A stretch of 64,000 bases of DNA, taken from NCBI GenBank assembly GCA_013336525.1, contig JAAXTM010000008.1, forward strand, positions 37,459-101,458. Reading direction: 5' to 3'. A program made the translations under genes and the position numbers. Position 1 is the first letter of the stretch. Each line of letters begins with the position of its first letter. The notes beneath the pieces were generated by a model that saw only the letters and a list, made by a program, of their open reading frames with translations, had not been told where the DNA came from and did no database searches. Positions 1 through 64,000 of this stretch are shown here, piece by piece. This DNA is from Geobacteraceae bacterium (GTDB lineage: Bacteria > Desulfobacterota > Desulfuromonadia > Geobacterales > Pseudopelobacteraceae).

Positions 1-335
1 CAGATTACCGCATCCTTTGATCCCCCTTTGGCAAGTGCCACATCAATACGCTCCTGATAGCTCTTGGCATCTTTAAACTCAAGAAAATCGACCGATGTCA
101 CATCGGCGTCGAATTCCTGCCAGGTGCCACCATCAAGCAGAGCCTCAAGGCGCTTGCGCGCAGAAATACGATAATGGTGGCCGCACTTCGGACAGACTTG
201 AAGATTTGCTTCAATATCCTTGCTTAAAAGCGTTTCTGAGCAGCCAGGGCATTTAACCCACATTCCATCAGGAAACGTTACTTTGTTGCCGCCCGATTTT
301 TCAATACCGACTCTTTCTTTGGTAAACCAGCTCAT
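1..335 (-). CDS. accD: acetyl-CoA carboxylase carboxyltransferase beta subunit, N-terminal part (ORF runs off the window)
   Basis: My own reverse-strand translation from the ATG at 335 gives MSWFTKERVGIEKSGGNKVTFPDGMWVKCPGCSETLLSKDIEANLQVCPKCGHHYRISARKRLEALLDGG... This is the CxxC...CxxC zinc-ribbon N-terminus typical of AccD. The ORF is absent from the supplied track because it is truncated. trpA-accD adjacency is common synteny. Confidence 0.85.
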   Translation of the reverse strand, partial: MSWFTKERVGIEKSGGNKVTFPDGMWVKCPGCSETLLSKDIEANLQVCPKCGHHYRISARKRLEALLDGGTWQEFDADVTSVDFLEFKDAKSYQERIDVALAKGGSKDAVI

Positions 336-425
336 AAAGGACCTCGCATCTTTCGTGACCTTAAAATAGTTAATTATAAATAAAATTGCTAGGTAGCAGA
401 AACGGGGCGCACTGTCAAGCAAGCA

Positions 426-1214
426 TCAGAGCACCTGTTTCAAATCGCTGACATACCGACGCAACTGTTGCTTCAACTCTTCCCCGCGATGTTGTTCAAA
501 CTGCTTGACAATCGCACTGCCTACCACAACCCCGTCCGCCAGCTGTCCAACCTCTGCGGCCTGTGCTGGAGTGGATATCCCGAATCCGGCCATGACCGGA
601 AGTGAAATTGTTTGTTTTACCCGGGCCAATTCTTGCGCCAGCGAGCCTGAAACGGATGTCCTGGTTCCTGTTACTCCGGTTACTGTGACATAATATACAA
701 AGCCGCTGCCAAGCTTGTTTACGGTAGAGATGCGAGCGGCATCTGAGGTTGGTGTAAGCAGGAAAATCACATCCAGTCCATAACTACGGGCCGGAACTGT
801 CAGCTCTTGCGACTCTTCCGGTGGCATATCCACAAGGAGAACCCCGTCAACGCCGGCCTCCACGGCGTCACGACAGAAATTGTCGTAACCGTAGGCGTGA
901 ACAGGGTTAAGATATCCCATCAAAATAATTGGAATTTGTGAACGGGTACGTACCTTTTTTACAACCCCTAAAATGCCAGGCAACGTAGTCCCAGAGGCTA
1001 GAGCCCGTTCCGAAGAGAGCTGAATGGTAGGCCCGTCAGCCATTGGATCTGAAAAAGGGACTCCGAGCTCAATTACGTCAGCTCCAGCTTCCTCAAGCAG
1101 ATAAATTATTTCTTCGGTCGTAGACAGATCAGGGTCGCCGGCTGTAATAAATGTTACCAAAGCCTTGGTATGTTTTACCTGAAGTGCGCTAAAGATAGTA
1201 GCAAGTCTGCTCAT
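426..1214 (-). CDS. trpA: tryptophan synthase alpha subunit
   Basis: 262-aa ORF with the TrpA hallmarks [22 protein letters not shown] and the C-terminal GFGIS...GVVVGSAIV phosphate-binding region. Confidence 0.95.
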
Positions 1215-1233
1215 GTTATTTTCACTAGGCCGG

Positions 1234-3393
1234 TCATAATTTAAAACCGGTCATCTCCTTCTCAAGCAGATCAATCTGAATAGTCAAATCGGCCACCGAA
1301 GCATTCATTACCTTTGTAGCGCGACTGTTTGCAACCGTTGCCACCTCAATGCTGCTGACCGATTTGGAAATCAACGTGCTGCTGTCTACCTGTGACTGGC
1401 ACGCTTCCCGGATTTGTTCAGCCATGGAGGTCACATCTTCCGTAGATCTGGCGATCAAGCTGCTTGCACGGCTCTGCTCACGGGTCGAAGTCCGCACATG
1501 GGTGGTAAGGTCCTTCATCCGCTCAACAGCCGCAGAAATCATGTCGGTTCCCCGAGAATGTTCCCGCGAAGAATTGGCTATGTTTTCAACCATATCGCCA
1601 ACTCTTTCCATCGCTTCACGAATGCTCTGGCTTCCTCGCGCTTGCTCAACAGTAGCTTTGGCTATCTCACTCACCTGGATTCCCGCTCGCTGGACACCTG
1701 TTACGATCTTCTCAAGTGCAGTTCCGGAGCGTTGCGACAATATTTCCCCTGCGGCAATACTGCCTTCGGCCTGGGTGATTGCGTCTACCGCACGACTGGT
1801 TTCTTCCTGAACGCCCTTGATAACCAGTGCAATTTCCCGGGTAGAGCTGCTTGTGCGTTCAGCAAGCTCCCGTATTTCGTCGGCAACCACTGCAAACCCC
1901 TTACCATGCTCACCGGCTTGAGCTGCAATGATGGCAGCATTGAGTGCCAGAAGATTGGTCTGCTCAGCAACTTCGTCGATAACAGAAAGAATGGCACCGA
2001 TATCTTTTACCCGCAACGAGAGAGTTTCAACAACCTCCGAAGTTATTAGTGATGAAGCCCTGATTGCCTGCATACCGTCAATAGCTTCAAGAACAGCAAT
2101 TTTACCAATCTCAGCGTCATTTTTGACTGTTTCCGAAATAGAGGCGGAAACCATGGCATTCTTCTCAACCTGTTTGATGGTTGCATCCATTTCAGCAATT
2201 GATGAAGCTGTAGTAGTAGAAGCCTCCAGTAAATTAACAATGCTCGTGCCGATCTCTTTTACAGATGAAGACATTTGCGTGACGGAAGAGCTTACTTCCC
2301 CAACAGCATCTTCAAGCTTTTCTGCGCTTATCGCAACCTCTTCAATTGTGGCTGCCATCTCAAGTGACGAAGATGAGGTCTCAGTAGCGGAGTCGGATAG
2401 TTTGTCGATCCCTTCATACACTTCGAACACTGTTTTGTTGATTTGTACAACGGCTCTTGATGTCTCCAGTACGGATTGTTCCTGAATCTGTACTGCCTCT
2501 ACAGCCTGACTTGCTGCATTTTCGAGGTTATTGTCGATTGATGTGAGTGCTTTTGTTGTGGAGCTGATGCGCGAGACCATGTTATGGAGGCTTTCTGCCA
2601 TGATGTTCATTGCATTTGCCAATTCGGCGGTTTCTCCGCCACCACGCACTTCCAGTCGAGTATCCAATCTGCCGCCGGCCACGGCCTTGGCAAACGCAAC
2701 ACAGTTTCTGAGTGGTTTGGTAATCGATTTTGTGATGAAATATGAGAAAAGGGCGATAATAGCTATTACTGAGAGGGTAACAGTCGCAGAAACCATGATT
2801 TTTGTTCTTACACTTCTTGCAACCTGATGTTCCGTATCGCTGACATCCTTTCGGATCTGGTCAACCATCCGTGCCACTTCCGTGCTGAACATGCTGAACC
2901 GCTGTGACTGGATTCCAACCATGAGAGTGCCGGCCTTTAACATATCACCTTTGGCATAAGCAGGCAGCACCTCATTCAGTAATGTTTTTTGATACTCCTT
3001 CCAGATGGTGTTTGCTTTGTTTATGGCAGCAAGTTTCTCAGGTGACTCTACGGACTCCAGAACAATCCGGAAACTGAGTTCAATGTCATTTGTCAGGTCT
3101 TTAATTAAGGCAACATTTTTCTCTGAATTTACGGCATCCGTTACGCGCAGAAAGTTCTGCATTTCACTATTAATTTGAAAAAGGCCTGATTTCAGTAGTG
3201 CAATGCTTTCAAGAGCGTCCTTATCTTTTTGTATAAGTTTGTAGGCAGTACCGCCAATCCCGACTTCATTCATCAGATACAGGCTGATTGAACCGGTAAG
3301 CAGGATGCCAAGAAAAGCGGCCGCAGAAAGAAGCATCATCTTGGTGCGAAGGGTGAAGCCTGTAGAACTGTTGGAGTATGTTTCTCTCTCCAC
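1234..3393 (-). CDS. methyl-accepting chemotaxis protein
   Basis: 719 aa. It has two hydrophobic segments flanking a sensor region, a HAMP-like segment, and the invariant MCP signalling hairpin [34 protein letters not shown]. Confidence 0.9.
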
Positions 3394-3424
3394 TAAAGAC
3401 TCCTCTTCTGGATGGATTCCATGA

Positions 3425-3458
3425 ACAAAAAAGCCGCCCGACTATAGCAGAGCGGCTA
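3425..3458 (-). terminator. probable intrinsic terminator after the SLT lipoprotein gene
   Basis: On the minus strand a GCCGC...GCGGC stem is followed by TTTTTT (plus-strand A-run at 3425-3432). The stem is short, so the call is moderate. Confidence 0.45.
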
Positions 3459-3574
3459 GTTTCATATCAAGAAAAAAGACCCCTGGCTAACGCCCGAGTC
3501 ATCCCTTTAAACCGTTGGAATTCATTTCAAATAGAAGGCTGAATGTGCCATCAGAGGATAGCGCATCCATATGG

Positions 3575-4204
3575 TCAACGGGTTCTCGACTCCGTGTCGG
3601 CCAATGCCAGTTTATCGCTCTGAAGGTGGAGCTCCGCCATCATCTCCTGCCGGATGGCGCGTATTTTCTTCATGTACGCATTTGCCTGCGGCCCTTGCCC
3701 ACAATAATACTTTTTGGCACGTTCAAGGTTTCCCTGGGCCATATCAAGTTTGGTATAGAGTTCACGGACAGCTGCTTCTGCACACTTGTTGTCGTCAAGC
3801 ATGTCATTGGCCGAATAGCCATGGCTTCTTGCGCGAGCCGGCATCAATTGCCAGACTCCACGAGCCCCTTTTGTTGAGACAGCTTTGGAGGAAAGCCGGT
3901 GGCCGCCGGTTTCAACCAGGGCAATTTCAGCCAGGTCAAACGGCATGAAAACGGTGCCGCTTGTCTTGTCAAAGCAGATTTCAGCAAGCTGCCTAGCTCG
4001 TTCAGGCGAAGTTCTGCGCAAAAATGCCGACTCGATAACGGACTGCTGTTTTTTCCGCTGGATAATAGAAACGCTGCTGCTGTCAAGGATGGATGGTTCG
4101 GTGACCAGCGAAGTGGTTGATTGGATTTCTGCCAATTTAAACGGGGCATTTTCACAAGCTGTCAGCAATAACAGGGACATCAGATAGATTAGTTTTTTTC
4201 GCAT
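3575..4204 (-). CDS. lytic transglycosylase (SLT domain) lipoprotein
   Basis: The SLT catalytic region reads AEIALVETGG...ARGVWQLMPARARSHGY. The likely start is the internal MRKKLIYLMSLLLLTAC (lipobox), not the longest-ORF start at 4258. Confidence 0.8.
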   Translation of the reverse strand: MRKKLIYLMSLLLLTACENAPFKLAEIQSTTSLVTEPSILDSSSVSIIQRKKQQSVIESAFLRRTSPERARQLAEICFDKTSGTVFMPFDLAEIALVETGGHRLSSKAVSTKGARGVWQLMPARARSHGYSANDMLDDNKCAEAAVRELYTKLDMAQGNLERAKKYYCGQGPQANAYMKKIRAIRQEMMAELHLQSDKLALADTESRTR

Positions 4205-4439
4205 AATAATAGAGTAGGGAAGTTGTATCGGCTTTGCCGGAGCGGCGTCGTTGCCCACAGATTGCGAGGGCGTATCTCCGGCGGGGTACTCCTTTATGAG
4301 TTATTTTGTCCCAGAAACGCCAAAATCCCGGTCTTCGGGACTTTGATATTTCAGTACAATGTTTTACACAGTAGATCATCGGCCGGCAAGTGTCAATGAA
4401 ATTCCGGTATAACTTAATTAAAACAAGCTGTTATGCTGC

Positions 4440-4847
4440 TTATGCTCCTGCGGCTAATTCTTTAAGAGTGACTCCTTCTAACACTCCGCGAACTTTCCCT
4501 TGGACCTGCGCCCATACCGGATGTACGTTACAGTATCCGGAACGATTACATTCCGAAGGATTAACCACGCAACGGTTCGGAACTATTGGCCCTTCAACTG
4601 CCTCGACTACTTCAAGCAGGGTAATGTTTTCCGGGGCGCGCCCCAGCATAAAACCGCCACCGGTGCCGCGGAAAGACTTTACCAACCCCATTTTGCTGAA
4701 CTGTTGGAATATCTTGGCAAGAAATGTAGGCGGGACATCAACCGCTGCAGCGATATCACTCAGCAGATAGACCTTATCCATAGGCTTTCCTGCCAGATAT
4801 ACGATGCCCCTGATGGCATATTCACCTTTACGAGTTAGTTCCATCAT
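4440..4847 (-). CDS. Rrf2 family transcriptional regulator (IscR/NsrR-like)
   Basis: 135 aa. The N-terminal wHTH reads LTRKGEYAIRGIVYLA...; three clustered Cys (CVVNPSECNRSGYC) fit an Fe-S-binding Rrf2 member. Confidence 0.9.
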   Translation of the reverse strand: MMELTRKGEYAIRGIVYLAGKPMDKVYLLSDIAAAVDVPPTFLAKIFQQFSKMGLVKSFRGTGGGFMLGRAPENITLLEVVEAVEGPIVPNRCVVNPSECNRSGYCNVHPVWAQVQGKVRGVLEGVTLKELAAGA

Positions 4848-4925
4848 AGGAAACCCCCTAAAAAGACTTTATATATCTTTTTAGGGGGTTTATCTAAACT
4901 TGTCAACAGTAATTATAGTTGTTGA

Positions 4926-5777
4926 TTATGCCGCTTGCTCCGCAATATCTTCCGGGACCGGAACCTTCTTCTTGCCGAAGATCAGCGCTACCCAGACACT
5001 GATCTCGTACATCAGGTACATTGGAATCATAATGACGAACATGGTGATCAGATCGGCATGAAAAGCTGATATTATAGAACTAGCAAGCAGTGCATATTTA
5101 CGCTTGGGTGCAAGAAACTGATAGCTGACAATTCCGAAACGTGCAAGCAGCAGAGTCAGAACCGGCAGTTCAAAAATCAGCCCGAAGATCAGGATCATAC
5201 GTAAGCAAAAATTGACGTAGGCGCTGATATTAAACCAGCTTTGAAGCCCTTCGCTTTCGTATGAAAGAGAAAAATTAATAATTACCGGCCAGATGACAAT
5301 CAAAAAAAACATGGCGCCGATACAGAAAGTGACAGTGGCAGCGGTTACAAAAGGGACAACCATCCGCCGTTCACGGCGGGTAAGTCCCGGTGCGATGAAT
5401 AGCCAGATCTGATAAAAAACAATCGGCAGAACAATGACAAAACCGGCCAGCATGGATATTTTACACTGCATGAAAAAGGGTTCCAGCGGCGCACTGTAAT
5501 TGAGGACCCGATGCTTCTGGGGGGTGTTGATTTCCTGATCCAGCTTGTAATGTGCATACAGGGCTGGAGCGCGCTCTTTGACTTTGGTGTAGACAATCTT
5601 CTTTATCTCGGTCAGATAGGTCGCCCCGGTCAAGGGCTTCTCTATGAAACGGAGCAGGTCGTTGGAAAAATTCCAGGCGACCCCCATACCGACGACCACT
5701 GCGATAACAATGATTACCAGCCGCTTGCGCAGCTCAACGAGATGTTCAATAAATGGGACTACTTTTTCTTCGCTCAT
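4926..5777 (-). CDS. tatC: twin-arginine translocase subunit TatC
   Basis: 283 aa, polytopic. The N-terminus PFIEHLVELRKRL is the conserved TatC signature. Confidence 0.9.
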   Translation of the reverse strand: MSEEKVVPFIEHLVELRKRLVIIVIAVVVGMGVAWNFSNDLLRFIEKPLTGATYLTEIKKIVYTKVKERAPALYAHYKLDQEINTPQKHRVLNYSAPLEPFFMQCKISMLAGFVIVLPIVFYQIWLFIAPGLTRRERRMVVPFVTAATVTFCIGAMFFLIVIWPVIINFSLSYESEGLQSWFNISAYVNFCLRMILIFGLIFELPVLTLLLARFGIVSYQFLAPKRKYALLASSIISAFHADLITMFVIMIPMYLMYEISVWVALIFGKKKVPVPEDIAEQAA

Positions 5778-6063
5778 GCAGCTATTCCTATCATAGTGGT
5801 GTACCGGCTTGCAACTTGAATCGGCCAGTAAAAACGCGTGGGGTTTTCAGGAAGATTGAGTCGACAGAATATGAGTATTGCCGGGTATGCCAGGAGCCTT
5901 TTTACCCCTTTCTCCGAAACCTGCGAATCAGATTTTAATTTTCTAGGTCGGTTCAGAGCCAGCGCTTTCCTACACGGCGTTGTTTGCCGAGACATGGTCT
6001 GAACGCTGGTTGGCTGCTTGATTTAGACTAAACATCTCATGTTAATGGAGTCAATCCGTCCTG

Positions 6064-6393
6064 TTATTTCCCCCTTGTTTCCCCATCGATTTCATTGGAT
6101 TTGAGTCCGAAGGTTTTTGGCCCCCACTCACTATCTACTACCTTGATGTAATCGGCTATCCCGTATGAAACAAGGGATTGTTTGTTTTTGTCACGAGTGG
6201 CTGTCACAAATTTCCAGTCAACAAATTCAAGTCCCTCCCACTGGGGCATGGAATAGACCGTTTTGTCAACAGCATCTGCTGAGGCGGTGGCCGTTTGATA
6301 TATTTTCTGCTGATGGTTCAGTAATAGGGGTTTTTTGTTGTTGGCATATACGAAGGGGGCGATTACGAACGCTATAATGATCCATTTTTTCAT
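6064..6393 (-). CDS. small secreted hypothetical protein
   Basis: An internal start gives MKKWIIIAFVIAPFVYA, a signal-peptide-like N-terminus. I recognise no family. The longer ORF start at 6504 looks spurious. Confidence 0.5.
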   Translation of the reverse strand: MKKWIIIAFVIAPFVYANNKKPLLLNHQQKIYQTATASADAVDKTVYSMPQWEGLEFVDWKFVTATRDKNKQSLVSYGIADYIKVVDSEWGPKTFGLKSNEIDGETRGK

Positions 6394-6575
6394 ATGATAA
6401 CCTCCGGGATTTTGTTGAAGAACCAATGTGAGCCGGTTCAAGTAATAGAAGTATTGAAACATTTTCAATATTAAAAACAACGATGGCGAGAAAAGCGGGT
6501 TCACTGTTGCTGCGTTTGCTTGATAAGCTCGTCATTTGATAAAGCAATCTAAAGTCCTGCTGGTCCACTTCACAA

Positions 6576-7094
6576 TTATCTGGGTTTTCGAGGTCCTGGC
6601 GCAAAATAACGCCCCAGCTTTGCATCCAATTCGTCGATCCAGCCGGCTTTGGAGTCCGGAAAGGCATCCGCGTAAGGCACGTAGGGTTTGATATCCAGAA
6701 CAGGTGTGCCATCCAAGAGGTCAACGCCTCTAAGGTGTAGCGTCATGCCTTCGATCTTTACTAATTCTACAGCCGATAGGCCGATAGAATTGGGACGATG
6801 AGGAGATCTGGTAGCTAAAACTCCCCTCTTTGGTCCACCCCGAGGCGGCTTGACAATGCTTTTCCAGCCTTCACTCAGATGAAAGGCGAAGATTAGCCAA
6901 AGCCTATCGAAGCCGCTCAGATCTTGAATGACTTTCTCGTCAAGCCAATCAGCGAGTTCCAAAGTGGCTATTACGAAATCCCCGGTTTCTGTGCCTTCTA
7001 CCACTGAGCTTTGATGTGGTGCATCAATGCGGCGGGAATAGGGGGATCTCAGGATGCCAATGGGGTGATAGATAAAATGGGAGTCCGACAACAT
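6576..7094 (-). CDS. trmO: tRNA (N6-threonylcarbamoyladenosine(37)-N6)-methyltransferase TrmO (TsaA/YaeB family)
   Basis: 172 aa with IGILRSPY...DAPHQ... and LDGTPVLDIKPYVPY, characteristic of the YaeB/TsaA fold. Confidence 0.85.
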   Translation of the reverse strand: MLSDSHFIYHPIGILRSPYSRRIDAPHQSSVVEGTETGDFVIATLELADWLDEKVIQDLSGFDRLWLIFAFHLSEGWKSIVKPPRGGPKRGVLATRSPHRPNSIGLSAVELVKIEGMTLHLRGVDLLDGTPVLDIKPYVPYADAFPDSKAGWIDELDAKLGRYFAPGPRKPR

Positions 7095-8078
7095 TCAATC
7101 ATGTTCCTTTATATTCTTACCCGAGATTTCATGATTCCGATTCTCTTCCGGATCGCTGTCGGGGCAGTATTGGCATGGGGTTACCCCCCGGTAGAGGTTG
7201 CCGGGCGGAGGGGTGCCGCGCTGTTCGTACGAAAGCGTGCAATCCGTGTAAGGGAGCTGGTCCTTACGGTTGCAACTGATCAGGGAACGGACCACGTCAG
7301 TACTGATGGCCCCCTTCACCGCCAGAACGGTGACTTCCTCCAGGGCCGTACGCAGGTCGTATGAGATGGGTCGGTAGGGCCTGGGGGAAATGAGCGCATC
7401 AAATACATCACTGACGGCTACTATTTCCACATTTCTGTCCTGCAGTGCAATCCCTCTAGGATAGCCAGAGCCGTCGCATCGTTCATGATGATCCCGGGCG
7501 GTAATTGCCGCTGGATGGTTCGGATCCATTAAAAAATAACTCAGCAGAACATAACCTGCCGCGGTATGATTACTTAGCTGCTCCCGTTCGAGATCGTTCA
7601 GCGGGGTCGATTTATTGCATATCGTCAGCGGCATGCAAGCTTTGCCGAAATCATGGCTCGACGCTGCCAAAAGCTCCCTTGAGAGGGCCTTGCTGTCTTT
7701 AAAGAGGTCCTGGGCCAGCAACTGGGACAGAGCAAAAACCGTCAGGATGTGGCGGTAGGTATAGGGATCGTGGGTCTTGAAGTAACCGTAGATATCCAGC
7801 AGGGGCTGGACAAATTCGATTTGCCGCAAAGAATCGAAAACAGCTTTTGTCCGTATCGGCTTGGAAAAGATCTGATTATAGGGTGGCTGCTCGACATAGC
7901 TGCGAAGGTCTTCAGCAACCGTGCCGTACTCCATCAGCCGCATGGTGGCAAACTTTTCCGCTCGTGCTGATCTGGCCAGTTCCTCCATGGTCTCTGGCGT
8001 CAGGCAGGTGCCCGCTGGAAGCAGCTCCTTGCGGTCAAGGGTAAAAACCGGGTAACATAATTTCAGTATTTTTTTCAT
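7095..8078 (-). CDS. HD-GYP domain protein (likely c-di-GMP phosphodiesterase)
   Basis: HDFGK and HHERCDGSGYP motifs. I prefer the start at MKKILKL (8078) over the longest ORF start (8123). Confidence 0.85.
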   Translation of the reverse strand: MKKILKLCYPVFTLDRKELLPAGTCLTPETMEELARSARAEKFATMRLMEYGTVAEDLRSYVEQPPYNQIFSKPIRTKAVFDSLRQIEFVQPLLDIYGYFKTHDPYTYRHILTVFALSQLLAQDLFKDSKALSRELLAASSHDFGKACMPLTICNKSTPLNDLEREQLSNHTAAGYVLLSYFLMDPNHPAAITARDHHERCDGSGYPRGIALQDRNVEIVAVSDVFDALISPRPYRPISYDLRTALEEVTVLAVKGAISTDVVRSLISCNRKDQLPYTDCTLSYEQRGTPPPGNLYRGVTPCQYCPDSDPEENRNHEISGKNIKEHD

Positions 8079-8272
8079 AGTTCCCTTCTGCCATAGGCAC
8101 CTACTCGCAGAGTATAATAACAATACATCTTCATATGCTTTATTATATTACAACGTGGCGGGAGTTTGCCGGGCCGTGTTTTTGCACCGGTCTTACTTCC
8201 TTTTTGGCTTTATCTGCCGCATCATTCATTTTTTCAGGGCTGATCCAACTGCCCTCTTCGATGTGTGCGAGT

Positions 8273-8860
8273 TTACGGCACAGGATGAAATGATGCATAT
8301 ACAAGTTTTGCATTGGCATTCTTAGTGCTAACCGTTCCCTCAAAGCGCAGTTGCAGGAGTTCCCCTTCAGAAGGGAAATTGAGTGTCTTGTCGAGCGAAC
8401 CGGTTATTAACTCCAATAGAGGCATCTTGTCGTTGTTGACAACCAGAATAGTAAAAGAATTGCCGGGCATTTTAGCCAGTTCATCAAAAGTCTTATTAAT
8501 GCTTGCAGTAGCTTTACTTACAGACAATTCAAAATAATTTTTGGCATTTTTTTGCCAGGTCTCAGCATTGTTGGGTGTTTTGTCTGAAAAACTGGCTAAC
8601 ATATATTGTAGTGTTTTCATTTCAGACTTAGTTACAAGTCCAATATTGCTGAAGCGGGTTGTACAAACTATATTCTTGTCATCCTCTATTTTCAGCGTTG
8701 AAAATATTTCTGAAATTGCATTCAAACACATGGCATAAGGCATTGTGTAAATGAGGTCAAAGTGTTGGCCAACGAGGTTTGAAAGACAGCTTTGATTGAT
8801 CACATCAATCTCCGCTGACTTTATCAACCAGACGGTCACGTTCATTTTTTTAGATGCCAT
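8273..8860 (-). CDS. hypothetical protein (AT-rich orphan)
   Basis: 195-aa ORF, visibly AT-richer than its neighbours, with no recognisable motif. It sits directly downstream of rnr. Confidence 0.5.
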   Translation of the reverse strand: MASKKMNVTVWLIKSAEIDVINQSCLSNLVGQHFDLIYTMPYAMCLNAISEIFSTLKIEDDKNIVCTTRFSNIGLVTKSEMKTLQYMLASFSDKTPNNAETWQKNAKNYFELSVSKATASINKTFDELAKMPGNSFTILVVNNDKMPLLELITGSLDKTLNFPSEGELLQLRFEGTVSTKNANAKLVYASFHPVP

Positions 8861-8893
8861 GTCATGCCTCCTCAGTTCGATATCATTGATAAA

Positions 8894-11218
8894 TTAGCGC
8901 CGCTTCCTGCCGCCGCTTTTCCCTTTGTCTGGGGTGCTTTTTTTGCCGCTTCTACCGCTCTGCTCTTTGTTATCTCTTCGCGGCTGCAGTCCGGTAAGCC
9001 GTTTGCCGCGCAGCGGGATGCGCGGGTACTCTTCCGGTCCGCCCTTCACGGCACCAGTCCGCGGGACTGATGTGGATACGGTATGTGCCGCCAGGGCAAA
9101 TTCGATGCGCCGTGTGCCTGGAGACACCGAAACAACGGTGACCCGTGCCGCATCACCGATGCGGAAGATTGTCCCGGTGCGCCTCCCTATAAGAGAATGC
9201 TGCTTTTCGGCATGATTGTACATGTCATCGGTCAGTGTTGAAATATGTACCAGCCCCTCTACGAAAAGTTCTTCAAGTTCCACGAAGAAGCCGAAGGCGG
9301 TGACTCCGGTGATATAACCGTCAAACTGTTCTCCTACATGCTGCTGCATGTACTGAAGTTTTTTCATTTCCACTACGTCGCGTTCAGCCTCCATCGCAAC
9401 ACGTTCGCGCTTGCTGGTATGTTCGGCCACCTCTCCCAATCGCTCGGTGGCAATGGCCAGCTGTTTGGCGGCGCGTTTCCCCTCCTGCTCCTTCTCGGCT
9501 GTAAGGGCTAACGCCGCCCTCAATATCCGGTGTACGACCAGATCCGGATAACGCCTGATGGGGGAGGTGAAGTGGCAGTAGCAGTCTGATGCAAGGCCGA
9601 AGTGACCGATATTCTCGGCGGCATAACGGGCCTGTTTCATACAGCGGAGCAGGGCGTAGTTGATCATCCGTTCCTCTGGGCGGCCGTCAGCCTGTGCCAG
9701 CAGGCGCTGAAGCTCAGACGGTTTGACTTTCTCCTCAACGAGCTTGAATTCGTAGCCGAAGCCGAAAACGAAATCCTGAAAAGTCTGTAGCTTGGCCGGG
9801 TCCGGGTTTTCGTGGACCCGGTAGAGAAACGGGAAGTCACGGCTGGTAATATAGCGTGCCACCGCTTCGTTGGCGGCCAGCATGAACTCCTCAATCAGCT
9901 GGTGCGCAAGGTTGCGTTCGGCACGAATGATCCCCTCAGTCTGTCCGGTAAGGCCGATGATGATTTCCGGCTCAGGCAGGTCGAAATCTATGCTGCCCCG
10001 TTTTTTGCGCATCGTCATCAGAATCAGCGCCAACTCCTTCATCTCCAGCAGCATCGGAGACACCGGCCGGTATTTGTCGGCCAGTTCGCGGTCGTCATCG
10101 ACAATTATCTGCTTCACAATCGTATATGTCAGGCGGGCCGCACTTTTGATGACGCTGGAATAGAAGGATGACTCCAGCATTGTGCCGCTTCGGTCAAAGA
10201 GCATTTCTGCGGTCATCGTGAGGCGGTCAACATGAGGATTTAGCGAACAGATGCCGTTTGAGAGCCGCTCAGGCAACATCGGTATGCAGCGATCCGGAAA
10301 ATAGACGGAGGTACCGCGCAGATATGCTTCCATGTCCAGCGGGCTATCTTTCTTGACATAATGCGAGACATCGGCAATGGAAACCCAGAGCCGGAAATTG
10401 TCCCCCTCGCGGCGGAGGGACACGGCATCGTCGAAGTCGCGGGCGGTCTCGCCGTCGATGGTCACGGTCGACATCGAACGGAGGTCTGTGCGCCCCTTCA
10501 GGTCGCCGTGGGAAACGGTGTCGGCAATTCCTTCAGCTTCGGCCAGCACGTCCGGGGCAAAAATGTGCGGCAGGTCGAAGCGGCGGATCACCGACTGTAC
10601 TTCCACATCCGGATCCTCAGGCCAGCCGAGAACCTCAATAATCTCTCCTTCGGCAGGCCTCCCTCCAGCCGGATATGATTTTAACTCTGCTACTACCTGA
10701 TGACCGTCCTCCGCCAGACCGCGTCCTTTGGCAGGAATCGCTACGACCAGATTCAGGCGCTGGTCATCGGGAATTACAATCGCGCCGCGGCGGGTCTCTT
10801 CGTAGCGACCAACGATGCGGGTCGTCGCACGTTCCAGTATAGCCATAACCCTTCCATCGAGCTTGTTCCCCCCCATGCGGCTCGGGCTGGAACTTGCCTC
10901 AACCAGATCGCCGTGCAGTGAGCCTTTCAGAAACTTTGACGGAATAAAAATATCCTCTCCGCCGCCATCAGGGGTCACAAAACCGTAGCCGTCACGGTGA
11001 ACCGATATTCTGCCACGGGTGGTTTTCATTTTCCCTGGCAGGCTGTAGCTGTTCCCTTTCAAACGGACAAGCTCGCCATCTTCGGCCATGTCATCCAGCA
11101 TGTTTTTTAGCTCCCGCTTGGCATGACGGCCGCCGAATTCGCGCAGAAGTCCGGCAAAATGCGTTGCTCCCTCATGTTGTTTGAAAAACGCCAGTATATT
11201 TTTTTTGGTTATATTCAT
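8894..11218 (-). CDS. rnr: ribonuclease R
   Basis: It has an RNB catalytic core (TIDGETARDFDDAVS), cold-shock-like N-terminal domains, a C-terminal S1 domain (GYITGVTAFGFFVEL) and a basic tail. The start is probably MNITKKN (11218); the longest ORF starts at 11260. Confidence 0.9.
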   Translation of the reverse strand: MNITKKNILAFFKQHEGATHFAGLLREFGGRHAKRELKNMLDDMAEDGELVRLKGNSYSLPGKMKTTRGRISVHRDGYGFVTPDGGGEDIFIPSKFLKGSLHGDLVEASSSPSRMGGNKLDGRVMAILERATTRIVGRYEETRRGAIVIPDDQRLNLVVAIPAKGRGLAEDGHQVVAELKSYPAGGRPAEGEIIEVLGWPEDPDVEVQSVIRRFDLPHIFAPDVLAEAEGIADTVSHGDLKGRTDLRSMSTVTIDGETARDFDDAVSLRREGDNFRLWVSIADVSHYVKKDSPLDMEAYLRGTSVYFPDRCIPMLPERLSNGICSLNPHVDRLTMTAEMLFDRSGTMLESSFYSSVIKSAARLTYTIVKQIIVDDDRELADKYRPVSPMLLEMKELALILMTMRKKRGSIDFDLPEPEIIIGLTGQTEGIIRAERNLAHQLIEEFMLAANEAVARYITSRDFPFLYRVHENPDPAKLQTFQDFVFGFGYEFKLVEEKVKPSELQRLLAQADGRPEERMINYALLRCMKQARYAAENIGHFGLASDCYCHFTSPIRRYPDLVVHRILRAALALTAEKEQEGKRAAKQLAIATERLGEVAEHTSKRERVAMEAERDVVEMKKLQYMQQHVGEQFDGYITGVTAFGFFVELEELFVEGLVHISTLTDDMYNHAEKQHSLIGRRTGTIFRIGDAARVTVVSVSPGTRRIEFALAAHTVSTSVPRTGAVKGGPEEYPRIPLRGKRLTGLQPRRDNKEQSGRSGKKSTPDKGKSGGRKRR

Positions 11219-11279
11219 TGAACGGCTCCTTGATGATCCGCTTACTTCATACACATGCAAGTTTTTAGTAGGTTAGAAG

Positions 11280-11648
11280 TTGTTTTATGCGATTTTCATG
11301 CAGAAAACAACTTCGTTAAAGCATTTGTCCTGTTTATCCGGCACTTTTCCTCAAAATAGTCACTTTTCTGCTGGCAGGTTCTGGCTGATTGTAAACCATG
11401 CCGACAGCAGAGGCTATGATTACCCGCTGACACGGGTCAAACACAGATTACTCAGCTTGATTGTACCGCTGCTGTTCGCCTGTCTTGCCGGTCTGAAACC
11501 GGATAACATGACAACCTGCTGCGGCTGTCTGACCCGCATCATGCCGGTTATTCAGCAGCGTCTCACCATCATTACACTGATCAGTTATCTGCTTTTTACG
11601 CTGATTGTTGTTTGGAAGATGATCTTTTCGGCGTTGAAACCGGGGTGA
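11280..11648 (+). CDS. possible small membrane protein (weak call)
   Basis: This is the longest ORF in a 600-bp gap. Its C-terminal half has two hydrophobic stretches (LLSLIVPLLFACLAGL, LTIITLISYLLFTLIVVW). A hairpin with a T-rich tail on the plus strand lies downstream at 11822-11849. No family recognised. Confidence 0.25.
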   Translation: MFYAIFMQKTTSLKHLSCLSGTFPQNSHFSAGRFWLIVNHADSRGYDYPLTRVKHRLLSLIVPLLFACLAGLKPDNMTTCCGCLTRIMPVIQQRLTIITLISYLLFTLIVVWKMIFSALKPG

Positions 11649-11821
11649 ACAGGAGTACATTACCGTTCGTTTGGGTCTACCAGTGATGTACTCTGCAATT
11701 GATGACTGATTAATTGAGCCTGAACAAAAGTAAGCAGGTCTCTGAGGAACCAATGATTGGGATTGTGTTACCCTTTATCTCTAAATAGCTTGGAATGTTG
11801 CAGATAGTGCGTGAATGTTAA

Positions 11822-11849
11822 GAGGGCTAGTGAATTCCCACTAGCCCTC
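11822..11849. terminator. perfect 11-bp palindromic hairpin, probably a bidirectional terminator
   Basis: GAGGGCTAGTG-aattcc-CACTAGCCCTC. On the plus strand it is followed by CCTTATTTTGTATTT. On the minus strand it lies 18 nt after the stop of the PEP-CTERM gene. Confidence 0.55.
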
Positions 11850-11867
11850 CCTTATTTTGTATTTGAA

Positions 11868-12701
11868 TTATTTTACTGATTTTCGTTTTCTCCAGAAGGC
11901 AAGGCCGGCAAGGCCACTGCCGAGCAGGAGCATGGTTGATGGTTCAGGGACGGGGTTGTTTGGGTTCGTATCGGAGAAGGAGCCACCCTGGATGAAAACA
12001 CCGGAATCAAGAATGTAGTCTCCAGCGTCTGCAATGGCGATATCAATGTGATGCGTTCCAGAGCCGAGACCCAAAAATTGCGCGGTCAAGACAGTTGTCA
12101 AACCATCATACTGGGTATCGTAAGGCCCGGGGGAGTTGTTTCTGTAATAAGCCGAGTTGCTTCCCAGGTTGACATTGTTTATGGAAACCGGGGTCGTTGT
12201 GCTTGGAATTAGGGCGATATTGACACCATCAAGGAAAAAAGCAAAAACATCGTTGAATGACGAGCCGACCCATTCGTTATATTCTTCTGATGCGAATACA
12301 TAGTTAAAGAAGAGATTCCCACCAGCTGTGGTGAAGTCGAAGGAAAGCTGGGCGGCATCGTTAGTGGAATATCCTGGAATCAGGGCATTCAGAGACGCCA
12401 GACCTGCTGTGCCGTTGGAAACGCCAGCTCCGCCTGAATCATTTGGACCAGTTGCGACAGATGCGGCACCTGAGGTAAGGAGAATACCGCTGCCGATACC
12501 GACATTTCCGCCGCTTGTAAAAGTTCCTGCGGCCCCTGCCGCGCCGGTATACGTGGCAGAGCCAACCAGTGATATGCCAGAGCCAAGGATATTGCTTGCA
12601 AGTGTATTTGCATCGTTTGTGGTGGTTACAGAGAGAGCAAACGCATTCCCGGTTAAAGCCAGCAAGCCAACCAACAGTACTGATGAAATTTTTGTTTTCA
12701 T
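11868..12701 (-). CDS. PEP-CTERM sorting-domain secreted protein (choice-of-anchor-L-like)
   Basis: It has a signal peptide (MKTKISSVLLVGLLALTGNAFA) and a core FNYVFASEEYNEWVGSSFNDVFAFFLDG. The C-terminus PVPEPSTMLLLGSGLAGLAFWRKRK is a PEP motif plus TM plus basic tail. Confidence 0.85.
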   Translation of the reverse strand: MKTKISSVLLVGLLALTGNAFALSVTTTNDANTLASNILGSGISLVGSATYTGAAGAAGTFTSGGNVGIGSGILLTSGAASVATGPNDSGGAGVSNGTAGLASLNALIPGYSTNDAAQLSFDFTTAGGNLFFNYVFASEEYNEWVGSSFNDVFAFFLDGVNIALIPSTTTPVSINNVNLGSNSAYYRNNSPGPYDTQYDGLTTVLTAQFLGLGSGTHHIDIAIADAGDYILDSGVFIQGGSFSDTNPNNPVPEPSTMLLLGSGLAGLAFWRKRKSVK

Positions 12702-13417
12702 TTGTCTTCTCCTTTTTTGGGTTAAATGGAAATGAACCGTGTTTAGCAGTAATTAAGAAAGCAAATTACAGACCAAATAGAGAATATGCAGTTATTATAA
12801 GTTGTTATATTAAATATAGATGTGTTGTTCCTCGTGTGTGTATGTATTTCCGACAATGCTGGGAGTTCTGTTTATATGGCGAGAATTTGGCTGATCATAT
12901 AGTATGAAATGTCGGTAACAACAAATGCAGCTGTCAACGTTGGTTTAGCAGTTGAATTCTTATAAGCGGTTAGATCAACATAAAAATTCGAGCATGATGC
13001 AAGCGGATGTAAAAAGTGCCGACAGAAACTTAAGAGTTGTCATGAAGTTTAGGGGCATAAAAACTTCGTGAATCTGGATGCGGGGATGTTTGGTTCAGTT
13101 GTTTTTGTTTTAGAGGACCTTATTCGTGAAATGTCCGAGTTTGCCGAACAGGCGTGCTCGTTGAGATAAACGTTTCAGATAAAACTTGACCTATTGGAAG
13201 TCAGACCTTGCTTTTTCGGCGGTAAAGTCGAGACAGGACACTGTAAACCCATATTACACCCCATTTTTTTATACCCAGCCGTAAAAAATATGCTAATATC
13301 CCGATTCTTTTTAGTAAGCAGAAAGTTGCTTTCTGCACTCAGTTTTTGCAGAAAATAACTTACTTTATAGCGCACTTATCCTGTTTATAAGGGTTACGCT
13401 AGTTCAGGAGGTGGTTT

Positions 13418-13885
13418 ATGCCACAATTTTTAGAAGGTAAGCTTGAAGGCAAAGGGCAGAAGTTCGGTATAGTTGTCAGCCGTTTCAACAGCTTCATTTG
13501 CGAACGTTTGCTGGAGGGCGCTGTTGATGCGTTGATCCGCCATGGTGTTGATGACAAAAACATCCATGTGGCGCGTGTGCCTGGTGCTTTTGAAATTCCA
13601 TTCTTCGCAAAAAAGATGGCGGAAACCGGCAAATACGATGCCCTGATCTGTCTTGGCGCGGTTATCCGTGGCTCTACTCCGCATTTTGATTTTGTTGCCT
13701 CGGAAGTTTCCAAAGGGGTGGCGACTGTGTCACTTGAAAGCGGCATCCCGATCGCATTTGGTGTTTTGACGACCGATACGATCGAGCAGGCGGTGGAACG
13801 GGCCGGGACCAAGGCCGGCAATAAAGGTTTTGATGCTGCGGTTACCGTTATTGAAGCTGTTAATCTGTTGAAGGTGATCAAGTAA
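13418..13885 (+). CDS. ribH: 6,7-dimethyl-8-ribityllumazine synthase
   Basis: 155 aa; FGIVVSRFN...VPGAFEIP...[19 protein letters not shown] are classic RibH motifs. Confidence 0.95.
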
Positions 13886-14316
13886 TGGGACTGCGTCGTG
13901 AAGCTCGTGAGCTGGCACTGCAGATGTTGTACGCACTGGATTCAAACAGCTCTGTCTTGCTGCGTGAAACCTTGCTGACCTTCCGTGAGGAACAGGGCGA
14001 AATAAACAGCAAAGTGCGTGAGTTTGCGGAAGGCTTAGTGCATGGTGTGCAGTCTCAGCGCGAAACCATCGATGAAGCAATACGGGCCCGCTCCAAGAAC
14101 TGGGCTCTGTCACGTATGCCGCGTGTCGATCTGAATGTCATGCGTCTGGCCGCATACGAACTGATGTTCCGCCCCGACATCCCCAAAAAGGTCACCATCA
14201 ACGAGGCGATTGAGATCGTCCGCCGTTACGGTGACAAGGAATCCCCGGCGTTTGTGAATGGCATTCTCGATGAGATTGAGGCGTGTGCAAAAACAGAACT
14301 GTCAAGCGAGGAATAA
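13885..14316 (+). CDS. nusB: transcription antitermination factor NusB
   Basis: 143 aa; [13 protein letters not shown]..., [12 protein letters not shown]...FVNGILD. ribH-nusB is conserved synteny. Confidence 0.95.
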
Positions 14317-15632
14317 TGAAAGATATACAGATTGGTCTGATAGGATTTGGCAATATCGGGGCGGGAGTCGTCAAGCTTCTCCGCGAAAACGCTGACGTTG
14401 TTCGCGCCAAGGTCGGAACCGGCATCGTATTGAAGCGCATTGCAGATCTGGATATTACGAGCGACCGTGGCGTGACCGTCGATCCCGGTGTTCTGACAAC
14501 CAGTGTCGATGACATCTTCAATGATCCTGATATCTCTATTGTCATCGAATTAATTGGCGGCTATGAGCCGGCCAAGAGTTTCGTGCTGAAGGCCATTGAA
14601 AAGGGAAAGCATATCGTTACCGCCAACAAGGCTCTCCTTGCCCTGCATGGCGCAGACATCTACGCTGCCGCCGTCAGAAAGGGTGTTGAGGTACAGTTCG
14701 AAGCGGCAGTCGGCGGCGGCATTCCGGTTCTGACCGCCATCAAGGGCAATCTGGCCGCCAATAATTTCAGCAGTGTCTTTGGCATCATGAACGGTACCTG
14801 CAATTATATTCTTACCAGAATGACCCAGGAGGGGGCCGACTTTGCCGATGTGCTGAATGCCGCACAGGAGCTGGGTTATGCCGAGCCTGATCCGACCTTT
14901 GATGTTGAGGGGGTTGATACCGCCCACAAGCTGGCTGTTCTGGTCTCGCTCTGTTTCGGCACCCCCATTGATTTCAAAAATATTCATACCGAAGGAATTT
15001 CGAATATCAGCGGGCTGGATGTTAAATACGCCGCCGAATTCGGCTATCGTATCAAGCTGCTGGCAATCGGAAAACATGTTGATGGCGAGATTGAAGCTCG
15101 CGTGCATCCAACCATGATTCCGCTCGACAGCCCTCTGGCAGATATCAATGGAGTATTCAATGCCATCAGGCTGACTGGTGACTTTGTTGGTCCGGTCATG
15201 TTCTCAGGTCGCGGTGCCGGGCAAAACCCGACCGCCAGTGCGATTGTTGGTGACCTGATCGGTCTTTCGCGCAGCATGAAGGCTGGTGCAGGACGGCGGA
15301 TGTCTCCACTCGGTTTTCTCGACGAAGCGATTACAGCCATACCGGTCAAACCTATGGCAGATATCATCAGCAAATATATGCTCCGTTTCAGCGCTCTCGA
15401 CAAGCCTGGCGTACTTGGTGGAATCGCCGGGGCACTCGGGTTGCATGGCATCAGTATCGAGTCGATGGTGCAGACCGCTCATGAAGTTGATGACGCCGCG
15501 CCGGTGCCGATTGTCATCATGACCCACAAAGCCCGTGAAGGCTCTATTCAGAAGGCTTTGTCCGAGATTGACAAGCTTGATATCATCTGCGAGAAGACAA
15601 GTTTTATCCGTATTGAAGACAATCTGGAGTAA
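14316..15632 (+). CDS. hom: homoserine dehydrogenase
   Basis: It has an NAD-binding N-terminus (IGLIGFGNIGAG), a catalytic region (ANKALLA...GGGIPV...GIMNGTCNYIL) and a C-terminal ACT-like domain. The start ATG overlaps the nusB stop, so the longest-ORF start at 14283 is rejected. Confidence 0.9.
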   Translation: MKDIQIGLIGFGNIGAGVVKLLRENADVVRAKVGTGIVLKRIADLDITSDRGVTVDPGVLTTSVDDIFNDPDISIVIELIGGYEPAKSFVLKAIEKGKHIVTANKALLALHGADIYAAAVRKGVEVQFEAAVGGGIPVLTAIKGNLAANNFSSVFGIMNGTCNYILTRMTQEGADFADVLNAAQELGYAEPDPTFDVEGVDTAHKLAVLVSLCFGTPIDFKNIHTEGISNISGLDVKYAAEFGYRIKLLAIGKHVDGEIEARVHPTMIPLDSPLADINGVFNAIRLTGDFVGPVMFSGRGAGQNPTASAIVGDLIGLSRSMKAGAGRRMSPLGFLDEAITAIPVKPMADIISKYMLRFSALDKPGVLGGIAGALGLHGISIESMVQTAHEVDDAAPVPIVIMTHKAREGSIQKALSEIDKLDIICEKTSFIRIEDNLE

Positions 15633-15659
15633 ACAACCATATTTCATACCGGAGGAACC

Positions 15660-17015
15660 ATGAATACCAAAATCCTGCTGCCTGAAGACCAGATACCGCG
15701 TCAGTGGTACAACATTATTCCTGACATGCCCGGTCCGTTGGCACCAGTCATCAGCCCGAGAACCCTGCAGCCGGTCACCCCGGAAGAGATGATGGCTATT
15801 TTTCCGATGGCTCTGATTGAGCAGGAAATGTCTCAGCAGCGCTGGATTGATATTCCTGATGAAGTTCGTGAAATTTATAAACTATGGCGGCCATCACCAC
15901 TGTACCGTGCCCACCGCCTGGAAAAGGCACTTGGTACCCCTGCCAAGATCTATTACAAATATGAGGGGGTTTCCCCGGCAGGATCGCATAAACCCAACTC
16001 GGCAATTCCGCAGGCTTATTACAACAAACAGGCCGGCATCCGCCGCCTGGCAACCGAGACCGGAGCCGGCCAGTGGGGCAGCTCTCTTGCTCTGGCCTGT
16101 TCAATGTTTGGCCTGGAATGCACAATTTACATGGTGAAGGTATCCTGCTCCCAGAAACCGTACAGGAAGAGCATGATGCAGTTGTGGGGAGCCACGGTTC
16201 ATCCCTCTCCATCTGAATTTACCAATGCCGGCCGCACCATTCTGGCCCATGATCCTGATTGCCAGGGTTCCCTCGGTATCGCCATCTCGGAAGCGGTGGA
16301 GGATGCAGCTACCCATGCCGATACTAACTATGCCCTCGGGAGCGTGTTAAACCACGTCTGTCTGCACCAGACCATCATCGGTCAGGAAGCCCAGGCTCAG
16401 TTCAAGATTGCCGGCGACTATCCTGATGTAGTCATCGCCTGCTGTGGTGGCGGTTCAAATTTTGCCGGCCTGGCATTTCCGTTCATTTCGGATCGGGCCA
16501 ATGGTAAGAATGTCCGTTGTGTCGCAGTCGAACCGGCATCCTGTCCGACCCTGACCAAAGGGGTCTACGCCTTTGATTACGGCGATACCGCCAAGCTGGC
16601 ACCGATTTCGATGATGTACACTCTCGGTCATGACTTCATGCCACCAGGCATTCACGCCGGTGGTCTACGCTATCATGGTGAATCCGCACTGGTTTCTCAG
16701 CTATACCATGCCGGTCAGATCGAAGCCAAATCATACAGGCAGAACGCCTGTTTTGAAGGGGCTCTTCTCTTTGCCCGCAGTGAAGGGATTGTTCCGGCAC
16801 CTGAATCATCCCACGCCGTGCGCGCTGCCATCGATGAGGCGGTTCTTGCCAAGGAAGAAGGGAAGGAAAAGACAATTCTGTTTGGTCTTTCCGGTCATGG
16901 TCAGCTTGATATGGGGGCGTATGATTCCTATCTCTCCGGCAATCTGGAAGATTACGAATATCCGGATGCAATGGTCAAGGCGGCGCTGGCGCGCCTGCCG
17001 AAGGTAAACCTCTAA
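15660..17015 (+). CDS. trpB2: tryptophan synthase beta chain, type 2 (TrpB2 class)
   Basis: 451 aa, about 55 aa longer than the canonical TrpB at 17715. It has the PLP-lysine context [17 protein letters not shown], the GGGSNFAG loop and the N-terminal extension typical of TrpB2. Confidence 0.85.
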
Positions 17016-17022
17016 AAAATCA

Positions 17023-17091
17023 GGGGCAAGGGGCAAGGGGCAAGGGAGAATCAAAATCTCTTTGACCCTTGACCCTTGACCCTTGACCCTT
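17023..17091 (+). repeat. heptad tandem repeats forming an imperfect hairpin; G-quadruplex motif
   Basis: (GGGGCAA)x3GGG at 17023-17046, a 15-nt spacer, then (TTGACCC)x4 at 17062-17089 followed by TT. The arms are complementary apart from one G.A mismatch per heptad. Confidence 0.9.
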
Positions 17092-17098
17092 TATTCCT

Positions 17099-17713
17099 AT
17101 GGTCAAAGTTAAAATCTGCGGCATAACCAATCTTGATGATGCACTGATGGTGGTCGAAGCCGGAGCTGATGCTCTCGGCTTCGTCTTCTTTCGGGGCTCT
17201 TCCCGCTATGTTTCACCCGAACAGGCTGCTGATATTATCCGTCATTTGCCGCCTTTCGTGCAGACGGTCGGGCTGTTTGTCAACGAGGAGCCGGCAACGG
17301 TCAATTTGGTTGCAGACCAGTGCGGGCTGGATGTTGTTCAGCTCCACGGCGAAGAGTCCACTGACTATTGCACTGCCGTAAAACGCCGGGTTATCAAAGC
17401 GTTCCGGGTGAAGGATGCTACAGTTCTGGATGAAATGGCGAACTATAACGTCGCTGCCTGCCTTCTGGATGCCTGGTCTCCAGTGGCGCATGGCGGTACC
17501 GGTACAACATTTAATTGGGAAATTGCTGCCAGGGCAACTGCTGATTCGTCCTCAATCATTCTTGCCGGAGGGTTGACTCCGGAAAATGTTGCCGCTGCGG
17601 TTACAGCGGTAAAGCCTTATGCGGTTGATGTTTCCAGTGGGGTGGAGTGCGCTCCGGGAAAAAAGGATGCCGGGTTGGTCAGCCGTTTCATAAGATCCAC
17701 AAGGAGTCAGTAA
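17099..17713 (+). CDS. trpF: phosphoribosylanthranilate isomerase
   Basis: 204 aa; [10 protein letters not shown]...GADALGFVF...QLHG... is the typical TrpF barrel. Confidence 0.9.
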
Positions 17714-17714
17714 C

Positions 17715-18905
17715 GTGAAACTACCGGATAAAAAAGGTCACTTCGGCCAGTATGGCGGGCGTTATGTCCCGGAAACCCTTATGCCTGCCCTGATGGAGCT
17801 GGAAAAGGCCTATGATCATTATCGCCATGATCGCGAGTTCAAGCAGGAATTTGCCTATTATCTGCGCCAGTACGTCGGACGTCCCAATCCGCTCTATTTT
17901 GCCGAGAAGCTGACAAACAAGCTCGGCGGCGCCCGGATATACCTTAAGCGTGAAGACCTGAACCATACCGGTGCGCACAAAATCAACAACACCATTGGTC
18001 AGGGGCTCCTGGCCAGGCGAATGGGCAAGAAACGGGTCATTGCCGAAACCGGTGCCGGTATGCACGGCGTTGCTACCGCTACTGTCGCTGCACTCTTCGG
18101 GATGGAGTGTGAAGTTTTCATGGGTGAAGAGGATACCCATCGCCAGGCCCAGAATGTTTTCCGCATGAAGCTGCTCGGCGCCACCGTGACTCCGGTCACT
18201 GCCGGTACCGCGACTCTGAAAGACGCCATGAACGAGGCGATGCGCAACTGGGTTACCACGATACATGAAACATTCTATGTGATCGGCACCGTTGCAGGGC
18301 CGCATCCTTACCCGATGATGGTGCGCGACTTTCAGTCTGTGATCGGCTCTGAGGTCCGGCGGCAGCACTATAAAGTTGAAAAGCGCTTGCCTGATTATCT
18401 GGTGGCTTGTGTCGGTGGCGGCAGTAATGCGATGGGGCTGTTTTACCCGTTCCTCAAGGATAAATCAGTGCGGCTGATCGGCGTCGAGGCATCAGGTTAC
18501 GGCATCGAGACCGGCAAGCATGCTGCGCCGCTCTGTGCCGGTTCCCCGGGTATTCTGCACGGCAACAAAACCTATCTGCTTCAGGATCAGTATGGCCAGA
18601 TCACCCATGCCCATTCAATTTCGGCCGGCCTCGATTATCCCGGTGTTGGGCCGGAACACTCCTGGCTGAAAGATTCCGGGCGTGCGGAGTATGTTTCGAT
18701 CACCGATGATGAAGCCCTTGAAGGATTCAGTACCCTGACCCGTGAAGAGGGGATTATCCCGGCACTGGAATCATCTCACGCCATCGCACAGGTCATGAAG
18801 ATGGCTCCGGCGCTGAGCCGCGATAAAACAATTGTGGTCTGTCTGTCCGGTCGTGGTGACAAGGATATGCATACGGTTGCCGAGGCGCTGGGTTTTGAAT
18901 TTTAA
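17715..18905 (+). CDS. trpB: tryptophan synthase beta subunit (canonical TrpB1)
   Basis: 396 aa; [16 protein letters not shown] (PLP lysine), GGGSNAMG, and a C-terminal SGRGDKD. Confidence 0.95.
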
Positions 18906-18932
18906 CTTTGATATAAGTTGTTAAGCATCACT

Positions 18933-18959
18933 AAAAGCCCGAGAAATCGGGCTTTTTTA
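18933..18959 (+). terminator. intrinsic terminator after trpB
   Basis: AGCCCGA-gaaa-TCGGGCT followed by TTTTTT. Confidence 0.8.
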
Positions 18960-19024
18960 TGTTGACCTGTCGACCCTGTTCGACTATATACAAACCCGTT
19001 CTATTATTACAGAGGAGGCACACT

Positions 19025-20029
19025 ATGCATTTAGTCGATCAAATCAAGGCAAAGGCCAAAAAGAACCTGCAGACTGTGGTATTACCTGAAAGTTACGATG
19101 AAAGAATGCTGTTTGCTTCAGAGAAAATAGTGGCGGAAGGTCTGGCACGGATCGTCATTCTTGGTGACCCGGCCAAGATTCAAGCGGAAGCTGTTGAGAA
19201 GGGTATTAATCTGGCTGGTGTTGAGCTGCTTAATCCTGCGACATCGCCAAAACTTGATACTTATATTGCCGATCTGGTTGAGCTGCGTAAAAGCAAAGGT
19301 TTGACCGCTGATGAAGCGAGGAAACTCCTTACGGCTGATGACAACCTGTACTACGCCGGCATGATGGTACGTAACGGAGATGCTGGCGGTCAGGTTGCCG
19401 GTGCCACCGGAACAACCGGCAACGTCCTCAAAGCGGCGTTCCAGACAGTCGGTCCGGCAGCCGGTATCAAGACGGTTTCATCATTTTTTCTGATGATCAC
19501 CAAAAATCCCGATTTTGGCGAAAACGGCATCATTCTCTTTGCCGACTGTGCCGTAAATCCGAATCCGGATGCCCAGGCTCTGGCGGAAATTGCCGTTGCT
19601 ACCGCCGGAAACTGCAAGGCGTTTCTGGATGTGGATGCCCGTGTGGCCCTGCTCTCGTTTTCCACCAAGGGGAGCGCCAGTCACGCTGATTGCGACAAGG
19701 TGCTGAAGGCGCTGGAGATTGCCAAACAGATCAAGCCGGATATGCAGATCGACGGTGAACTGCAGGCCGATGCGGCCATTCTCCCCAACGTCGGGAGCAA
19801 AAAGGCTCCCGGCAGCACAGTTGCCGGCAAGGCCAATGTCCTTATTTTCCCCGACCTTGATGCCGGTAACATTGCCTACAAACTGGTTGAGCGCGTCGCC
19901 GGTGCCGAAGCGGTCGGCCCGATCATTCAAGGGCTGGCCAAGCCGGTCAACGACCTCTCGCGCGGCTGTTCGGTTGACGATATCGTCAACGTCACCGCCA
20001 TCACGGCGGTGCAGGCGGCACAAGGTTAG
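19025..20029 (+). CDS. pta: phosphate acetyltransferase
   Basis: The short-form Pta (~334 aa) starts at MHLVDQIKAKAKKNLQTVVLPE. ...GATGTTGNVLKAA...FADCAVNPNP...SRGCSVDDIVN are PTA_PTB motifs. Confidence 0.9.
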   Translation: MHLVDQIKAKAKKNLQTVVLPESYDERMLFASEKIVAEGLARIVILGDPAKIQAEAVEKGINLAGVELLNPATSPKLDTYIADLVELRKSKGLTADEARKLLTADDNLYYAGMMVRNGDAGGQVAGATGTTGNVLKAAFQTVGPAAGIKTVSSFFLMITKNPDFGENGIILFADCAVNPNPDAQALAEIAVATAGNCKAFLDVDARVALLSFSTKGSASHADCDKVLKALEIAKQIKPDMQIDGELQADAAILPNVGSKKAPGSTVAGKANVLIFPDLDAGNIAYKLVERVAGAEAVGPIIQGLAKPVNDLSRGCSVDDIVNVTAITAVQAAQG

Positions 20030-20063
20030 TCTTTTCGCCATGCACCAAAGCCTGAACGTACAA

Positions 20064-20099
20064 AGGGCACATCTTCACCGGGATGTGCCCTCTCTTTTT
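20064..20099 (+). terminator. intrinsic terminator after pta
   Basis: GGGCACATC-ttcaccgg-GATGTGCCC followed by TCTCTTTTT. Confidence 0.75.
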
Positions 20100-20260
20100 G
20101 ACCGTGTTTTTCGATACGCCATAAGGCTGGCCAGTCCGCCCTGACTTTCCGGGCGGTCTGGTCGTGCCGCAAGTTGGATATTAGTTATTCGTGTTTGACT
20201 TCTTGACTGACAACAAATCATGCTGTACAGTAATCCTGTACGTATAAAGGAGGCGCTGAC

Positions 20261-20539
20261 ATGCTACAAACAACCTATACCAATGCTAGAGCCAATTTCG
20301 CCGGACTTTGTGACGAGGTAATAGAAAATCGAGAGATCGTCCTCATTCGTCGTCGCAAGGGTAACAATGTAGCTATGATTGCTGCTGATGAATTGCAAAG
20401 TTTGGTGGAAAGTTCTCACCTAATGCGTTCCCCCAAAAATGCCGAAAGGCTTCTTTCTGCGTTGGAACGTGCCCTGAAGGGGGGTGGAGCAGCATCTTCT
20501 GTTGAGTCGTTGCGTTCCGAGGTTGGTCTTGAAGACTAA
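20261..20539 (+). CDS. yefM: type II antitoxin, Phd/YefM family
   Basis: 92 aa; the N-terminus TTYTNARANFAGLCDEV...IVLIRRRKGNNVAMI is typical of YefM. It overlaps the downstream toxin gene. Confidence 0.85.
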   Translation: MLQTTYTNARANFAGLCDEVIENREIVLIRRRKGNNVAMIAADELQSLVESSHLMRSPKNAERLLSALERALKGGGAASSVESLRSEVGLED

Positions 20540-20798
20540 ACAACGGGATACTGTTTTTCAGCCAGAGTTCCGTGAAGACCTGCGTCATTGGGTTGAGACT
20601 GACCGAAAAGTTGCGTTGCGGGCTTTTGATTTGATTGAAGCAATCATGCGCGACCCATTCACAGGCATCGGCAAGCCAGAACCTCTTAAATACCTTTCCT
20701 CCGGCACTTGGTCGAGACGCCTCACACAAGAACACAGAATTGTCTATCTTGTTCGTGATGACAGAATCGATTTTCTTCAGGCTCGGTATCATTATTGA
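20529..20798 (+). CDS. yoeB: type II toxin, Txe/YoeB family mRNA interferase
   Basis: FQPEFREDLRHWVETDRKVALRAFDLIEAIMRDPFTGIGKPEPLKY...WSRRLTQEHRIVY...ARYHY. The start is uncertain: TTG at 20523 or 20529 overlaps the yefM end. The ORF-track start at 20484 is probably too long. Confidence 0.8.
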   Translation: MKTKQRDTVFQPEFREDLRHWVETDRKVALRAFDLIEAIMRDPFTGIGKPEPLKYLSSGTWSRRLTQEHRIVYLVRDDRIDFLQARYHY

Positions 20799-20818
20799 TC
20801 ATCACAATTTGTCTGCTT

Positions 20819-21114
20819 TTATTTATTTGTCTCGTTTAATTTCAAGGGCTGACCCCACGGGTTCTTGCTCGGATTCATTCTTTTTTTCGGTTCGCCATTC
20901 AGCAGCCACAATTCGCCACGCTCCTCAAGAACTCGGTGTATAGCAATCGAAGCCTCCTTGATCTTGGTATAGCCGTTATCTTCCGAAAACGCTTCAAGTA
21001 CTCATCAATTTTCGTGAATTTTTTGTTTTCGTTTTTTTTTAAAATTTCTGTACCAACGGTTTGGGAGAACAGCGGCGGTTTCAGGCCGCTGCTTCTGCCT
21101 GGTTGGGCATTCAT
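20819..21114 (-). pseudogene. possible frameshifted small ORF (weak)
   Basis: Minus-strand frame 1 reads MNAQPG...KKFTKIDEYL. A second frame then continues sensibly as EAFSEDNGYTKIKEASIAIHRVLEERGELWLLNGEPKK...* but has no start codon of its own. One missing nucleotide near 21000 would join the two. Confidence 0.25.
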
Positions 21115-21728
21115 GTTGTTGTCCTGTCTGCGGCCCGCGGCAGCGACCAGTTGTATCTGACTGCCAATAATCGCAGGATAATTACGGTTGAGGCCGAAAT
21201 CAGTGCTGTCAAGGCGGATGGCATTGCAGTCAGTTGCAGTAAGTAAAGCAAGGCTCCCCCAGCCAGACAGGCAGAAGCATAAACCTCCCTCTGCAAAACC
21301 ATTGGCACTTTGGCTGAAAGCAGGTCACGGACCATTCCTCCAGCAGTAGCAGTCATCACTCCCATCATAACAGCGCCGAAAAAACCTAACCTGAATTCAA
21401 TGGCCTTGTAGGTACCGATCACCACAAAAGTGCCCAGTCCGACAGCATCAAAGTAGATCAATGGATGGGTGAGGAACTCCAGGCGACGGTGAAAGATAAA
21501 TACCAATAGGGAAACTGCTACCGAAAGATAGAGGTACGTCTCGTCCTTGAGTATAAAAGGCGGGCTGTCGCCCATCAATAGATCACGCAACGTGCCGCCG
21601 CCGGTAGCGGTAACAAGGCCTAGCACCAATACGCCAAAGACATCCATCTTCTGGCGAATTCCGGCTAGAGCCCCGGAAGCAGCAAAAGCAGCAGTTCCCA
21701 ACAGATCAAATGCGTAAAGCAGAGTCAT
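21111..21728 (-). CDS. TRIC-type cation channel family membrane protein (UPF0126/YadS)
   Basis: 205 aa with two internal repeats, each carrying the glycine-rich motif (TATGGGTLRDLL and TATAGGMVRDLL). Confidence 0.85.
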   Translation of the reverse strand: MTLLYAFDLLGTAAFAASGALAGIRQKMDVFGVLVLGLVTATGGGTLRDLLMGDSPPFILKDETYLYLSVAVSLLVFIFHRRLEFLTHPLIYFDAVGLGTFVVIGTYKAIEFRLGFFGAVMMGVMTATAGGMVRDLLSAKVPMVLQREVYASACLAGGALLYLLQLTAMPSALTALISASTVIILRLLAVRYNWSLPRAADRTTT

Positions 21729-21905
21729 TTATATGTACTCCGTGGATAGTTTATGATTCAAAAAGACTATTAATTAGATCAGCGAAGAAATCTTCTAAAC
21801 CACCTTTCGATATTGTTTTCATAAGTAACGCTACTGCCGCCGTAGGGATTCGCCCAACTGGCATGGCTTTGACCTGCCAGGTTTTAGGGCAGGTCGTAAG
21901 CCTTG

Positions 21906-22592
21906 TTATCCCTCATATACATTCGATTTCCCAAGGTTACACGCTGAGCAGAGGGTTTGTAGATTTTCGAGCACTGTTTTGCCACCCTTGCTCCATGGAG
22001 TTATGTGATCAACGTGAAGCTCGACGCCGGGCGTCAGAGCCGGGCTTTTACCACAGGCAAGGCAGGTGAAGCGGTCACGCTGAAGAACGTGCCAACGAAG
22101 GCGTAGCGATGGATCTCTGCCGGTTTTACGACGGGTAACTTCATTATTAATTTGACCGTCTGGAGTATCAGCACCACTGTCATTAGCATATTTCACGAAT
22201 GCTTCCAGTGCAGCCATCCAAGAACCAAAACGACGATTGTATGGTGATTGTGAAATCGTAGATGGCGAATTAGCCAATTCGCTCCGCCGTGGTTGTCGCC
22301 CATAATGTTGCCACAGTGCCAGAAGGTTTTCGAACAGCTTATCGTCATGGATATTTACTTCATTCGTGATGCTCAGATCTGCGGCAACAAGCGCCTTATT
22401 CCATGATCCGAATCTCCGAATGATTGTCGAATAATCATAGGTTCCGACTTTATGGTATTCTTTCTGTCCAACTGTTCCTTTTCCAGTCGCAGAAGCTACT
22501 CGTAGAAGGTCTGCAAGCAAGTCCTCACTGCTTACTGGCATCCCTGAAACACGAACAATTTTGAAATCATCATTCTTCATATCTTCCTTCAT
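21906..22592 (-). CDS. HNH endonuclease with N-terminal homing-endonuclease-associated repeats
   Basis: The C-terminus reads CLACGKSP...[34 protein letters not shown] (HNH). Two N-terminal repeats end in [13 protein letters not shown] and [13 protein letters not shown]. Confidence 0.85.
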
Positions 22593-22698
22593 ATTCTCGG
22601 GATAACCGGGGCTGAGGCTGACCCGTCATCGGCGGGTCTTGCCGATGGTTGGGGCCTCGTTTTATAATTCTTTACTTTTATAACATGCGTGGTATATT

Positions 22699-23037
22699 TT
22701 GATTATGGTTTATCGTCTTTCATATTACAATGAAACTGTCGAAGCTGAGCTTGACGCATGGCCTGTTGGCTTGCGCGCTCGATTCCGAGCATTGTCTGTG
22801 CGTATGGAAGAATACGGCCCTAACCTGGGAATGCCGCATACAAGGGCGCTTGGTAGTGGCCTTTTTGAAATCCGCGCCAAGTCAGAAGAAGGAATCGGAA
22901 GAGTATTTTTCTGCACCATGGTCGGACGAAGAATCATAATTCTCCACAGTTTCATAAAAAAGACGGACAAGACACCAAAACGAGAACTCGATATAGCGCT
23001 CACTCGTCAGAAGGAGGTAATTAATAATGAGCTATAA
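22699..23037 (+). CDS. type II toxin, phage Gp49/HigB-like (RelE/ParE superfamily)
   Basis: 112 aa; ...LFEIRAKSEEGIGRVFFCTMVGRRIIILHSFIKKTDKTPKREL is typical of the Gp49-like family. It overlaps the downstream HTH gene by 11 nt. Confidence 0.8.
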   Translation: MIMVYRLSYYNETVEAELDAWPVGLRARFRALSVRMEEYGPNLGMPHTRALGSGLFEIRAKSEEGIGRVFFCTMVGRRIIILHSFIKKTDKTPKRELDIALTRQKEVINNEL

Positions 23038-23341
23038 ACCAGTTTCGTACGATCCAAAGAAAAAATTGGAAAAAGAACTGCAAGACCCCAGCTTCAAGAA
23101 GGCATGGGAAGCATTGGATGATGAATTTGCCGCTCTGGATGCCCTGCTTTCGGCACGTCGACAGGCAGGGATGACTCAGGAGCAAGTAGCGGCCAAAATG
23201 GGAGTTTCCCAGCCCTCATTAGCGAGAGTAGAAGCGACGCTCGGTTCTCACCGTCATTCTCCGTCTCTTGAGATGCTCCGAAAGTACGCTGCCGCTGTCA
23301 ACTGCAAACTGGAGATCAGGCTGATACCTCAGCATTCGTGA
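23027..23341 (+). CDS. XRE-family HTH antitoxin (HigA-like)
   Basis: 104 aa; LSARRQAGMTQEQVAAKMGVSQPSLARVE is an XRE helix-turn-helix. It is paired with the upstream toxin. Confidence 0.8.
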   Translation: MSYKPVSYDPKKKLEKELQDPSFKKAWEALDDEFAALDALLSARRQAGMTQEQVAAKMGVSQPSLARVEATLGSHRHSPSLEMLRKYAAAVNCKLEIRLIPQHS

Positions 23342-23516
23342 ATTATCAGAGAGCTCGGGATGTGACGGGTAATTAGTCTGGTCTTCTCATTGCTTTTCAT
23401 CGCTTGCAGCAGCTTTTGCTTTTTCTCCATGATCCGACTTCTTACCCAGCAGCGTGACCAAAGAAAACACCATCCCGAAAATCAGCAGACACAATGATGT
23501 AACCAATGCCGATGCT

Positions 23517-23864
23517 TTATTCGGTTTCTATATATAGAAACTTTTCCAGTTTTGTACCGGCAATGCAGCCGTATGGCACATACCAGAACTTTTTTTCTCT
23601 ATCCCATCGGCCGCCAACTGCTCTTACCTGTGCCTGCGCCGAAGTTTCCTTTATGCCGATTTTGAGTGAAACCAGTGTGCTGTCTGAAAATCTGGAAGGT
23701 GGTGGTGTCCAATCACTTTCGCTGACGATTATTTCTATCGTTTTGTACTGCTTTCGCTTTTCCGCATCATAGCGATAGCGGACACAAACCAGAGTGTCGC
23801 CATACTTCTCGACAAACTTTTTTGTCCCGTTTTGCCCCGGCTTTAAATTCACCCGAGTTTTCAT
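23517..23864 (-). CDS. conserved hypothetical protein
   Basis: 115 aa; the N-terminus is MKTRVNLKPGQNGTKKFVEKYGDTLVCVRYRYD. The C-terminal GGRWDREKKFWYVPYG resembles, from memory, the short DUF5710-type module found on mobile-element primases. Confidence 0.6.
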   Translation of the reverse strand: MKTRVNLKPGQNGTKKFVEKYGDTLVCVRYRYDAEKRKQYKTIEIIVSESDWTPPPSRFSDSTLVSLKIGIKETSAQAQVRAVGGRWDREKKFWYVPYGCIAGTKLEKFLYIETE

Positions 23865-24050
23865 TAAAACTCCGGTGTATCTGCATATTTATGGCAATTC
23901 ATGTAGCATGATTGCCGTAAATTAGAAACTTATTTATTAGTTTACTCTATTGACGCCGTCATGTTTACGCGTTATGGAAACTTTGGGGAAATTAACATTC
24001 TGACAATCTTGTTGTGATGGGAGTCGATACAGATGATTCCTGCCCGGTAT

Positions 24051-24455
24051 TCACATATCCCCGGTCATCTCCTGCAGCAGGTAGAGCTTTACGTTAACCT
24101 TGCGTACACATTCCACAACCTCTTTCAGCCGCTCTTCATCAAGTCCACACTCTTCCTCAACCCCTTGGAACAAAGGATATCCTTTTGGAAGGGGCGTCAG
24201 GGCGCCGTTACGGAGCAGCATCACGTCCACAAGGTCGTTGACGCGCCCCTTTCCTTCCCATGGATCGCGATAGTTGAACTGCCTGGCGACAACGTGCATT
24301 CCCATGCCGTTCGGGAATATTGCCTTCACTTCAAATGAAAATTCGCGCGGGGCACTGTAACTCTCGCTTCGTCCGGAGCGGACCATCACTTCGGCACCCG
24401 CCTCCTTTAGTATTTCTCCGACCGATTCAGCGGTCATTGCATTGAAAACATCCAT
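24051..24455 (-). CDS. small acidic hypothetical protein, third gene of the AAA+/vWA operon
   Basis: The start MDVFNAMTAES lies 2 nt after the stop of the vWA gene. No recognisable family. Confidence 0.55.
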   Translation of the reverse strand: MDVFNAMTAESVGEILKEAGAEVMVRSGRSESYSAPREFSFEVKAIFPNGMGMHVVARQFNYRDPWEGKGRVNDLVDVMLLRNGALTPLPKGYPLFQGVEEECGLDEERLKEVVECVRKVNVKLYLLQEMTGDM

Positions 24456-24457
24456 TT

Positions 24458-25630
24458 TTATATCTCCATTCGTAATTCGACACCCCACGGCACCGGTTTT
24501 TCTCCCGCAGCGGTCAGCACCCACAAGGTTGGATACTCCATCCGGGCAGGGGCGGGGCCGACACCGTCGGTAAGGTAAATCACCGCAGCGGGGGCAGGGT
24601 GCATGGTTTTTGCGTAGTCAAAGACCGGTCGCAGGTCGGTGAACCCGCCGCCGTCATAGCGCTCGACAATGCCGGGGACACCGCTGAAAGATGATATCTG
24701 CTGAATGCGGCTGTTGGCATACAGTACGGTTATGGCTGCGTCACGCCCACGGGCGATCTGGAGCAGTTCCATGGCAAATGCTTCGCGCAGGCCGGCACTG
24801 TTTGTTGAGTCGCTGACGTCAATTCCGACCAGCAGGTTAAGTCGTCGCTGCTTTCTGATTCCTGGTGTCGTGTGTTCAAAACGGCGGTGTTCCCGCAGCC
24901 AGGAACTCCTTCGGCCGGTGCGACCGGCGGTGGCAATGAATTGCCGCAGAATCAGACGCCAGGGGAGGGGGGAGGGACGCAGCAGGGTATCAATTACCTG
25001 TCGGAGTTCGGCCGGGGTTTCGCCATCACTTCCTTTCAGGCTGTCCCGGGTGATCGACCGTACCGTTTCTTCTGCCAGAGCCAGCGGCGTGCTGTCGGCA
25101 TCGCTCCATAGAGCGTGGCTGTCAAGGGTCGCCTCCGAGTCGGTGCCGCATCCATTGCCGGCAGCGCCACGCTCGGAGAGTTCCGCCTCTCCATAGCCGC
25201 TGCCGTCAAGATTGCCGGCGTCAAAGGGGGGGACGAGCTGTGTGTAATACTCTTCCGCTGCCAGACCATTTTCTGCACCGTAATACTCGGGGAGAAGCGC
25301 ATCTTCAGGAAGATCGGTGATGCCGGGATTGATCGCGAGATCACAGGCAACGTCCCAGTCATGCAGATTACGATCCTTGCGGCGCAGTGGATGCAGATGC
25401 AGCAGGTGCTTGACCATGTGTTCCAGCAGTGCCTGCTGCTGTGGTGCCGTCAGAGCGTTAAAAGGAGCGGGGTCTATCGCCAGAAAGGGGATACCGTCCC
25501 GCACGGTAACCCCGGCACCCTTTCCGTTCAATGGCCGCTGCTCGCGGCGCAGATTGAGAATAAAATGCCCGTAGAACGGGCGTTCCCGCAGCAGTCGTAC
25601 TACGGCATTTTCAAGGGTATTGCTGTTCAT
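24458..25630 (-). CDS. vWA-domain protein with N-terminal DUF2201-type putative metallopeptidase domain
   Basis: 390 aa. The N-terminal region carries LLEHMVKHLLHLHPLRR. The C-terminal vWA has an intact MIDAS DxSxS (GIDVSDS). It overlaps the upstream AAA+ gene by 4 nt. Confidence 0.8.
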   Translation of the reverse strand: MNSNTLENAVVRLLRERPFYGHFILNLRREQRPLNGKGAGVTVRDGIPFLAIDPAPFNALTAPQQQALLEHMVKHLLHLHPLRRKDRNLHDWDVACDLAINPGITDLPEDALLPEYYGAENGLAAEEYYTQLVPPFDAGNLDGSGYGEAELSERGAAGNGCGTDSEATLDSHALWSDADSTPLALAEETVRSITRDSLKGSDGETPAELRQVIDTLLRPSPLPWRLILRQFIATAGRTGRRSSWLREHRRFEHTTPGIRKQRRLNLLVGIDVSDSTNSAGLREAFAMELLQIARGRDAAITVLYANSRIQQISSFSGVPGIVERYDGGGFTDLRPVFDYAKTMHPAPAAVIYLTDGVGPAPARMEYPTLWVLTAAGEKPVPWGVELRMEI

Positions 25631-26685
25631 GCCTCACGTGAAATAATCTGGATGGCATCGAAGACCACACTGTCATACTTGTCCTGAGCTATAGCAAGCG
25701 CAACCTCAGGAATTTTGAGGAGCGACTTGACGAAACCAAAACGGAGGTCGCGCGGCAGCATGGCAGTGTAGGCGACCAGATTCGCTTCCTGTTCCTGTTC
25801 CAGAGTTGGGGCTGCTTGTAATGTGGTGATCAGGTCATTTACCGTGGCTGCCTGGATGTCATCTCGCTGTTTCGCTGCCCGGTCGGCAATCAGCGGCCAC
25901 TGGTTAAGGACCTCGGCGGCGGTCAATGGTCGCCCCTTCTGGTCAGCCAGCCAGCGCATGAAGGTGATGGCGGCCTCTTTGCCGATGATCCCGGCGTAGA
26001 CCTCCATCTCCAGATCGCCGGGGAAACGGCAGTTTTTGCGCAGGATGCTGACCATTTCCCAGCCACGTTCGGTCGGCTCGACCTGCAGCTCCATCGGTGA
26101 ACCCTGGCGGGCGAGCATGCCGGAGTTGCCGGCCAGAAACTGGCGTACGTCGCCGGAGAGTTCCCGTTTGGCGGCATAGTGCGCCCAGCAGTTGTAATCG
26201 GTTTCTACGAACAGCATAATCATCCGGTCTATCAGGGCACGGTCAAGCGTTGCCACTTGGTAGGTGCCATCCGGAGGATTGATGCTGACAACTACCTTGT
26301 GCCGCTTGGAAAGGTGATGGGTGTGGAGTGAACGGAGCAGCCCTTCGGCCGGCGGTTCCACAAACTGGAAAATAGCCTGTAGGGTATCCTCCTGCTGGGC
26401 ACGATTCAGTTCATCGCAATGCACAACGGTCGGCGGCTGATCATCACCCGGCCACCATGATGGCCGTGACCAGTGCATGATATCGCCGTCGCGAAAGGGA
26501 ACCCCGACCAGATCACCCACCTCCATCTGCCCCAGGCGCAACGACACATATTCCAGATCGATTTCGCGGCAGGCCTGAATGATGCCGGCGCTTTTGCCCA
26601 CGCCTCGATGCCCGACTACGCAGGGGGTCAGGTCGGTTTTGGTGATGATTTCCTTGATAACTGTTTTCATCTGCTCGATGTTCAT
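25627..26685 (-). CDS. MoxR-like AAA+ ATPase (AAA_5 type)
   Basis: 352 aa; Walker A GHRGVGKS, Walker B VVHCDELNRA, followed by a helical C-terminal domain. Confidence 0.85.
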   Translation of the reverse strand: MNIEQMKTVIKEIITKTDLTPCVVGHRGVGKSAGIIQACREIDLEYVSLRLGQMEVGDLVGVPFRDGDIMHWSRPSWWPGDDQPPTVVHCDELNRAQQEDTLQAIFQFVEPPAEGLLRSLHTHHLSKRHKVVVSINPPDGTYQVATLDRALIDRMIMLFVETDYNCWAHYAAKRELSGDVRQFLAGNSGMLARQGSPMELQVEPTERGWEMVSILRKNCRFPGDLEMEVYAGIIGKEAAITFMRWLADQKGRPLTAAEVLNQWPLIADRAAKQRDDIQAATVNDLITTLQAAPTLEQEQEANLVAYTAMLPRDLRFGFVKSLLKIPEVALAIAQDKYDSVVFDAIQIISREA

Positions 26686-27011
26686 GAGGTGCTCCGACTA
26701 TTAGGACAATATTTATCTTGTTGATAATAGCGGCAATTTTACTACTATTCAAGCATAAGTTTAAGGTGTAGCAAGTATGGGTTGGTTGTTGATTGCCTGG
26801 AAAAGTATGGGTGAATTTTATCAGCAGAGGTCCGTTTGCCGCATGTAAGAAATTTCTGTAAGGAATATCTGAATATTCAATTTAATTGACGTAGTAATAT
26901 TATTAATGATATAAAAAACGGCGCCTAACTAATTAAATATTATGGCAATAATGTTTAAATGTGCAAAGTATGACACCTTGTTGGTTGTCTTGTTCACCTG
27001 GAATCTAGTGT

Positions 27012-28718
27012 ATGAACGATAAGAATATAAACGACAGTCTTTTTCAGGGACAGCAGATCCTTGAACACGCTCCGGATGGTATCTTCATGATCGATTCCGG
27101 TTTAAAGATCTGTTATGTTAATCCGGCTTTTTGCCGTCTGCTTGGTTATGAAGCCAGCGAAGTTCTTGGTACATCCATAACCGATCATTTGGGTGATTTG
27201 TCGATTCTGGCAAGTTGCATGGAAAGTGTGAGCGAAACAGGGAGCTGTGTCGACCAGGAGACAATATTCCGTCGGAAAGACGGCTCAATGGTTCACATTT
27301 CCAAAAATGTACAGGCCATTCAAAATGAAGATGGTAGTTTGTCGCGCATTATCATTTTTATTCGTGATATGACCAGACTTCATCTGCTTAATCAACAGCT
27401 TAGTGAGTCAAAACAGAAGCTTCAATCCTACGTTAATAATCTTGAAACAGTTGTAGATGAGCGAACCAGGGAACTCTCGGAACAACTTTACACCGATAGT
27501 TTGACGAAATTGCCTAACCGGATGAAATTGCTTGTTGACCTGACCAAGGGCCTTGATGGTAAAGTTCTTATCCTGCTCAACATCGATGGATTTAAGGAGA
27601 TTAACTCCTATTTCGGCCAAGAGGCCGGTGATACCATTTTGACGCAAGTGGCCAATGAACTTATTGCTCAAACATCACTGCTGAAGATGGGTAAGGTCTA
27701 CAAACTTCCTTCAGATGAGTATGCAATCGTCATTCAGGAAAAACTTACCCAGGAGCAGACGGAATCAATTGTCGTAAAGATGGGTGAAAAGATCAAGCAT
27801 CGCTCACTGATCGCCCGTTCAGACGAAGATATCAGTCTGGATGTGACGATAGGTGTGGCTATGGTCAGTGAATCGGATGACAGCTCGCGCGAGCTTTTAT
27901 CGTTTGCGGACATGGCACAGAAACTTGCCAAAAAAGAGCGGAAACAGTACCTTTTTTACACCCCTTCAATGCAGATTAAAGAGGAATATGAGCAAAACCT
28001 GGGTTGGATAAAACGGCTGAAAAGTGCTATCGAAGAAGATCGGGTGATTCCATTTTTTCAGCCGATCATTGAGTCTAAAACCCTCCAGATAAAAAAATAT
28101 GAAGCGCTGGTGAGAATTCAGGAAGGGGAGGTTTTTGTTACCCCTGGCGAGTTCCTGAAAATTGCAAAAAAAGTTAAGCTCTATCATCATATAACGAAAA
28201 TTATGGTCGACAAAACACTGGCTGTTTTTGCCCCGCTGCAGTCAAGTGTGTCGATCAATATTTCGATTGAAGATATTCTTAACGAGTCTGTTAACAGCTA
28301 TCTGTTAAATAAAGTTCAAGAGTGCGGTTTTGCCGAGCGGATTATTTTTGAGATAACTGAATCCGAAGGTATCAGCAATTATAATGTGGTCACTGAGTTC
28401 ATTAAAGGAGTGAAACGCCATGGTGGCAGAATAGCGCTTGATGATTTTGGCTCGGGCTACTCGAACTTTTTATATGTTACTCAGCTCAACATTGACTTCA
28501 TTAAAATAGATGGCTCGATCATCAAGCAAATAGCACACAATCAATCAGCGCATATAATTACTGAGACGATCATCGATTTTGCATCCAAGCTCGGGATCAA
28601 GACTATTGCGGAATTTGTTTCGGATGAAGCCATTTACAGATGCCTTGAGGGGTTATCGATTGATGCATACCAGGGATACTACTTCGGAGTTCCTGCGCAG
28701 CATGCACTAAAACCGTAA
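27012..28718 (+). CDS. PAS / degenerate GGDEF / EAL signalling protein (probable c-di-GMP phosphodiesterase)
   Basis: It has an N-terminal PAS domain. The GGDEF site reads PSDEY, which is degenerate. The EAL domain is intact (YEALVRI, DDFGSGYS, QGYYF). Confidence 0.9.
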   Translation: MNDKNINDSLFQGQQILEHAPDGIFMIDSGLKICYVNPAFCRLLGYEASEVLGTSITDHLGDLSILASCMESVSETGSCVDQETIFRRKDGSMVHISKNVQAIQNEDGSLSRIIIFIRDMTRLHLLNQQLSESKQKLQSYVNNLETVVDERTRELSEQLYTDSLTKLPNRMKLLVDLTKGLDGKVLILLNIDGFKEINSYFGQEAGDTILTQVANELIAQTSLLKMGKVYKLPSDEYAIVIQEKLTQEQTESIVVKMGEKIKHRSLIARSDEDISLDVTIGVAMVSESDDSSRELLSFADMAQKLAKKERKQYLFYTPSMQIKEEYEQNLGWIKRLKSAIEEDRVIPFFQPIIESKTLQIKKYEALVRIQEGEVFVTPGEFLKIAKKVKLYHHITKIMVDKTLAVFAPLQSSVSINISIEDILNESVNSYLLNKVQECGFAERIIFEITESEGISNYNVVTEFIKGVKRHGGRIALDDFGSGYSNFLYVTQLNIDFIKIDGSIIKQIAHNQSAHIITETIIDFASKLGIKTIAEFVSDEAIYRCLEGLSIDAYQGYYFGVPAQHALKP

Positions 28719-28847
28719 TTCTGTTAAACTCCGGTTACTGGCCTGAATCGGCCTGTCGTTCTTGCCAACAGATCAATTCAATATCACACCGTTTATGCAG
28801 TTTTCCCATTGGCAAGCATCATCTGCTTCATGTTTATGTCACCATTT

Positions 28848-29525
28848 TTACGCCACATATCTGAGCGGATCACTCAAGCCAGCCTCGGCAAATCCCTTCA
28901 AACGGAGGCGGCATGAGTCACATACCCCGCACGATAGCCCCTCCGGGGTCGGATCATAGCAGGAATGCGTCAATCCGTAATCCACTCCCAGCTCCAGACC
29001 GCGGCGTATGATGTCGGCCTTGCTCATACTGATTAGTGGTGCATGGATTTTGAATTTGGATGTCCCTTCAACTCCCGCCCTGGTTGCCAGGTTGGCCATT
29101 TTCTCATACGCTTGAATGTATTCCGGACGGCAGTCCGGATAACCTGAATAATCGAGGGCGTTGACGCCGATATAAATGTCGGACGCACCAAGTACCTCGG
29201 CCCAGCCCAAGGCAAAGGAAAGGAAAATGGTGTTTCGTGCCGGTACGTAGGTGACCGGAATGTCACTCCCTACACCGTCCTTGGGTACGTCTATATCAGC
29301 TGTAAGGGCGCTGCCACCCATTAAGCGCAGATCAAAATCTACAACCAGGTGCTGCTCAGCTCCGATTCGTTTGGCATTCTGCCGGGCGACCGACAGTTCG
29401 AAGCTGTGTCGCTGACCGTAGGAAAAACTGATGGCATAAGGGATAAAACCGTCTGCTCTGGCAATCGCCATACATGTGGTGGAATCCAGTCCACTGCTAT
29501 ACAATACTACCGCTTTACGTTGCAT
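28848..29525 (-). CDS. queC: 7-cyano-7-deazaguanine synthase
   Basis: The start [15 protein letters not shown] is a PP-loop. The C-terminal zinc cysteines read CYDP...CGVCDSC. Confidence 0.9.
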
Positions 29526-29686
29526 GATATGGGTCTCCGGGCAAGTTTTCTGAACTTTATGGTTTGCATTTTTACACATAATGAGTACAATAAGTCCACT
29601 TTTCTCATGGATCTCCGCCGGAAAAAAGTAAAATCATCCCATAGATGAGGTCTGCCGGACAGCAGGCCTTTTTCATTTGAGGCGAA

Positions 29687-29974
29687 ATGCGACTAAAAGA
29701 GGAACAGATACACGGGCTGGCAGAAAAAGTGTATAATGATCTGGCTGCAGACCTTCTGATAACACCCAGAGGAGAACGCGGAGCGGTGGTTGCCGGGATT
29801 GCCCGTACAATCTCCCAGAACTTTGCCGCCGAGCAGAAGCTGGAAAGGGATGCAGAGAAGCTGCTCGATGAAACCCTTGATGCGATGGGGAGTGGTGCCG
29901 CCACTATTGACCGCCGCAGAATGTTGAAGATGGTCAAGGATAAGTTGGCCAAGGAACGCCATATAATTCTGTGA
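29687..29974 (+). CDS. DUF507 family protein
   Basis: 95 aa; MRLKEEQIHGLAEKVYNDL... It has a paralogous partner immediately downstream. Family assignment is from memory of the DUF507 paired genes. Confidence 0.65.
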   Translation: MRLKEEQIHGLAEKVYNDLAADLLITPRGERGAVVAGIARTISQNFAAEQKLERDAEKLLDETLDAMGSGAATIDRRRMLKMVKDKLAKERHIIL

Positions 29975-29981
29975 GGTTTTA

Positions 29982-30242
29982 ATGTCATTATCCGAAGACC
30001 GTATTTCAAACATGGCTCATGAAATAATCAAATGCATCTGGCGTGACGATCTGGCTGATGTGACTGATGACAGTCGGGCGCTGAGACGGGTCAAGCAGTC
30101 CCTGGAAGCCTTTTTTGGTTCTGTGGACGAAATTGAAGCGGCTGTCATGGCCAAGTTGCGTAACAAGGCTCCCGGCAGCCGGGATTATGACGTTCTTTAC
30201 AAGAAATTTTACCATGATGAAATGGCACGAAGAAACCTTTGA
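29982..30242 (+). CDS. DUF507 family protein (paralogue)
   Basis: 86 aa; MSLSEDRISNMAHEIIKCIW... It has the same architecture as the upstream ORF. Confidence 0.65.
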   Translation: MSLSEDRISNMAHEIIKCIWRDDLADVTDDSRALRRVKQSLEAFFGSVDEIEAAVMAKLRNKAPGSRDYDVLYKKFYHDEMARRNL

Positions 30243-30342
30243 TACCTTGCAGGTGAATCGCATCAATATTGGGAACATTAATAATCATTCTTCCCGGCCA
30301 TGAGCAACAGCTCACGGCCTTTTTCACGAAAGGTATATCTAC

Positions 30343-32427
30343 ATGTTTTATAGCCTTAAGTCGTTGCTGTTTGCCTTTGCAGGAATAACTTTTATAACCG
30401 GAACAGCCCAGGCGGATGAATATTTGAATCGTGCCGCCGGACAGTACCGCGACAAAGATTTTGTCGGTGCCTATGCATCAGCCGGAAAATCTTCCGATCA
30501 GACGCATCGCTCTTTTGTTCGTGGAATGGCTGCGTTGCGTATGGACAGGTTCGAAGAAGCGGCGTCGCTTTTGGCTGAGGCGGAGCAAAAACTGCCGCTG
30601 ATTGCTGATTATGCGGCGCTCTTTCAGGCTGAAGCGCTCCTGAAATTAAAGCGATATCCGGCGGCATACGCCAAGGCCGCTTCAATCCGCACCACATTTC
30701 CCTCCTCAAAGACGGTGCGCCGCTCTGAAAAACTGTTAGCAGATATCATGCTTGAGTCAGGAGATTTCAAGGGAGCCCTCAAGTCATACCAGGCATACAT
30801 AGAAAAATATGCTTCGGGGAGCGATTCCGTCGATGCGAGTTACCAGTCGGCGCGATGCCGTGAAGAGCTGGCTGATGCTGCAGGGGCGCTGCAGGTCTAT
30901 CGGAGCCTTTGGCTCAATAGTCCGGCGTCACCTCTGGCCGGCAAGTCGCAGGAACGAATCAAGCAGCTTGAACGCCCGGACCTTAAATTAGCGCCTTATA
31001 CGGCTGAAGAACTTCTTAAGCGGGCTTCTGCACTTTACGCACAGAATGAATTCAGTGCCTCTGTCAAGACTCTGGAGATGATCCCTGCTGCTTCACCGTC
31101 ACAAGCCGTTATAAACTGGGCCGATCTTCGGACCGGTATGGCGCAATATCGTCTGAGACAGTACAAGCAGGCTGAAAAGCAGTTCGTCAAGGCTGCCGCC
31201 AGCCCGTTGCCGGTCGTTCGCTCGGAAGCGCGTTTCTGGCTGGCTAAAGCCCTTGAGAGGCAGGATCTGAAAGAGCGTGCTTTGGCAATGTACCTTGAGC
31301 TTGCTGGAGAAGGGAAAAAACAGGAGTTTGCGGATGATGCCCTGATTGAAGCGGGAGGAATGAAGCGGGGCCTTGGGCAGTATGCTGAAGCGGCGCTCTT
31401 GTTCGATCAGGCGGCCAAACTTTCATCTGAATCAAAAATGGTTGCCAGGCTAGCCTGGGATTCGGGATGGTGTCGCTATCTTGCCGGGGAATATCCTGCT
31501 GCAATCGATGCATTCAAGGGCCTGCTTGCCGATGAAACACAGCGCGAGAAATCATTGTACTGGCTTGGCAAGGCACTGGAAAAGAGCAGCGATGCCACTA
31601 CTGCCGCCACCTATTATCGTACGCTTCTGGACGAATTCCCGGCCGGTTTCTATGCCACATGGTATCGAGAACAGAAGGGGATTAAAGACAGCCGGGAGTC
31701 ACTAGGCAACCGTGATGCCCAGAGTGAACTCCCCTTTGTGCCCGGATTTGAAAAGGCGCGTCTGCTGGCCTCACTCGGCATGCTTGAAGATGCGAGGGTA
31801 GAAGTGGCGGCGGCGCGTAAAAAAAATAGTGAAAAGAAGGGGCAGTTCCCTGCGCTAGCCAAAGTATATCTTGATATGCGCGATTATGGCTCGGCAATCT
31901 CCCTGTTTATGCAAAACCGACCCGTGGCATGGGATAAGGCGGCATTGCCGCTCTGGACAGCCGGTTATCCGCGGGCTTACACGGATCTTGTCAGTCAGAA
32001 TGCCGCTCTTAACGGCTTGTCGGAAGGGTTGGTCTATGCTCTGATCCGTGCCGAAAGCGGTTTTGCCCCGGCGATCAAATCTGGTGCCGGTGCGATTGGG
32101 TTAATGCAGATGATGCCTGCTACGGCCAAGCTGACCGCTCGTGAAAAAGGGGAGTTTAATCCGCTACGCCTGACTGTGCCGGAATACAATATCCGTTTGG
32201 GTACAAAGCATCTTCATGACCTGATGAAAGAGCAGAATGGTGATGTTGTCTACATGGCGGCGGCATACAATGCCGGGTCGGCAGCTTTGGGTCGTTGGAA
32301 AAAAAGTTTTAACGGGTTGAATAAGGATGAATTTATTGAAAGCATTCCCTATCAGGAAACCCGTGATTATGTTAAAAAAGTGTACGCTTCTGCAGCTACC
32401 TATCGGCAATTGTACGGGTTAAAATAG
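30343..32427 (+). CDS. soluble lytic murein transglycosylase (Slt70-like: TPR/superhelical N-domain plus SLT)
   Basis: 694 aa with a signal peptide, a long TPR-like region, and the C-terminal SLT catalytic motif IRAESGFAP...GAIGLMQMMPATA...AAYNAG. Confidence 0.85.
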   Translation: MFYSLKSLLFAFAGITFITGTAQADEYLNRAAGQYRDKDFVGAYASAGKSSDQTHRSFVRGMAALRMDRFEEAASLLAEAEQKLPLIADYAALFQAEALLKLKRYPAAYAKAASIRTTFPSSKTVRRSEKLLADIMLESGDFKGALKSYQAYIEKYASGSDSVDASYQSARCREELADAAGALQVYRSLWLNSPASPLAGKSQERIKQLERPDLKLAPYTAEELLKRASALYAQNEFSASVKTLEMIPAASPSQAVINWADLRTGMAQYRLRQYKQAEKQFVKAAASPLPVVRSEARFWLAKALERQDLKERALAMYLELAGEGKKQEFADDALIEAGGMKRGLGQYAEAALLFDQAAKLSSESKMVARLAWDSGWCRYLAGEYPAAIDAFKGLLADETQREKSLYWLGKALEKSSDATTAATYYRTLLDEFPAGFYATWYREQKGIKDSRESLGNRDAQSELPFVPGFEKARLLASLGMLEDARVEVAAARKKNSEKKGQFPALAKVYLDMRDYGSAISLFMQNRPVAWDKAALPLWTAGYPRAYTDLVSQNAALNGLSEGLVYALIRAESGFAPAIKSGAGAIGLMQMMPATAKLTAREKGEFNPLRLTVPEYNIRLGTKHLHDLMKEQNGDVVYMAAAYNAGSAALGRWKKSFNGLNKDEFIESIPYQETRDYVKKVYASAATYRQLYGLK

Positions 32428-32437
32428 TTATCCTATA

Positions 32438-32570
32438 AACAGTTATCCGCAGATTGACGCAGACAGATCAAAAACTTGAAAAAATACCGGATTAACCAAA
32501 AAGATGAACCTGTTTTTTAAATAAGCTATTGGGTATATCTGCGTTAATCTGAGTAATCTGCGGATTGATT
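32438..32570. repeat. MITE/REP-like inverted-repeat element, copy A
   Basis: The left arm is AACAGTTATCCGCAGATTGACGCAGA. The right arm is TCTGCGTTAATCTGAGTAATCTGCGGATTGATT. ATCCGCAGATT/AATCTGCGGAT is a perfect 11-bp inverted repeat. The element is homologous to the copy at 40636-40806. Confidence 0.8.
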
Positions 32571-32616
32571 GCCGTTTTTAGAGTAATTCATTCCACAATA
32601 CGAAAGGCTTGACCGC

Positions 32617-35229
32617 ATGGCAGAGCAGACCCCCATGATGCGACAATATCTGGAGATCAAGTCAGGTTATCCCGATGCGATCCTCTTTTTTCGCATGGGG
32701 GATTTTTACGAGATGTTTCTGGATGATGCGCTGCTGGCCTCCCGTCTGCTCGATATCTCCCTGACATCGCGTAACAAGGGGAGCGGTGACGAGATCCCCT
32801 TCTGCGGAGTCCCCTTCCATTCTGCCGCCCCATACGTTGCCAGGTTGATTGAACTTGGCCACAAGGTTGCCATTTGCGAACAGGTTGAAGACCCGAAACA
32901 GGCTAAAGGAATTGTCAGGCGCGAGGTTGTGAGGGTTGTTACCCCCGGTCTTCTGATTGAATCCGAGAGTCTGGTGCCTGACGAAAATAATTACCTGCTG
33001 GCACTGTGCGAAGCATCAGACGGCAACTGGGGCTGCGCCTGGCTGGATGTCTCCACCGGCGAGTTTCGTGCGACGGAGTTGGTCGGTGCCGCTGCCGCGC
33101 TGGCCGAAGCGGTCGGGGTAAACCCCCGTGAAATTCTTCTCTCCGATGCTCTTGATATCAAAAACCTGCCGCCCGATCTGCGCTCATTTCTGAATGAGCG
33201 AATACTCTCCCGTGCCCCGTCATGGATCTTTGATCGTGACTATGCCACGACGCTTCTTTGCGGACATTTCGGAGCTGCCTCGGTCGAAGCGCTAGGCCTC
33301 GATGGTGCACCGAATGCCCTGCTTGCCGCTGCGGCAGCCCTTTATTACCTGCGTGAAAACCGTAAGTCGGCGCTGCCGCACATTCGCGATATCCTGGTCT
33401 CACGGCGCAGCCAGCATCTGGCCCTTGATCCCGCCACCCGCCGCAATCTCGAAATTACCGCCAGCATGGCAGAAGGAAAGCGCAGCGGTTCGCTGCTCGG
33501 GTGTCTTGATCGCACCGGAACCGCCATGGGCGCCCGCAGGTTAAAGCAGTGGCTGAGTTATCCGCTGATCGAGCTGGAGCCGATCAGGCAGCGGCTTGGT
33601 GCCGTGGAAGAGCTGCTTGAATTTCCAGAGCTGCGGGAAAAATTGTCTTCATGCCTGAAAAATATTGCCGACCTGGAACGGCTTAACGGCCGTATCGGTA
33701 TGGCCAGCGCCGGTGGGCGTGATCTTCGGGCTCTGCATGATTCCCTGATCCATCTTCACCCATTGTTGGACCGCATGACAGGCGTGCAGGCTACTCTGCT
33801 GATATCGCTACAGGGTTCCATTGACCCGCTGGATGACATCTGTATGCTGATGTCACGCGGCATAATAGAGTCCCCACCCTTTTCACTTCGTGAAGGGGGT
33901 ATTATCGCGCCGGGCTATAATGCCGAGCTGGATGAACTGCGTGCTGTCAGCAGTGAGGGTAAGGGGTTCATTGCCCGGCTGGAAGCGCAGGAGCGTACCC
34001 GCACCGGCATATCGACCCTGAAAATCCGCTACAACCGGGTGTTCGGGTATTCAATCGAGGTAACAAAAAGCAACCTGGCGGCGGTGCCGGCGGATTACAT
34101 CCGTCGTCAGACACTCGCCAACGCCGAGCGCTATGTCACCGAAGAGTTGAAGAACTACGAAGAAAAGGTGCTGGGGGCGGAAGAGCGAATCTGCAATCTT
34201 GAATTTACCTTGTTCCAGGAAATCCGAGAACTGGTGGCTGCCCAGGCAGAACGGATCTCACGGACAGCTGATGGCCTGGCGGTTCTGGACGTACTGCTTT
34301 CGCTGGCGACAGTGGCTTGTGAACGTAATTACTGTAAGCCTCAGGTCGATGATTCCGATGTGATTGATATCCGTGACGGTCGCCACCCGGTGATCGAGGC
34401 GATGAAGCTGGGGGAGCGTTTCGTTCCGAACGACACCCTGCTTGATGCGGAGAGCAACCAGCTTCTGATGATTACCGGCCCCAACATGGCCGGTAAATCG
34501 ACCTATATGCGCCAGGTGGCGCTGATTGCCCTGATGGCACAGGCCGGCAGTTTTGTCCCTGCCGGGACTGCCCGCATCGGCATCGCCGACCGCATCTTTA
34601 CCCGTGTCGGTGCTGGTGATAACCTGGCCCGCGGCCAATCCACCTTTATGCTGGAAATGATGGAGGCGGCCGGGATTCTCCGTAACGCTACTCCCCGGAG
34701 CCTGATTATCATGGACGAGATCGGTCGCGGCACCTCAACCTTTGACGGTGTTTCAATCGCCTGGGCTGTGGCGGAATATATCCACGACACCCCGACCTGC
34801 CGCAGTCGCACTCTTTTTGCCACGCACTACCACGAACTGACAGAGCTGGCGACTACCCGCGAGCGGATTAAGAACTTTACCGTAGCGGTGCGGGAGTGGA
34901 ACGATCAGATTATTTTCCTGCGCACTATCATACCCGGCGGAGCCTCTCACTCCTACGGTATTCAGGTAGCCCGCCTGGCGGGAATGCCGGCGGACGTTAT
35001 CGAGCGCGCCAAAGAAATTCTCAAAAACCTTGAGAACGGTGAATTCGAGGAGGGGGCTCCGCGTCTGGCTAAGAGCAATAAGAAGCCATCCAGTGAACCG
35101 TCTCCGCAATTTTCGCTGTTCGAAACCAGCGAAGATCAGCTGCGCCACCGCCTGAAGAAGCTCAATATAGCCACGCTGACTCCGCTGGAGGCGCTTAATC
35201 TGCTTGATGAGTTGAAGCGGATGGTTTAA
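32617..35229 (+). CDS. mutS: DNA mismatch repair protein MutS
   Basis: 870 aa; [11 protein letters not shown]...FFRMGDFYE, Walker [10 protein letters not shown], and [12 protein letters not shown]. Confidence 0.97.
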
Positions 35230-35250
35230 TTGCATAAAAGGAAACTATAA

Positions 35251-35553
35251 ATGGGTATAGAGGTCTATGTAGGACAAATTTCCGGTTCGGTCACGGAAGA
35301 TGAAGTTAAGAAACTGTTTTCCGTCGTCGGTGCTGTTGAGTCCGTTCATCTGGTGGTTGATTCCTCTTCAGGTGAATTCCGGGGGTGCGGGTACGTCAGG
35401 ATGTCTACCGACGAGGAAGCCAGAGAGGCTATCGATCTCCTTAATGGTGCCAAACTTGGTGACCGCCTGATCACAGTCAAAAAGGCACCGCCCAAAACAT
35501 TTAAAAAGGCAGGCTCATCAGGTGGCGGCGGGCAGGGGCAAAGGCCTCAATAA
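35251..35553 (+). CDS. RRM-type RNA-binding protein
   Basis: 100 aa; RNP2 VYVGQI, RNP1 RGCGYVRM, and a Gly-rich tail. Confidence 0.85.
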   Translation: MGIEVYVGQISGSVTEDEVKKLFSVVGAVESVHLVVDSSSGEFRGCGYVRMSTDEEAREAIDLLNGAKLGDRLITVKKAPPKTFKKAGSSGGGGQGQRPQ

Positions 35554-35632
35554 GTTGAAACATTGAGTGATTTCTGCTAAAAGAACACGTCACCAACTTC
35601 AATCCATAATGGCCGACAGGCAAAGCGATACC

Positions 35633-36889
35633 ATGAATCGATACCTTTACATACTCTCCTGTCTCCTGATTCTCCTTACTCTGCTGCCGCTGCCGGCTCT
35701 GGCAGCTAAGAAAAAGGTAATTTTTAGTGAGCAGACATCAGCGACTTCTCGTCCCTCTGCTGTTTTGAATGAGATGAAACATTGGTCAACCCCTGATTAC
35801 ACACGAATTTCACTGGAACTTGATCGAGATGTTACCTGGGAAGCACATGAGCTCGGTAAAGGTACTCCCGACAGGCCAGGCCGGGTTTACATTGATCTGA
35901 AGCGAACCCGTATGGGGAAAAATGTGAAGGATATCACCATCGGAGACGGCTTGTTGAAAGGCGCCAGGGTTGCCCAGTATAAGGCTGAAGTTGTAAGGGT
36001 CGTGCTGGATACCGAAAACATCAAGGATTATAAAGTTTTTCCGCTGTCCGATCCGGCGCGACTGGTTATCGATGTACGCGGGGAACGGCAGACGGAGATT
36101 TCACGCCTGGAACCGGTTGTTTCAGCCATGCCTGAACGGATTGTGGTGCCGAAACTCGAGGAACAGCAATCTGTTACAGAAAAAAAGGTCAAGCACCCTA
36201 AAAAAGCAGCCATTTCAAAAATCAGGCGAATTGTCGTTGATCCGGGTCACGGCGGCCATGATCCCGGCGCGGTCGGACCGAGCGGAATACAGGAAAAAGA
36301 CGTAGTGCTGGCGATCGGGCTTAAATTAAGGGATCTGTTCAAGGAAGAGCTGGGTGTGGATGTAGTCATGACACGCTCGACTGATGTCTTTATCCCGCTG
36401 GAGGAACGTACCGCTATTGCAAACAAGGTTGGCGCCGACCTGTTTCTGTCAGTTCATGCCAATGCAGCGCTCAATCGCTCTGCTGCCGGAATTGAAACCT
36501 ATTATCTTAATCTTGCAAAGACCGAGAAAGTTGCTCAATTGGCAGCCAAGGAGAACGGTACTTCACTTGAAAAGGTCAGTGTTCTGCAGGCGATCCTGTT
36601 TGATCTGATGGCAAACTATAAGTTGAATGATTCGGCTCATTTGGCTGATGAAGTTCAAAAAGCACTATATAAAAAGATTCGTACCCGCCACGCTGATGTG
36701 AAAAATCTGGGTGTCAAGCAGGGCCCTTTCTACGTTCTGGTAGGAGCCTCCATGCCCAGTATCCTCGTTGAAACCGCTTTTCTCTCTAATGCTAACGAAG
36801 AATCCCGCCTGAAAGACCCTGTCTATCTGGATATGTCTGCCGAGGGTATTTTGGACGGCGTCCGCAGCTATATCAACAGCCTGAAATAG
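35633..36889 (+). CDS. N-acetylmuramoyl-L-alanine amidase (AMIN domain plus Amidase_3)
   Basis: The start MNRYLYILSCLLILLTLLPLPALA is a signal peptide. An AMIN-like region follows (TRISLELDRDV...VYIDLKRT), then the amidase core VVDPGHGGHDPGA...SVHANA. Confidence 0.85.
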   Translation: MNRYLYILSCLLILLTLLPLPALAAKKKVIFSEQTSATSRPSAVLNEMKHWSTPDYTRISLELDRDVTWEAHELGKGTPDRPGRVYIDLKRTRMGKNVKDITIGDGLLKGARVAQYKAEVVRVVLDTENIKDYKVFPLSDPARLVIDVRGERQTEISRLEPVVSAMPERIVVPKLEEQQSVTEKKVKHPKKAAISKIRRIVVDPGHGGHDPGAVGPSGIQEKDVVLAIGLKLRDLFKEELGVDVVMTRSTDVFIPLEERTAIANKVGADLFLSVHANAALNRSAAGIETYYLNLAKTEKVAQLAAKENGTSLEKVSVLQAILFDLMANYKLNDSAHLADEVQKALYKKIRTRHADVKNLGVKQGPFYVLVGASMPSILVETAFLSNANEESRLKDPVYLDMSAEGILDGVRSYINSLK

Positions 36890-36895
36890 CAACAA

Positions 36896-37420
36896 CTACA
36901 TTCGTTTAAGAGCTTCGGCGATAGTCACGCGCACCTCTGTCTCGCTGCTTTCAGCCTGCGACAGGTAGATGGAGTTGATAGCTACGAGCAGCGTATTGAG
37001 CTTGTCCAGATCAACTACGCTCGTGCCTGAAAGGGGGGATTCGGTGCCGGTCAGGTTGAGTGGGCAACAGTCGCTGTTGCGCTGACCTTCTGATGTGTAG
37101 ATTATGGGTAGTCCATGGGTGCGGCAGATAATAGGGCGGGCTTCATATAACAGGCATTGGTGCTGAAACAGGAGCGGGCAACGTTCACCATCAGCATTCT
37201 CCAGGACGTGCCGGCGAATCTCATCAGCCCTCTGAGCCGGCAGCTTATTCAGTGCCTCCCGCATTGCCGCAGCTTCTACAGGAAAAACAGTGATGGAAGT
37301 GCAGCAGGAACTGCAGCCGGCAGAGCAGGTTATCTGTCCTCCCAGAGCCACTGCAATCGTTTGGCAGAGAGCATCGACTCTGGCGATCAGCTGTTGATAA
37401 TTTTCCAGTAAACGGGGCAT
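36896..37420 (-). CDS. YkgJ-family cysteine-cluster protein
   Basis: 174 aa; CSAGCSSCC... and CPLLFQHQCLLYEARPIICRTHG match the UPF0153/YkgJ pattern. Confidence 0.75.
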   Translation of the reverse strand: MPRLLENYQQLIARVDALCQTIAVALGGQITCSAGCSSCCTSITVFPVEAAAMREALNKLPAQRADEIRRHVLENADGERCPLLFQHQCLLYEARPIICRTHGLPIIYTSEGQRNSDCCPLNLTGTESPLSGTSVVDLDKLNTLLVAINSIYLSQAESSETEVRVTIAEALKRM

Positions 37421-37469
37421 AACGTCACCTTGGTATACCGAACTGCACTGCGGCGAACTTATCTAAATA

Positions 37470-38540
37470 TTAATTCCCTTCGCTCTGCGCCTTTAAGGCT
37501 TCCATTTGGTAGTATGCTCTCAGGGCATCGGTTATTTCGGCAATATCGCCAGCCATGATCGAGTCGAGGCGGTACAATGTCAGGCCGATACGGTGATCGG
37601 TCATCCTCCCCTGAGGGAAGTTATAGGTGCGGATACGTTCGCTCCGGTCGCCTGATCCTACCTGCTGCTTGCGGTCTGCAGCCAGTTTGGAGTCCTGGGC
37701 CTGTTGGATAGTATCCAGGATACGGGTTTTGAGCACCTTCATCGCCTTGGCGCGGTTCTTTATCTGGCTCCGCTCTTCCTGACAGGCGACAACCGTGCCG
37801 GTCGGGAGGTGCGTGATACGTACGGCGGAGTCGGTGGTGTTGACGTGCTGGCCGCCGGCACCGGAAGAACGATACACATCTATTTTCAGGTCATCCGGAC
37901 GGATATCGATATCAACATCTTCCGCTTCCGGCATGATTGCCACGGTGCAGGCACTGGTGTGAATACGCCCCTGAGCCTCGGTTTCCGGTACGCGCTGAAC
38001 GCGATGGGTGCCGGACTCGTACTTGAGTTTGGCAAAAACACCGACTCCCTCTACAGAAGCGATGATCTCTTTATAGCCGCCCCGTTCGGACTCGGAGGCA
38101 GAGATGATCTCGACTTTCCAGCGATTGGCGTCGGCGTAGCGCGAATACATGCGGAACAGGTCGCCGCCGAAGAGGGCGGATTCGTCTCCGCCGGTTCCGG
38201 CGCGAATCTCCAGAATGACACTCTTGTCATCATTCGGATCCTTTGGGAGCAGCAACAGCCTGATATCGGCATCAAGCTGGTCCTTTTCGGCATCCAGACT
38301 TTTAATCTCTTCCTCAGCCATATCTTTCATGTCAGGATCTGCAAGCAGTTCCTGGTTGTCCGCGATTTCGCCCAGCACTTTCCGATAGCGGCGATAGGCC
38401 GCTACCAGCTCGCTCAGATCGGAATGCTCGCGGGAAAGTTTACGGAACTCAGGTTGGTTAGAGATAACTGCCGGATCGGAAAGTAGCGCTTCCAGCTCCT
38501 GATAACGTCTCTCCAGTTCTTCTATCTTGTCCATCATCAT
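37470..38540 (-). CDS. prfA: peptide chain release factor 1
   Basis: 356 aa; it has the GGQ motif (SGAGGQHVN) and the PET/PxT region [13 protein letters not shown]. Confidence 0.97.
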
Positions 38541-38870
38541 ACGTCATATTCCATCACCACCGCATATCGGCAGTGTCCTCTTTAGATTGTGTTGGCTATG
38601 CTCTGCCATGTTAAGGGGCCGAGTATACCCCATTATGAAACTCTACCCAAACAAAAAAACCGCTGTCGTGAGATGAAAAGGGGACTAAGGTATTACTCAG
38701 GTGTGGCTATTCTCGCAGTACGCCTTGAATCATGTTGCCTGCAGCTGACCGGAAAATACTTAGCTTTGCCGACCTGAAAAAACTAAACAGTATTTTATAA
38801 AGTTACCGGGGAAAATAGCCGAAAAGAGATGCAAAGGGAAGGCAAACCCAGTTCGGAAAACGAGGCTACC

Positions 38871-39620
38871 ATGCAGATGACCATTACATCATCACTCCAG
38901 CAATCACAGCTGGACTACAGTCAACGAACTCTTACCCAATCAATCTCAGTCACGTCTCCGCAACTGCCGCCCCCACCGCCCCCACCGCCGCAAGACCGTA
39001 TTGAATTTTCCCGCGAAGCCAGACGGCACAATAACGAAGGCCACTCAGTCGATCATGTGAATAAAACACCGCATGGCCGCAAAGACAATCAACTTTTCGA
39101 CTTCCTCAAAACAGTTGTTGAACAGATAAGCGGCGCACAGATTGATGATATGCAGCAGCTCACGGCTGACGATGCTGCAACTGTTCCTGTCGCTGCTAAC
39201 CAGCAGTCATCACTTTCCGCTCAACAGTCAACTCTGTCTTTCGAGAGCAACAGCCTTTCAATCGATGGTTCTGTTGCCACCTCCGATGGAGCCAAGCTGT
39301 CATTCAGTCTTGACCTGCAGGTGCTGCACGCCTCTGTCAGCGCCAGTGCCTTCAGCCTCAATAGCGGGCCGAGCGGCTACGATTTCAGCTTTGCCGGCAG
39401 TTCAGCCGAACTGACCAGTACCAGTTTCAGTTTCTCGCTTACCGCCGAAACCCCGGCAGGAACCCCGGCTACCGGCAGCGGAGTGGGTAAGTTCTCTCTG
39501 AAAGATGATTTGAAAGAGGTCCGCCAAACCCTGAAGCCTTTGCTCAAGGACTTTATGAAAGACGCCGGTATGACCTCCGACAGGCACAGCATCAACCAAT
39601 TTCTCAGTACATTGGCGTAA
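38871..39620 (+). CDS. hypothetical protein with polyproline run and Ser/Ala-rich repeats
   Basis: The ORF is open from 38829. The ATG at 38871 has a GAGG 6 nt upstream. The product contains PPPPPPPP. No family recognised. Confidence 0.5.
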   Translation: MQMTITSSLQQSQLDYSQRTLTQSISVTSPQLPPPPPPPPQDRIEFSREARRHNNEGHSVDHVNKTPHGRKDNQLFDFLKTVVEQISGAQIDDMQQLTADDAATVPVAANQQSSLSAQQSTLSFESNSLSIDGSVATSDGAKLSFSLDLQVLHASVSASAFSLNSGPSGYDFSFAGSSAELTSTSFSFSLTAETPAGTPATGSGVGKFSLKDDLKEVRQTLKPLLKDFMKDAGMTSDRHSINQFLSTLA

Positions 39621-39671
39621 CCCGGTTTTCCACCGGTAAACGCCGGAACCATTACCACCCATGCCATAAAA

Positions 39672-39706
39672 AAACGGGCCGGATTTCAATAATCCCGGCC
39701 CGTTTT
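39672..39706. terminator. bidirectional intrinsic terminator between convergent genes
   Basis: AAAAAAA-CGGGCCGG-atttcaataatc-CCGGCCCG-TTTT. Confidence 0.75.
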
Positions 39707-39725
39707 GGTGTTTAAAGATGTCTTG

Positions 39726-40601
39726 TTAAATTATTTTGTTCAGCGGGTACTCGATGATCCCTTCGGCTCCAAGTTCAAGGAGGTGGGGTACCACACGGCG
39801 AACGTCTTTCTCGGACAAAATGCTTTCGATTGAGAGCCAGTCAGAGTTATAGAGGTGCGATACCGTCGGGTTCTTGAGGCTTGGAAGCAGCTGGGTGATC
39901 GCATCAACCTTGTCTGCCGGAGCATTCATCTTCAGGCCCACCATTCCCTCGGCAGCCAGTGACGATTTCAGAAGCGTGGCGATCTGGTTGATCTTTGCCC
40001 GCTTCCATGGATCTGCCCAAGCGGCTTTACTTGCGAGCAGCACAGGCACGGATTCCATCAGTTCGCAGACGATACGCAGGCCATTTGCTTTTATGGTTGA
40101 GCCGGTTTCAGTCACTTCAACGATCGCGTCGCAGAGACCATCGACAACTTTAGCTTCGGTGGCGCCCCAGGAAAACTCGACGTTGACCGGAATGTTGCGC
40201 TCGGCAAAATAGCGCTTGGTGAAACCGACCAGCTCGGTGGAAATAGTGGCGCCGCTAAGATCTTCCGGCTTCTGCACCTTTGAATCAGCGTTGACGACCA
40301 ATACCCAGCGGGCCGGGCGGCGCGAAACTTTGGAATAGACCATTTCGCACACTTCAACGACATCGGAGTCATTTTCGCGCACCCAGTCGCGTCCGGCAAT
40401 ACCGGCGTCGATAGTCTCACGCTCGACGTAACGGGCCATTTCCTGCGGGCGGATAAGCTTGCAGTTCATCTCGGTGTCATCAACACCGGGAAAATAGCTG
40501 CGGGAGGAGATGCTGATCTGCCAGCCGGCCTTCTTGAAAAGGCCAACGGTTGCGTCTTCGAGGCTCCCTTTGGGGATGCCGAAATTCAAAATATTTGACA
40601 T
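39726..40601 (-). CDS. hisG: ATP phosphoribosyltransferase (long form)
   Basis: The start is [15 protein letters not shown]. At ~291 aa it includes the C-terminal regulatory domain. The longest-ORF start (40703) would run into the repeat element and is rejected. Confidence 0.9.
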
Positions 40602-40635
40602 TACATTCCTCTCTTGGTGGAAATTATAATCCAAA

Positions 40636-40806
40636 AAACAGTTAACCGCCGATGAACGCAGATACACGCCGCCAGAAGTAGGCGCTTCTAAGCGAAAAAT
40701 CATAGACTTAGAACAAATACGGGTTTAACTAAAATGGTTAGTCATTTTTTTTGCAGTAATGTTTGGTTTTATCTGCGTTCATCTGCGTGTTCTGCGGTTC
40801 AACTGT
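40636..40806. repeat. MITE/REP-like inverted-repeat element, copy B (between hisI and hisG)
   Basis: The left arm is AACAGTTAACCGCCGATGAACGCAGAT. The right arm is ATCTGCGTTCATCTGCGTGTTCTGCGGTTCAACTGTT. The right arm matches copy A at 23 of 29 positions, and the internal AAATACGGGTTTAACTAAAA matches AAATACCGGATTAACCAAAA in copy A. Confidence 0.8.
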
Positions 40807-40821
40807 TGTTTCTTGGATAAT

Positions 40822-41202
40822 TTACGCTTTTTTATAAACTTCATTCGGGTCAAACAGCGGCTTCGAATGTTCCACCCATTCGCCGTTTTCCCACTTCACA
40901 TAAAAACAGCTGCGGTTGCCGGTGTGGCAGGCGGCCGGGCCGTTCTGCTTTACTTTGATGATGACGGTATCGGCGTCACAGTCGGTCAGCACTTCCATGA
41001 CATCCTGAGTGTTGCCGGACTCTTCGCCCTTCATCCAGTACTTGTTGCGGGTACGGCTGAAGAACCAGGTCTTGCCATCCTTCAGAGTCAAATCAAGGGT
41101 TTTCTTATCCATAAAGGCCACCATCAGGATTTCGCCATTTTCGTAGTCCTGGATCACCGCAGGGATCAGCCCACCCATTTTATCAAAGTCAATCTGAATC
41201 AC
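40822..41202 (-). CDS. hisI: phosphoribosyl-AMP cyclohydrolase
   Basis: 126 aa; LIPAVIQD...ILMVAFMDK...SRTRNKYWMKGEESGN...DCDADT...GPACHTG. It has a GTG start with GGAGG upstream. Confidence 0.9.
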   Translation of the reverse strand: MIQIDFDKMGGLIPAVIQDYENGEILMVAFMDKKTLDLTLKDGKTWFFSRTRNKYWMKGEESGNTQDVMEVLTDCDADTVIIKVKQNGPAACHTGNRSCFYVKWENGEWVEHSKPLFDPNEVYKKA

Positions 41203-41231
41203 GTTATGCCTCCGGGCCTGATAGTTTAAAG

Positions 41232-41260
41232 AAAAAACGCCCTGAGAATGACAGGGCGTT
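41232..41260 (-). terminator. canonical intrinsic terminator 30 nt upstream of the hisI start
   Basis: On the minus strand: AACGCCCTG-tcattct-CAGGGCGTT followed by TTTTTCTTT. Confidence 0.75.
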
Positions 41261-41498
41261 TTGAGTAATGGCCGCAGTACAGGGACTTGCCGAATGAAAA
41301 GCAGGGTTCATGTACCACAAAATTAAATATTTGTCAAAACCTGATTGTTATTGCAACAGGGAGTCCGTCTCTTTAAAGGAGGCTCCCAGTTTTTCCGTTA
41401 TCTTTCTTTGGAAGCCTGACCCCCGTTATCTTTCAGATATGACATTTTACCCTCCGATGTTCATTGCGGCGTACCGTACTTGAATCGGCAAAATGCAA

Positions 41499-41531
41499 AC
41501 AGGCCAACCACATTAAATGGTCGGCCTGTTT
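41499..41531 (-). terminator. terminator-like hairpin after the CAT tRNA
   Basis: On the minus strand: ACAGGCCGACC-atttaatgt-GGTTGGCCTGT (one mismatch) followed by TTGCATTTT, starting 8 nt after the tRNA 3' end. Confidence 0.6.
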
Positions 41532-41538
41532 TGTTAAA

Positions 41539-41615
41539 TGGTGGCTGTGCAGAGATTTGAACTCCGGACCTAGCGAATATGAGTCGCTTGCTCTAGCCAA
41601 CTGAGCTACACAGCC
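41539..41615 (-). tRNA. tRNA with CAT anticodon, elongator type (Met, or Ile2 if lysidine-modified)
   Basis: The reverse complement is GGCTGTGTAGCTCAGTTGGCTAGAGCAAGCGACTCATATTCGCTAGGTCCGGAGTTCAAATCTCTGCACAGCCACCA. It folds as a cloverleaf with a G1-C72 pair, anticodon loop CTCATAT and an encoded CCA. Confidence 0.9.
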
Positions 41616-41619
41616 ATTT

Positions 41620-41656
41620 GAAAACGCCCCTCAGGTTGGTGATGCCAAAGGGGCGT
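41620..41656 (-). terminator. intrinsic terminator after the MMPL gene (end of the lipid operon)
   Basis: On the minus strand: ACGCCCCT-ttggcatcaccaacctg-AGGGGCGT followed by TTTTC. It abuts the 5' end of the tRNA. Confidence 0.6.
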
Positions 41657-41765
41657 GGATAAATCTGCTTACGATAATAACGTCCGCTTAAATAGCATGC
41701 CCTCCATGCCATGTCAACCATATTTCCTATGTTTGTCAAATTTGGTCCGGATGAATTCGCTGTTT

Positions 41766-44294
41766 TTAGCTTGGAGAGCAGCGCTTTATAAACACGACAA
41801 TCACCGCCGGTATTGTCACCAGCGCAAACAGGGCGGTAAAGCCGATCCCGAAATTAGTGGCCCAGCCGATGGATGCGAGTGCCGGGTAATCAGCAAGCGC
41901 CAGGGAACCGAAACCGGCGATAGTGGTTAGTGCCGACAGCAGTACCGCCCGTCCGGCCTGGACAAAGCGATCCTCTCTCCCTTGCGGGTCATCGGCGATA
42001 ATGCGGTGCCTGATGTGCAGGCCATAGTCGCTCCCCATTCCTACTATCGTCACCAGCACCATGGCATTCATGAAATTAAGCCCCATACCGAACAGCGCCA
42101 TGATCCCCAGCATAGCCAGCGATCCGGCAACAACCGGGAACATTGCGAAGAATATTCCGCCCGGAGATTCAAAGTGGGATAATAACAGGAACAGCACCAG
42201 CAGGCCGCCAATCAGGAAACCATAAAGAAAGCTCTGCTTGACCGAAGCGGCTAACTGTTCGCTGACTAGGTCAACATTCGTTACACGTGCCGTGGGGTCT
42301 ATACTGGTCAGTACGTGCAGAAAGGCGTTCCGGTCGAAGCCGGCTTCCTTGTAGTACAGAAACAGCAGTGCGTGATATCCGTTCGCATCCTTGATCAGAT
42401 GGCGGTCTGCCACACCCCGCAGTGGCGAGGCCTTCAGCCGGGCGATTGCCTCTTCCTCCGGCACCGGTGCCAGTGCGCTACCGTCGGAGAGTGCAGCAAT
42501 GAATGGCTGAAACGGACCGGGCTCAAACCCCTGGCTGAGAAGTGCACTTTTCAGCTCCGCCACAGGCAAGCCGCTACCGGTCATGTTTGAGATGTCCCGG
42601 CTGATATCAATCTGCCGGTCTCTGTTATTGATTATTTGCCCCAGCGAGGACCAACTGCTGATGCTCCCTTTTTTCTGCCAACTTCCGGCCAATTCGTCCA
42701 CATGTGACGCACGCCGCAGGACCTCGGACAAATCTTTCCCCTCGACCGCAATCAACAGCTGTTTCGGTGCAAGATTCAGGTGCCGCTCGATCTTACCCTG
42801 GGCCAGAAATGCCTCGGAGTGGCGCGGCTGCAGATTTTTCAGCTCGCCGTCGAAAAACGTTCGAGTGGATGCGGCGGCCATGCAGAGGAACGCAACAAGT
42901 GAGACCGCCAGAACCGTTCTGGGGAAGCGTCCGGTCAGACGCCAGACGTGGTGGAGTCCAAGCCCAGGTATTGGCCGGTAGCTGGCGGAAAAGCGCCTCT
43001 CCATATAAACCAGTAGCGGCGGGAGGAAGAAAAATGTTGTATAGAGCGAAAACAGTACTCCCAGTCCGACGAGCAGACCCAGTTCGTACAGTGCGCGCAC
43101 ATCGGATACCATCAGGGCAAAAAACGGCACCGCCGTGGTGGCGGCAGCGGTAAAAAGACTGTGGCCAGTATCTACCACTGCCAGATACAGCGCATCATTG
43201 CCGGTTTTTCCTGCGGCCCGCTCTGTGTGGAAACGGTCGTAGAGATGGATCGAGTAGTCCGTTCCGAGGCCGATGATCAGTGCCATAAAGGCAAAGGATA
43301 TGATGTGGATTGAGGGGAGTATTGTTCCGGCGACACCCAATGCCAAAGCCACGCCGACCGCTATGATAAGTGGCAGAAGCAGTGTGGGGAGAATGCGGCG
43401 GTAGACTGCGTAGAATAAGGCAAGCACCACCGCCAGCGAGGAGAGGATACAGGCGATGATGTTGGACTTCATCGCCGCTTCATCCAGTACCGCACTGATA
43501 TGGGCACCGGCACAGGAGATGGAAGCTGACGACCCTAGTCGCGCCTGGTTTATGGTCGTCACCAGCGCGCGGGCAAAGGCCATATCCTGCACCGGGCGGG
43601 CCGGTACGGCAATCATGATCAGTACCTTGCCATCCCGTGACAGAAAGTAGGGGGAATCCGGGTCCAGGTCGAGCGCCTGACTGCCGGCTTTAAGTCGTGG
43701 CAGGATCAGGTCCCGCAGGTATAGAGGGTCGGCGCTGGATAGACCGGTCATGGCCCCGCCGAATTGCCCGGCAAGGTCGGTCTGGATACGGCGCAGGGAG
43801 TCGTTCACTGAAGCTGACGCAAAACGCTGCACCAGTCCGGGGACATCTTCCGGCCCGATAAACAGTTGCGGATGGGTCACTGCATAGGCGATAAAAGAGT
43901 TGAAAGAGGCGGCTTCGCTGCCGTCAAAAACCCTCCAGGTGATGCGGAGAAAGGCCGGCTTTCCGTCCACTTGTGCTGTGCGTAGCCGTTCGGCAAAGCG
44001 CTCTGCCTCGCGGGGAAGCGCATCCTTCTCCCCCTCCAGCAGAAAATAGGCTTCATTAGCGCTGCCGGTCCACTGCAGTGAATCGAGCAGGAGTTTAAGA
44101 GCCGGTTGGCGTGTCGGGAAGAGCTGGAAAATATCGGCGTCGAAACGGGTTGTTGAGATAACGGCTACAGAGAACAGTAGCGCGAAAAAAAAGGTACTCA
44201 ACACTGTGCGAGGTCTGGTTGTGGTGGTCAGAAAGATCCATTCCAGGTGCCGGCGGGTAAGCGAATTGAACTTGGAAGTCAGTTTGCTAAACAT
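41766..44294 (-). CDS. MMPL/RND-superfamily lipid exporter
   Basis: 842 aa with two 6-TM bundles, each preceded by a large loop. The repeated motifs GTDYSIHLYDRF and GSDYGLHIRHR are typical of MMPL/HpnN-type transporters. Confidence 0.85.
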   Translation of the reverse strand: MFSKLTSKFNSLTRRHLEWIFLTTTTRPRTVLSTFFFALLFSVAVISTTRFDADIFQLFPTRQPALKLLLDSLQWTGSANEAYFLLEGEKDALPREAERFAERLRTAQVDGKPAFLRITWRVFDGSEAASFNSFIAYAVTHPQLFIGPEDVPGLVQRFASASVNDSLRRIQTDLAGQFGGAMTGLSSADPLYLRDLILPRLKAGSQALDLDPDSPYFLSRDGKVLIMIAVPARPVQDMAFARALVTTINQARLGSSASISCAGAHISAVLDEAAMKSNIIACILSSLAVVLALFYAVYRRILPTLLLPLIIAVGVALALGVAGTILPSIHIISFAFMALIIGLGTDYSIHLYDRFHTERAAGKTGNDALYLAVVDTGHSLFTAAATTAVPFFALMVSDVRALYELGLLVGLGVLFSLYTTFFFLPPLLVYMERRFSASYRPIPGLGLHHVWRLTGRFPRTVLAVSLVAFLCMAAASTRTFFDGELKNLQPRHSEAFLAQGKIERHLNLAPKQLLIAVEGKDLSEVLRRASHVDELAGSWQKKGSISSWSSLGQIINNRDRQIDISRDISNMTGSGLPVAELKSALLSQGFEPGPFQPFIAALSDGSALAPVPEEEAIARLKASPLRGVADRHLIKDANGYHALLFLYYKEAGFDRNAFLHVLTSIDPTARVTNVDLVSEQLAASVKQSFLYGFLIGGLLVLFLLLSHFESPGGIFFAMFPVVAGSLAMLGIMALFGMGLNFMNAMVLVTIVGMGSDYGLHIRHRIIADDPQGREDRFVQAGRAVLLSALTTIAGFGSLALADYPALASIGWATNFGIGFTALFALVTIPAVIVVFIKRCSPS

Positions 44295-44299
44295 GTAAT

Positions 44300-45001
44300 C
44301 TACAGCCCCTTGATGGCGGATAGCGGAACGATCGTCAATCCGTCGAGACGCGGGACAAATACGGCATCATCAAGAGTTGTGTTGATTTCCGGTTCGTCAA
44401 GAGTGATGCGAATACGGTCGTCGCGAATATTGCGGAGATCGAGCTCCATTGCAACCGGGACTCCGTTGATGGCGGAATATCTGCTGTAATTTACATGGTC
44501 GCCGGTTGGAGACTCTTTGGAGGTGATCAGGCCATTTTCAAAGGTCACCTTTTCAGAAAAACCCAGCTTGCCGCTGCGTTCCACTGTCCCGCTCAACGGT
44601 TGCCCTTCAAGCGGGTCGGCATCCATCACCCAGCGCATCATGCGCCACCCCTGCAAGCCCCCTTTGTCTGGCAGTTCGTCGAAACCGCCCACATAGGCGG
44701 TTGACTTGGAAGGGTAAATCAGTGTGATGCGATCTCCCACGGCAAAGGCCTCCATCATGGTTGTACCGAAGGGTGACAACACTACCAGGTGGAGCTGATC
44801 GGGGCGACGGTAGACCAGATAGCCGCTGCCGCTCATGCCGCTGTCCGAGGTATGGATCGAGAGGGATACGGCAGTCGAAAGTGTATTGACAACGGCACCT
44901 GGACGGTAGTCGATCGGTTTAGTCGCAAGTGTGGCGCAGGCGCTGAGGAGCAGCATCGGGAGCAGATGTTTTAATAATCGATATATCGTCATGGTGTGCA
45001 C
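44300..45001 (-). CDS. lipoprotein of unknown function (occupies the position of the DUF3261-type lipoprotein in APE clusters)
   Basis: 233 aa with lipobox LLLSAC. It sits between the LolA-like and MMPL genes. The family assignment is inference only. Confidence 0.6.
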   Translation of the reverse strand: MHTMTIYRLLKHLLPMLLLSACATLATKPIDYRPGAVVNTLSTAVSLSIHTSDSGMSGSGYLVYRRPDQLHLVVLSPFGTTMMEAFAVGDRITLIYPSKSTAYVGGFDELPDKGGLQGWRMMRWVMDADPLEGQPLSGTVERSGKLGFSEKVTFENGLITSKESPTGDHVNYSRYSAINGVPVAMELDLRNIRDDRIRITLDEPEINTTLDDAVFVPRLDGLTIVPLSAIKGL

Positions 45002-45016
45002 TTTCCTTCCTAAAAA

Positions 45017-45640
45017 CTATTCCAACCGGAAATCCTTTTCAGTCAGTCCGATGTTGCGCCGTAACTTTTTCAAAATCATGGTTGCCCGGTCGCCGTTCTG
45101 TTCGTTGATGACCAACCGCCTGACCGTACCGTCCGCCAGAAAAACAATGGAAATGTCCTTGACCTGTCCTTTACCCGGAGGGGTTATAGTGATTGTATAC
45201 ACTGAATTGGTCAGGTCGGCCTGTAGTGCTACTCCGTCAGGTAGTGACGTTACCGGTGTTGCCAGCTTTAAGAACCATTGTTTCAGCCCCTGTTCCGGCG
45301 GCAGCGCGATTCTTGAGGAAGGCTTGTCCCTGCCGGAAGCCTGTTCGATGATGTTGTCATGCAGCAGCATGCGACCGCTGAAGGGCGGGTTTATCTCCAT
45401 AAAAAACAGATCGGGTTTTTTAAAGCGAAGTGAGCCGTTCATCACCATCGTCCGTTTCATCAACGAGAGCCGTTTCTCCTGGGTGATTTCGGCGGTAAAG
45501 TCAGAAATACCTGCAAAACCCCGGCGCAAGGCCTCCAGTCCTTCAACAGGAGAGATTGCACGGGCCTGGCAGGGGGAGCTGCTCAGCAGGAGTGCCAACA
45601 GCAGCAGAAAGAATACATGAGCCTGTTTCATCACTTTCAA
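45017..45640 (-). CDS. LolA-like outer-membrane lipoprotein carrier family protein
   Basis: 207 aa with a signal peptide. ...ISDFTAEITQEKRLSLMKRTMVMNGSLRFKKPDLFFMEI... matches the LolA-fold N-terminal pattern. Confidence 0.75.
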   Translation of the reverse strand: MKVMKQAHVFFLLLLALLLSSSPCQARAISPVEGLEALRRGFAGISDFTAEITQEKRLSLMKRTMVMNGSLRFKKPDLFFMEINPPFSGRMLLHDNIIEQASGRDKPSSRIALPPEQGLKQWFLKLATPVTSLPDGVALQADLTNSVYTITITPPGKGQVKDISIVFLADGTVRRLVINEQNGDRATMILKKLRRNIGLTEKDFRLE

Positions 45641-46158
45641 AGTTTACCTACTCCCAAGGTCAGCTGCACGGAGAGTAGTTGGCCCGCGCCGCTGGTGACA
45701 TTTCCTTCAATTATGAACAGGCGCCCGAATGATTTTATCACCTTGGCTGAAATAGTCAGGATGTCTCCAGCAACTGCCGGAGCTGAAAATTCGGCGTGAT
45801 CGATGGCCGCAATAAAACCGCCTTCCACCTCCGCCTGAGCGACAACAATACCGGCTAACTGGGCAACGGATTCGATCATGAAAATCTGGGGAAAACCATG
45901 GTTGCCGGTCACACCGGTTACGGCAACCGCTTGTGCGCCCTGTACCAGTGTAGTAATCCGGTCAAGAAACAGAAAGGGGTAACGGTGGGGCAGATAGTGT
46001 GCCGGATCGGGATTAAACAGGGTCGCCTCCGTTGAACCGGATGGCGAAGTAGGGCCCCTCTGGTGAGGCGGCCAGATGCAGACCGGTCTGGCCAGGCTGA
46101 AGCAAGGCCAGCAATGCCGCCATGGAAGTGCCTCCCATGGCCAGCGAGCTGCCGGCAA
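45637..46158 (-). CDS. FabA/FabZ-like 3-hydroxyacyl-ACP dehydratase (hotdog fold)
   Basis: LPHRYPFLFLDRI...GNHGFPQIFMIESVAQLAG. The only in-frame ATG/GTG/TTG upstream of the conserved core is the TTG at 46158, which overlaps the upstream gene by 146 nt. The true start is uncertain. Confidence 0.75.
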   Translation of the reverse strand: MPAARWPWEALPWRHCWPCFSLARPVCIWPPHQRGPTSPSGSTEATLFNPDPAHYLPHRYPFLFLDRITTLVQGAQAVAVTGVTGNHGFPQIFMIESVAQLAGIVVAQAEVEGGFIAAIDHAEFSAPAVAGDILTISAKVIKSFGRLFIIEGNVTSGAGQLLSVQLTLGVGKL

Positions 46159-47056
46159 CGCGCCCCGTATCTATCGGAGGAATCCCGCTGACACGCTCCA
46201 TGAGCGCCGGAAGGGAGGTTGTCGTACCGGAAAGTGAAACCTGTGCAGGGGGAGCAAAGCCATTCATGAGCATGTCAACCCCTTCCCGTTCCTGGCCGGG
46301 GAGGAGCAGGCCGACCGTACGGATGGAACCAATCCGCCCCATGACCCTTGCACCACGGCCGGCGGCGTGTTCGGCACTCTCCAATACGAGTATGCCGCAC
46401 CCTTCACCAAATGTTTTCGCGTAACGCCGTAACTGACCGGTGGCAGCAAAACCGGAGATCATCAAAGGGAGCAGTTCATCGACTCCGCCTGTCAACATGA
46501 TGTCGGCCCGTCCCTCACTGATGAAGCGGCAGGCCATCATAAAGGCTGATTCCGCCGAGCAGAATCGCTGTACCTGGGTGACGTTCGGCCCTTTCAGGCC
46601 ATGTTCGATAGAGGCGTTGCTGGCTGGTGCATTGGATACTGTGTTGGGGAACAGCATCGGGGAAATCCCCTCCACTCCACCGGTAAAATAGCCGCTCAGA
46701 AAATCAGCGGAATTGGCAACGCCGCCAAAGCCGCAGCCAAGAGCAATGCCGATCCGTTCAGCTGGTAGGGTGTTCTTGTCAACGCCGGCGCTCTTGAGGG
46801 CCAGTCCTGCGGCAACTACGGCAAACTGGCTGCAGCGATCCAGTTTGCGTGCCTTCAGGGGGGGGATGAAGTCGGTCGCTTTGAACCCGAGCGCCTTGCC
46901 CCAACTCCCGCCACTTCCTCCGTTATATTCGGCCGGAATCGGTGTCAGGGCATCCCGTCCGGAACTGATCAACTCCAGAAGCGGTTCAATTCCGATACCG
47001 GCGGGAGTTACCGCTGAAAAGCCGGAAATAACGATATTGGTCAGGGGAACGTTCAT
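46013..47056 (-). CDS. beta-ketoacyl synthase-like partner subunit (chain-length-factor-like)
   Basis: 347 aa with a thiolase fold. A Cys is retained (QRFCSAES), but the two catalytic His positions read VSLSGTTTS and GRVAGSSLAMGG, i.e. no His. The gene overlaps its neighbours by 4 nt. Confidence 0.8.
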   Translation of the reverse strand: MNVPLTNIVISGFSAVTPAGIGIEPLLELISSGRDALTPIPAEYNGGSGGSWGKALGFKATDFIPPLKARKLDRCSQFAVVAAGLALKSAGVDKNTLPAERIGIALGCGFGGVANSADFLSGYFTGGVEGISPMLFPNTVSNAPASNASIEHGLKGPNVTQVQRFCSAESAFMMACRFISEGRADIMLTGGVDELLPLMISGFAATGQLRRYAKTFGEGCGILVLESAEHAAGRGARVMGRIGSIRTVGLLLPGQEREGVDMLMNGFAPPAQVSLSGTTTSLPALMERVSGIPPIDTGRVAGSSLAMGGTSMAALLALLQPGQTGLHLAASPEGPYFAIRFNGGDPV

Positions 47057-48258
47057 AGTGCCAGCACCAGTGAAGTGATATTACCGCCAAAGGCAAATGA
47101 GTTGGAGATCGCTATGCGGCAGTCGGTTGGACGTTGTCCCTCATGGCAATAATCCAGATCACATTCCGGATCGCTGCCGCGGAAGTTGAGGGTTTGAGGG
47201 ATGATCCGCTGGTTGAGGGCAATTACCGTTGCCAAAGCCTCAATGGCACCGGCCGCACCGAGGCAGTGGCCGGTCATGGCTTTGGTTGATACCAGCGGCA
47301 CATCGGCAGCATGATTGCCAAAGACGAGTTTCATTGCATTTGACTCCACTACGTCGTTAAGCGGAGTGCCGGTGCCGTGGGCATTAACCCAACCGACCTG
47401 TCCGGTTTCTAACCCGGCTGAAAGTAGCGCTTCCCGCATTACCCGTGCGGCGGTAACACCGGACGGTTCCGGTGCAGTCATATGCCAGGCCTCGCCGGCA
47501 ATGGCATATCCGAGTATCTCCCCATAGATTTTGGCTCCTCGCGCACGGGCCTCATCTTCATCTTCCAGCACCAGGCAGGCGGCACCTTCGCCGAGTGAAA
47601 TACCCTGGCGCCCGAGACTGAAAGGTGAGCAGGGTTCTGTATCGATCACCTTCAGGGAGTTGAACCCGGCGAAGGTGAGCAGGGAAAGGGTGTCGCTGCC
47701 ACCAACCAGTACGGCTTTCTGCTGACCGGTGGCAATCAGGTCCGCCCCCCAGCCGATGGCGGTAGCTGAAGACGAGCAGGCGGTTGTAACGCTTCCCTGA
47801 TAGCCGGCCAGGCCAAAAGTTTTGGCAAGCACTGTTGTGGTGGTGTCCGGCAGAATCCCCCGCAAAAGGTCGGGCGAGGCATTTTGACCGGCAAGTCGGG
47901 ATTTCAGCCACTGTTCGGCCTGGAACATGCCGGCGGCCCCGGCTCCCATGGAAACGCCCATCTCATACGCTGAATAACTGCCGCTGATTCCGCTGTCGGT
48001 GAGTGCTTCTCCGGCGGCGATCACGGCAAACTGGTCGGCCCGTGAAAGTTTTCGGGCCGTAGTTTTATCAAAATAGTTCCGTGGCTCATAATTTTTGACC
48101 TGGCAGCCGATCCTGGAGGGAAAGGGGGCTACGTCAAACAGGTCAAGTGGACCTATGCCGCTGACGCCGTTCAGCAGGGCATCGGTGAATGCCGGTACAT
48201 TTGTGCCGGAACCGCTGAAAACTCCCAGGCCGGTTATGACAACACGCCGCTTTTTCAT
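47053..48258 (-). CDS. beta-ketoacyl-ACP synthase (FabF/KAS II type)
   Basis: 401 aa; active-site TTACSSSATAIG, NAHGTGTPLND and TGHCLGAAGAIE give an intact Cys-His-His triad. Confidence 0.9.
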   Translation of the reverse strand: MKKRRVVITGLGVFSGSGTNVPAFTDALLNGVSGIGPLDLFDVAPFPSRIGCQVKNYEPRNYFDKTTARKLSRADQFAVIAAGEALTDSGISGSYSAYEMGVSMGAGAAGMFQAEQWLKSRLAGQNASPDLLRGILPDTTTTVLAKTFGLAGYQGSVTTACSSSATAIGWGADLIATGQQKAVLVGGSDTLSLLTFAGFNSLKVIDTEPCSPFSLGRQGISLGEGAACLVLEDEDEARARGAKIYGEILGYAIAGEAWHMTAPEPSGVTAARVMREALLSAGLETGQVGWVNAHGTGTPLNDVVESNAMKLVFGNHAADVPLVSTKAMTGHCLGAAGAIEALATVIALNQRIIPQTLNFRGSDPECDLDYCHEGQRPTDCRIAISNSFAFGGNITSLVLAL

Positions 48259-48998
48259 CAGACGATTCCGCCGTCAACTATCAGTGATTGGCCGGTGATA
48301 TAGGAAGCACGCTCAGAGCCCAGGAATAATGCCGCTTCGGCAACTTCTTCCGGGGTGCCGAGGCGACCCAGAGACGAACTCTTTACGATTCTTTCTACGA
48401 TGTCCTGCTTCAGACCCACCGTCATGTCGGTGCTGATAAGGCCGGCAACCAGGGCGTTAACCCTGATTCCCATCGGCCCCAACTCACGGGAAAGCGATTT
48501 GGTGAAGCTGATTGCAGCCCCTTTGGAGGCGGCGTAGTTGGTCTGGCCGGCAGTCCCGGTAAGGGCGGAAACGGAGGAAATATTGATAATGGAGCCGCTG
48601 CGGCGTGCCAGCATCTTGCGCACCCCCCACTTGCAGCAGTGAAAGAGAGGATTCAGGTTGGTACGGATCACACTGTCCCAGTCATCTTCGGCCATCATGG
48701 CCAGAAAACCGTCCTTCACGATCCCGGCGTTGTTGACAAGTACATCGATATGCCCGGCAGACAGCGAGGCGGAGTTGATGACGCTTTGTGCTCCATTTGA
48801 TGTGCTGACATCGCCCTTGATAACAACGATAGAACCTGGCAGGTCGGCAGAATCAGCAACAAGAGAGGAGGCTGTCTCATCATTGCTCAGGTAAGCGGCA
48901 AAAACCTGCGCGCCATGGCGGGCAAAAGCCAGGGATATGGCTCGTCCGATACCGCGGGTACCACCGGTGACAACTACAATTTTATCTCTGAATTCCAT
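48258..48998 (-). CDS. 3-oxoacyl-ACP reductase (SDR, FabG-like)
   Basis: 246 aa; TGGTRGIGRAI, NNAG, and the NYAASKGA YxxxK motif. Confidence 0.9.
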   Translation of the reverse strand: MEFRDKIVVVTGGTRGIGRAISLAFARHGAQVFAAYLSNDETASSLVADSADLPGSIVVIKGDVSTSNGAQSVINSASLSAGHIDVLVNNAGIVKDGFLAMMAEDDWDSVIRTNLNPLFHCCKWGVRKMLARRSGSIINISSVSALTGTAGQTNYAASKGAAISFTKSLSRELGPMGIRVNALVAGLISTDMTVGLKQDIVERIVKSSSLGRLGTPEEVAEAALFLGSERASYITGQSLIVDGGIV

Positions 48999-49080
48999 TC
49001 AGACTCCGTGGAGGTTTCTAAAGGGATTATTATTACCGATTTACGGGAAAAAAGTCCAGTGGGTAGGCGTAATTGCAGGA

Positions 49081-50460
49081 TTATATCGGGCGTACGCGGC
49101 TCCTGCCCAGCCGTTTCATTAACCGCCAAAGCGGTCCCTTGACCGGAAACATACGCAGAGCATCCAGCATGGCAGAGCTGACATTGACCTCAAGGCTCGG
49201 CACAATCCAGGTGCGCCGCTTGAGCGCCTGTTCTGTAACCAGATCGCAGAGCCCATCCCTGATTGCCGGCGAGATGTAGAATACCGGTTCCAACAGGCAA
49301 TCTCCCTTGGCAATAATGCCGTCCCTCAGGGCGATCTGCTCCATGGCGGTGCCTGGGTAGATCCGAATCCCGGTCATCGTGATGACTGCGGTCGGTTCAA
49401 CCTCATCCATCAGAGTGAACGTTTCCAGCACGGTTTCCCGCGTTTCACCCGGGCCGCCGAAAAGGATGTAATGGGCAAAGTCCATCCCCATTTCATGGCA
49501 GAGGCGTGATGATTCACGAATAGAGTCAACGGTGAAAGACTTGCCGAGATTTTTTAGCATTTGTGGCGAGCCGGAGTCACTGCCGTATTCAACCGCGTCA
49601 CACCCAGCCTCCTGCATAGCTTGCAGCAGTCGAGGCGTGATGAAGTCAGGGTTGATGAAGGCCGACCAGTTGACCGGCAGCCGCTCAGCAGAAATTGCCC
49701 GGCAGAGCTCTTCGGCAAAATCCGTGGGGTAGTTGAAGATGTCATCGACGAAATAGAGGTAGCTGACACCATAATCGTCCACAAGGGTGCGAATCTCGGC
49801 GATTATCTCAGCAATCGGGCGCAGGCGCATACAGCGCCCCTCCAGCAGCGGATAGGTGCAGTAGATGCACCCGAATGGGCAGCCACGCTTGGTCTGAAGA
49901 TTGGCCATCCCCCCTTCCCGGTAATAGCGGGCAACATCAAAGAGAGTACGATCAGGAGAGCCGATGGCTTCGACCGGCAGCGGCGGGATGAAATCTTCTC
50001 TTCCCGGCAGAACTACACCGGGGATCAGGGCCGCATCACCGCCCGACTCCAAACACTCGAACAGGCGCGGCAGTACTGCTTCCCCTTCCGCTGCCACGCC
50101 GTAATGAGCGCCTACAGCAGCCAAAATTTTCACCGGCATCAGCGAAAAACCGGAGCCGCCGATTATAGTCACGGCTTTGGGATGGCATATGGCAACGATA
50201 TCGCGCACACCATCAATATAGCTGCGGCTTCCCGGCCAGGTAACGTTATCAAGGTTGCGGAGGGAGATGACAACTGCATCGGGTTGATGCTCCGTAAGTG
50301 CCGAGGAGACAGCCAGTTGGGGGTCGGTTTCGAAACAGAGGTCGAGAGCGTTCAAAAGGTGCCCTGCCGCCGTCAGCGGTCCGGCCAGAAAGGCCAGTCC
50401 GATCGGGAAGACAGGGTATGGATCGCGCTCACGGTTGGCGGAGATCAGCAGAATCTTCAT
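49081..50460 (-). CDS. B12-binding-domain radical SAM protein (class B), copy 1
   Basis: 459 aa with an N-terminal Rossmann-like B12-binding region (MKILLISAN...) and the cluster motif CPFGCIYC. From memory it resembles the family NCBI labels 'lipid biosynthesis B12-binding/radical SAM protein'. Confidence 0.85.
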   Translation of the reverse strand: MKILLISANRERDPYPVFPIGLAFLAGPLTAAGHLLNALDLCFETDPQLAVSSALTEHQPDAVVISLRNLDNVTWPGSRSYIDGVRDIVAICHPKAVTIIGGSGFSLMPVKILAAVGAHYGVAAEGEAVLPRLFECLESGGDAALIPGVVLPGREDFIPPLPVEAIGSPDRTLFDVARYYREGGMANLQTKRGCPFGCIYCTYPLLEGRCMRLRPIAEIIAEIRTLVDDYGVSYLYFVDDIFNYPTDFAEELCRAISAERLPVNWSAFINPDFITPRLLQAMQEAGCDAVEYGSDSGSPQMLKNLGKSFTVDSIRESSRLCHEMGMDFAHYILFGGPGETRETVLETFTLMDEVEPTAVITMTGIRIYPGTAMEQIALRDGIIAKGDCLLEPVFYISPAIRDGLCDLVTEQALKRRTWIVPSLEVNVSSAMLDALRMFPVKGPLWRLMKRLGRSRVRPI

Positions 50461-50879
50461 GGCAGCTCCAACGCAGCTAATAAACGGTTTACCCGCTCAG
50501 CGATCAGGGGGGGGAGTTGAAACTGAAGTACGCCATCCAGATCGGTCAATGCGTGGGTTGTCGAACCGGTGGCATACTTTTTACCGTCAGAGCCGACTAT
50601 GGTGGTGATAAATTCGAGAGTGGCTGTCTCGGTCCGGCGCAGGGTTGTCCGGATCGTCAGCTCTTCGTTAAAACGGGCCGGCCGCAGAAACTTCAGTTCA
50701 AGAGCTACCACCGGTCCCAGATATCCGACTGTCGCCAACTGGAAAGCATCCAGGTCGAACTCCCCGGCCAGGGCGTTGCGGCCGATCTCCATCCAGGCCA
50801 CGTAATGGCCGTGCCAGGCGACACGGTAGGCATCAATTTCGTTGAAGCGGACTGCTATTTTCGTTTCGTGGAATTTCAT
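50457..50879 (-). CDS. 4HBT/YbgC-type acyl thioesterase (hotdog)
   Basis: 140 aa; VRFNEIDAYRVAWHGHYVAWMEIGR carries the catalytic Asp context of 4HBT thioesterases. Confidence 0.8.
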   Translation of the reverse strand: MKFHETKIAVRFNEIDAYRVAWHGHYVAWMEIGRNALAGEFDLDAFQLATVGYLGPVVALELKFLRPARFNEELTIRTTLRRTETATLEFITTIVGSDGKKYATGSTTHALTDLDGVLQFQLPPLIAERVNRLLAALELP

Positions 50880-51712
50880 ATCTCACTATCTATCCAGCGA
50901 TTGAATTTTGAGAGCGCCTTACCGGCACCCACCTCCTGAAACTGTGTCACCCCCCGCGAGCGGAGGGTGCGGTAGGTGGTATCCCAATAAACCGGTCGAC
51001 AGAGTTCATCAACCAGAAACGCAGGGATAGTCGCAGCTGTCAGGACCGTCTGGCCGATATGTTCTACCAGAGGGATTAGAGGCTCGCAAAAGCTGTACCC
51101 GGCCACGATCTGCTCTATTCCCTCGGTTATCTCTGCAATCAGCGGCGTGTGAAGCGGGGCGTCACAGGGGAAGCCCGCAGCCGAAAAGGCACCTGATGCC
51201 TTGGCTTCAGCCAGAGCCGCATCTATATTTTTTCGTTCGCCGGCCAGTAGAAAATGGTGAGAAGTATTATAGTTGGCGATGTGAACTGTGTTATTGGCAG
51301 CTATCTCTTCCAGTGGAGAGCAGCTCATTCCGATGACACACCCCAGCGCATATTCACGCTGCATCCCCCTCTTCGCCATAGCCACGCCGATCCGGTACGT
51401 CAGTTCAAGGGCCGTCGCACTGTCTATCGAGCCGGATGCAGCCAGTGCAGGATAGATCCCCATGCTGTGCTCGGCAATCAGGTCCGGTACCTTTCCCTCT
51501 ATTGTCAGCTGGCTGGAACGATGCAGGCTTATACAGGTGCCTAGCAGCTGAAGCCGCACACTCTGGCTTATATCTGAATCCGATATGTCGTTTTCAAGTG
51601 GATTACAGCCGGTTGATTCCTGGCAGACCCGGATGATTTTCTGGAATTCGATATCATCTGATGGCACACCGGTAAAGGTTATCGGCTGGCCTGGAAACAT
51701 CCAGCAGATCAC
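50876..51712 (-). CDS. FabD-like acyltransferase (malonyl-CoA:ACP transacylase family)
   Basis: 278 aa. It has FPGQ at the N-terminus and nucleophile motif EHSMG (in place of GHSxG), with an Arg 24 residues downstream and APLHTPL (His) retained. Confidence 0.8.
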   Translation of the reverse strand: MICWMFPGQPITFTGVPSDDIEFQKIIRVCQESTGCNPLENDISDSDISQSVRLQLLGTCISLHRSSQLTIEGKVPDLIAEHSMGIYPALAASGSIDSATALELTYRIGVAMAKRGMQREYALGCVIGMSCSPLEEIAANNTVHIANYNTSHHFLLAGERKNIDAALAEAKASGAFSAAGFPCDAPLHTPLIAEITEGIEQIVAGYSFCEPLIPLVEHIGQTVLTAATIPAFLVDELCRPVYWDTTYRTLRSRGVTQFQEVGAGKALSKFNRWIDSEI

Positions 51713-52995
51713 GCTTCACTCCTCTTGCGCCTGATGGCGGCACGGAAACCGATGTTCATCGGTCCGAAGACCTGTACGGAACGGTGCAGTTTAAAGATAC
51801 GGCGATACATGGAAGGAAAAGAATAAAAGGAGCGGTTAAGCCAGTCGTACCCTTCCTGAAGCTGCTGAACTGTCATCCCTTTTGGCTGGAAGTTGATGTG
51901 CTCCATGTCATAGTCGCGCCAATTGCTGGAGATGATCCGGCCTTCCGCTTCGAGACGGCGGCGGACGGCGGTGCCGGGATATGGGGTCAACAGCGGGAAA
52001 ATGGCCGCTTCAAGACGTGCCTCTTCACAGAAACGGAGCAGTTTCGGGAAGATTTCAGGTGTGTCTCCGTCATAACCGAGTACAAAGGAGCCGAGGATGC
52101 CGATGCCGTTATCACGAAAGGCCCGGGCATCTGCCATGAATGACTGCGCCCGGTTGGTAACCTTCCCCATGGCGGCCAGTGATTCCTGATTAAGCGATTC
52201 GAAGCCGACGAACATCCCCAGGCAGCCGGACTCACCGGCGGCACGCATCAACTCGCGGTCACCCGCAAAATCTATCGGCGCGTGGGAGAGCCATTTGAAG
52301 CCCATCCCCTTCATCCCCTGGAAGAGCGGCAGAGAATACTTGCGGTCAGCCACGAGGTTGTCGTCTACAAAAAAGACGAATGAGTTGGATTTTCGTAACT
52401 CCTGCAACTCGGTCAACACCTGTTCTACCGGGCGTTTCCTGTAATTACGCCCATAAAAGGCGGTGACAGAGCAAAATTCACAGTCAAAGGGACAGCCGCG
52501 TGTGGTCTGGATGGTGTTGGAGAGCAGATACCCCTTTCCCTTGAAAATATCGCGGCGGGCAACCGGAATGTCGGCCATGCTGATCATCGATTCAGGCTTA
52601 TAGAAACGCTGAAGCCTCCCCTGTGAAAAATCGGCGAGCAGTCCCGGCCAGACGACCTCTCCCTCTCCCACCACTACCGCATCAACGTGATTGAGCGCTT
52701 CATCCGGCAGATTGCTGGCGTGAAAGCCGCCCATGACCACGGTTTTACCACGGTTTTTGAAGCCGGCAGCAATCTCATAGGCACGGGGTGCCTGCGGAGT
52801 CATGGCGGTCAGGGCTATCAGGTCGGCATCCGTGTCGTAGTCGATCCGTTCTGAATGGTCGTCGCAGAGTGCTACGTCCCATTCCATGGGGGTGACAGCG
52901 GCAATAGCAGCCAGTGAAAGCGAAGGGAACCTGAAGGCCAGTTCCCCCCATAATCTCCCCTTGGGCCAACCGGGGGAGATCAGCAGTACTTTCAT
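51709..52995 (-). CDS. B12-binding-domain radical SAM protein (class B), copy 2
   Basis: 428 aa; N-terminal MKVLLISPG... Rossmann-like domain and cluster motif CPFDCEFC. Confidence 0.85.
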   Translation of the reverse strand: MKVLLISPGWPKGRLWGELAFRFPSLSLAAIAAVTPMEWDVALCDDHSERIDYDTDADLIALTAMTPQAPRAYEIAAGFKNRGKTVVMGGFHASNLPDEALNHVDAVVVGEGEVVWPGLLADFSQGRLQRFYKPESMISMADIPVARRDIFKGKGYLLSNTIQTTRGCPFDCEFCSVTAFYGRNYRKRPVEQVLTELQELRKSNSFVFFVDDNLVADRKYSLPLFQGMKGMGFKWLSHAPIDFAGDRELMRAAGESGCLGMFVGFESLNQESLAAMGKVTNRAQSFMADARAFRDNGIGILGSFVLGYDGDTPEIFPKLLRFCEEARLEAAIFPLLTPYPGTAVRRRLEAEGRIISSNWRDYDMEHINFQPKGMTVQQLQEGYDWLNRSFYSFPSMYRRIFKLHRSVQVFGPMNIGFRAAIRRKRSEA

Positions 52996-53249
52996 TTGCG
53001 GTTTTCCGCAATATATGCGGCCATGCTGCGGACCGAGGCAAAGACTGTGCTGCCGGTGGCAGCGTCGGGAACAACTACGCCGAATTCCTTCTCCATAGCC
53101 ACCACCAGCTGCAGTGCATCAATGGAGTCCAGCCCCAATCCTTCGCCGAACAGCTGGGCATCGGTATCGATTTCGTCAGGAGACATCCCCTCGATGCGGA
53201 GACTGTCAATAATCATCTGTTTCACTTTTGGTATTAACTCGTCACTCAT
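52992..53249 (-). CDS. acyl carrier protein
   Basis: 85 aa; the phosphopantetheine site is LGLDSIDALQL. Confidence 0.9.
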   Translation of the reverse strand: MSDELIPKVKQMIIDSLRIEGMSPDEIDTDAQLFGEGLGLDSIDALQLVVAMEKEFGVVVPDAATGSTVFASVRSMAAYIAENRK

Positions 53250-53293
53250 TCATAGTCCCTTTTATCTTTCCTGTTATTCTTTAACTGCATTTT

Positions 53294-54214
53294 TTATTGT
53301 GGCCTTGCTTTTTCAGACTCGTTGCTTTTTTCAAAAAAATCATAAAAATTGTACCACTGGTCCGGATATTGCCGGATATAGCGTTCGAAAACGGCTGCCA
53401 GGCGCTGCATGCCGCTCCGTATGGCCTCTTTGTGCTGGCCATGTCCGCCGCTGAAGTAGATAGCTTCATCCATAAGCGTCGAATATTTCCCGTTTTCCAG
53501 CGGAACAAAGACCGGAATAACCGGCGCTCCACTGGCAAGAGCCAGATAACCGGGGCCAACCGGTATCTCCGTTTGATGTCCGAAAAAATCCAGTCTTATT
53601 GTGTGGGAAGATCCGTCGCGCTCGCCCAAGAGGGCCAGTACCTCGTTCCGCCGCAGGGCGTTGACCGCTTCGATGATCGCCAGTGGTGACGTGTCGTTAC
53701 GATCCACATAGATAAAATTAACGCCGCGCTCACCCCTTACTGATTCGCGCATTTCGTTTACCTTTTCATCCGGCTCGCGAAAGGTCATTACGTTAACGGT
53801 ATACCCAAGATCGGCCAAACCCAATCCACCCAGTTCCCAATTGCCAAGATGGGGCGAGACCAGGATAGCACCGGTACCAGCCGCCAATGCCATCTCCAGC
53901 GGTTCTCCACTGCTGCGTTTACCGATCATGGCCTGGAGCTTTTCCCCCTTTAGTCGCATCATCAGCATTACATCGCACCAGTTTTGCCCGAATGTACGGA
54001 AGGTGGAAAAGACTAGCGCTTCGACATCGTCACTGCCGGTTACAATTCTCAGGTTCGAGCGCACGGCACGTCGTTTGTCTCCCAGCAGCAGGTAGAAAAG
54101 CCCGCCCCAGAAAAGTGTGAACGGTGGAAACAGCCAGCGTGGCACCAGAATGGTAAAAAGATTTATAAAGAACAGATTGATGTTGCTGTAGAGATTCAAA
54201 AAAACAGCTCCCAT
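53294..54214 (-). CDS. LpxL/HtrB-family (lysophospholipid/lipid A type) acyltransferase
   Basis: 306 aa with an N-terminal TM. SPHLGNWELGG is the H(x4)E/D acyltransferase motif of the LpxL/HtrB family. Confidence 0.8.
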   Translation of the reverse strand: MGAVFLNLYSNINLFFINLFTILVPRWLFPPFTLFWGGLFYLLLGDKRRAVRSNLRIVTGSDDVEALVFSTFRTFGQNWCDVMLMMRLKGEKLQAMIGKRSSGEPLEMALAAGTGAILVSPHLGNWELGGLGLADLGYTVNVMTFREPDEKVNEMRESVRGERGVNFIYVDRNDTSPLAIIEAVNALRRNEVLALLGERDGSSHTIRLDFFGHQTEIPVGPGYLALASGAPVIPVFVPLENGKYSTLMDEAIYFSGGHGQHKEAIRSGMQRLAAVFERYIRQYPDQWYNFYDFFEKSNESEKARPQ

Positions 54215-55551
54215 GCACAGAGTGCCAGCTTCCTGAAGGAGAGATTCCCTCTGCCTGCGGCCTGCTTGAAACCTTGGGTCGCTTCCTGTGAACGACGGTA
54301 GAATTTTACAAAAGCCTTGATAAGCAAAAATTGCAGATAATGACGATTTATCAACGGGTGCCGGAAGACGATGTGCAGGCCGTCATAAAACTTCCAGCGC
54401 CGGCAGAAGATGCGGTCCTTGATCTGCTCATAGAGCCTGGTGCCGGGATAGGGGGTCAGGATGGAAAACTGGGCAATGTTGGTATTGAGCCTGACCGCAA
54501 GGTCAATAGTCTTTTCTACGTCAGCGGCGCTCTCATTCAGGTTGCCGATGATGTAGCTGCCGTATGATTCGACTCCGTTTTCCCTCAAAATCTCCACCGC
54601 ACGGGTAACATCGCTTGCCTTGATGTTCTTGCCGAGCGAGTTCAGTGTTTCCTCATTGCCGCTTTCAATGCCGAGGTAGACTGTTGTGGAACCTGCGGCA
54701 GCCATTTTGGCTACCATGGCCGGATTTTTTACGATGGTGTCGACCCGTGAGAGGTTCCACCATTTCAGATCATAGCCGCGCTCGATGATCCCGTCGGCAA
54801 TCTGCTCGACGCGCGGCGGCGCAAGGGTGAAATTGTCATCCATGAAGCAGATGGCCCGGAACCCATAACGGTTATAAACTTCATCGATCTCAGCCAGCAC
54901 CGATTCGGCGCTACGGTAGCGCCACCCTCTGCCGAAAAAACTCGAAGATGAACAGAAATGACAGGCGCCGGGGCAGCCGCGACTGGTAACAACCGGGGTT
55001 ATGGAACGGTCGGCCATGCTGGCCCGGTAGCGATGGAGATCTACCAGATGCCGGGCCGGAAAGGGGAGGGCTTCAACGTCAATCGGGTCGGCGGCGGGTG
55101 TCTCAATCAGGTGACGACCATCCTTGATGATCAATCCTTTTACCGCTTCAGCACTGTCACTGTTCTGGAGCGCGGTCAGGAGATTGCGAAATACAATCTC
55201 TCCCTCACCTTTGACGATATAATCAACACAACCTGCGGCAAATATATCCTCCGCCATGAATTGCGGATGGGGGCCCCCCATAACTACCGGCCTGCCGGTA
55301 ACAGCGACTCTGCGGGCTATGGCAAGCGCCTTGCCCGCTCTGGTTGTGTCTGCCGAAATCCCTACAACGTCGGCCCGGTGGATATCAGCATCATCCAGTC
55401 GCTCACCTTCGGCCGCCAGATCCTTTACAACCACGTCGTGACCGCCCTGTTCAAGGCTGGCGGCAACGTAGAGCAGGCCGATGGGGGGGAGGCTCAGGCC
55501 AAACGTATTAAATACGCTCAGGGATGGTGGATTTACCAGCAGTACCTTCAT
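54196..55551 (-). CDS. B12-binding-domain radical SAM protein (class B), copy 3
   Basis: 451 aa; MKVLLVNPP... Rossmann-like domain and cluster motif CPGACHFC. Confidence 0.85.
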   Translation of the reverse strand: MKVLLVNPPSLSVFNTFGLSLPPIGLLYVAASLEQGGHDVVVKDLAAEGERLDDADIHRADVVGISADTTRAGKALAIARRVAVTGRPVVMGGPHPQFMAEDIFAAGCVDYIVKGEGEIVFRNLLTALQNSDSAEAVKGLIIKDGRHLIETPAADPIDVEALPFPARHLVDLHRYRASMADRSITPVVTSRGCPGACHFCSSSSFFGRGWRYRSAESVLAEIDEVYNRYGFRAICFMDDNFTLAPPRVEQIADGIIERGYDLKWWNLSRVDTIVKNPAMVAKMAAAGSTTVYLGIESGNEETLNSLGKNIKASDVTRAVEILRENGVESYGSYIIGNLNESAADVEKTIDLAVRLNTNIAQFSILTPYPGTRLYEQIKDRIFCRRWKFYDGLHIVFRHPLINRHYLQFLLIKAFVKFYRRSQEATQGFKQAAGRGNLSFRKLALCAWELFF

Positions 55552-56928
55552 TTATTTGCTTCCGGTTTTCATGGTCTTTACCGGAGGCTCCTTGAACTCA
55601 TCTTCCCAGATCGGATCAGCGATCTCTGCATAGGAACGGGAGTAGTTATCCATCTGGTCCGCCAGGCCGGTGAAAATTTCATCTGCACCTTCATGGGTCG
55701 GATAGGCACCTTCAGAGGCGAAAAGTTCCCGACCGGCTGCCGGTTGATCAATCAGCATGCAGGGGCGCAACAGGTTGTCATGCTCACCCTGTTTCTGGCG
55801 GATTTTAGTGAAAAACGGAGATGAAAGCGCCTCGTGGATAGTTGAACGGCGGATATTATCAACGGCAAAATGACAGAAGACACACGGCTCGATGTCGCCG
55901 TTGGCATTGATATGGAAATATTTGCGCCCTCCGGCCAGGCAGCCGGAGATCATCGGCCCGTCATTCCAGAAGTCAATAAACAGCATCGGCTTTTCGGCGC
56001 GATAGTCGATAACGGTCCGACGCAGTTCATCTCGCTGTTCGGGGGTCGGCATCAGTTCAGGTTCAGGCTTGCGTCCAACCGGAACATAGGAAAATAGCCA
56101 CATGGCAAAGACGCCCTTCTTCAGCAGCATGTCGATGTAGTCGCCATTGGTGATGATGTCGGAATTTTTGCGGGAATGAGTGAATGAGCCGCAGAAGGAA
56201 AGTCCCCCCTCTTTCATCAGGTCCATGGCGTGCATAACCTTTTTAAAATGCCCGGCACCGCGGCGTTCGTCGGTTTCCTGCTCGTACCCCTCAAGCGAAA
56301 AGGAGGGCATGACATTGCCGACGTCAGTCAACTTTTCAACCATCTTTTCATCGATCAGACCACCATGGGTAAAGACCAGAAAAGCCATGTCGCTATGTTT
56401 TTTGAAGATTTCGAAAATGCCTTCCATATAAAACGGCTCACCGCCGGAGATAACTGCGAAATAAACACCCATCTCTTTCATCTGGGTCAGGATGGAATCG
56501 ACTTCATCCAGCGAAAGTTCCAGCGATTTGTCATAGTCGCCGGCATAGCAGCCGTAACAGCTGAGGTTGCAACGCATGGTAGGACTGATAACCACGGTTG
56601 AAGGTGGATAATAGCCGTACTTGTCACTCCACTCCTTGCGTTTGTTGGTACCGTTCAGCAGGTGATTGACGAGCAGATTGCTGATCCATTTGTCACGCTG
56701 ATTGGGGTGCAGATCGCGGAGAATCCTGCGGGGGAATTCAATGCTCGGATGTTTATCCCGCACCAGACCACGAATCCAGCGGATGCGATCCTTGTAATAG
56801 TCCTTCTTGGGAATCATCTCCATCAGATGGGTCATGCGGATCAGCGATTCATCTGATGAATTTGTCGCCAGCGACAGGAGATATGTAAGGATCTTTTCTT
56901 TTGTGTAATTTTTCAGAGTGTTGATCAT
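55552..56928 (-). CDS. radical SAM protein with C-terminal SPASM/twitch-like Cys region (no B12 domain)
   Basis: 458 aa with an ~110-aa N-terminal extension, cluster motif CNLSCYGC, and the later GCLAGGRKYFHINANGDIEPCVFCHF, typical of auxiliary-cluster domains. Confidence 0.8.
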   Translation of the reverse strand: MINTLKNYTKEKILTYLLSLATNSSDESLIRMTHLMEMIPKKDYYKDRIRWIRGLVRDKHPSIEFPRRILRDLHPNQRDKWISNLLVNHLLNGTNKRKEWSDKYGYYPPSTVVISPTMRCNLSCYGCYAGDYDKSLELSLDEVDSILTQMKEMGVYFAVISGGEPFYMEGIFEIFKKHSDMAFLVFTHGGLIDEKMVEKLTDVGNVMPSFSLEGYEQETDERRGAGHFKKVMHAMDLMKEGGLSFCGSFTHSRKNSDIITNGDYIDMLLKKGVFAMWLFSYVPVGRKPEPELMPTPEQRDELRRTVIDYRAEKPMLFIDFWNDGPMISGCLAGGRKYFHINANGDIEPCVFCHFAVDNIRRSTIHEALSSPFFTKIRQKQGEHDNLLRPCMLIDQPAAGRELFASEGAYPTHEGADEIFTGLADQMDNYSRSYAEIADPIWEDEFKEPPVKTMKTGSK

Positions 56929-56943
56929 TCGACATATGCCTCG

Positions 56944-57606
56944 TTACATGTAGCGTAAAAATGTCATGCTTATATTGACTGTATCTTTGACCGGGCGATA
57001 ATGGCTGGTTGCGCGGCCATCGGCAACCCGTGCTGCAATCGGAAGGGAGCCAACCGTGAAACCTCTCTTCCATGCCTTCAATAAAATTTCCATCTCCAGT
57101 GCGTATCCATTTGACTTCAATGACACATCCTTCAATACGTTACGAGAATAAAACCTGAAACCGGACTGACTGTCCGTAATCTCAAAACCTGTACGTTTCC
57201 AGATACACCAGACACCGATACGGTTCCATAATTTACGGAGACCGGACATCAGTTCGAACTGGGCGTGACGGGACGCTATCAGAATGCCCCAGCCGCCGTT
57301 CTGTGCAGAAGAGACCAGCTGCGGGATAGCTGAAACATCATGCTGGCCGTCGGCATCAATTGTTACTACCGCGTCGAAAGCGGATTCAATCGCCCAGGCA
57401 AAACCGGTTTTCAGCGCAGCTCCCTTGCCAAGATTTTGCCGGTGGCGGAGCAGTGTCACCGGTAATCCGGCTAATAAATCGGACAGGTCAGTTGCCGAGC
57501 CATCATCAACCACCACCACCGGCATGCCATGCTCCAGGCACTCTTGAACCACCGGCAGAATTGTGATGTCGGCGTTATATGCAGGAATCAGGATACAGGT
57601 TGCCAC
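56944..57606 (-). CDS. family 2 glycosyltransferase (short, polyprenyl-phosphate/lipid type)
   Basis: 220 aa; ILIPAYNA...VVVVDDGSATD...TIDADGQHD gives the GT-A DxD. Confidence 0.85.
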   Translation of the reverse strand: MATCILIPAYNADITILPVVQECLEHGMPVVVVDDGSATDLSDLLAGLPVTLLRHRQNLGKGAALKTGFAWAIESAFDAVVTIDADGQHDVSAIPQLVSSAQNGGWGILIASRHAQFELMSGLRKLWNRIGVWCIWKRTGFEITDSQSGFRFYSRNVLKDVSLKSNGYALEMEILLKAWKRGFTVGSLPIAARVADGRATSHYRPVKDTVNISMTFLRYM

Positions 57607-58427
57607 TCGTACACCAGCTCCTTTAGAGTTTTAAATCGATAACGCCGGCACAGTTCATTCAAACGGGGAGTCGCGTCCATTCTGGTTCCATAAGATACAA
57701 ACCGTTTCAAAAGCGGCAGGTCAAGCCTTGGTCCTTCAGGGTCCACCTCGCGCGGGTGAAGATACAGTACCGCCGGGTGATGTTTGCGGTTAAGCGATTC
57801 AATTGTCGCAAGTATGGTCCTGAAAGGGAAAAGCCTGAATCCCCATCCACCACCGGTTGGCAGGTTTCCTGTCAAAGACTTTGTCACCATCGGCGGGATT
57901 TCCCACAGCCCTGTTCCTTCGCCCTCAAGGCGGTATGGGACGCGGCTGCCGTTGGAATCACCTATAAAGGGGAGCGGATTTAGGCTCGAATCATATAGAT
58001 ACCCACGTTCTCGCAGGATAGCAAAGGGCCACCCGGTTTGCTCTGATAAAGACCATTGCGGAGCCCTGTAACCGACAGGGCGCTGTCCGGTCTGCTCCAT
58101 CAGTATCCGCTCGGTGAGTTGCAGCTCGTCACTAAACTGTTGCGGCGTCAGGTCCGGCACCAGACTGTGTGAATAACCGTGTGAGGCTATTTCATGCCCC
58201 GCTGAGCAGATCATGGTTGCTAAATCAGGATCATTTTCGGCCACGGAACCGAGTATGAAAAAAGTGCCTTTTTGACCATGTTCGTCAAGTAAAACAAGGA
58301 TCCTCTTCAGGTTGCTGCGAACCCGCCATGCCTCGCGTGGTGGAACAGGAATAACCCTCCCGGAGCCACAGACATGGTACCAATCCTCGACATCTATTGT
58401 TATAGCATTGTACGTCAGTAAAGGCAC
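57588..58427 (-). CDS. polysaccharide deacetylase family protein (NodB-like, DUF3473-type)
   Basis: 279 aa; ITIDVEDWYHV...GHEIASHGYSH are metal-binding motifs of CE4 deacetylases. It overlaps the GT2 gene by 19 nt. Confidence 0.8.
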   Translation of the reverse strand: MPLLTYNAITIDVEDWYHVCGSGRVIPVPPREAWRVRSNLKRILVLLDEHGQKGTFFILGSVAENDPDLATMICSAGHEIASHGYSHSLVPDLTPQQFSDELQLTERILMEQTGQRPVGYRAPQWSLSEQTGWPFAILRERGYLYDSSLNPLPFIGDSNGSRVPYRLEGEGTGLWEIPPMVTKSLTGNLPTGGGWGFRLFPFRTILATIESLNRKHHPAVLYLHPREVDPEGPRLDLPLLKRFVSYGTRMDATPRLNELCRRYRFKTLKELVYEWQPVS

Positions 58428-58497
58428 TCCGATACGCGTCGATAAAAGTTATAATAATTACATTACAAGTGATATCAAGTCAATATACCTGTCCCTG

Positions 58498-59457
58498 CTA
58501 AAGCATGCTCCTGATTTTTGTTCTTACGGCTTCTGCCACATCCCTGGTAACAAGTTTTCTGTCCGTTAGCGATTTAAGATAAAAGGGGACAACACAGCCG
58601 CAGCGGTGGCAATCGGCCTTGGGGCCAAGCATGCAGGGCTCTTTCATGACTCCGTCCGGTCCAAGAGCAAATGATTTTTCAGCAAAGGGGCATTTGTCAG
58701 TGACCGTTCGCGCTCTGTCGGATTTCATCAGTCTTAGCGTGCGTGTTGTGTTGACGATAAAATCTCCGTACAACGATTTCATTTCAATCAGAAATTCGAG
58801 AATTTGATCTTTTCCTTCCCATTCAAGCCACAGCGAATCGTCAACTCCCCTGACAGGGGTAAAAAAGCTGAACACAATGTTTCTGACTTTCGGGTTACTG
58901 CTCCACTCCTCCAGAGATGCGGAAATTTCAGTAACGTTCTCACTGGTAATGCAGTAGGCTATGGTGATTTTCAGTCCTTCGGTTGCGTCTATGTTCTGCC
59001 TGATCGTATCGAAAAGACCAGGCTTGTTGCGCATTTTGTCATGACTCTCCCTTCCCCCGTCAACCGAAATGTACCAGCTCACATCTTTCCAGTCGGGGAG
59101 CGGCAGGGAGCCGTTAGTCGTCACCGTATTGTATTTGAAATAGCGCCTACCCAATTCGATGAGCGGCAGACGCAGGAGAGGTTCTCCACCGACCCATGTA
59201 CACTGGAAGGAACGAAACCCCTCCGCCTTCATGTTCTCGAATTTTTCTCTCCACTGATCAAGCGACCACTCGGAAGAGTGTTCCTGTTCGAAAAAATAGC
59301 AATGATCGCAGCGCAGGTTACACCGATTGGTAACATCAACCGATCCGAAGCTGTTTTTAGGGATGCCGAAGAGGAAGAAACCGAGTTGAGCAAGATTGTA
59401 GGTGGAGAAGAGTGGTTTTGGATGTCTTGGTGCGGAAGTATGCTGCTGATTATTCAT
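58498..59457 (-). CDS. radical SAM protein, HpnH/DUF3463-like architecture
   Basis: 319 aa; cluster motif CNLRCDHC and a C-terminal Cys-rich tail CPFAEKS...CMLGPKADCHRCGCVVPFY. The resemblance to adenosylhopane-synthase-type rSAMs is from memory and needs an HMM check. Confidence 0.75.
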   Translation of the reverse strand: MNNQQHTSAPRHPKPLFSTYNLAQLGFFLFGIPKNSFGSVDVTNRCNLRCDHCYFFEQEHSSEWSLDQWREKFENMKAEGFRSFQCTWVGGEPLLRLPLIELGRRYFKYNTVTTNGSLPLPDWKDVSWYISVDGGRESHDKMRNKPGLFDTIRQNIDATEGLKITIAYCITSENVTEISASLEEWSSNPKVRNIVFSFFTPVRGVDDSLWLEWEGKDQILEFLIEMKSLYGDFIVNTTRTLRLMKSDRARTVTDKCPFAEKSFALGPDGVMKEPCMLGPKADCHRCGCVVPFYLKSLTDRKLVTRDVAEAVRTKIRSML

Positions 59458-59484
59458 GAAGCTTCACCCTATTATGAATTAAAC

Positions 59485-59525
59485 ACAGAAAGAACCCACG
59501 GCTCCAAGCCATGGGCTCTTTCTGT
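59485..59525 (-). terminator. 14-bp stem-loop between the lipoprotein gene and the first operon gene (terminator or attenuator)
   Basis: ACAGAAAGAACCCA / TGGGCTCTTTCTGT with one mismatch and a 13-nt loop. On the minus strand it is followed by GTGTTTAATTC and ends 28 nt before the rSAM start codon. Confidence 0.4.
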
Positions 59526-59591
59526 ATGACTTGCTGTTATAGTTCCGCTGCTCCGCTTCAAAGCATGCCAGTTCAGGTGCTGCTTTGCGTT

Positions 59592-60110
59592 TTAAGGGTG
59601 TTCTTTTTTATAATCAGTAACAATATTATTGAATTTATCTTCTTTAAGATCAGGTACATTCGCGGACGGATCCAGTTCGTAGTATTGACATTTGCCATCC
59701 ATTTCATCGTACATTTTTTTACTTTCATCGATATCATATTTTGTCCGGGCTGACAGCACACCCATTCTGATCTCCTGACGGAGATAATAAGTTTTGTCCG
59801 GTTCGAAGTTAAGTAATACTGCGTCAAAATTTTCTGCATCTGCGATGATAAAGTGCTGACCTGGATCTACAGTGCTTACAAAGAAACCCTTACCCCTAGT
59901 TGTACCAATAAACTTCCGGTCTACATAGTTATCGATATTGACGGCGCCACCAAAGAATGTGGTGCGCCCAATAACCAATGCAGACTTACCGGCAGGCGGC
60001 TTGATCTCGCGCAGGTCTGGACAGACATCTTTGGCGATCATCCGACTTGGACTGCATCCGCCTGACAAAAGCAGGGAACAAACACCAATCAGTAAAAAAA
60101 ATCTCTTCAT
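59592..60110 (-). CDS. lipoprotein of unknown function (DUF2846-like)
   Basis: 172 aa with lipobox LLLSGGC. The family guess is from memory only. Confidence 0.6.
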   Translation of the reverse strand: MKRFFLLIGVCSLLLSGGCSPSRMIAKDVCPDLREIKPPAGKSALVIGRTTFFGGAVNIDNYVDRKFIGTTRGKGFFVSTVDPGQHFIIADAENFDAVLLNFEPDKTYYLRQEIRMGVLSARTKYDIDESKKMYDEMDGKCQYYELDPSANVPDLKEDKFNNIVTDYKKEHP

Positions 60111-60332
60111 ACACCCTCCACTTAAATTTACCCAGAGCCTGTAGCACTGGAAGTGTTGAATAGCTACGGTATCAATTTTGAGTTTGACTTAACAAATTGG
60201 CCTTGTCAAACAATTTAGATCCAAATTCGACATACGCACCTGCTTTTCCGGCGACTCTGTGCTATAGATGAAAAAGAGCCCTCTGGAGGGCTAATATGAA
60301 ACCGGGATAACATTTCCAAGCGGAGTATAAGA

Positions 60333-61754
60333 GTGAAAATAGTCCTCCTGCACCCCTACGGCAGCAACTGGCTTAGTGGCATGAAAGATATCAGCACGGT
60401 ATTCAATCTGATGCCGCCGCTAGGTATTATGAGTATGGCAGCTGTTTTGGAGCGGGCGGGCATAGACGTCGAAATTATCGATTGCTACGCAACGCCTATG
60501 CCCCTTGCTGATCTGGTAGAAGAAATTATCCGCCGCGGCCCGGACTGTCTGGGCGTCTCTACCACGACATCTTCATTCAATGAAGGATATCGTGTCGCTG
60601 CAGCTGTAAAGGAAAAAGCGCCGCAGATATTCACCCTGTTCGGTGGAGCCCATGCCTGTACTATTGGCGCACAGCTACTTGATTCATTTCCCGCCATAGA
60701 TTATCTGGCTATCGGCGAAGGCGAAAACACAGTGCTGGAACTGGCCCAAGCAGGTTTCAAAGGGATTGAACAGCTTCCCGGCGTTGCATATAGGGATTCA
60801 AGCGGCGCGGGCGTCACTTCAGCGCCCCGTGAACTAATCAAGGATCTTGACGATCTCCCTTTTCCCGCATACCACAAACTGCCTCAATTTCCCAAACGCT
60901 ATAATCTACCACTCTTCAGTTATCCAACTGCTCCCAATACAAGCATCATCTCCAGTCGCGGCTGCCCTTATTCCTGCTCATACTGCGACCGCTCAGTGTT
61001 CAGCCGCGGCTTCAGATTTAACTCGCCTGAATATATCGTTGAGCATATGGCAATGCTTAACCGCGATTTCGGCATCCGCCATGTGTTCTTTTATGATGAT
61101 CTGTTTACCTTTGACCGCAAAAGGGTGGCAGAGTTCTGTGCCATAAAGGAACGTAAGGGATTGAAGGTTACCTATAATTGTATCGCCAGACTGGAACATG
61201 TGGATTCTGAATTGCTGGCGCTCCTTAAACGCTCCGGTTGCTGGCAGGTCAATTTCGGTATCGAGTCAGGAGATCCGGAAATATTAAAACAGCATCGCAA
61301 GTTCTTCGGGCTGGATGAGGTTGGACGTAAACTGCAAATGGTGAAGGATGCAGGCATGAGGGTTAAGGGGCTTTTTATGGTCGGCCTGCCGGGCGAGAAT
61401 GAGGCCGCTATTCGCCGCACCATCGATTATGCCCTATCACTGCCGCTGGACGAGATCAATGTTACCAAGTTCACCCCGTTTCCAGGGGCACCTGTCTACG
61501 GCACAATAAGAGAACAGGGTGAATTTAATGAGAGTTGGGATTTGATGAACTGCATGAATTTCGTCTTTGTGCCTCACGGTATGACCAAACAACAGCTGGA
61601 AGATCTCTATAACGAGTTCATTTACCGCTTCTACCACCGCCACCGCATCACCTGGGGGTACACTAAAATGCTCTGGAAATCGCCACACAGTATTTTGACG
61701 TTTATGCGGAACCTGCCGGAGATACTGGCTTTTGAGATGAAGCAGAAGTGGTAA
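60333..61754 (+). CDS. B12-binding-domain radical SAM protein (class B), copy 4
   Basis: 473 aa with a GTG start; MKIVLLHPYG... Rossmann-like domain and cluster motif CPYSCSYC. Confidence 0.85.
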   Translation: MKIVLLHPYGSNWLSGMKDISTVFNLMPPLGIMSMAAVLERAGIDVEIIDCYATPMPLADLVEEIIRRGPDCLGVSTTTSSFNEGYRVAAAVKEKAPQIFTLFGGAHACTIGAQLLDSFPAIDYLAIGEGENTVLELAQAGFKGIEQLPGVAYRDSSGAGVTSAPRELIKDLDDLPFPAYHKLPQFPKRYNLPLFSYPTAPNTSIISSRGCPYSCSYCDRSVFSRGFRFNSPEYIVEHMAMLNRDFGIRHVFFYDDLFTFDRKRVAEFCAIKERKGLKVTYNCIARLEHVDSELLALLKRSGCWQVNFGIESGDPEILKQHRKFFGLDEVGRKLQMVKDAGMRVKGLFMVGLPGENEAAIRRTIDYALSLPLDEINVTKFTPFPGAPVYGTIREQGEFNESWDLMNCMNFVFVPHGMTKQQLEDLYNEFIYRFYHRHRITWGYTKMLWKSPHSILTFMRNLPEILAFEMKQKW

Positions 61755-61772
61755 CATACAGGAAACGGTGAC

Positions 61773-62363
61773 ATGATACACTTCAAGGCATCCATAACTT
61801 TAGTACTGTTGTCCATACTTTCCCAGACAACGCCTGTTTCAGCTGGCAATCCGGTTTCTGGTATGAAGGGAGAATACGGAGGCCTCACCGGTTACGGCAT
61901 AACCCATAAATATTTTGGAGCAACCCGCACCCAGGTACAGACCTGGGATGCCATCCTCCGATTCGGCCGGTTTCTGTCTGACGATGTTGGCAAGGGGAGC
62001 TGGTATCAAGGAAGACATGAGTTGCTGATGGAGTTGCCGTATCATATGGCGGTGGATCATGGTGGCAGATCAATGGTGGGTGGGTATCTGTCCGGAAGCT
62101 GGAAGTTCACATCCCTGGAGAATGCAGCACCCTATGTTTTTGCTGGAGGTGGTCCCCTGTATGTGGATCTGGGACTCCCGACCATGGGAACTAAACTCTG
62201 CTACAGTTATCAGGCTGGAACCGGGCTGCAGTACTTTATTGACAGGAAGACCGCACTGAATGTGGAGTACCGATATCATCACATATCTAATGCAGGCACA
62301 GCTGAACCTAATGAACCGCTTAATTCCAGCAAAATCCTGTTTGGGATGTCATTTTTCTATTGA
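61773..62363 (+). CDS. acyloxyacyl hydrolase / PagL-like outer-membrane lipid deacylase
   Basis: 196 aa with a signal peptide and beta-barrel-like alternating pattern ending in F-Y. YRYHHISNAG matches the His-x-Ser-Asn catalytic motif of the PagL family. Confidence 0.75.
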   Translation: MIHFKASITLVLLSILSQTTPVSAGNPVSGMKGEYGGLTGYGITHKYFGATRTQVQTWDAILRFGRFLSDDVGKGSWYQGRHELLMELPYHMAVDHGGRSMVGGYLSGSWKFTSLENAAPYVFAGGGPLYVDLGLPTMGTKLCYSYQAGTGLQYFIDRKTALNVEYRYHHISNAGTAEPNEPLNSSKILFGMSFFY

Positions 62364-62384
62364 AACGCAAAGGTGAAGGCTGCA

Positions 62385-62428
62385 CAAAAAAAGGACCTGC
62401 AAAAATTTGCAGGTCCTTTGATGCTTTT
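62385..62428. terminator. bidirectional intrinsic terminator
   Basis: AAAAAAA-AGGACCTGCA-aaaatt-TGCAGGTCCT-TTGATGCTTTTT. It serves the PagL-like gene on the plus strand and tRNA-fMet on the minus strand. Confidence 0.8.
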
Positions 62429-62505
<77 letters not shown>

Positions 62506-62576
62506 ACAAGTGAAACGAATATATAGCAGTATGTTGAGAGGAATGTCAATAAAAACTTTTGATGCGGCAAATTATT

Positions 62577-63368
62577 TCAATCTTTGTCTGGAATTGCGAT
62601 TGCTCCCTTGCCGATTTTTCCGGCCAGTTCTTTTGCAGCATCAGCGTCCAGTTTTTTACCAACTCGAACACGATACCAGGTACCTTTATCACCTAAATGA
62701 GATTCAACGATAATGACATTATAACCTTTGCTTGCCAGCTTACCCCGCAGCGCCTCTGCTTCTGACTTAAGACTGTATGAGGCGACCTGGACAGTAAAGT
62801 TATTGGAATCCTGACGGGTTACCGGTTTTGCCGGTGAACTCTGTACGGTCTGTTTTTGGGTGCTGTCATCGCTTTGAGTTGCGTCTGGTCTGGTTATGTT
62901 GGCTGGCATGACGGCTTGTAACGGTTGTTTCGCTGGTTTGTCACTTTTAGAATTGATGCCGCTGCCCATTGCATTGCTTTTCTGGGTACTTGGGAGTGTT
63001 TTGTAAAAACTGAGTGGTTGATCAACAGCCGTCGGTGTTCCGGCGTTTGCCGCAGGTTGCTGAGCCGGGCCGCCAGTTTGCGGTGGCAGGGCCGGTGCCG
63101 GAGTGGCTGGTTGTTGCGGTAATGGCTTTGCTTTATCTTGCTGTGTTGAGTTTTCGAGGCTTTGTTGTTCCATAGCGGCCTTGAATCCATTTTTAGCTGA
63201 ACGTTGGGAGAGCATCCATCCACTGCCAAAGCCGATTCCGAGGGACAGAAGAGCGGTAATAAAGACAATGATCAGCACGCCTCCGGAGGATTCCTTGCGG
63301 GGGCGATTCTGGCTTGGCTGTGGGGAAGAGCTGCATGATTTTTTTGGTTCACTGTAGTCAATTCGCAT
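62577..63368 (-). CDS. SPOR-domain protein
   Basis: 263 aa with an N-terminal TM, a Pro/Gln/Ala-rich linker, and the C-terminal SPOR domain FTVQVASYSLKSEAEALRGKLASKGYNVIIVE...WYRVRVG. Confidence 0.85.
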   Translation of the reverse strand: MRIDYSEPKKSCSSSPQPSQNRPRKESSGGVLIIVFITALLSLGIGFGSGWMLSQRSAKNGFKAAMEQQSLENSTQQDKAKPLPQQPATPAPALPPQTGGPAQQPAANAGTPTAVDQPLSFYKTLPSTQKSNAMGSGINSKSDKPAKQPLQAVMPANITRPDATQSDDSTQKQTVQSSPAKPVTRQDSNNFTVQVASYSLKSEAEALRGKLASKGYNVIIVESHLGDKGTWYRVRVGKKLDADAAKELAGKIGKGAIAIPDKD

Positions 63369-63379
63369 GGTGGCCTCCT

Positions 63380-64000
63380 CTACATCCTTTCGGGTGCAGA
63401 TATGCCAAGTATGGTCAGGGCATTTTTCAATGTTTGAGCAGTCCGTTTCAACAAGTAGAGCCGGGCTTCAGTTAGTGTCTTGTCTTCACTGATGACGCGG
63501 TTTTTGTTGTAGAAACTGTGGAAACAGCTGGCCAGTTCACTCAAGTAATAGGTCAGCCGGTGAGGCTCAAAATGCACGGCGCAGTCATCTACAGTATCTG
63601 GCAACTCTGTCAGAAGTTTTATCATCTGAAGGTCTTCGGGTGTAGAAAGGCAGGCCAAATCGGCAAGTGCCGGTTTGGCCGGTGCGATGAAGCCTTTCTC
63701 GGCAGCGTTGTCAAAAATACTGCAGATACGGGCATGGGCATACTGGACATAGTATACCGGGTTTTCATTGGTCTGCTGCTTTGCCAGATCTATGTCGAAT
63801 ACCAGTTGTGCATCAGGCTTGCGCATCAGAAAGAAGAAGCGTGTAGCGTCGCGGCCGACCTCATCAATCAGGTCACGCAGGGTGACATAGCTGCCGGCCC
63901 GCTTGGAAATTTTTACCTCTTCGCCGCCGCGCATGACAGTCACCATCTGGTGCAGCACATATTCGGGCCAGCCCTGAGGAATGCCGATGTCTAGGGCCTG
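63380..64000 (-). CDS. argS: arginine--tRNA ligase, C-terminal part (ORF continues beyond the window)
   Basis: The DALR anticodon-binding domain ends in ...[16 protein letters not shown]. The reading frame stays open to position 64000. Confidence 0.9.

Follow-up and report, generated by a model that had tools for sequence, protein, structure and literature searches.

Gene content and layout

The cluster occupies positions 41766–62363 of the window, the whole 64,000-nt stretch of DNA that was analysed. From 59457 down to 41766 it forms a co-directional minus-strand run of 18 genes. The earlier note had recognized this run but counted 17 genes, apparently missing the one for the LolB-like lipoprotein. 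The block also contains a separate DUF2846 lipoprotein gene and the divergent gene pair at 60333–62363, which the ORF coordinates confirmed. Neighboring genes overlap at 11 of the 17 minus-strand junctions, seven of these overlaps being exactly 4 nt or 1 nt long, and the remaining six junctions are gaps of 0–82 nt. The genes for the acyl carrier protein (ACP), the cobalamin-dependent radical SAM (rSAM) enzyme B12b, the acyltransferase (AT), the thioesterase (TE) and the rSAM enzyme B12a are translationally coupled one to the next by 4-nt overlaps. An HMM check with Pfam and NCBIfam matched the gene functions that had been named from the sequence alone.

The elongation enzymes are all encoded in the minus-strand run. 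The dedicated ACP (52992–53249; NF006617, 72.7 bits, cut-off 70) carries the motif GLDS, and the FabD/MdcH-like malonyl-CoA:ACP transacylase (AT, 50876–51712; NCBIfam MdcH 118.7 bits, FabD 107.4 bits) the motif EHSMG. The FabF-like beta-ketoacyl-ACP synthase (KS, 47053–48258; TIGR03150, 389 bits) is predicted to be active and aligns with a complete Cys-His-His triad. Its gene overlaps by 4 nt that of an inactive, chain-length-factor-like (CLF) partner of 347 aa (46013–47056), in which Pfam recognized a KS domain (ketoacyl-synt) only in the N-terminal part and Phe, Ser and Ser occupy the Cys, His and His positions of KS. The same Phe replaces the active-site Cys in an inactive FabF paralogue of G. 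sulfurreducens (Rattray 2009, PMC2649909). The FabG-type 3-ketoacyl-ACP reductase (KR, 48258–48998; TIGR01830, 266 bits; flexirubin FlxB in NCBIfam, 220.7 bits) has the motifs TGGxxGIG and YxxxK. The FabZ-like hotdog 3-hydroxyacyl-ACP dehydratase (DH, 45637–46158; NCBIfam FabZ, 60.4 bits) possesses catalytic-type His (GNHGFP) and Glu (MIESVAQ) residues and stays below the Pfam cut-off for ApeP-like dehydratases (11.5 versus 27 bits); its start codon is uncertain, as the ORF overlaps the CLF gene and the FabZ-like region starts near 46020. The 4HBT/YbgC-type TE (50457–50879; Pfam 4HBT_2, 40.5 bits) is in an ApeK-like position.

The proteins for anchoring and export lie on the same strand. They comprise an LpxL/PatA-family, ApeD-like acyl-ACP-dependent acyltransferase (LPLAT, 53294–54214; Pfam Lip_A_acyltrans, 103.6 bits) with the motif HX4E; a short GT2 of the lipid-phosphate sugar-transferase type (PpgS/AglJ/ArnC-like, 56944–57606; Pfam GT2 64.9 bits, NCBIfam PpgS 88.6 and AglJ 83.1 bits); a CE4 polysaccharide-deacetylase-family enzyme (57588–58427; Polysacc_deac_1 72.3, DUF3473 110.6 and TIGR03006 222.6 bits, the last with a cut-off of 276); a LolA-like periplasmic lipid carrier (45017–45640; Pfam LolA 38.1 bits, NCBIfam flexirubin LolA2 42.3 bits); a LolB-like outer-membrane lipoprotein with the lipobox LLLSAC (44300–45001; Pfam LolB, 30.6 bits, cut-off 23.7); and, as the last operon gene, an MMPL/RND-family, ApeM/HpnN-like inner-membrane lipid exporter (41766–44294; Pfam MMPL 119.5 bits, NCBIfam HpnN-like 178.6 and BstA 136 bits). 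For GT2, CE4, MMPL, LolA and LPLAT, all named-family matches in NCBIfam were below the curated cut-offs, those of MMPL far below. Unlike ApeJ-type enzymes, the GT2 has no DUF2062 domain. On the plus strand, the barrel at 61773–62363 was identified as a PagL-family outer-membrane lipid A 3-O-deacylase-like protein (Pfam PF09411, 74.9 bits, cut-off 23).

Conservation and borders of the block

We compared the locus with those of 80 Geobacterales genomes and found the order CE4-GT2-SPASM rSAM-LPLAT-ACP-B12 rSAM-AT-TE-B12 rSAM(TIGR04072)-KR-KS-CLF-DH-LolA-LolB-MMPL to be kept. CE4 is present in 58 loci, and in 55 of the 58 loci reaching it the segment from GT2 to B12a (GT2-SPASM-LPLAT-ACP-B12b-AT-TE-B12a) is complete and in the same order. 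The segment from KR to MMPL follows in 40 of the 53 loci with enough downstream sequence; the two halves lie apart in the other 13, and in G. sulfurreducens. LolA-like and LolB-like genes are syntenic in other loci as well, and MMPL follows LolB in 30 Geobacterales loci. Since gene order is kept in dozens of genomes, this is not chance adjacency, and we conclude that the cluster is real and strongly conserved in the Geobacter family.

The block lies between two minus-strand tRNA-Met(CAT) genes, both outside the system: one of the elongator type at 41539–41615 and an initiator-like one, beginning CGCGGGG, at 62429–62505. This bracketing, which the earlier note had emphasized together with terminators at both ends, exists but carries no biological weight. 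The two tRNA genes differ (about 50% identity across the aligned genes; 75% mean column identity over 121 aligned columns), the block borders have no att-like direct repeats, and the flanks consist of housekeeping genes; therefore, the bracketing is a local coincidence. A tRNA gene adjoining MMPL was shared only with a 93%-identical relative (L001). Likewise, a bidirectional 13-bp hairpin terminator at 62390–62419 is common to the PagL-like gene and tRNA-fMet, whereas no terminator-like hairpin was found between the MMPL stop codon and the tRNA gene; hairpins occur beyond this tRNA, at about 41533–41498 and at 41262–41234, and the terminators have no more biological weight than the tRNAs.

At the upstream end, sigma-70-like promoter candidates precede CE4, the first gene of the conserved core (58451–58483, minus strand; TTGATA-16-TATTAT, 10/12 matches, a consensus match only). 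The DUF2846 lipoprotein gene (59592–60110, minus strand; Pfam DUF2846, 33.2 bits, below the cut-off of 34.3) had no homologue in the 80 related loci and is separated from the operon by its own terminator, a 20-bp hairpin with a T-rich tail (59526–59484, minus strand); its product is therefore probably outside the system.

Radical SAM enzymes and their linkage in other phyla

All six rSAM proteins named earlier were confirmed, each with the motif CxxxCxxC. Three of them (B12a, B12b and the SPASM rSAM) form the core and keep their place in the conserved gene order, so that they are not merely adjacent genes; B12c, rSAM6 and B12d are accessory, with variable slots.

B12a (49081–50460, minus strand) is above the curated cut-off of the NCBIfam model TIGR04072 ‘rSAM_ladder_B12’, a lipid-biosynthesis B12-binding/radical SAM protein (376 versus 360 bits), and was found in 80/80 loci. 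The best Foldseek match of its AlphaFold2 model (pLDDT 90) was TsrM (TMq 0.86, E 1e-35). TsrM Arg69, the Arg under the corrin, is kept and the iron-capping TsrM Glu273 is replaced by Ile; given the missing iron-capping Glu, canonical radical SAM cleavage would be expected from the model. B12b (51709–52995, minus strand; Pfam B12-binding, Radical_SAM and DUF4070) has orthologues in 67 loci, 69–95% identical and always between ACP and AT. The SPASM rSAM (55552–56928, minus strand; Pfam Radical_SAM and SPASM), which combines a C-terminal cluster of the SPASM/twitch type with a helical N-terminal extension of about 100 aa, is 75–91% identical across Geobacterales, including G. sulfurreducens, and its eight Cys are all invariant; its model was poor (pLDDT 54) and the fold matches generic.

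Among the accessory enzymes, the cobalamin-dependent, BchE/HpnR-like B12c (54196–55551, minus strand; BchE 193.6, HpnR 146.9 bits, both below cut-off) has an orthologue in only 12 of the 58 loci covering its position, and rSAM6 with its Cys-rich C-terminus (58498–59457, minus strand; Pfam Radical_SAM, 54.2 bits) has one upstream of CE4 in only four. The cobalamin-dependent, HpnJ/BchE-like B12d (60333–61754, plus strand; HpnJ 195.4 bits, cut-off 577.6) pairs with the PagL-like gene; a homologous pair follows MMPL in L036, L057, L063 and L072, and PagL-like genes are repeatedly linked to the cluster, in six loci.

Planctomycetota and Elusimicrobia have clusters of the aryl-polyene (APE) type in which the TIGR04072 enzyme adjoins or is fused to the same LPLAT and SPASM rSAM. 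In L081 (Planctomycetota), L083, L085 and L087, which represent these two phyla and a metagenome contig, a TIGR04072-type gene directly follows LPLAT, with or without the SPASM rSAM between, and precedes an ApeP-like dehydratase. LPLAT is fused to a TIGR04072-type B12-rSAM in Elusimicrobia, and a SPASM rSAM to a B12-rSAM in P0252. Distant TIGR04072 members reside in clusters with ApeP-like and ApeI-like dehydratases (Pfam), AMP-ligase, LolA, MMPL, CE4 and KS/CLF; in L082 and L084, TIGR04072-like genes are found by themselves, away from any lipid cluster. The window proteins share 37% (KS), 39% (KR), 34–35% (B12a) and 31–33% (CLF) identity with the cross-phylum clusters; ACP is 54–56% identical to the ACP adjoining KS/CLF in L081 and L083, and in L081 the 4HBT gene matches TE (37%) and a GT2+DUF2062 gene matches GT2 (34%).

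This linkage indicates, at the sequence level, that the rSAMs belong to the pathway as additions to an APE-like scaffold. Together with the TIGR04072 match, it supports the core of the earlier reading, namely rSAMs joined with an APE-like scaffold of type II FAS/PKS and envelope-export genes. Contrary to the earlier suggestion, the rSAMs are no substitute for aryl-starter genes, since Planctomycetota have the same rSAM pair together with AMP-ligase and methyltransferases. The proposed likeness to anammox ‘ladderane candidate’ clusters holds: Geobacter, Pelobacter and Desulfotalea clusters are similar to those of Kuenenia (Rattray 2009, PMC2649909), and the Planctomycetota and Elusimicrobia clusters resemble the Kuenenia locus kuste3335-3352. 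Thus, the cluster type is already known, from Rattray 2009, the curated NCBIfam model and antiSMASH, where look-alikes are termed ‘ladderane’. In line with the note, which named no product for the non-anammox version, full-text literature searches found no product assignment for it, and no lipid, pigment or phenotype is known to be linked to the cluster.

Proposed pathway

The cluster most likely makes an unusual lipid, tailors it with radical enzymes that depend on vitamin B12, and exports it to the outer membrane. We lean towards regarding the block as a chromosomal, vertically inherited Geobacterales pathway to a specialized outer-membrane lipid, with the following steps. Malonate would be loaded onto the dedicated ACP by the FabD-like AT, and the chain elongated by the KS/CLF-like heterodimer with KR and DH. 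Scans of 27 ORFs in 38.8–64 kb and of ten large upstream ORFs gave no enoyl reductase (FabI/K/V/L-type); its absence from the cluster suggests a polyunsaturated (3-hydroxy-)polyenoyl-ACP as product, by analogy with APE systems and other type II PKS of the highly reducing kind. As housekeeping FabI could act in trans, a saturated chain may be formed instead of a polyene. KS and DH resemble housekeeping FabF and FabZ more closely than they do Ape or Iga enzymes: against PDB entries, KS scored 305 bits with FabF, 285 with 9s5h_B, 236 with Iga11 and 188 with 6smo_B, and DH 35–39 bits with FabZ. KS, DH and the LolB-like lipoprotein are all three not of the Ape type.

The putative polyenoyl chain would be modified, on ACP or at transfer, by B12a (TsrM-fold), B12b (DUF4070) and the SPASM/twitch rSAM, most likely by C-methylation or another C–H functionalization; the rSAMs may act on the sugar instead of the chain. 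For the later steps, APE lipids provide a precedent in the anchor and export roles of ApeD, ApeJ, ApeM, ApeL and ApeN (bioRxiv 10.1101/2020.12.19.423268). The LpxL/ApeD-type acyltransferase would transfer the chain to a lipid acceptor. GT2 is proposed to add HexNAc to a lipid phosphate and CE4 to deacetylate it; the resulting phospholipid anchor would carry an amino sugar and resemble the backbone of APE lipids, GalNAc-phosphate-glycerol. TE may serve in editing or release, and transport of the product to the outer membrane would fall to the MMPL, LolA-like and LolB-like proteins. The accessory rSAMs and the PagL-like esterase would vary the product between species.

Gene content and conservation in Geobacterales

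ORF listing and translation, combined with Pfam and NCBIfam scans, confirmed the gene content that the earlier note had proposed, except that 18 rather than 17 co-directional minus-strand genes were counted from 59457 down to 41766. In this order, they encode a radical SAM (rSAM) protein (58498-59457), a CE4 deacetylase with DUF3473, a GT2 glycosyltransferase, an rSAM-SPASM protein (55552-56928), a BchE/HpnR-like cobalamin (B12) rSAM protein (B12c, 54196-55551), an LpxL-family acyltransferase (LPLAT, 53294-54214), an acyl carrier protein (ACP), a B12-rSAM protein with DUF4070 (B12b, 51709-52995), a FabD/MdcH-like acyltransferase (AT), a 4HBT thioesterase (TE), a third B12-rSAM protein (B12a, 49081-50460), a FabG-type ketoreductase (KR), a ketosynthase (KS), a KS-like protein of 347 aa (46013-47056), a FabZ-like hotdog dehydratase (DH), a LolA-like protein, a LolB-like lipoprotein and an MMPL transporter. 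Upstream, the run is preceded by the gene for a DUF2846 lipoprotein and by a divergent plus-strand pair (60333-62363) coding for a fourth B12-rSAM protein (B12d, 60333-61754) and an outer-membrane barrel.

The CxxxCxxC motif is present in all six rSAM proteins of the window, and catalytic motifs are kept in ACP (GLDS), AT (EHSMG), LPLAT (HX4E) and KR (YxxxK). The alignment showed the Cys-His-His triad in KS. Its neighbour, whose gene overlaps that of KS by 4 nt, matches only the N-terminal KS domain and has Phe, Ser and Ser at the triad positions, which points to an inactive partner similar to chain-length factors (CLF). The best PDB sequence match of KS is a housekeeping FabF (305 bits with the Bacillus subtilis enzyme), followed by 9s5h_B (285 bits), Iga11 (236 bits) and 6smo_B (188 bits); the CLF-like protein gave the same ranking. 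We take 9s5h_B to be the Brocadia amxFabF2 of a 2026 preprint, the 8ay* entries to be amxFabZ and 6smo_B to be ApeO. The dehydratase has FabZ and FabA as best matches, scored 11.5 bits with the ApeP-like model PF22817 (cut-off 27) and did not match PF22818. Its longest ORF (45637-46158) and the CLF gene have 146 nt in common; similarity to FabZ begins at about 46020, with CTG as the in-frame codon, and the start codon is uncertain. The only SDR in the block is of the FabG type (TIGR01830, 266 bits), and a search for an enoyl reductase (FabI, FabK, FabV or FabL) with Pfam and NCBIfam found none, either in the block or among those neighbouring and upstream ORFs that were scanned.

A protein identical to B12a is annotated from a Geobacteraceae MAG. 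Scanning one genome per GTDB species with the B12a protein gave 290 relatives, and the best 80 of them, nearly all labelled Geobacter, Geobacteraceae or Desulfuromonadales, were used as loci for tblastn with all 21 window proteins. This revealed a fixed gene order: CE4-GT2-SPASM-[B12c]-LPLAT-ACP-B12b-AT-TE-B12a-KR-KS-CLF-DH-LolA-LolB-MMPL. The whole upstream set was present in 55 of the 58 loci that reach CE4, whereas the KR-to-MMPL half followed directly in 40 of the 53 loci with enough downstream sequence and was located elsewhere in the other 13. Geobacter sulfurreducens CP010430 belongs to the split type, with CE4-GT2-SPASM-LPLAT-ACP-B12b-AT-TE-B12a and two divergent B12-rSAM genes upstream. 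At this locus (L086, 8474-17536), MaoC-dehydratase and DCC1-like genes come after the CE4-to-B12a half, the only half present; the genes from KR to MMPL must be located elsewhere in this organism. The most conserved cluster proteins are the SPASM rSAM protein (75-91% identity), ACP and B12b. Only three rSAM proteins belong to the core, namely the SPASM protein, B12b and B12a: B12c was found in 12 of 58 loci, the rSAM protein of 58498-59457 in four loci, and the pair of B12d and the outer-membrane barrel in about 5-6 of 80 loci, frequently beyond MMPL at the other end of the cluster.

Borders of the cluster

The block had been described in the earlier note as sitting exactly between two tRNA genes, with its own terminators at both ends. 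There are indeed tRNA genes at both ends, and a genomic island acquired horizontally at a tRNA gene could also be suspected from the GC content (0.55-0.59 in the 42-52 kb region with 0.52-0.59 in the core, and 0.47-0.49 in the accessory region at 58-62 kb, compared to about 0.50-0.53 in the flanks). However, the two tRNA-Met(CAT) genes are distinct, one being of the elongator type and the other initiator-like; no direct repeats flanking the block were found, and there was no integrase among the ORFs scanned with Pfam and NCBIfam. The flanks consist of housekeeping genes (hisG, a SPOR protein gene and the 3' end of argS, and further out mutS, rnr, hom/thrC and pta). A tRNA stands beside MMPL in only one of the 21 related loci checked, that of a 93%-identical relative, and in 19 of the 21 the cluster has no tRNAs. 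Therefore, the bracketing is a local coincidence. Since, in addition, the same gene order runs throughout Geobacterales without a patchy distribution, we rejected the island as an extremely improbable explanation.

The proposed terminators did not hold up at the downstream end, as there is no terminator-like hairpin between the MMPL stop codon and the tRNA. The strongest terminator-like structure in the region, a 20-bp hairpin with a T-rich tail (59526-59484), separates the gene of the DUF2846 lipoprotein from the first rSAM gene, and a promoter-like site (10/12 match) is located just upstream of CE4. The DUF2846 lipoprotein was rejected as a component of the system, because it has no homologue in any of the 80 related loci and is separated from the operon by this terminator.

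The right-hand tRNA (62429-62505) resembles initiator tRNA-fMet in that it starts with CGCGGGG and its anticodon stem contains three G-C pairs. A bidirectional terminator hairpin of 13 bp (62390-62419) is common to this tRNA gene and the convergent gene for the outer-membrane barrel. Positions 1-41000 of the window carry ordinary housekeeping and signalling genes: an MCP, RNase R, homoserine dehydrogenase, two PLP enzymes, phosphotransacetylase, a DUF2201 metallopeptidase-like protein, a PAS-GGDEF-EAL protein, an SLT transglycosylase, MutS and HisG.

The cobalamin-dependent enzyme B12a and its family

B12a has the Pfam domains B12-binding and Radical_SAM, the rSAM motif CPFGCIYC and a class B fold. 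Its AF2 model is confident (pLDDT 90), and the top structural match by a wide margin is TsrM (Foldseek E 1e-35, TMq 0.86), with AprD4, MgmA, OxsB, CysS and TokK as further matches. The B12-binding Rossmann domain and the rSAM barrel are shared with the class B cobalamin enzymes (TsrM, BzaD, AprD4, MgmA, CysS, TokK), and BzaD is the next-best NCBIfam match after the enzyme's own family (205 bits). However, the identity with TsrM is only 24%, and the substrate of B12a is presumably an acyl-ACP or a lipid instead of an amino acid, a corrinoid base or an aminoglycoside. TsrM is a Trp C2-methyltransferase with Arg69 beneath the cobalt, and its Glu273 caps the unique iron and thereby prevents canonical SAM binding, resulting in a non-radical, polar mechanism. 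In our alignments, Arg69 corresponds to R68 of B12a, which is invariant in 38 sequences, and the position of Glu273 is taken by Ile241 in the motif DDIFN. As the capping carboxylate is missing, B12a is not expected to be a non-radical methylase of the TsrM type, and radical chemistry is expected. Judging from sequence and model, B12a is most probably a conventional radical cobalamin enzyme, with a C-methyltransferase as the most likely activity. The AF2 model of the SPASM rSAM protein was poor (pLDDT 54) and returned generic Foldseek matches (SkfB, SuiB, anSME and viperin at TM about 0.4).

B12a passes the NCBIfam model TIGR04072 ('lipid biosynthesis B12-binding/radical SAM protein', rSAM_ladder_B12) by a small margin (376 bits, cut-off 360), covering model positions 1-440 of 443. 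A cobalamin rSAM protein of this ladderane-named family is thus found in a compact and highly conserved lipid operon. When 1.84 billion cluster representatives were searched exhaustively with HMMER, 1,342 proteins were retrieved at E<=1e-30. Ten diverse relatives scored 322-416 bits with TIGR04072, five of them above the cut-off, and the named members belong to Planctomycetota, Elusimicrobia, Bacteroidota (Flammeovirga), Opitutales, Lentisphaerota, Syntrophales and Schekmanbacteria. Anammox-named proteins surfaced neither in the homology searches with B12a and a distant representative (P0218) nor in the cluster look-ups.

Four distant members are surrounded by aryl polyene (APE)-type clusters (L081 from Planctomycetota, L083, L085 and L087). 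Between them, these clusters contain an MMPL-acyltransferase-methyltransferase fusion, GT2 with DUF2062, an AMP-ligase, KR, several KS, CLF, two ACPs, Pfam ApeP-like and ApeI-like dehydratases, 4HBT, CE4 and LolA; L083 and L087 also have an amino-oxidase (phytoene-desaturase-like) gene. Their proteins share 54-56% identity with the window proteins for ACP, 39% for KR, 37% for KS and TE, 34% for GT2, 34-35% for B12a and 31-33% for CLF. In all four, the TIGR04072-type gene directly follows the Lip_A_acyltrans gene and precedes that of the ApeP-like dehydratase, with a SPASM rSAM gene between in L081. In Elusimicrobia, the acyltransferase and the TIGR04072-type B12-rSAM protein form one polypeptide (P0294, 756 aa), and in another lineage the SPASM and B12-rSAM proteins are fused (P0252, 807 aa). 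These natural fusions outside Geobacterales indicate that the activities of LPLAT, the SPASM rSAM protein and the B12-rSAM protein are functionally tied. The fusion genes are located at 10001-12271 of L083 (P0294/P0220) and at 7207-9630 of L085 (P0252).

The composition of the distant clusters mirrors the published list for Kuenenia kuste3335-3352, which comprises a GT, phytoene desaturase, methylases, FabZ, ACP, FabG, two adjacent rSAM genes, three FabF genes (one non-canonical), a second ACP and a deacetylase-like protein (PMC4790861, PMC2649909). Together, this shows the rSAM proteins to be integral to a widespread cluster family. It had been suggested that they stand in the place of the aryl-starter genes. 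Indeed, genes for an AMP-ligase, ammonia-lyase or methyltransferase were missing from the block and from all scanned ORFs next to it and further upstream. However, rSAM and aryl-type genes coexist in the distant clusters, so the former do not replace the latter.

The family name raises the question of a ladderane-type or other carbocyclic product, in which the rSAM proteins would form fused small rings by cyclization of a polyene, a reaction that has been proposed for anammox bacteria. Besides membership of B12a in rSAM_ladder_B12, where the link to Kuenenia rests solely on Rattray 2009 and the NCBIfam name, the window shares with kuste3335-3352 and Cluster I (kuste3603-3608) the FAS-like genes amid rSAM genes, a KS with a dead KS partner (for Cluster I, see bioRxiv 10.64898/2026.05.19.726425), a dedicated ACP, a FabZ-like DH, a GT and a polysaccharide-deacetylase-like gene. 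Nevertheless, we consider such a product very improbable. The anammox loci contain a phytoene-desaturase-like gene and SAM methyltransferases, both missing here; KS, DH and ACP resemble ordinary FabF/FabZ at least as closely as the presumed anammox structures (9s5h, 8ay*); TIGR04072 is spread over many non-anammox phyla; and the closest characterized relatives of B12a are methyltransferases. Furthermore, clusters akin to that of Kuenenia were described in Geobacter, Pelobacter and Desulfotalea, and no ladderanes were found in Desulfotalea despite its syntenic cluster (Rattray 2009, PMC2649909); the same study bears out the deltaproteobacterial look-alikes mentioned in the earlier note. Cluster I has been described as exclusive to ladderane producers, and the anammox papers stress that no experiment links the genes to ladderanes (PMC10139942; bioRxiv 10.64898/2026.05.19.726425).

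Since the TIGR04072-type enzyme occurs in APE-type clusters of several phyla, it is likely a general envelope-lipid tailoring enzyme of anaerobes and not specific to ladderanes. We conclude that the cluster is real and belongs to a known, curated but uncharacterized kind of cluster, and is not a new category. Similarity to the family does not always mean a lipid cluster: lone TIGR04072-like genes scoring about 330 bits are located beside TonB-dependent-receptor Plug genes in Opitutales-type genomes (L082, 10001-11389; L084, 10001-11494, where a methyltransferase gene is also present).

Assignments to 'ladderane' by antiSMASH in Desulfobacterota and in further phyla outside the anammox bacteria have been reported to lack a functional explanation (bioRxiv 10.1101/2022.12.20.521206). 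Our literature search (TIGR04072, GSU0458-0463, Geobacter ladderane/antiSMASH, APE with rSAM, Geobacter lipidomics) found no published product or study of the Geobacter cluster, in line with the statement that no product had been assigned outside anammox bacteria. According to a 2026 review, ladderanes and jawsamycin are the only rSAM-modified fatty-acyl lipids. The identity of the product would add a new lipid to these two, explain the frequent 'ladderane' calls in non-anammox genomes and possibly bear on the outer-membrane properties of Geobacter. Ladderane biosynthesis has been unsolved for more than 20 years, the anammox bacteria are genetically intractable, and their candidate rSAM proteins have not been expressed (PMC10139942, PMC4790861). 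The main value of the cluster is therefore practical: Geobacter offers a tractable host for studying the role of a 'ladderane-family' cobalamin rSAM protein and its partners, and the genetically tractable model G. sulfurreducens carries the cluster half with the three core rSAM genes.

Related lipid pathways and a proposed product

APE clusters, including those of the xanthomonadin and flexirubin types, resemble the window in having KS with an inactive CLF-like partner, KR, a hotdog DH, a dedicated ACP and a 4HBT thioesterase, no enoyl reductase, as well as an LpxL-family acyltransferase, GT2 and an MMPL exporter with LolA-like and LolB-like partners. The window ACP passes NF006617, and the B12a-type enzyme occurs in the distant clusters together with Pfam ApeP-like/ApeI-like dehydratases. 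APE clusters activate an aryl starter through an acyl-AMP ligase, often together with an ammonia-lyase and a methyltransferase, and encode two ACPs (apeE/F) as well as two to three KS (apeO/R/C). The window, in contrast, has one CLF and a single ACP, KS and DH, where APE clusters have two or three of each of the latter three. Its KS is closer to FabF than to 6smo_B, its DH fails the ApeP-like model and there is no ApeI/ApeP-type dehydratase; its lipoprotein is of the LolB family and not DUF3261, and its GT2 lacks DUF2062. The FabD-like AT, the CE4 deacetylase and the three core and three accessory rSAM proteins are extra. A flexirubin assignment was rejected (FlxB 221 bits versus a cut-off of 340; LolA2 42 versus 125).

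By analogy, AT would load malonyl onto ACP, and KS/CLF, KR and DH would elongate the chain without enoyl reduction to a (3-hydroxy-)polyenoyl-ACP. The three core rSAM proteins may functionalize this chain near the acyl-transfer step, in which the LpxL/ApeD-type acyltransferase would join it to a lipid acceptor. The short GT2 could transfer HexNAc to a lipid phosphate for deacetylation by CE4, and the MMPL, LolA-like and LolB-like proteins would transport the finished lipid to the outer membrane. APE lipids offer a parallel to the proposed polyenoyl step in their conjugated C26:5-3-OH fatty acyl, and to the GT2/CE4 step in their glycerol-phosphate-GalNAc backbone (bioRxiv 10.1101/2020.12.19.423268).

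Alternatively, the FAS part could make an ordinary or polyunsaturated chain, with the cobalamin and SPASM rSAM proteins acting on the amino sugar formed by GT2 and CE4. Possible reactions are ring contraction to a cyclitol (HpnJ), deoxygenation (AprD4), C-methylation (GenK) or oxidation (BtrN). GT2, deacetylase, B12-rSAM protein and RND exporter are combined on a membrane lipid in the hopanoid pathway (HpnI/HpnK/HpnJ/HpnN), and the cluster follows the same logic, although it is FAS-based and the Hpn pathway squalene-based. HpnJ is the best named NCBIfam match for B12d (195 bits) and B12b (92 bits), AprD4 is second-best for B12a by fold (TMq 0.71) and PDB sequence (104 bits), and the SPASM protein has only eight Cys, all invariant, which suffice for one auxiliary cluster, as in twitch-type sugar dehydrogenases. 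However, AprD4 and Hpn scores are far below the family cut-offs, and a hopanoid assignment was rejected on these grounds (HpnJ 195 versus 578, HpnN 179 versus 752, HpnH 39 versus 225 bits). Moreover, the B12a-type enzyme is fused to the acyltransferase or encoded next to it, beside genes for ACP and dehydratase, in different phyla, which speaks for the acyl chain; translational coupling connects B12b with ACP and AT; and GT2 and CE4 are at the operon end far from B12a. Modification of the head group is therefore unlikely.

If the core rSAM proteins (TIGR04072, DUF4070, SPASM/twitch) act on the acyl chain, as we prefer, they might form C-C bonds (cyclization or cross-linking) on the ACP- or lipid-bound polyene instead of simply methylating it. 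We regard this as highly doubtful. Such chemistry would imply a new class of carbocyclic outer-membrane lipids, mechanistically akin to ladderanes, and would make tractable Geobacter the first system in which to dissect the chemistry of the 'ladderane-candidate' rSAM family.

A role in lipid A or LPS remodelling was also considered, in which the LpxL-type enzyme adds a special secondary acyl chain to lipid A, GT2 and CE4 provide an undecaprenyl-phosphate amino sugar for an ArnC/ArnD- or LgmA/LgmC-like decoration, and the PagL-like protein removes a primary chain. LPLAT matches Pfam Lip_A_acyltrans (103.6 bits), and the outer-membrane barrel of the divergent pair is a homologue of the PagL-family lipid A 3-O-deacylases (Pfam 74.9 bits, cut-off 23) with a recurrent linkage to the cluster. 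The best named NCBIfam matches of GT2 are polyprenyl- and lipid-phosphate sugar transferases (PpgS, AglJ, ArnC), with which CE4 deacetylases cooperate in the Arn and Lgm pathways. On the other hand, the block contains no ArnT/GT-C transferase and no flippase, the top NCBIfam match of LPLAT is a PIM acyltransferase and not LpxL or LpxM, and lipid A travels via MsbA/Lpt, which would make the dedicated MMPL, LolA and LolB-like set superfluous. Since only about 6 of the 80 loci contain the PagL-like gene and the homologous clusters are of the APE type, this role is clearly improbable.

In the pathway that we favour, the accessory rSAM proteins and the PagL-like esterase may diversify the product. 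The PagL-like gene and that of the HpnJ/BchE-like B12d are located upstream of the cluster in the window and after MMPL in L036, L057, L063 and L072, and the pair was also detected in L027, L043 and L006. This recurrent yet positionally mobile linkage could reflect a step in which esters of lipid A or of the outer membrane are processed. Differing rSAM genes occupy the slot directly in front of CE4 (58430-59530 in the window, 236-1423 in L001, with equivalents in L006, L008, L012, L035 and L041) in different genomes: a small Cys-rich rSAM protein is encoded there in the window and four other loci, and a B12b paralogue with 40-42% identity in the 93%-identical relative and others. This slot looks like a hot spot for swaps of tailoring enzymes.

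Follow-up and report, generated by a model that had tools for sequence, protein, structure and literature searches.

A Geobacteraceae gene cluster of the TIGR04072 type encodes four B12-binding-domain radical SAM proteins alongside acyl-chain synthesis and export genes

The type of gene cluster described here is on record in NCBIfam as TIGR04072, in Rattray 2009 (PMC2649909), and among the 'ladderane' biosynthetic gene cluster calls in non-anammox phyla (PMC9902471). No functional study of a non-anammox member was found in our literature search. Two described systems were used for comparison, the aryl-polyene (APE) clusters and Cluster I of anammox bacteria. Among characterized relatives of the B12-binding radical SAM (B12-rSAM) proteins, TsrM is a known Csp2 methylase, BzaD is a predicted one, and AprD4 binds no cobalamin (PMC12931638). 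Arg69 of TsrM blocks the lower face of the cobalt (PMC13331322, PMC8992657), and Glu273 blocks the binding of SAM to the cluster (PMC8992657).

We analyzed a window of 64,000 nucleotides from a Geobacteraceae metagenome-assembled genome. A lipid-building and export cluster spans positions 41766-62363 (approximately 20.6 kb) and contains all four B12-rSAM genes, designated B12a to B12d. Pfam and NCBIfam profile searches annotated 22 genes in the cluster, which is a member of the widespread TIGR04072, or 'ladderane-type', family catalogued before this analysis. The features are as follows.

41766-44294, minus strand: MMPL/RND-type exporter, 842 aa, ApeM/HpnN-like (Pfam MMPL, 119.5 bits)
44300-45001, minus strand: LolB-like lipoprotein, 233 aa, ApeN counterpart (Pfam LolB, 30.6 bits)
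45017-45640, minus strand: LolA-like periplasmic carrier, 207 aa, ApeL counterpart (Pfam LolA, 38.1 bits)
45637-46158, minus strand: FabZ/ApeP-like 3-hydroxyacyl-ACP dehydratase, DH (NCBIfam FabZ, 60.4 bits, below cutoff)
46013-47056, minus strand: chain-length-factor-like ketosynthase paralogue, CLF, 347 aa, no catalytic triad (ketoacyl-synt N-domain the only domain detected)
47053-48258, minus strand: FabF-like ketosynthase, KS, 401 aa, Cys-His-His triad intact (TIGR03150 fabF, 389 bits, cutoff 494)
48258-48998, minus strand: FabG-type 3-oxoacyl-ACP reductase, 246 aa (TIGR01830, 266 bits; flexirubin FlxB SDR, 220.7 bits)
49081-50460, minus strand: B12a, TIGR04072 'lipid biosynthesis B12-binding/radical SAM protein', 459 aa, TsrM/BzaD-like (NCBIfam)
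50457-50879, minus strand: 4HBT/YbgC-type thioesterase, TE, 140 aa, ApeK counterpart (Pfam 4HBT_2, 40.5 bits; 4HBT, 38.9 bits)
50876-51712, minus strand: FabD/MdcH-like malonyl transacylase, 278 aa (NCBIfam MdcH, 118.7 bits; FabD, 107.4 bits; both below cutoff)
51709-52995, minus strand: B12b, B12-binding-domain radical SAM protein with DUF4070 tail, 428 aa (Pfam)
52992-53249, minus strand: dedicated ACP, 85 aa, ApeE-like (NF006617, 72.7 bits, cutoff 70)
53294-54214, minus strand: LpxL/PatA-family lipid acyltransferase, AT, 306 aa, ApeD counterpart (Pfam Lip_A_acyltrans, 103.6 bits)
54196-55551, minus strand: B12c, accessory B12-binding radical SAM protein, 451 aa, distantly BchE/HpnR-like (Pfam and NCBIfam)
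55552-56928, minus strand: radical SAM/SPASM protein, core member, 458 aa (Pfam Radical_SAM, 69.4 bits; SPASM, 30.9 bits)
56944-57606, minus strand: GT2 polyprenyl-phosphate-sugar-synthase-like glycosyltransferase, 220 aa (Pfam Glycos_transf_2, 64.9 bits)
57588-58427, minus strand: polysaccharide deacetylase with DUF3473, 279 aa (Pfam Polysacc_deac_1, 72.3 bits; DUF3473, 110.6 bits)
58498-59457, minus strand: second non-B12 radical SAM protein, accessory, 319 aa (Pfam Radical_SAM, 54.2 bits)
59484-59526, minus strand: terminator-like hairpin with a 20-bp stem, setting the lipoprotein gene apart from the operon
59592-60110, minus strand: DUF2846 lipoprotein, 172 aa, cluster membership uncertain (Pfam DUF2846, 33.2 bits, just below cutoff), with a signal-peptide/lipobox-like N-terminus in translation
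60333-61754, plus strand: B12d, B12-binding radical SAM protein, 473 aa, distantly HpnJ/BchE-like, divergent (Pfam and NCBIfam)
61773-62363, plus strand: PagL-like outer-membrane lipid deacylase, 196 aa, conserved partner of B12d (Pfam PagL, 74.9 bits)

A sequence-only reading had recognized the four B12-rSAM ORFs, and all were found where it placed them, B12d with a GTG start. The class B (B12 plus radical SAM) architecture that it proposed was borne out by HMM searches. The scores of B12a, B12b, B12c, and B12d were 43.8, 43.3, 81.5, and 80.3 bits against Pfam B12-binding (PF02310, gathering cutoff 32.1 bits) and 75.5, 53.0, 80.1, and 93.4 bits against Radical_SAM (PF04055, cutoff 29.5 bits). 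The translations contain the CxxxCxxC clusters CPFGCIYC, CPFDCEFC, CPGACHFC, and CPYSCSYC, respectively, and the shared N-terminal motif in the form MK(I/V)(L/V)L. GG and GEGE motifs were common to all four proteins in the alignment. Cobalamin binding by the B12-rSAMs is predicted. The ORF lengths agree with those of the orthologues (B12a, 459-460 aa; B12b, 428 aa; B12c, 451 aa; B12d, 472-473 aa). The pairwise identities among the four proteins were only 23-29%, which indicates that they are deep, ancient paralogues and not recent duplicates.

Three of the paralogues are translationally coupled to the TE, FabD-like, ACP, and AT genes, as had been noted. B12a/TE, TE/FabD-like, FabD-like/B12b, and B12b/ACP overlap by 4 nt each, AT and B12c overlap by 19 nt, and no nucleotide separates B12c from its neighbouring gene, the next in the row. 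The interleaving with ACP and acyltransferase genes holds for B12a, B12b, and B12c but not for B12d, which is divergent and paired with the PagL-like gene. The two non-B12 radical SAM genes and the export half were missing from the sequence-only reading; the unit reaches down to 41766 through FabG, KS, CLF, DH, LolA-like, LolB-like, and MMPL genes. Furthermore, four B12-rSAMs, which that reading considered unusual, are ordinary for the cluster family because the number ranged from 2 to 5 among 31 related loci having the FAS core (2 in 13 loci, 3 in 7, 4 in 10, and 5 in 1).

The gene set recurs in dozens of species genomes, and also in Geobacter sp. AOG2 and GCA_942493195. The usual Geobacteraceae set comprises the deacetylase, GT2, rSAM/SPASM, AT, ACP, B12b, FabD-like, TE, B12a, FabG, KS, CLF, DH, LolA, LolB, and MMPL genes. 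The LolB-like gene is syntenic in L004, L012, and L018, and the MMPL gene keeps its terminal position in related loci. B12b and the rSAM/SPASM protein showed 69-94% and 72-94% identity, respectively, across Geobacteraceae. B12b and B12a form the usual pair in Geobacteraceae loci and are adjacent even in Acidobacteriota; B12b is absent or replaced by a B12b-like paralogue (~40%) in L029 and L037, and absent in Syntrophobacteraceae (L075/L080). B12c (193.6 bits against the BchE profile, cutoff 481) is restricted to some related loci, with 59-88% identity, and the second non-B12 radical SAM gene is present only in L005, L007, L041, and L052 among related loci. B12d (195.4 bits against HpnJ, cutoff 578) was 73-93% identical to the listed homologues, of which the named ones are of the Geobacter/Desulfuromonadales type.

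We consider it probable, although well short of certain, that the locus is one chromosomal type II FAS/PKS-like cluster on the APE plan, with the four B12-rSAM genes as its tailoring enzymes. The shared plan consists of an ApeE-like ACP, KS with a triad-less CLF, ketoreductase, DH, TE, LpxL/PatA-like AT, GT2, LolA/LolB-like proteins, and MMPL exporter, and 11 cluster genes have counterparts in the APE gene table (PMC8253772). The best PDB match of the ACP was 9LS6 (E 2.7e-15, versus about 1e-7 for FAS ACPs), which is ApeE (PMC12624758). In the alignment of CLF to KS, the triad positions were changed from Cys to Phe, His to Ser, and His to Ser, and the same Phe163 is listed for G. sulfurreducens NP_951518 (Rattray 2009, Table 2; PMC2649909). 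The best PDB match of KS was B. subtilis FabF (4ls5, 305 bits), and APE or anammox proteins were no closer to KS and DH than ordinary FabF and FabZ. An orthologue of DH in Geobacter sp. AOG2 gave a weak Pfam ApeP-like match; the true start of DH is probably downstream of 46158 because its orthologues are 126-136 aa long. Scores below cutoff were obtained for the exporter against NCBIfam HpnN (178.6 bits), the LolA-like carrier against flexirubin LolA2 (42.3 bits), the FabD-like transacylase against Pfam Acyl_transf_1 (26.8 bits), and the deacetylase against TIGR03006 (222.6 bits, cutoff 276). Unlike APE clusters, the window cluster contained no aryl starter ligase in the domain annotation of its genes. 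No enoyl reductase was found among the 22 genes by the Pfam and NCBIfam searches.

In regards to B12a, the score against TIGR04072 (rSAM_ladder_B12) was 376 bits, exceeding the cutoff of 360 by a small margin, and the next-best NCBIfam family was BzaD (205 bits). The TIGR04072-family profile aligned over the full length of TsrM (6wte) with 220 bits (E 4e-64), and TsrM was the top fold match of the AF2 model (pLDDT 80, TM 0.79). The family-invariant R68 of B12a aligns to TsrM Arg69, and the position of TsrM Glu273 is occupied by Ile241. B12a retains the Arg beneath the cobalt without the SAM-blocking Glu. The TIGR04072 score places B12a in that family, and its cobalamin domain is TsrM-like.

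The proposed link to an ACP- or lipid-bound acyl chain was supported by synteny across dozens of genomes and by natural TIGR04072 fusions, all scanned examples of which scored 409-430 bits on TIGR04072. P0220 joins an N-terminal LpxL-type acyltransferase domain, 32% identical to the window AT (E 7e-25), to TIGR04072, and P0252 joins an rSAM/SPASM domain to it. P0221 (599 aa) and P0512 (609 aa) combine TIGR04072 with a hot-dog dehydratase of the FabZ/ApeP-like type, which in P0221 is C-terminal and homologous to the window DH (E 3e-10). At 90% identity, P0221, P0511, and P0512, which come from three datasets, fall into a single cluster; the domain scan covered P0221 and P0512, and P0511 (529 aa) is named only 'hot-dog dehydratase' in its source. 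With partners of the same types as the dehydratase, acyltransferase, and rSAM/SPASM protein of the cluster, these fusions speak for enzymes that act on chains tethered to ACP, although two of the three types are single-member metagenome clusters and may have arisen as artefacts of gene calling. The B12b-B12a pair of Holophagales and Thermoanaerobaculia has no FAS genes within 10 kb, which indicates that the pair does not strictly require an ACP-bound substrate. No orthologue turned up whose known substrate is something other than a lipid, an outcome that would have counted against the sequence-only reading.

It is possible, but in our view doubtful, that the four proteins are not all cobalamin enzymes or do not serve one pathway. 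B12b, and possibly others, would then use a Rossmann-like domain without cobalamin, and B12d with PagL, BrkB, and DedA would have another substrate in the envelope and be no more than a neighbour of the cluster. The best fold match of the moderate B12b model (pLDDT 70) was cobalamin-free AprD4 (E 7e-19; PMC12931638), so B12b is only a candidate cobalamin-binding protein. At the lower-face position of the alignment, the four also carry different residues (Arg, Met, Asp, and Thr). However, B12b matched the cobalamin-dependent MgmA, TsrM, and CysS as well, and all four proteins exceed the Pfam B12-binding threshold and share the GG and GEGE motifs. A separate role for B12d is suggested by its opposite strand, by the strong terminator-like hairpin dividing the lipoprotein gene from the operon, and by Geobacter sp. 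AOG2, where B12d lies with VTT/DedA, BrkB, and PagL genes at the cluster's opposite end. Against this, the B12d-PagL pair is also present in L084 and L085, and in three gene orders (the window and two related loci) it lies no farther than about 10 kb from the cluster, which argues for a functional link to the cluster. Remodelling of lipid A or a related glycolipid, of the AcpXL/LpxXL kind, is unlikely. Geobacter LPS contains unusual hydroxy fatty acids. The dedicated ACP, FabZ, and two FabF paralogues would make a special secondary acyl chain, which the LpxL-family transferase would attach; the rSAMs would perform oxygen-independent mid-chain modification and PagL would remove a primary chain. 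The dedicated ACP, DH, KS, and inactive KS match the gene set of AcpXL clusters, the AT belongs to the Lip_A_acyltrans family (103.6 bits), and a PagL-like deacylase partners B12d. GT2 and the deacetylase resemble ArnC/ArnD-type modification of lipid-linked sugars, although the ArnC-type match is weak (34.8 bits, E 8.6e-9, versus PpgS 88.6 and AglJ 83.1 bits; all below cutoff). The AOG2 locus has an AsmA/DUF748 gene at the cluster end, and lipid A has been suggested as a candidate anchor in the APE literature (PMC8253772). However, the best NCBIfam match of the AT was the PIM acyltransferase PatA (118.8 bits) and not LpxL/LpxXL, all below cutoff, and lipid A travels by MsbA and Lpt and would not need MMPL/LolA/LolB export.

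That the cluster makes polyunsaturated fatty acids or hydrocarbons anaerobically with the rSAMs as desaturases, as proposed by Rattray et al. for Kuenenia and Desulfotalea, is quite improbable. The missing enoyl reductase favours unsaturated products, and polyunsaturated hydrocarbons were found in D. psychrophila (Rattray 2009; PMC2649909), but the AT, GT2, LolA/B-like, and MMPL genes indicate an anchored envelope lipid rather than a free fatty acid or hydrocarbon, heterologous expression of anammox genes yielded no polyunsaturated fatty acids (PMC10139942), and the nearest characterized relatives of B12a are methylases. We give hardly any credence to products of the kind proposed for the anammox homologues, namely ladderanes or other lipids with polycyclobutane structures. 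The name rSAM_ladder_B12 given by NCBI to the family of B12a, the parallel of KS, inactive KS, dedicated ACP, and FabZ-like DH with anammox Cluster I (PMC10139942; bioRxiv 10.64898/2026.05.19.726425), and the similar Geobacter clusters noted by Rattray 2009 (PMC2649909) speak for them. On the other side, ladderanes are known from anammox Planctomycetota only (PMC9902471), a syntenic cluster is present in Desulfotalea psychrophila, which contained no ladderanes (PMC2649909), and the link between cluster and ladderanes is unproven even in anammox bacteria (PMC10139942). Cluster I has a phytoene-dehydrogenase-like gene with no counterpart among the 22 genes, and the ACP, KS, and DH show no specific similarity to anammox proteins.

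For an APE-plan pathway, we propose that the FabD-like transacylase would load malonate onto the dedicated ApeE-like ACP and that KS/CLF, FabG, and the FabZ/ApeP-like dehydratase would elongate the chain. Enoyl or polyene intermediates would persist because the cluster encodes no enoyl reductase, although a housekeeping FabI acting in trans could saturate the chain. B12a, B12b, and the rSAM/SPASM protein of the usual Geobacteraceae set would modify the ACP-borne chain, and B12c and B12d (with PagL) would add lineage-specific changes. The chemistry would most likely be C-methylation mediated by cobalamin or the formation of C-C bonds by a radical route, on sp2 carbons or their immediate neighbours. 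TE and the LpxL/PatA-like AT would transfer the chain to a glycolipid acceptor built by GT2 and the deacetylase, and the MMPL exporter with the LolA- and LolB-like proteins would carry the product to the outer membrane. A heavily modified chain, as the sequence-only reading suggested, may reasonably be expected as the product of the four rSAMs.

The four open reading frames described in the sequence-only reading as cobalamin-type radical SAM (rSAM) genes, here termed B12a, B12b, B12c, and B12d, were confirmed by Pfam matches and by their translations. They matched PF02310 (B12-binding) with 43.8, 43.3, 81.5, and 80.3 bits, respectively, against a gathering cutoff of 32.1, and PF04055 (radical SAM) with 53–93 bits, above the gathering threshold. 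All four possess a CxxxCxxC motif in the rSAM domain and an N-terminal Rossmann-type cobalamin-binding domain recognisable by profile. The motifs and N-termini that had been quoted are readable in each translation, and GG and GEGE motifs are common to the four in a four-way alignment. The pairwise identity among the four proteins is only 23–29%, which rules out a recent duplication; judged from their sequences, they are ancient members of one superfamily and not duplicates.

The unit extends from 41766 to 62363 and contains six rSAM genes in total, four of which encode B12 domains. The two extra genes (55552-56928 and 58498-59457) lie in the same operon.

Genes of the cluster; those on the - strand are in order of transcription
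58498-59457, - strand: second rSAM protein without a B12 domain
57588-58427, - strand: polysaccharide deacetylase with DUF3473
56944-57606, - strand: GT2 glycosyltransferase
55552-56928, - strand: rSAM/SPASM protein, without a B12 domain
54196-55551, - strand: B12c
53294-54214, - strand: LpxL/PatA-family acyltransferase
52992-53249, - strand: acyl carrier protein (ACP)
51709-52995, - strand: B12b
50876-51712, - strand: FabD-like transacylase
50457-50879, - strand: 4HBT thioesterase
49081-50460, - strand: B12a
48258-48998, - strand: FabG reductase
47053-48258, - strand: FabF-like ketosynthase (KS)
46013-47056, - strand: KS paralogue (CLF)
45637-46158 (mechanical ORF), - strand: FabZ-like dehydratase (DH)
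45017-45640, - strand: LolA-like protein
44300-45001, - strand: LolB-like protein
41766-44294, - strand: MMPL/RND exporter
60333-61754, opposite (+) strand: B12d, after which the gene for a PagL-like outer-membrane deacylase follows

The claimed translational coupling is borne out by exact gene overlaps: the genes for B12a and the thioesterase, the thioesterase and the FabD-like protein, the FabD-like protein and B12b, and B12b and the ACP each overlap by 4 nt, and those for the acyltransferase and B12c by 19 nt. None of the three catalytic residues is retained in the KS paralogue (Cys to Phe, His to Ser, and His to Ser in the alignment), which makes it a chain-length-factor-like subunit. The cluster encodes no enoyl reductase. 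The mechanical DH ORF comprises 173 amino acids from a TTG start and overlaps the CLF gene by 146 nt; because the orthologues have only 126–136 amino acids, translation probably begins near 46020.

Between an upstream DUF2846 lipoprotein gene and the first rSAM gene lies a very strong terminator-like hairpin (59484-59526, - strand; 20-bp stem with 9 G-C pairs), and this putative terminator implies separate transcription of the lipoprotein gene. Two tRNA-Met (CAT) genes, 41539-41615 and 62429-62505, both on the - strand, bracket the cluster almost exactly, and their aligned 121-bp stretches, flanks included, have a mean column identity of 75%. An island bounded by duplicated tRNA-Met genes was ruled out: the two genes are different and the flanks are housekeeping genes, with HisG and tRNA-Met on one side and a different tRNA-Met, an SPOR protein, and ArgS on the other. 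The cluster is chromosomal and not a repeat-bounded island. The G+C content is 0.47–0.51 at 56000-62000 (GT2, deacetylase, rSAM_319, DUF2846, B12d, and PagL) and 0.53–0.59 in the part encoding fatty acid synthase (FAS)-like and export proteins; this drop in the upstream part may reflect a mosaic origin. No cobalamin riboswitch was found, the two tRNAs being the only Rfam families in the window.

B12a has a 100% identical counterpart in a metagenome-assembled genome of the Geobacteraceae. It matched NCBIfam TIGR04072 ("lipid biosynthesis B12-binding/radical SAM protein", short name rSAM_ladder_B12) at model positions 1–440 of 443 with 376 bits, only marginally over the whole-protein cutoff of 360 bits; distant members and fusion proteins score 406–430 bits. 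In regards to B12b, B12c, and B12d, the scores of 73.9, 112.1, and 108.5 bits missed this threshold, and the three proteins passed no named NCBIfam equivalog. TIGR04072 marks the clusters proposed by Rattray et al. for ladderane synthesis in Kuenenia, who also noted similar clusters in Desulfotalea, Geobacter, and Pelobacter (PMC2649909). The function of "Ladderane" biosynthetic gene cluster (BGC) calls in non-anammox phyla has been reported as unknown (PMC9902471), and a 2026 review lists the "Ladderane" enzyme among the B12 radical SAM enzymes with unknown transformations (PMC12931638). This kind of cluster is therefore already known, whereas its chemistry is not, and the literature searched yielded no functional study of a Geobacter-type cluster or of TIGR04072, Rattray 2009 being the only pertinent paper found that links ladderanes to Geobacter. 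These results indicate that the cluster is a fresh member of a recognised, biochemically unsolved cluster family.

We compared the B12a family with characterised cobalamin-dependent enzymes at the profile and fold levels. The family profile aligned with both domains of TsrM (220 bits, E 4e-64), and an AlphaFold model of B12a (pLDDT 80, pTM 0.83) gave TsrM as the best fold match (E 1e-27, TM 0.79), followed by AprD4, MgmA, OxsB, CysS, and TokK. Arg68, which is invariant in 42 members of the family, aligns with TsrM Arg69 in the profile alignment. In TsrM, Arg69 occludes the lower cobalamin face and promotes chemistry through cob(I)alamin (PMC13331322, PMC8992657), and Glu273, a ligand of the unique iron, precludes radical cleavage of SAM (PMC8992657). 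The TsrM segment DSEFN aligned with DDIFN of the family, so that Glu273 corresponds to Ile241 in B12a. Because of Ile241 at this position, B12a is expected to bind SAM at the cluster in the usual manner and to perform radical chemistry, and we do not class it as a TsrM-type non-radical methylase, although the equivalent of Arg69 is present. Cobalamin binding by B12a is supported indirectly by the modelled fold match and by this conserved arginine.

B12a scored far below the curated cutoffs of TsrM (133 of 500 bits) and of BzaD (205 of 450 bits), the latter being its second-best named NCBIfam family. TsrM is a known Csp2 methylase and BzaD a predicted one (PMC12931638), from which we infer by analogy that B12a may carry out methyl transfer or C-C bond formation at an sp2 carbon or the adjacent position. 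Such chemistry would fit an enoyl or polyene intermediate. The likeness to these two enzymes consists of the two-domain alignment, the best fold match to TsrM, and the invariant arginine under the cobalt, whereas their substrate is an aromatic amino acid or base and the context of B12a is an acyl-ACP or lipid.

The B12b model was weaker than that of B12a (pLDDT 70), and its best fold match was AprD4, a cobalamin-free protein with a Rossmann-like domain (PMC12931638); the model evidence for cobalamin use by B12b is thus ambiguous. In regards to B12c and B12d, the B12-domain scores were strong and the best named families were BchE, HpnR, and HpnJ (194, 147, and 195 bits), distant matches that are far below the curated cutoffs of 481–650 bits. 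The hopanoid and bacteriochlorophyll class B enzymes (HpnP/HpnR/HpnJ and BchE) have the two-domain architecture in common with B12c and B12d, but hopanoid or chlorophyll genes are absent from the cluster. The residue at the Arg68 position in the four-way alignment is Arg in B12a, Met in B12b, Asp in B12c, and Thr in B12d. These differing lower-face residues are compatible with four different chemistries.

The distribution of the family was investigated by a genome scan, one genome per species, with a 12-sequence alignment of the B12a family. The scan gave at least 583 matching stretches, and 1,342 clusters at 50% identity matched B12a at E<=1e-30. The cluster family is present in >580 sequenced species, including cultured Geobacter, Trichlorobacter, Oryzomonas, and Geomonas. 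The best 80 of the at least 583 loci belong to Geobacteraceae, other Desulfuromonadales, Syntrophaceae, Syntrophobacterales, Syntrophorhabdus, Desulfobacterales, and Holophagales/Thermoanaerobaculia, and no anammox genome was among these 80. When 20 window proteins were placed on 83 related loci, the usual set in Geobacteraceae comprised the deacetylase, GT2, rSAM/SPASM protein, acyltransferase, ACP, B12b, FabD-like protein, thioesterase, B12a, FabG, KS, CLF, DH, LolA-like protein, LolB-like protein, and MMPL exporter. Conservation in the Geobacteraceae loci was highest for the rSAM/SPASM protein (72–94%), the ACP (73–95%), and B12b (69–94%). B12c was found in only some related loci, and other Geobacter species have different accessory B12-rSAM types in its place, one approximately 40% identical to B12b and another approximately 27% identical to B12c.

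We counted the B12-rSAM genes within 10 kb of B12a in 31 loci with the FAS core. Two genes were found in 13 loci, three in 7, four in 10, and five in one. Four such genes, which had been considered unusual, therefore represent a common state of a variable tailoring set and no outlier. B12d was 73–93% identical among the homologues listed, of which the named ones are of the Geobacter/Desulfuromonadales type, and the B12d-PagL pair lies beside the cluster in three different gene orders.

Positions of the B12d-PagL pair
Window: upstream of the cluster, divergent
Geobacter sp. AOG2: beyond the MMPL end, in convergent orientation
GCA_009684525: a few kb from the MMPL end

The persistence of the pairing across these gene orders argues for a functional link of B12d to the cluster, though the gene is outside the operon.

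In some genomes, the cluster is broken by unrelated genes with the flanking cluster genes intact. The cluster of Geobacter sp. AOG2 (L002) has a seven-gene insertion at 11468-17254, and the locus of GCA_942493195 (L003) has MazE/PIN, HigB/HTH, and HipA toxin-antitoxin modules at 6869-9418 and 11478-12958. A flavodoxin/FMN_red-type gene lies in or beside the cluster at 12330-12947 of L002 and 3946-4563 of L003; its product is a plausible reductant for the rSAM and cobalamin enzymes, and no such gene is present in the cluster of the window. In Geobacter sp. AOG2 (L084), VTT/DedA, BrkB, and DUF748/AsmA-like genes occupy 11521-14974 between the B12d-PagL pair and the MMPL end. All are families linked to envelope lipids, a hint of an outer-membrane lipid locus larger than the cluster.

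Several longer proteins among the family representatives are natural fusions of three kinds. Four proteins (P0220, P0252, P0221, and P0512) scored 409–430 bits on TIGR04072. The N-terminal part of P0220 is an LpxL-type acyltransferase with 32% identity to that of the window (E 7e-25), P0252 has an N-terminal rSAM/SPASM domain, and P0221 and P0512 have a C-terminal hot-dog domain. The hot-dog domain of P0221 is homologous to the DH of the window (E 3e-10), with a PHRxPxxxxD motif in both; it was also compared with the thioesterase of the window, and homology was ruled out, no similarity being found. The dehydratase fusions P0221 and P0512 belong to a sequence cluster with members from three datasets, P0511 being its third member. 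P0220 and P0252 are singletons and could be artefacts. Taken together, the domain compositions of the fusions place the TIGR04072 enzyme beside the dehydratase and the acyl-transfer step.

The fusions are the best evidence for the proposal of the sequence-only reading that the rSAM enzymes act on an ACP-tethered chain, and B12b-B12a pairs without FAS genes in Holophagales/Thermoanaerobaculia are a caveat to it. In seven loci of these groups (L040, L043, L044, L048, L052, L054, and L063), orthologues of B12b (65–67% identical) and B12a (53–57% identical) are adjacent, and no FAS-like genes were found within 10 kb of the pair. In one Thermoanaerobaculia genome, the neighbours are a Ser/Thr kinase, proteins with ThiS- or DUF4097-type Pfam matches only, and unknowns. 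The high cross-phylum identity to the Geobacteraceae proteins suggests horizontal transfer or a cluster-independent function of the pair. The observation made in that reading was confirmed, whereas its interpretation is only partly supported. The TsrM-like arginine under the cobalt without the SAM-blocking glutamate in the B12a family, and the natural fusions to a dehydratase, an acyltransferase, and an rSAM/SPASM domain, are newly contributed here, and both narrow where and when the TIGR04072 enzyme would act.

We compared the cluster with those for aryl polyenes (APE) and for anammox ladderanes. The KS scored 305 bits against FabF and 188 bits against the PKS KS chain of 6smo, probably the Xenorhabdus APE KS/CLF complex. 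The KS, CLF, and DH are not specifically close to APE or anammox structures; FabF/FabZ of the ordinary kind matched them equally well or better. The best solved relative of the ACP, by a wide margin, is 9LS6 (E 2.7e-15 versus approximately 1e-7 for fatty-acid ACPs), which is ApeE of an Acinetobacter APE cluster (PMC12624758). Compared with the table of the E. coli APE cluster (PMC8253772), counterparts are present for ApeC (CLF), ApeD (LPLAT-type acyltransferase), ApeE (ACP), ApeJ (GT), ApeK (thioesterase), ApeL (LolA-like), ApeM (RND/MMPL), ApeN (LolB-like), ApeO (KS), ApeP (DH), and ApeQ (KR), and, like APE/flexirubin clusters, the cluster is without an enoyl reductase. However, the cluster lacks the aryl-starter acyl-ACP synthetase ApeH, the SAM methyltransferase ApeB, ApeG, and ApeR; the 22 genes scanned included neither an AMP-binding ligase nor a class I SAM methyltransferase, and there is one ACP only, unlike in APE clusters. 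The FabD-like transacylase, the deacetylase, the six rSAM genes, and PagL are additional. Because the starter ligase and the head-group methyltransferase are absent, the cluster resembles APE clusters in plan without being one; what it has in common with them is the logic of an unsaturated chain on a dedicated ACP, lipid anchoring, and outer-membrane export.

Synthesis of ladderanes would be suggested by the kinship through TIGR04072, since the "ladderane-type" relatives include anammox Cluster I and the syntenic clusters of Desulfotalea, Geobacter, and Pelobacter (Rattray 2009). Anammox Cluster I (kuste3603-3608) likewise has a dedicated ACP, a FabZ-like DH, an active and a triad-less KS, and rSAM genes; the window CLF carries Phe in place of the active-site Cys, as does the G. 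sulfurreducens FabF paralogue NP_951518 (Phe163) in the table of Rattray et al., and a polysaccharide-deacetylase-like gene, Kuste3351, also occurs in the anammox locus (PMC2649909). The ACP, DH, KS, triad-less KS, and B12-rSAM genes of Cluster I are thus represented, but no phytoene-dehydrogenase-like or amine-oxidase gene is among the 22 cluster genes scanned. Furthermore, ladderanes have been reported only from anammox bacteria (PMC2649909, PMC9902471), and Desulfotalea has a syntenic cluster yet no ladderanes (PMC2649909). For these reasons, ladderane synthesis by the cluster is unlikely. Unlike the anammox loci, the cluster contains many more rSAM genes (six) and a full APE-like module for anchoring and export; its host is a non-anammox bacterium, its ACP is closest to ApeE, and its KS and DH are closest to ordinary FabF/FabZ.

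The acceptor of the chain could be lipid A, as in an AcpXL/LpxXL-like system, to which the cluster genes show a domain-level resemblance. The AcpXL/LpxXL system of Rhizobiales provides very-long-chain fatty acids for lipid A, and its gene cluster combines a dedicated ACP with one FabZ and two FabF paralogues and an acyltransferase of the LpxL family. Genes of these four kinds occur together here too, but the rSAM genes and the MMPL/LolA/LolB export module are present here and absent there. Unusual hydroxy fatty acids are reportedly present in Geobacter LPS.

Gene content, conservation, family membership, the TsrM-like features, and the fusions were observed as described, and the following pathway is our interpretation. 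Malonyl would be loaded onto the dedicated ACP, and the KS/CLF, KR, and DH would elongate the chain iteratively with no enoyl reduction. The chain would be modified on the ACP by B12a, B12b, and the rSAM/SPASM protein, with accessory modifications from B12c and B12d. The thioesterase and the LpxL/PatA-like acyltransferase would then pass the chain to a glycolipid that the GT2 and the deacetylase produce, the MMPL and LolA/LolB-like proteins would export the product, and PagL may remodel it. We propose tentatively, and with low confidence, that the TIGR04072 enzyme and its partner rSAM proteins perform cobalamin/radical C-C chemistry on an enoyl- or polyenoyl-ACP during elongation, physically coupled to the DH, thereby producing, in Geobacteraceae as in many other anaerobes, novel outer-membrane lipids that are branched or cyclised and anchored through a glycolipid.

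If this is true, these lipids, with multiple branches or cyclised, would form a class that has so far not been described, and the cluster would provide the first demonstrated case, apart from Jaw5, in which rSAM enzymes modify a membrane lipid of the ketoacyl (non-isoprenoid) kind. The anammox enzymes have not been amenable to expression, and no genetic system exists for anammox bacteria (PMC10139942). The cluster family carries the same signature enzyme in cultured bacteria and could open chemistry that is inaccessible in anammox bacteria (PMC10139942, PMC13459092), with the genetically tractable Geobacter as a working model for the unsolved ladderane-type chemistry if the proposal holds. The value of the cluster lies less in "four B12 enzymes" than in a widespread rSAM-tailored fatty-acyl/polyketide envelope lipid of cultivable bacteria. 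Solving the product would bring to light a new envelope lipid in metal reducers of environmental importance, establish which chemistry is performed by a large orphan branch of the cobalamin radical SAM enzymes, and make ladderane-type biosynthesis accessible to experiment.

What the first reader, a model, noticed from the sequence alone, without database searches (positions are those of the whole stretch)
55552..59457. Two non-B12 radical SAM enzymes with auxiliary Cys-rich C-terminal domains inside the lipid operon
The ORF at 55552-56928 has CNLSCYGC plus a SPASM/twitch-like GCLAGG...NGDIEPCVFCHF region and a ~110-aa N-terminal extension. The ORF at 58498-59457 has CNLRCDHC plus a tail CMLGPKADCHRCGCVVPFY that resembles the DUF3463 tail of HpnH-type enzymes. 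Neither has a B12 domain. rSAM enzymes with auxiliary clusters are the known catalysts of C-C coupling between lipid tails (archaeal tetraether synthase Tes/GDGT-MAS and the bacterial membrane-spanning lipid synthase). It is speculative but testable that one of these two couples or cyclises acyl chains made by the adjacent FAS genes.
Basis: inference. Interest (0 to 1): 0.65.

Follow-up and report, generated by a model that had tools for sequence, protein, structure and literature searches.

The report
Lipid-tail-coupling enzyme homolog in Geobacter lipid operon
One of the two flagged radical SAM genes is a full-length relative of the bacterial enzyme that welds two fatty-acid tails into a membrane-spanning lipid, here built into a dedicated lipid-synthesis and export operon of a Geobacter-like bacterium, which gives a concrete gene to knock out to find what this long-unexplained operon makes.

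Summary
Both ORFs are real, lie on the minus strand, and carry the stated motifs. Neither has a B12 domain.

rSAM-A (55552-56928) belongs to no curated NCBIfam family. It is a full-length homolog (39% identity over 427 aa, 2 gaps, E 4e-113) of the 482-aa Thermotoga radical SAM protein at the TM0824 position. Gene order and a paper's supplement identify that protein as the verified membrane-spanning lipid synthase Mss (Tmari_0825). The homologs of rSAM-A show the same unusual taxon spread reported for Mss.

In 80 Geobacterales loci rSAM-A is an invariant core gene. The order is deacetylase, GT2, rSAM-A, LpxL-type acyltransferase, ACP, B12 radical SAMs, FAS genes, then LolA/LolB/MMPL. A deacetylase/GT2/Mss-like/B12 module recurs in 12 unrelated metagenome loci.

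rSAM-B (58498-59457) is an accessory gene, present in 8 of 80 loci. It has its own promoter-like gap and a five-Cys twitch-like tail. It shows no specific tie to Tes, HpnH/DUF3463 or Mss.

The product and the reaction remain inferred. This is a new variant of a known kind.

The parts
55552..56928 (-). rSAM-A: 458-aa radical SAM enzyme of the Mss (membrane-spanning lipid synthase) family. It has an N-terminal helical domain, a radical SAM core and a SPASM-like domain that would hold an auxiliary cluster.
   Evidence: Pfam Radical_SAM + SPASM. 39% id, E 4e-113 to the Thermotoga 482-aa protein. Carries all family invariants. Present in all 80 Geobacterales loci.
56614..56928 (-). N-terminal helical domain of rSAM-A (about residues 1-105).
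   Evidence: Predicted helices 3-104, at low to moderate confidence. Invariant residues within Geobacterales. Aligned without gaps to the Thermotoga protein from residue 19. The published model of archaeal Gms has the same layout, a six-helix N-terminal domain (PMC11186832).
56548..56571 (-). CX3CX2C motif of rSAM-A (Cys120, 124, 127), the radical SAM [4Fe-4S] site.
   Evidence: Read directly from the sequence. Invariant in 90 and in 19 family members.
55744..55971 (-). C-terminal Cys region of rSAM-A. Cys330, 349 and 390 are invariant in the whole family. Cys352 is kept only in Geobacterales and a few others.
   Evidence: Pfam SPASM 330-390. Alignments A3 and A4.
58498..59457 (-). rSAM-B: 319-aa accessory radical SAM enzyme with a five-Cys twitch/SPASM-like tail. 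Its family is unnamed.
   Evidence: Pfam Radical_SAM only. Confident model with pLDDT 89. Foldseek gives generic SPASM/twitch matches. Found at the cluster head in 8 of 80 loci.
59299..59322 (-). CX3CX2C motif of rSAM-B (Cys46, 50, 53).
   Evidence: Sequence. Nearly invariant in 60 homologs.
58594..58692 (-). C-terminal Cys cluster of rSAM-B (Cys256, 275, 283, 286, 288).
   Evidence: Invariant or nearly invariant in 60 homologs down to 48% identity. No Pfam SPASM or DUF3463 hit.
58451..58483 (-). Sigma-70-like promoter match in the 70-nt gap between rSAM-B and the deacetylase gene.
   Evidence: TTGATA-16-TATTAT, 10 of 12 matches. This is a consensus match only.
59484..59526 (-). Terminator-like 20-bp hairpin between the DUF2846 lipoprotein gene and rSAM-B.
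   Evidence: sequence.
57588..58427 (-). Polysaccharide deacetylase (Polysacc_deac_1 + DUF3473).
   Evidence: Pfam. TIGR03006 scores 222.6 bits, below its cut-off of 276. Upstream of rSAM-A in 67 of 80 loci.
56944..57606 (-). GT2 glycosyltransferase of the polyprenyl-phosphate-sugar synthase type.
   Evidence: Pfam Glycos_transf_2. The best NCBIfam hits are PpgS and AglJ, both below cut-off.
54196..55551 (-). B12-binding radical SAM enzyme (BchE/HpnR-like), directly downstream of rSAM-A. It is optional in other loci.
53294..54214 (-). LpxL/HtrB-type (Lip_A_acyltrans) acyltransferase.
   Evidence: Pfam E 1.4e-29. Syntenic in nearly all loci.
52992..53249 (-). Dedicated acyl carrier protein.
   Evidence: Pfam PP-binding. 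77-95% identical across loci.
51709..52995 (-). B12-binding radical SAM enzyme with DUF4070.
50876..51712 (-). FabD/MdcH-like acyltransferase.
50457..50879 (-). 4HBT-type thioesterase.
49081..50460 (-). B12-binding radical SAM enzyme of family TIGR04072, 'lipid biosynthesis B12-binding/radical SAM protein' (model name rSAM_ladder_B12).
   Evidence: 376 bits against a cut-off of 360.
45637..48998 (-). FAS-II-like genes: KR (48258-48998), KS (47053-48258), a KS-like ORF with the N-terminal domain only, possibly a chain-length factor (46013-47056), and a FabZ/4HBT-like dehydratase (45637-46158, start uncertain).
41766..45640 (-). Export genes: LolA-like (45017-45640), LolB-like (44300-45001) and an MMPL/RND transporter (41766-44294).
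60333..62363 (+). Divergent unit: a fourth B12-binding radical SAM enzyme (60333-61754) followed by a PagL-like lipid A 3-O-deacylase (61773-62363).
   Evidence: The B12 gene sits divergently next to the cluster in several related loci.

Best explanation
rSAM-A is a member of the bacterial membrane-spanning lipid synthase (Mss) family. It has been recruited into a dedicated lipid operon instead of standing alone.

Most likely pathway:
1. The operon's own FAS-II-like enzymes (KS, KS-like, KR, DH, acyltransferase, thioesterase) build an acyl chain on the dedicated ACP.
2. The three to four B12-radical SAM enzymes modify unactivated carbons of that chain, most plausibly by methylation.
3. The LpxL-type acyltransferase moves the chain onto an amino-sugar-type acceptor prepared by the GT2 and the deacetylase.
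4. rSAM-A abstracts a hydrogen near the end of one acyl tail with 5'-deoxyadenosyl radical. It holds the radical with the help of its three-Cys auxiliary cluster and forms a C(sp3)-C(sp3) bond to a second tail. The result is a dimeric (bola-type or macrocyclic) lipid.
5. The LolA/LolB-like proteins and the MMPL pump move that lipid toward the outer membrane.

rSAM-B is an optional extra tailoring enzyme of the same pathway, with a twitch-like auxiliary cluster. Its step is unknown.

Shown: the gene content, the homology, the conserved residues and the synteny. Inferred: the substrates, the order of steps, the coupling chemistry in this organism and the product.
For: Family membership:
- rSAM-A versus the Thermotoga sp. 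Mc24 482-aa protein gives 39% identity over 427 aa with 2 gaps, E 4e-113, including the N-terminal domain.
- The hit is reciprocal within the operon.
- The Thermotoga protein lies at TM0824 by counting genes from the Fe-ADH, which equals PDB 1VLJ.
- The supplement of Sahonero-Canavesi et al. names Tmari_0827 a radical SAM protein, Tmari_0828 a hypothetical protein and Tmari_0829 an ABC ATPase. These match the next three genes, so the radical SAM Mss gene Tmari_0825 falls on the 482-aa gene.
- Named homologs of rSAM-A come from Thermotogales, Clostridia, Synergistales, Armatimonadota, Atribacteria, Planctomycetota, an FCB-group phylum, gamma-proteobacteria, Humimicrobiaceae and DPANN archaea. 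That is the spread reported for Mss homologs (PMC13159169 and PMC11868695).
- All family invariants are present: Cys120/124/127 and Cys330/349/390, plus the DFWNDGP and EPCVF motifs.

Lipid context:
- TIGR04072 is above its cut-off on a neighbouring gene.
- Synteny is strict in 80 Geobacterales loci. rSAM-A is always present, with deacetylase and GT2 upstream in 67 of them.
- A partial duplicate keeps rSAM-A with ACP, with or without LpxL.
- Twelve unrelated metagenome loci have an Mss-like gene at 46-50% identity next to deacetylase, GT2, B12-rSAM, LpxL, ACP or MMPL genes.
- No precursor-like small ORF is present.
- Metatranscriptome contigs cover rSAM-A and most of the operon.

A pairing of a coupling SPASM enzyme with a B12-rSAM methylase is known from archaeal gms-gmm clusters (PMC11214058).
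Against: - I could not obtain the sequences of the verified Mss enzymes (Tmari_0825, WP_129545148.1). The link rests on gene order, annotation strings and taxon spread.
- 39% identity does not fix substrate or regiochemistry.
- Verified Mss genes and most family members stand alone in housekeeping neighbourhoods. The cluster-embedded clade may therefore have a changed function.
- The rSAM-A model is only moderately confident (pLDDT 70). GDGT-MAS is not among its 50 best fold matches.
- I found no report of diabolic-acid-type or membrane-spanning lipids in Geobacter. My searches returned nothing on the product of this cluster.
- No ger/plsA-type ether-forming gene is in the window.
Confidence: 0.55

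Rival explanations
1. rSAM-A belongs to the Mss family by descent but performs a different radical reaction on the operon's product. Candidates are an intramolecular ring closure or cross-link within one lipid, a cross-link between an acyl chain and the sugar head group, or a desaturation.
For: - The cluster-embedded clade differs from stand-alone Mss in context (versus 50, 86, 98, 99, 108).
- Geobacterales carry extra invariant Cys246 and Cys352 that the family lacks.
- The related enzymes Tes/GDGT-MAS and Gms show that this kind of enzyme can make intramolecular as well as intermolecular C-C bonds (PMC13459092 and PMC11186832).
- Similar clusters in anammox bacteria are suspected of ring formation (PMC2649909).
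Against: - All residues invariant in the family are kept, and the alignment to the Thermotoga enzyme has only two gaps.
- No evidence points to any particular alternative reaction.
Confidence: 0.25
2. rSAM-B modifies the sugar head group made by the adjacent GT2 and deacetylase, for example by oxidation, epimerisation or decarboxylation. It would resemble small twitch-domain enzymes such as BtrN, BlsE or SpeY, rather than touching the acyl chains.
For: - It sits directly beside the deacetylase and GT2 genes.
- Its size (319 aa) and single Cys-rich tail fit twitch enzymes.
- BlsE ranks third among fold matches and fold matches also include DesII and SpeY.
- BlsE is also a sequence match.
Against: - The fold matches are generic and headed by peptide maturases.
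- No family model reaches its cut-off.
- Homologs at about 50% identity lie in unrelated contexts: OEP + MlaC twice, and TetR + oxygenases once.
- It is absent from most clusters that keep the GT2 and deacetylase.
Confidence: 0.3
3. rSAM-B, not rSAM-A, is the tail-coupling enzyme, as a Tes/GDGT-MAS-like or HpnH-like enzyme.
For: - GDGT-MAS appears at rank 13 of the fold matches (E 3.6e-8, TM 0.44).
- GDGT-MAS is also a weak sequence hit (E 4e-4).
- The NCBIfam Tes model gives 36.7 bits.
Against: - The Tes score is 36.7 against a cut-off of 450 and covers only residues 37-102, around the CX3CX2C motif.
- There is no DUF3463 hit.
- rSAM-B is missing from 72 of 80 clusters.
- Its similarity to Mss-family proteins is generic, E 1e-5 to 1e-9.
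Confidence: 0.05
4. One or both enzymes are peptide (RiPP) maturases or tetrapyrrole/cofactor enzymes (AhbD/NirJ, PqqE, anSME type) that merely lie next to lipid genes.
For: - The best curated hits are AhbD, NirJ2, WgkB and PapB.
- The best solved-structure matches are SkfB, SuiB, PqqE and anSME.
Against: - All these hits are 4 to 10 times below their cut-offs, for example 86 bits against 500.
- The N-terminal domain of rSAM-A is all-helical, not an RRE-type winged helix.
- There is no precursor-like ORF.
- Synteny with ACP and acyltransferase genes is strict across 80 loci.
Confidence: 0.03

Closest known systems
Bacterial membrane-spanning lipid synthase Mss (Thermotoga maritima Tmari_0825; Thermoanaerobacter ethanolicus WP_129545148.1; Sahonero-Canavesi et al. 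2022)
   Same: - Full-length homology to the Thermotoga family member (39% identity, E 4e-113).
- The same size class (446-482 aa).
- An N-terminal helical domain.
- CX3CX2C plus three invariant C-terminal Cys.
- The same unusual taxon spread of homologs.
- An anaerobic host.
   Different: - Verified Mss genes stand alone and act on bulk membrane fatty acyl chains.
- rSAM-A is an invariant member of a roughly 18-gene operon with its own FAS genes, ACP, B12-radical SAM enzymes, LpxL-type acyltransferase, GT2, deacetylase and Lol/MMPL export genes.
- rSAM-A has two extra conserved Cys.
- Its product is unknown.
Archaeal GMGT synthase Gms (Li et al. 2024; Garcia et al. 2024)
   Same: - The published model has the same domain order: a six-helix N-terminal domain, a radical SAM core with Cys at about residues 123-130, a bridging region and a SPASM domain.
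- The size is 466-480 aa.
- It is AhbD/NirJ-like by curated models.
- It is often paired with a B12-radical SAM lipid methylase.
   Different: - Gms is reported to hold two fully Cys-ligated auxiliary clusters, whereas the rSAM-A family keeps only three invariant C-terminal Cys.
- Gms acts on isoprenoid GDGTs.
- No Gms sequence was available for a direct comparison.
Archaeal tetraether synthase Tes / GDGT-MAS (PDB 7TOL, NF045702)
   Same: A radical SAM enzyme that forms C(sp3)-C(sp3) bonds between lipid tails using an auxiliary cluster. The radical SAM core is recognisably similar.
   Different: - Only the core matches: profile E 5e-13 over residues 113-220.
- NCBIfam gives 36.7 bits against a cut-off of 450, and only for rSAM-B.
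- It is not among the 50 best fold matches of rSAM-A.
'Ladderane-like' FAS / B12-radical SAM clusters (Rattray et al. 2009; TIGR04072)
   Same: - One B12-radical SAM gene of the operon passes the TIGR04072 cut-off.
- Rattray et al. already noted similar clusters in Geobacter, Pelobacter and Desulfotalea.
- The anammox cluster kuste3335-3352 also holds a glycosyltransferase and a deacetylase-like gene.
   Different: - No ladderanes are known outside anammox bacteria.
- Phytoene-desaturase-like genes are absent here.
- The papers I found do not mention an Mss-family gene in such clusters.
Aryl polyene (APE) clusters of Gram-negative bacteria
   Same: From my own knowledge of APE clusters: the same scaffold of KS/CLF, KR, DH, thioesterase, ACP, LpxL-type acyltransferase, GT2, LolA-like protein and MMPL exporter.
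   Different: - There is no ammonia-lyase or aryl starter gene.
- Instead there are three to four B12-radical SAM enzymes, an Mss-family enzyme and a deacetylase.

Membership tests
Mss (bacterial membrane-spanning lipid synthase) | Radical SAM protein with the CX3CX2C motif | tested here: met
   Cys120/124/127. Pfam Radical_SAM E 5.5e-19.
Mss (bacterial membrane-spanning lipid synthase) | Homology to a verified Mss at the authors' threshold (E <= 1e-50, identity >= 30%) | tested here: met
   39% identity, E 4e-113 over 427 aa to the Thermotoga sp. Mc24 482-aa protein. Against other family members the range is 35-49% identity.
Mss (bacterial membrane-spanning lipid synthase) | The reference protein used above is the experimentally verified enzyme (Tmari_0825) | tested here: inconclusive
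   - The gene order Fe-ADH (= PDB 1VLJ), PheS, PheT, TetR, 482-aa rSAM, 323-aa rSAM, 56 aa, ABC, PfkB is shown.
- The supplement names Tmari_0827 a radical SAM protein, 0828 a hypothetical protein and 0829 an ABC ATPase.
- The radical SAM gene Tmari_0825 therefore fits the 482-aa gene only if one extra annotated ORF lies between them.
- The sequence of Tmari_0825 itself was not available.
Mss (bacterial membrane-spanning lipid synthase) | Reported distribution of homologs: Thermotogae, Firmicutes, Synergistetes, Armatimonadetes, Atribacterota, FCB, PVC, gamma- and delta-proteobacteria, DPANN, Humimicrobiia | tested here: met
   Named homologs come from all these groups, compared with PMC13159169 and PMC11868695.
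Mss (bacterial membrane-spanning lipid synthase) | Makes long-chain alpha,omega-diacids (diabolic or iso-diabolic acids) by tail-to-tail coupling under anoxic conditions | not testable with these tools
   Needs lipid analysis of mutants or heterologous expression.
Tes / GDGT-MAS (NF045702) | Score at or above the curated cut-off (450 bits) and similarity beyond the radical SAM core | tested here: not met
   - rSAM-B scores 36.7 bits over residues 37-102.
- The Tes model is not among the 25 best hits for rSAM-A.
- PDB 7TOL gives E 4e-4 to rSAM-B.
- The rSAM-A family profile matches 7TOL only over residues 113-220.
HpnH (TIGR03470) with DUF3463 tail | HpnH model above 225 bits and a Pfam DUF3463 C-terminal domain | tested here: not met
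   rSAM-A scores 39.4 bits. HpnH is not in the best 25 hits of rSAM-B. No DUF3463 hit at E <= 10 for either protein.
SPASM/twitch peptide maturases (RiPP) | A curated maturase model above cut-off, an RRE-type N-terminal domain, and a linked precursor peptide gene | tested here: not met
   - The best maturase models score 53-69 bits against cut-offs of 340-650.
- The N-terminal domain is all-helical.
- No plausible small ORF is present.
- A called 59-aa ORF next to a myxobacterial rSAM-B homolog is low-complexity LR repeats.
AhbD / NirJ heme-pathway radical SAM enzymes | Curated model above cut-off (500-650 bits) | tested here: not met
   86, 83 and 74 bits for rSAM-A. The same low scores hold for all 90 family members scanned.
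Gms (archaeal GMGT synthase) | Sequence homology at E < 1e-50 to WP_062369926.1 or METOK_RS04425, and two fully Cys-ligated auxiliary clusters | not tested
   - No Gms sequence could be extracted; only an all-atom model file is held.
- The domain order matches the published description.
- Only three C-terminal Cys are invariant in the rSAM-A family.
TIGR04072 lipid-biosynthesis B12/radical SAM clusters (context of both genes) | A TIGR04072 member above cut-off in the same operon as FAS-type genes | tested here: met
   ORF 49081-50460 scores 376 bits against 360. KS, KR, DH, ACP and AT are in the same operon.

The most novel reading that the evidence does not exclude
The operon makes a multiply methyl-branched, tail-to-tail coupled (membrane-spanning or macrocyclic) glycolipid that is exported to the outer membrane. 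Its enzyme set, an Mss-type coupler plus B12-radical SAM C-methylases, would then be the missing anaerobic route to branched membrane-spanning lipids of the brGDGT type in sediments. It would also serve as a tractable model, in Geobacter sulfurreducens, for the radical C-C chemistry suspected in the related anammox 'ladderane' clusters.
Probability: 0.15. Interest if true: 0.85.

Novelty: new variant of a known kind. Interest (0 to 1): 0.62.

Why it matters
Since 2009 the FAS/B12-radical SAM clusters shared by Geobacter, Pelobacter, Desulfotalea and anammox bacteria have had no known product. The anammox versions cannot be studied genetically.

Recognising the SPASM gene in the Geobacterales cluster as a member of the only bacterial enzyme family shown to join two fatty acyl tails gives the first specific chemical prediction for that cluster. 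Geobacter sulfurreducens carries a 78% identical ortholog in the same gene order and can be manipulated genetically, so the prediction is testable.

It also bears on a geochemical question. The anaerobic producers and the methylation enzymes of branched membrane-spanning lipids, which are used as climate proxies, are still largely unknown. Geobacterales are abundant in exactly those sediments.

If the product turns out not to be a coupled lipid, the result would still show that the Mss family has more than one function. That would caution against using Mss homology alone to infer membrane-spanning lipid producers in metagenomes.

Tried and rejected
- **Curated family models.** No NCBIfam model reaches its cut-off for either enzyme or for 90 relatives of rSAM-A.
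- **Sequence search of solved structures.** Only generic SPASM/twitch enzymes came up, with SkfB best.
- **AlphaFold models plus Foldseek against PDB.** The matches were generic.
- **DUF3463/HpnH.** No match.
- **Getting Mss or Gms sequences from papers.** Main texts and supplements hold no Mss sequence. The Gms model file is all-atom text, about 8 residues per read, so I abandoned it. The source-data file holds GrsA sequences only.
- **Guessing thermophile relatives by amino-acid composition**. This was only partly useful. The cluster look-ups found the Thermosipho member.
- **My recollection that TM0823 (TetR) has a PDB entry.** It was wrong. The Fe-ADH anchor, PDB 1VLJ, held.
- **RiPP reading.** The called 59-aa ORF beside a myxobacterial rSAM-B homolog is an LR-repeat artefact.
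- **OEP/MlaC neighbourhood of rSAM-B homologs.** It was seen twice but not in a third locus, so I did not use it as functional evidence.
- **Literature on Geobacter mid-chain hydroxy or unusual fatty acids.** The search returned nothing usable.
- **Horizontal acquisition of rSAM-B.** Its GC content (0.483) is only slightly below that of the operon, so I make no such claim.

Full report
**1. Observation**

Both ORFs are present on the minus strand at the stated coordinates.

rSAM-A (55552-56928, 458 aa):
- It carries CNLSCYGC, with Cys at 120, 124 and 127.
- It carries GCLAGG...EPCVFCHF, with Cys at 330, 349 and 352, and a further conserved Cys390.
- Pfam finds Radical_SAM and SPASM, and no B12 domain.

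rSAM-B (58498-59457, 319 aa):
- It carries CNLRCDHC and the tail CMLGPKADCHRCGC.
- Five C-terminal Cys are conserved in 60 homologs down to 48% identity.
- Pfam sees only the radical SAM core.
- The suggested likeness of its tail to DUF3463/HpnH is not recovered by any model, even at E <= 10.

**2. Surroundings**

The two genes head a minus-strand operon running from 59457 down to 41766. In order it encodes:
- rSAM-B;
- a polysaccharide deacetylase (DUF3473);
- a GT2 glycosyltransferase;
- rSAM-A;
- a B12-radical SAM enzyme;
- an LpxL-type acyltransferase;
- an ACP;
- a second B12-radical SAM enzyme;
- a FabD-like acyltransferase;
- a thioesterase;
- a third B12-radical SAM enzyme, which passes the cut-off of TIGR04072 ('lipid biosynthesis B12-binding/radical SAM protein', 376 bits against 360);
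- KR, KS, a KS-like protein and a dehydratase;
- LolA-like and LolB-like proteins and an MMPL transporter.

A fourth B12-radical SAM gene and a PagL-like lipid A deacylase are transcribed divergently.

This is the Geobacter version of the clusters that Rattray et al. (2009) compared with the anammox 'ladderane' clusters (PMC2649909). Its product has never been identified in the papers I could find. The closest relatives of the window's genes are uncultured Geobacteraceae (94% identity for rSAM-A). The window itself is held by biofilm metagenome runs.

**3. Conservation**

I fetched 80 Geobacterales loci through rSAM-A and compared them with the operon's proteins.
- rSAM-A is 74-94% identical and always present.
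- The deacetylase and GT2 lie upstream in 67 loci.
- The acyltransferase, ACP and B12 genes lie downstream wherever the contig allows.
- G. sulfurreducens has the same order with a 78% identical rSAM-A and no rSAM-B.
- rSAM-B is found at the head of the cluster in only 8 of the 80 loci.

In the window a terminator-like hairpin precedes rSAM-B. A promoter-like site lies in the 70-nt gap that separates it from the deacetylase gene.

Some genomes hold a second, partial copy that keeps rSAM-A with ACP, with or without LpxL, beside a sigma-54 activator.

**4. What rSAM-A is**

Curated models and solved structures say only 'SPASM/twitch radical SAM'.
- AhbD, NirJ and various maturases score 4 to 10 times below their cut-offs.
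- SkfB, SuiB, PqqE and anSME head the sequence and fold matches.
- GDGT-MAS matches the family profile only over the core.

An exhaustive search showed a large family. It has 552 clusters at 50% identity with E <= 1e-30. Its full-length members are 33-45% identical to rSAM-A and share the N-terminal domain.

Cluster look-ups gave names to members: Synergistales, Armatimonadota, Clostridium ihumii, Thermosipho, Ca. Humimicrobiaceae, and Pace-, Woese- and Nanoarchaeota. A search from the Thermosipho protein added all Thermotogales genera, gamma-proteobacteria, Atribacteria, Firmicutes, Planctomycetota and Krumholzibacteria.

This peculiar list is the one published for homologs of the bacterial membrane-spanning lipid synthase Mss (PMC13159169). 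That includes the Woesearchaeia and Humimicrobiia noted in the Black Sea study (PMC11868695).

**5. The link to the verified enzyme**

The Thermotoga sp. Mc24 member (482 aa) lies between a TetR gene and a 323-aa SPASM radical SAM gene. It is four genes from the Fe-alcohol dehydrogenase that is identical to PDB 1VLJ. From memory, 1VLJ is TM0820. By counting, the 482-aa gene is therefore at TM0824.

The supplement of the Mss paper lists Tmari_0827 as a radical SAM protein, Tmari_0828 as hypothetical and Tmari_0829 as an ABC ATPase. These match the 323-aa, 56-aa and ABC genes. Mss is Tmari_0825 and is described as a radical SAM protein. The only radical SAM gene just upstream is the 482-aa one.

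The second verified Mss, from T. ethanolicus, is 446 aa. That length is common in this family.

rSAM-A aligns with the Thermotoga protein at 39% identity over 427 residues with two gaps, E 4e-113. It is about as close to the Thermotoga protein as the family members from Clostridium and Synergistales are. It keeps every family invariant.

I could not obtain the verified sequences themselves, so this step is strong inference, not proof.

**6. Architecture**

The family keeps only three C-terminal Cys: 330, 349 and 390. Geobacterales add Cys246 and Cys352.

The published model of archaeal Gms has the same layout, although Gms is reported to have two fully ligated auxiliary clusters (PMC11186832). 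Gms is the enzyme that bridges two GDGT chains. Its layout is a six-helix N-terminal domain, a core with Cys near residues 123-130, a bridging region and a SPASM domain. In archaea gms is often paired with a B12-radical SAM lipid methylase (PMC11214058). That pairing parallels rSAM-A and the B12 gene directly downstream of it.

**7. Stand-alone and embedded forms**

Distant family members sit alone among housekeeping genes. This is expected for an enzyme that works on bulk membrane lipids.

A scan of metagenome contigs centred on a Planctomycetota member told a different story for some loci. It found 12 non-Geobacterales loci with an Mss-like gene at 46-50% identity to rSAM-A. In those loci the gene lies beside a deacetylase, GT2, B12-radical SAM, LpxL-type, ACP or MMPL gene. 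The deacetylase/GT2/Mss-like module is therefore older and wider than the Geobacterales, and it marks a cluster-embedded branch of the family.

**8. rSAM-B**

- Its model is confident (pLDDT 89), but the fold matches are generic: SkfB, CteB, BlsE, anSME and SuiB, with GDGT-MAS at rank 13.
- It is only generically similar to the Mss family and to the 323-aa Thermotoga neighbour.
- Homologs near 50% identity lie beside OEP and MlaC genes in two myxobacterial contigs, but beside TetR and oxygenase genes in a third.
- No precursor-like peptide gene is nearby.

I read it as an optional tailoring enzyme of unknown step.

**9. Expression**

Contigs of a sediment metatranscriptome, 90-100% alike, cover most of the operon's genes, including rSAM-A, but not rSAM-B. 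This is weak evidence. The contigs may include DNA, and the population sampled may lack rSAM-B.

**10. Conclusion**

- rSAM-A is very probably an Mss-family enzyme. Coupling of acyl tails made by the operon is the best-supported mechanism, though it is untested.
- rSAM-B has no demonstrated tie to lipid coupling.
- The Tes and HpnH comparisons fail.

The case is a new variant of a known kind, and it is testable in G. sulfurreducens.

Noticed in passing
window 60333-62363 (+): A fourth B12-binding radical SAM gene is followed by a PagL-like lipid A 3-O-deacylase. The pair is transcribed divergently from the operon. This hints that the operon's product is tied to lipid A or outer-membrane remodelling.
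   Followed up: partly
window 59484-59526 (-) and 58451-58483 (-): A 20-bp terminator-like hairpin lies just upstream of rSAM-B. A sigma-70-like promoter match lies in the gap between rSAM-B and the deacetylase gene. rSAM-B may therefore be its own transcription unit.
   Followed up: partly
loci L018-L022, L025-L027 (e.g. L022 5000-12800): Some Geobacterales genomes carry a second copy of rSAM-A (87-90% identical) with an ACP gene, with or without LpxL. This copy lacks the deacetylase and GT2. It lies next to a sigma-54 activator, a B12-radical SAM gene and a methyltransferase.
   Followed up: partly
L087 8949-12037 (Thermotoga sp. Mc24): The Thermotoga Mss-type gene is flanked by a 323-aa SPASM radical SAM gene and a TetR regulator. 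The small enzyme is only generically similar to rSAM-B (29% identity over 148 aa).
   Followed up: yes
L086 7723-10559: Two paralogs of the Mss-like family (440 and 504 aa, both with the N-terminal domain) lie in tandem in an uncultured bacterium. This resembles the gms-mss gene pairs reported by Garcia et al. 2024.
   Followed up: no
L118 1974-14500; L171 9980-21000; L141 170-6300: Metagenome loci from unknown lineages combine an Mss-like gene (49-50% identical to rSAM-A) with other cluster genes. L118 has up to six B12-radical SAM genes and an LpxL-type gene. L171 has LpxL, B12 and MMPL genes. L141 has GT2, DH, TE, ACP and KR genes.
   Followed up: partly
L085 7442-11878 (Synergistales): The Synergistales family member lies between secDF and a LapA-domain gene in a conserved housekeeping stretch. 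Nine similar places were not shown.
   Followed up: no
one search list (P0512-P0545): Family members at 46-49% identity to the Thermosipho protein occur in Enterobacteriaceae and Vibrionaceae, some on plasmids (Escherichia albertii, Klebsiella, Salmonella, Photobacterium). Their role there is unknown.
   Followed up: no
window 46013-46158 (-): The mechanically called dehydratase ORF (45637-46158) overlaps the end of the KS-like ORF by 146 nt. Its true start is probably further downstream.
   Followed up: no
window 59592-60110 (-): A DUF2846 lipoprotein gene with low GC (0.42, against 0.51 for the window) sits between the operon and the divergent B12 gene. A homolog appears upstream of rSAM-B in locus L006.
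   Followed up: no
window 1-41000: The rest of the window is ordinary housekeeping: MCP chemoreceptor, TatC, RNase R, homoserine dehydrogenase, two PLP enzymes, phosphotransacetylase, a PAS-GGDEF-EAL protein, a lytic transglycosylase, MutS, an AmiC-type amidase, RF-1 and HisG-like (39726-40703, read by eye, not scanned). No ger/plsA-type ether-lipid gene is present.
   Followed up: yes
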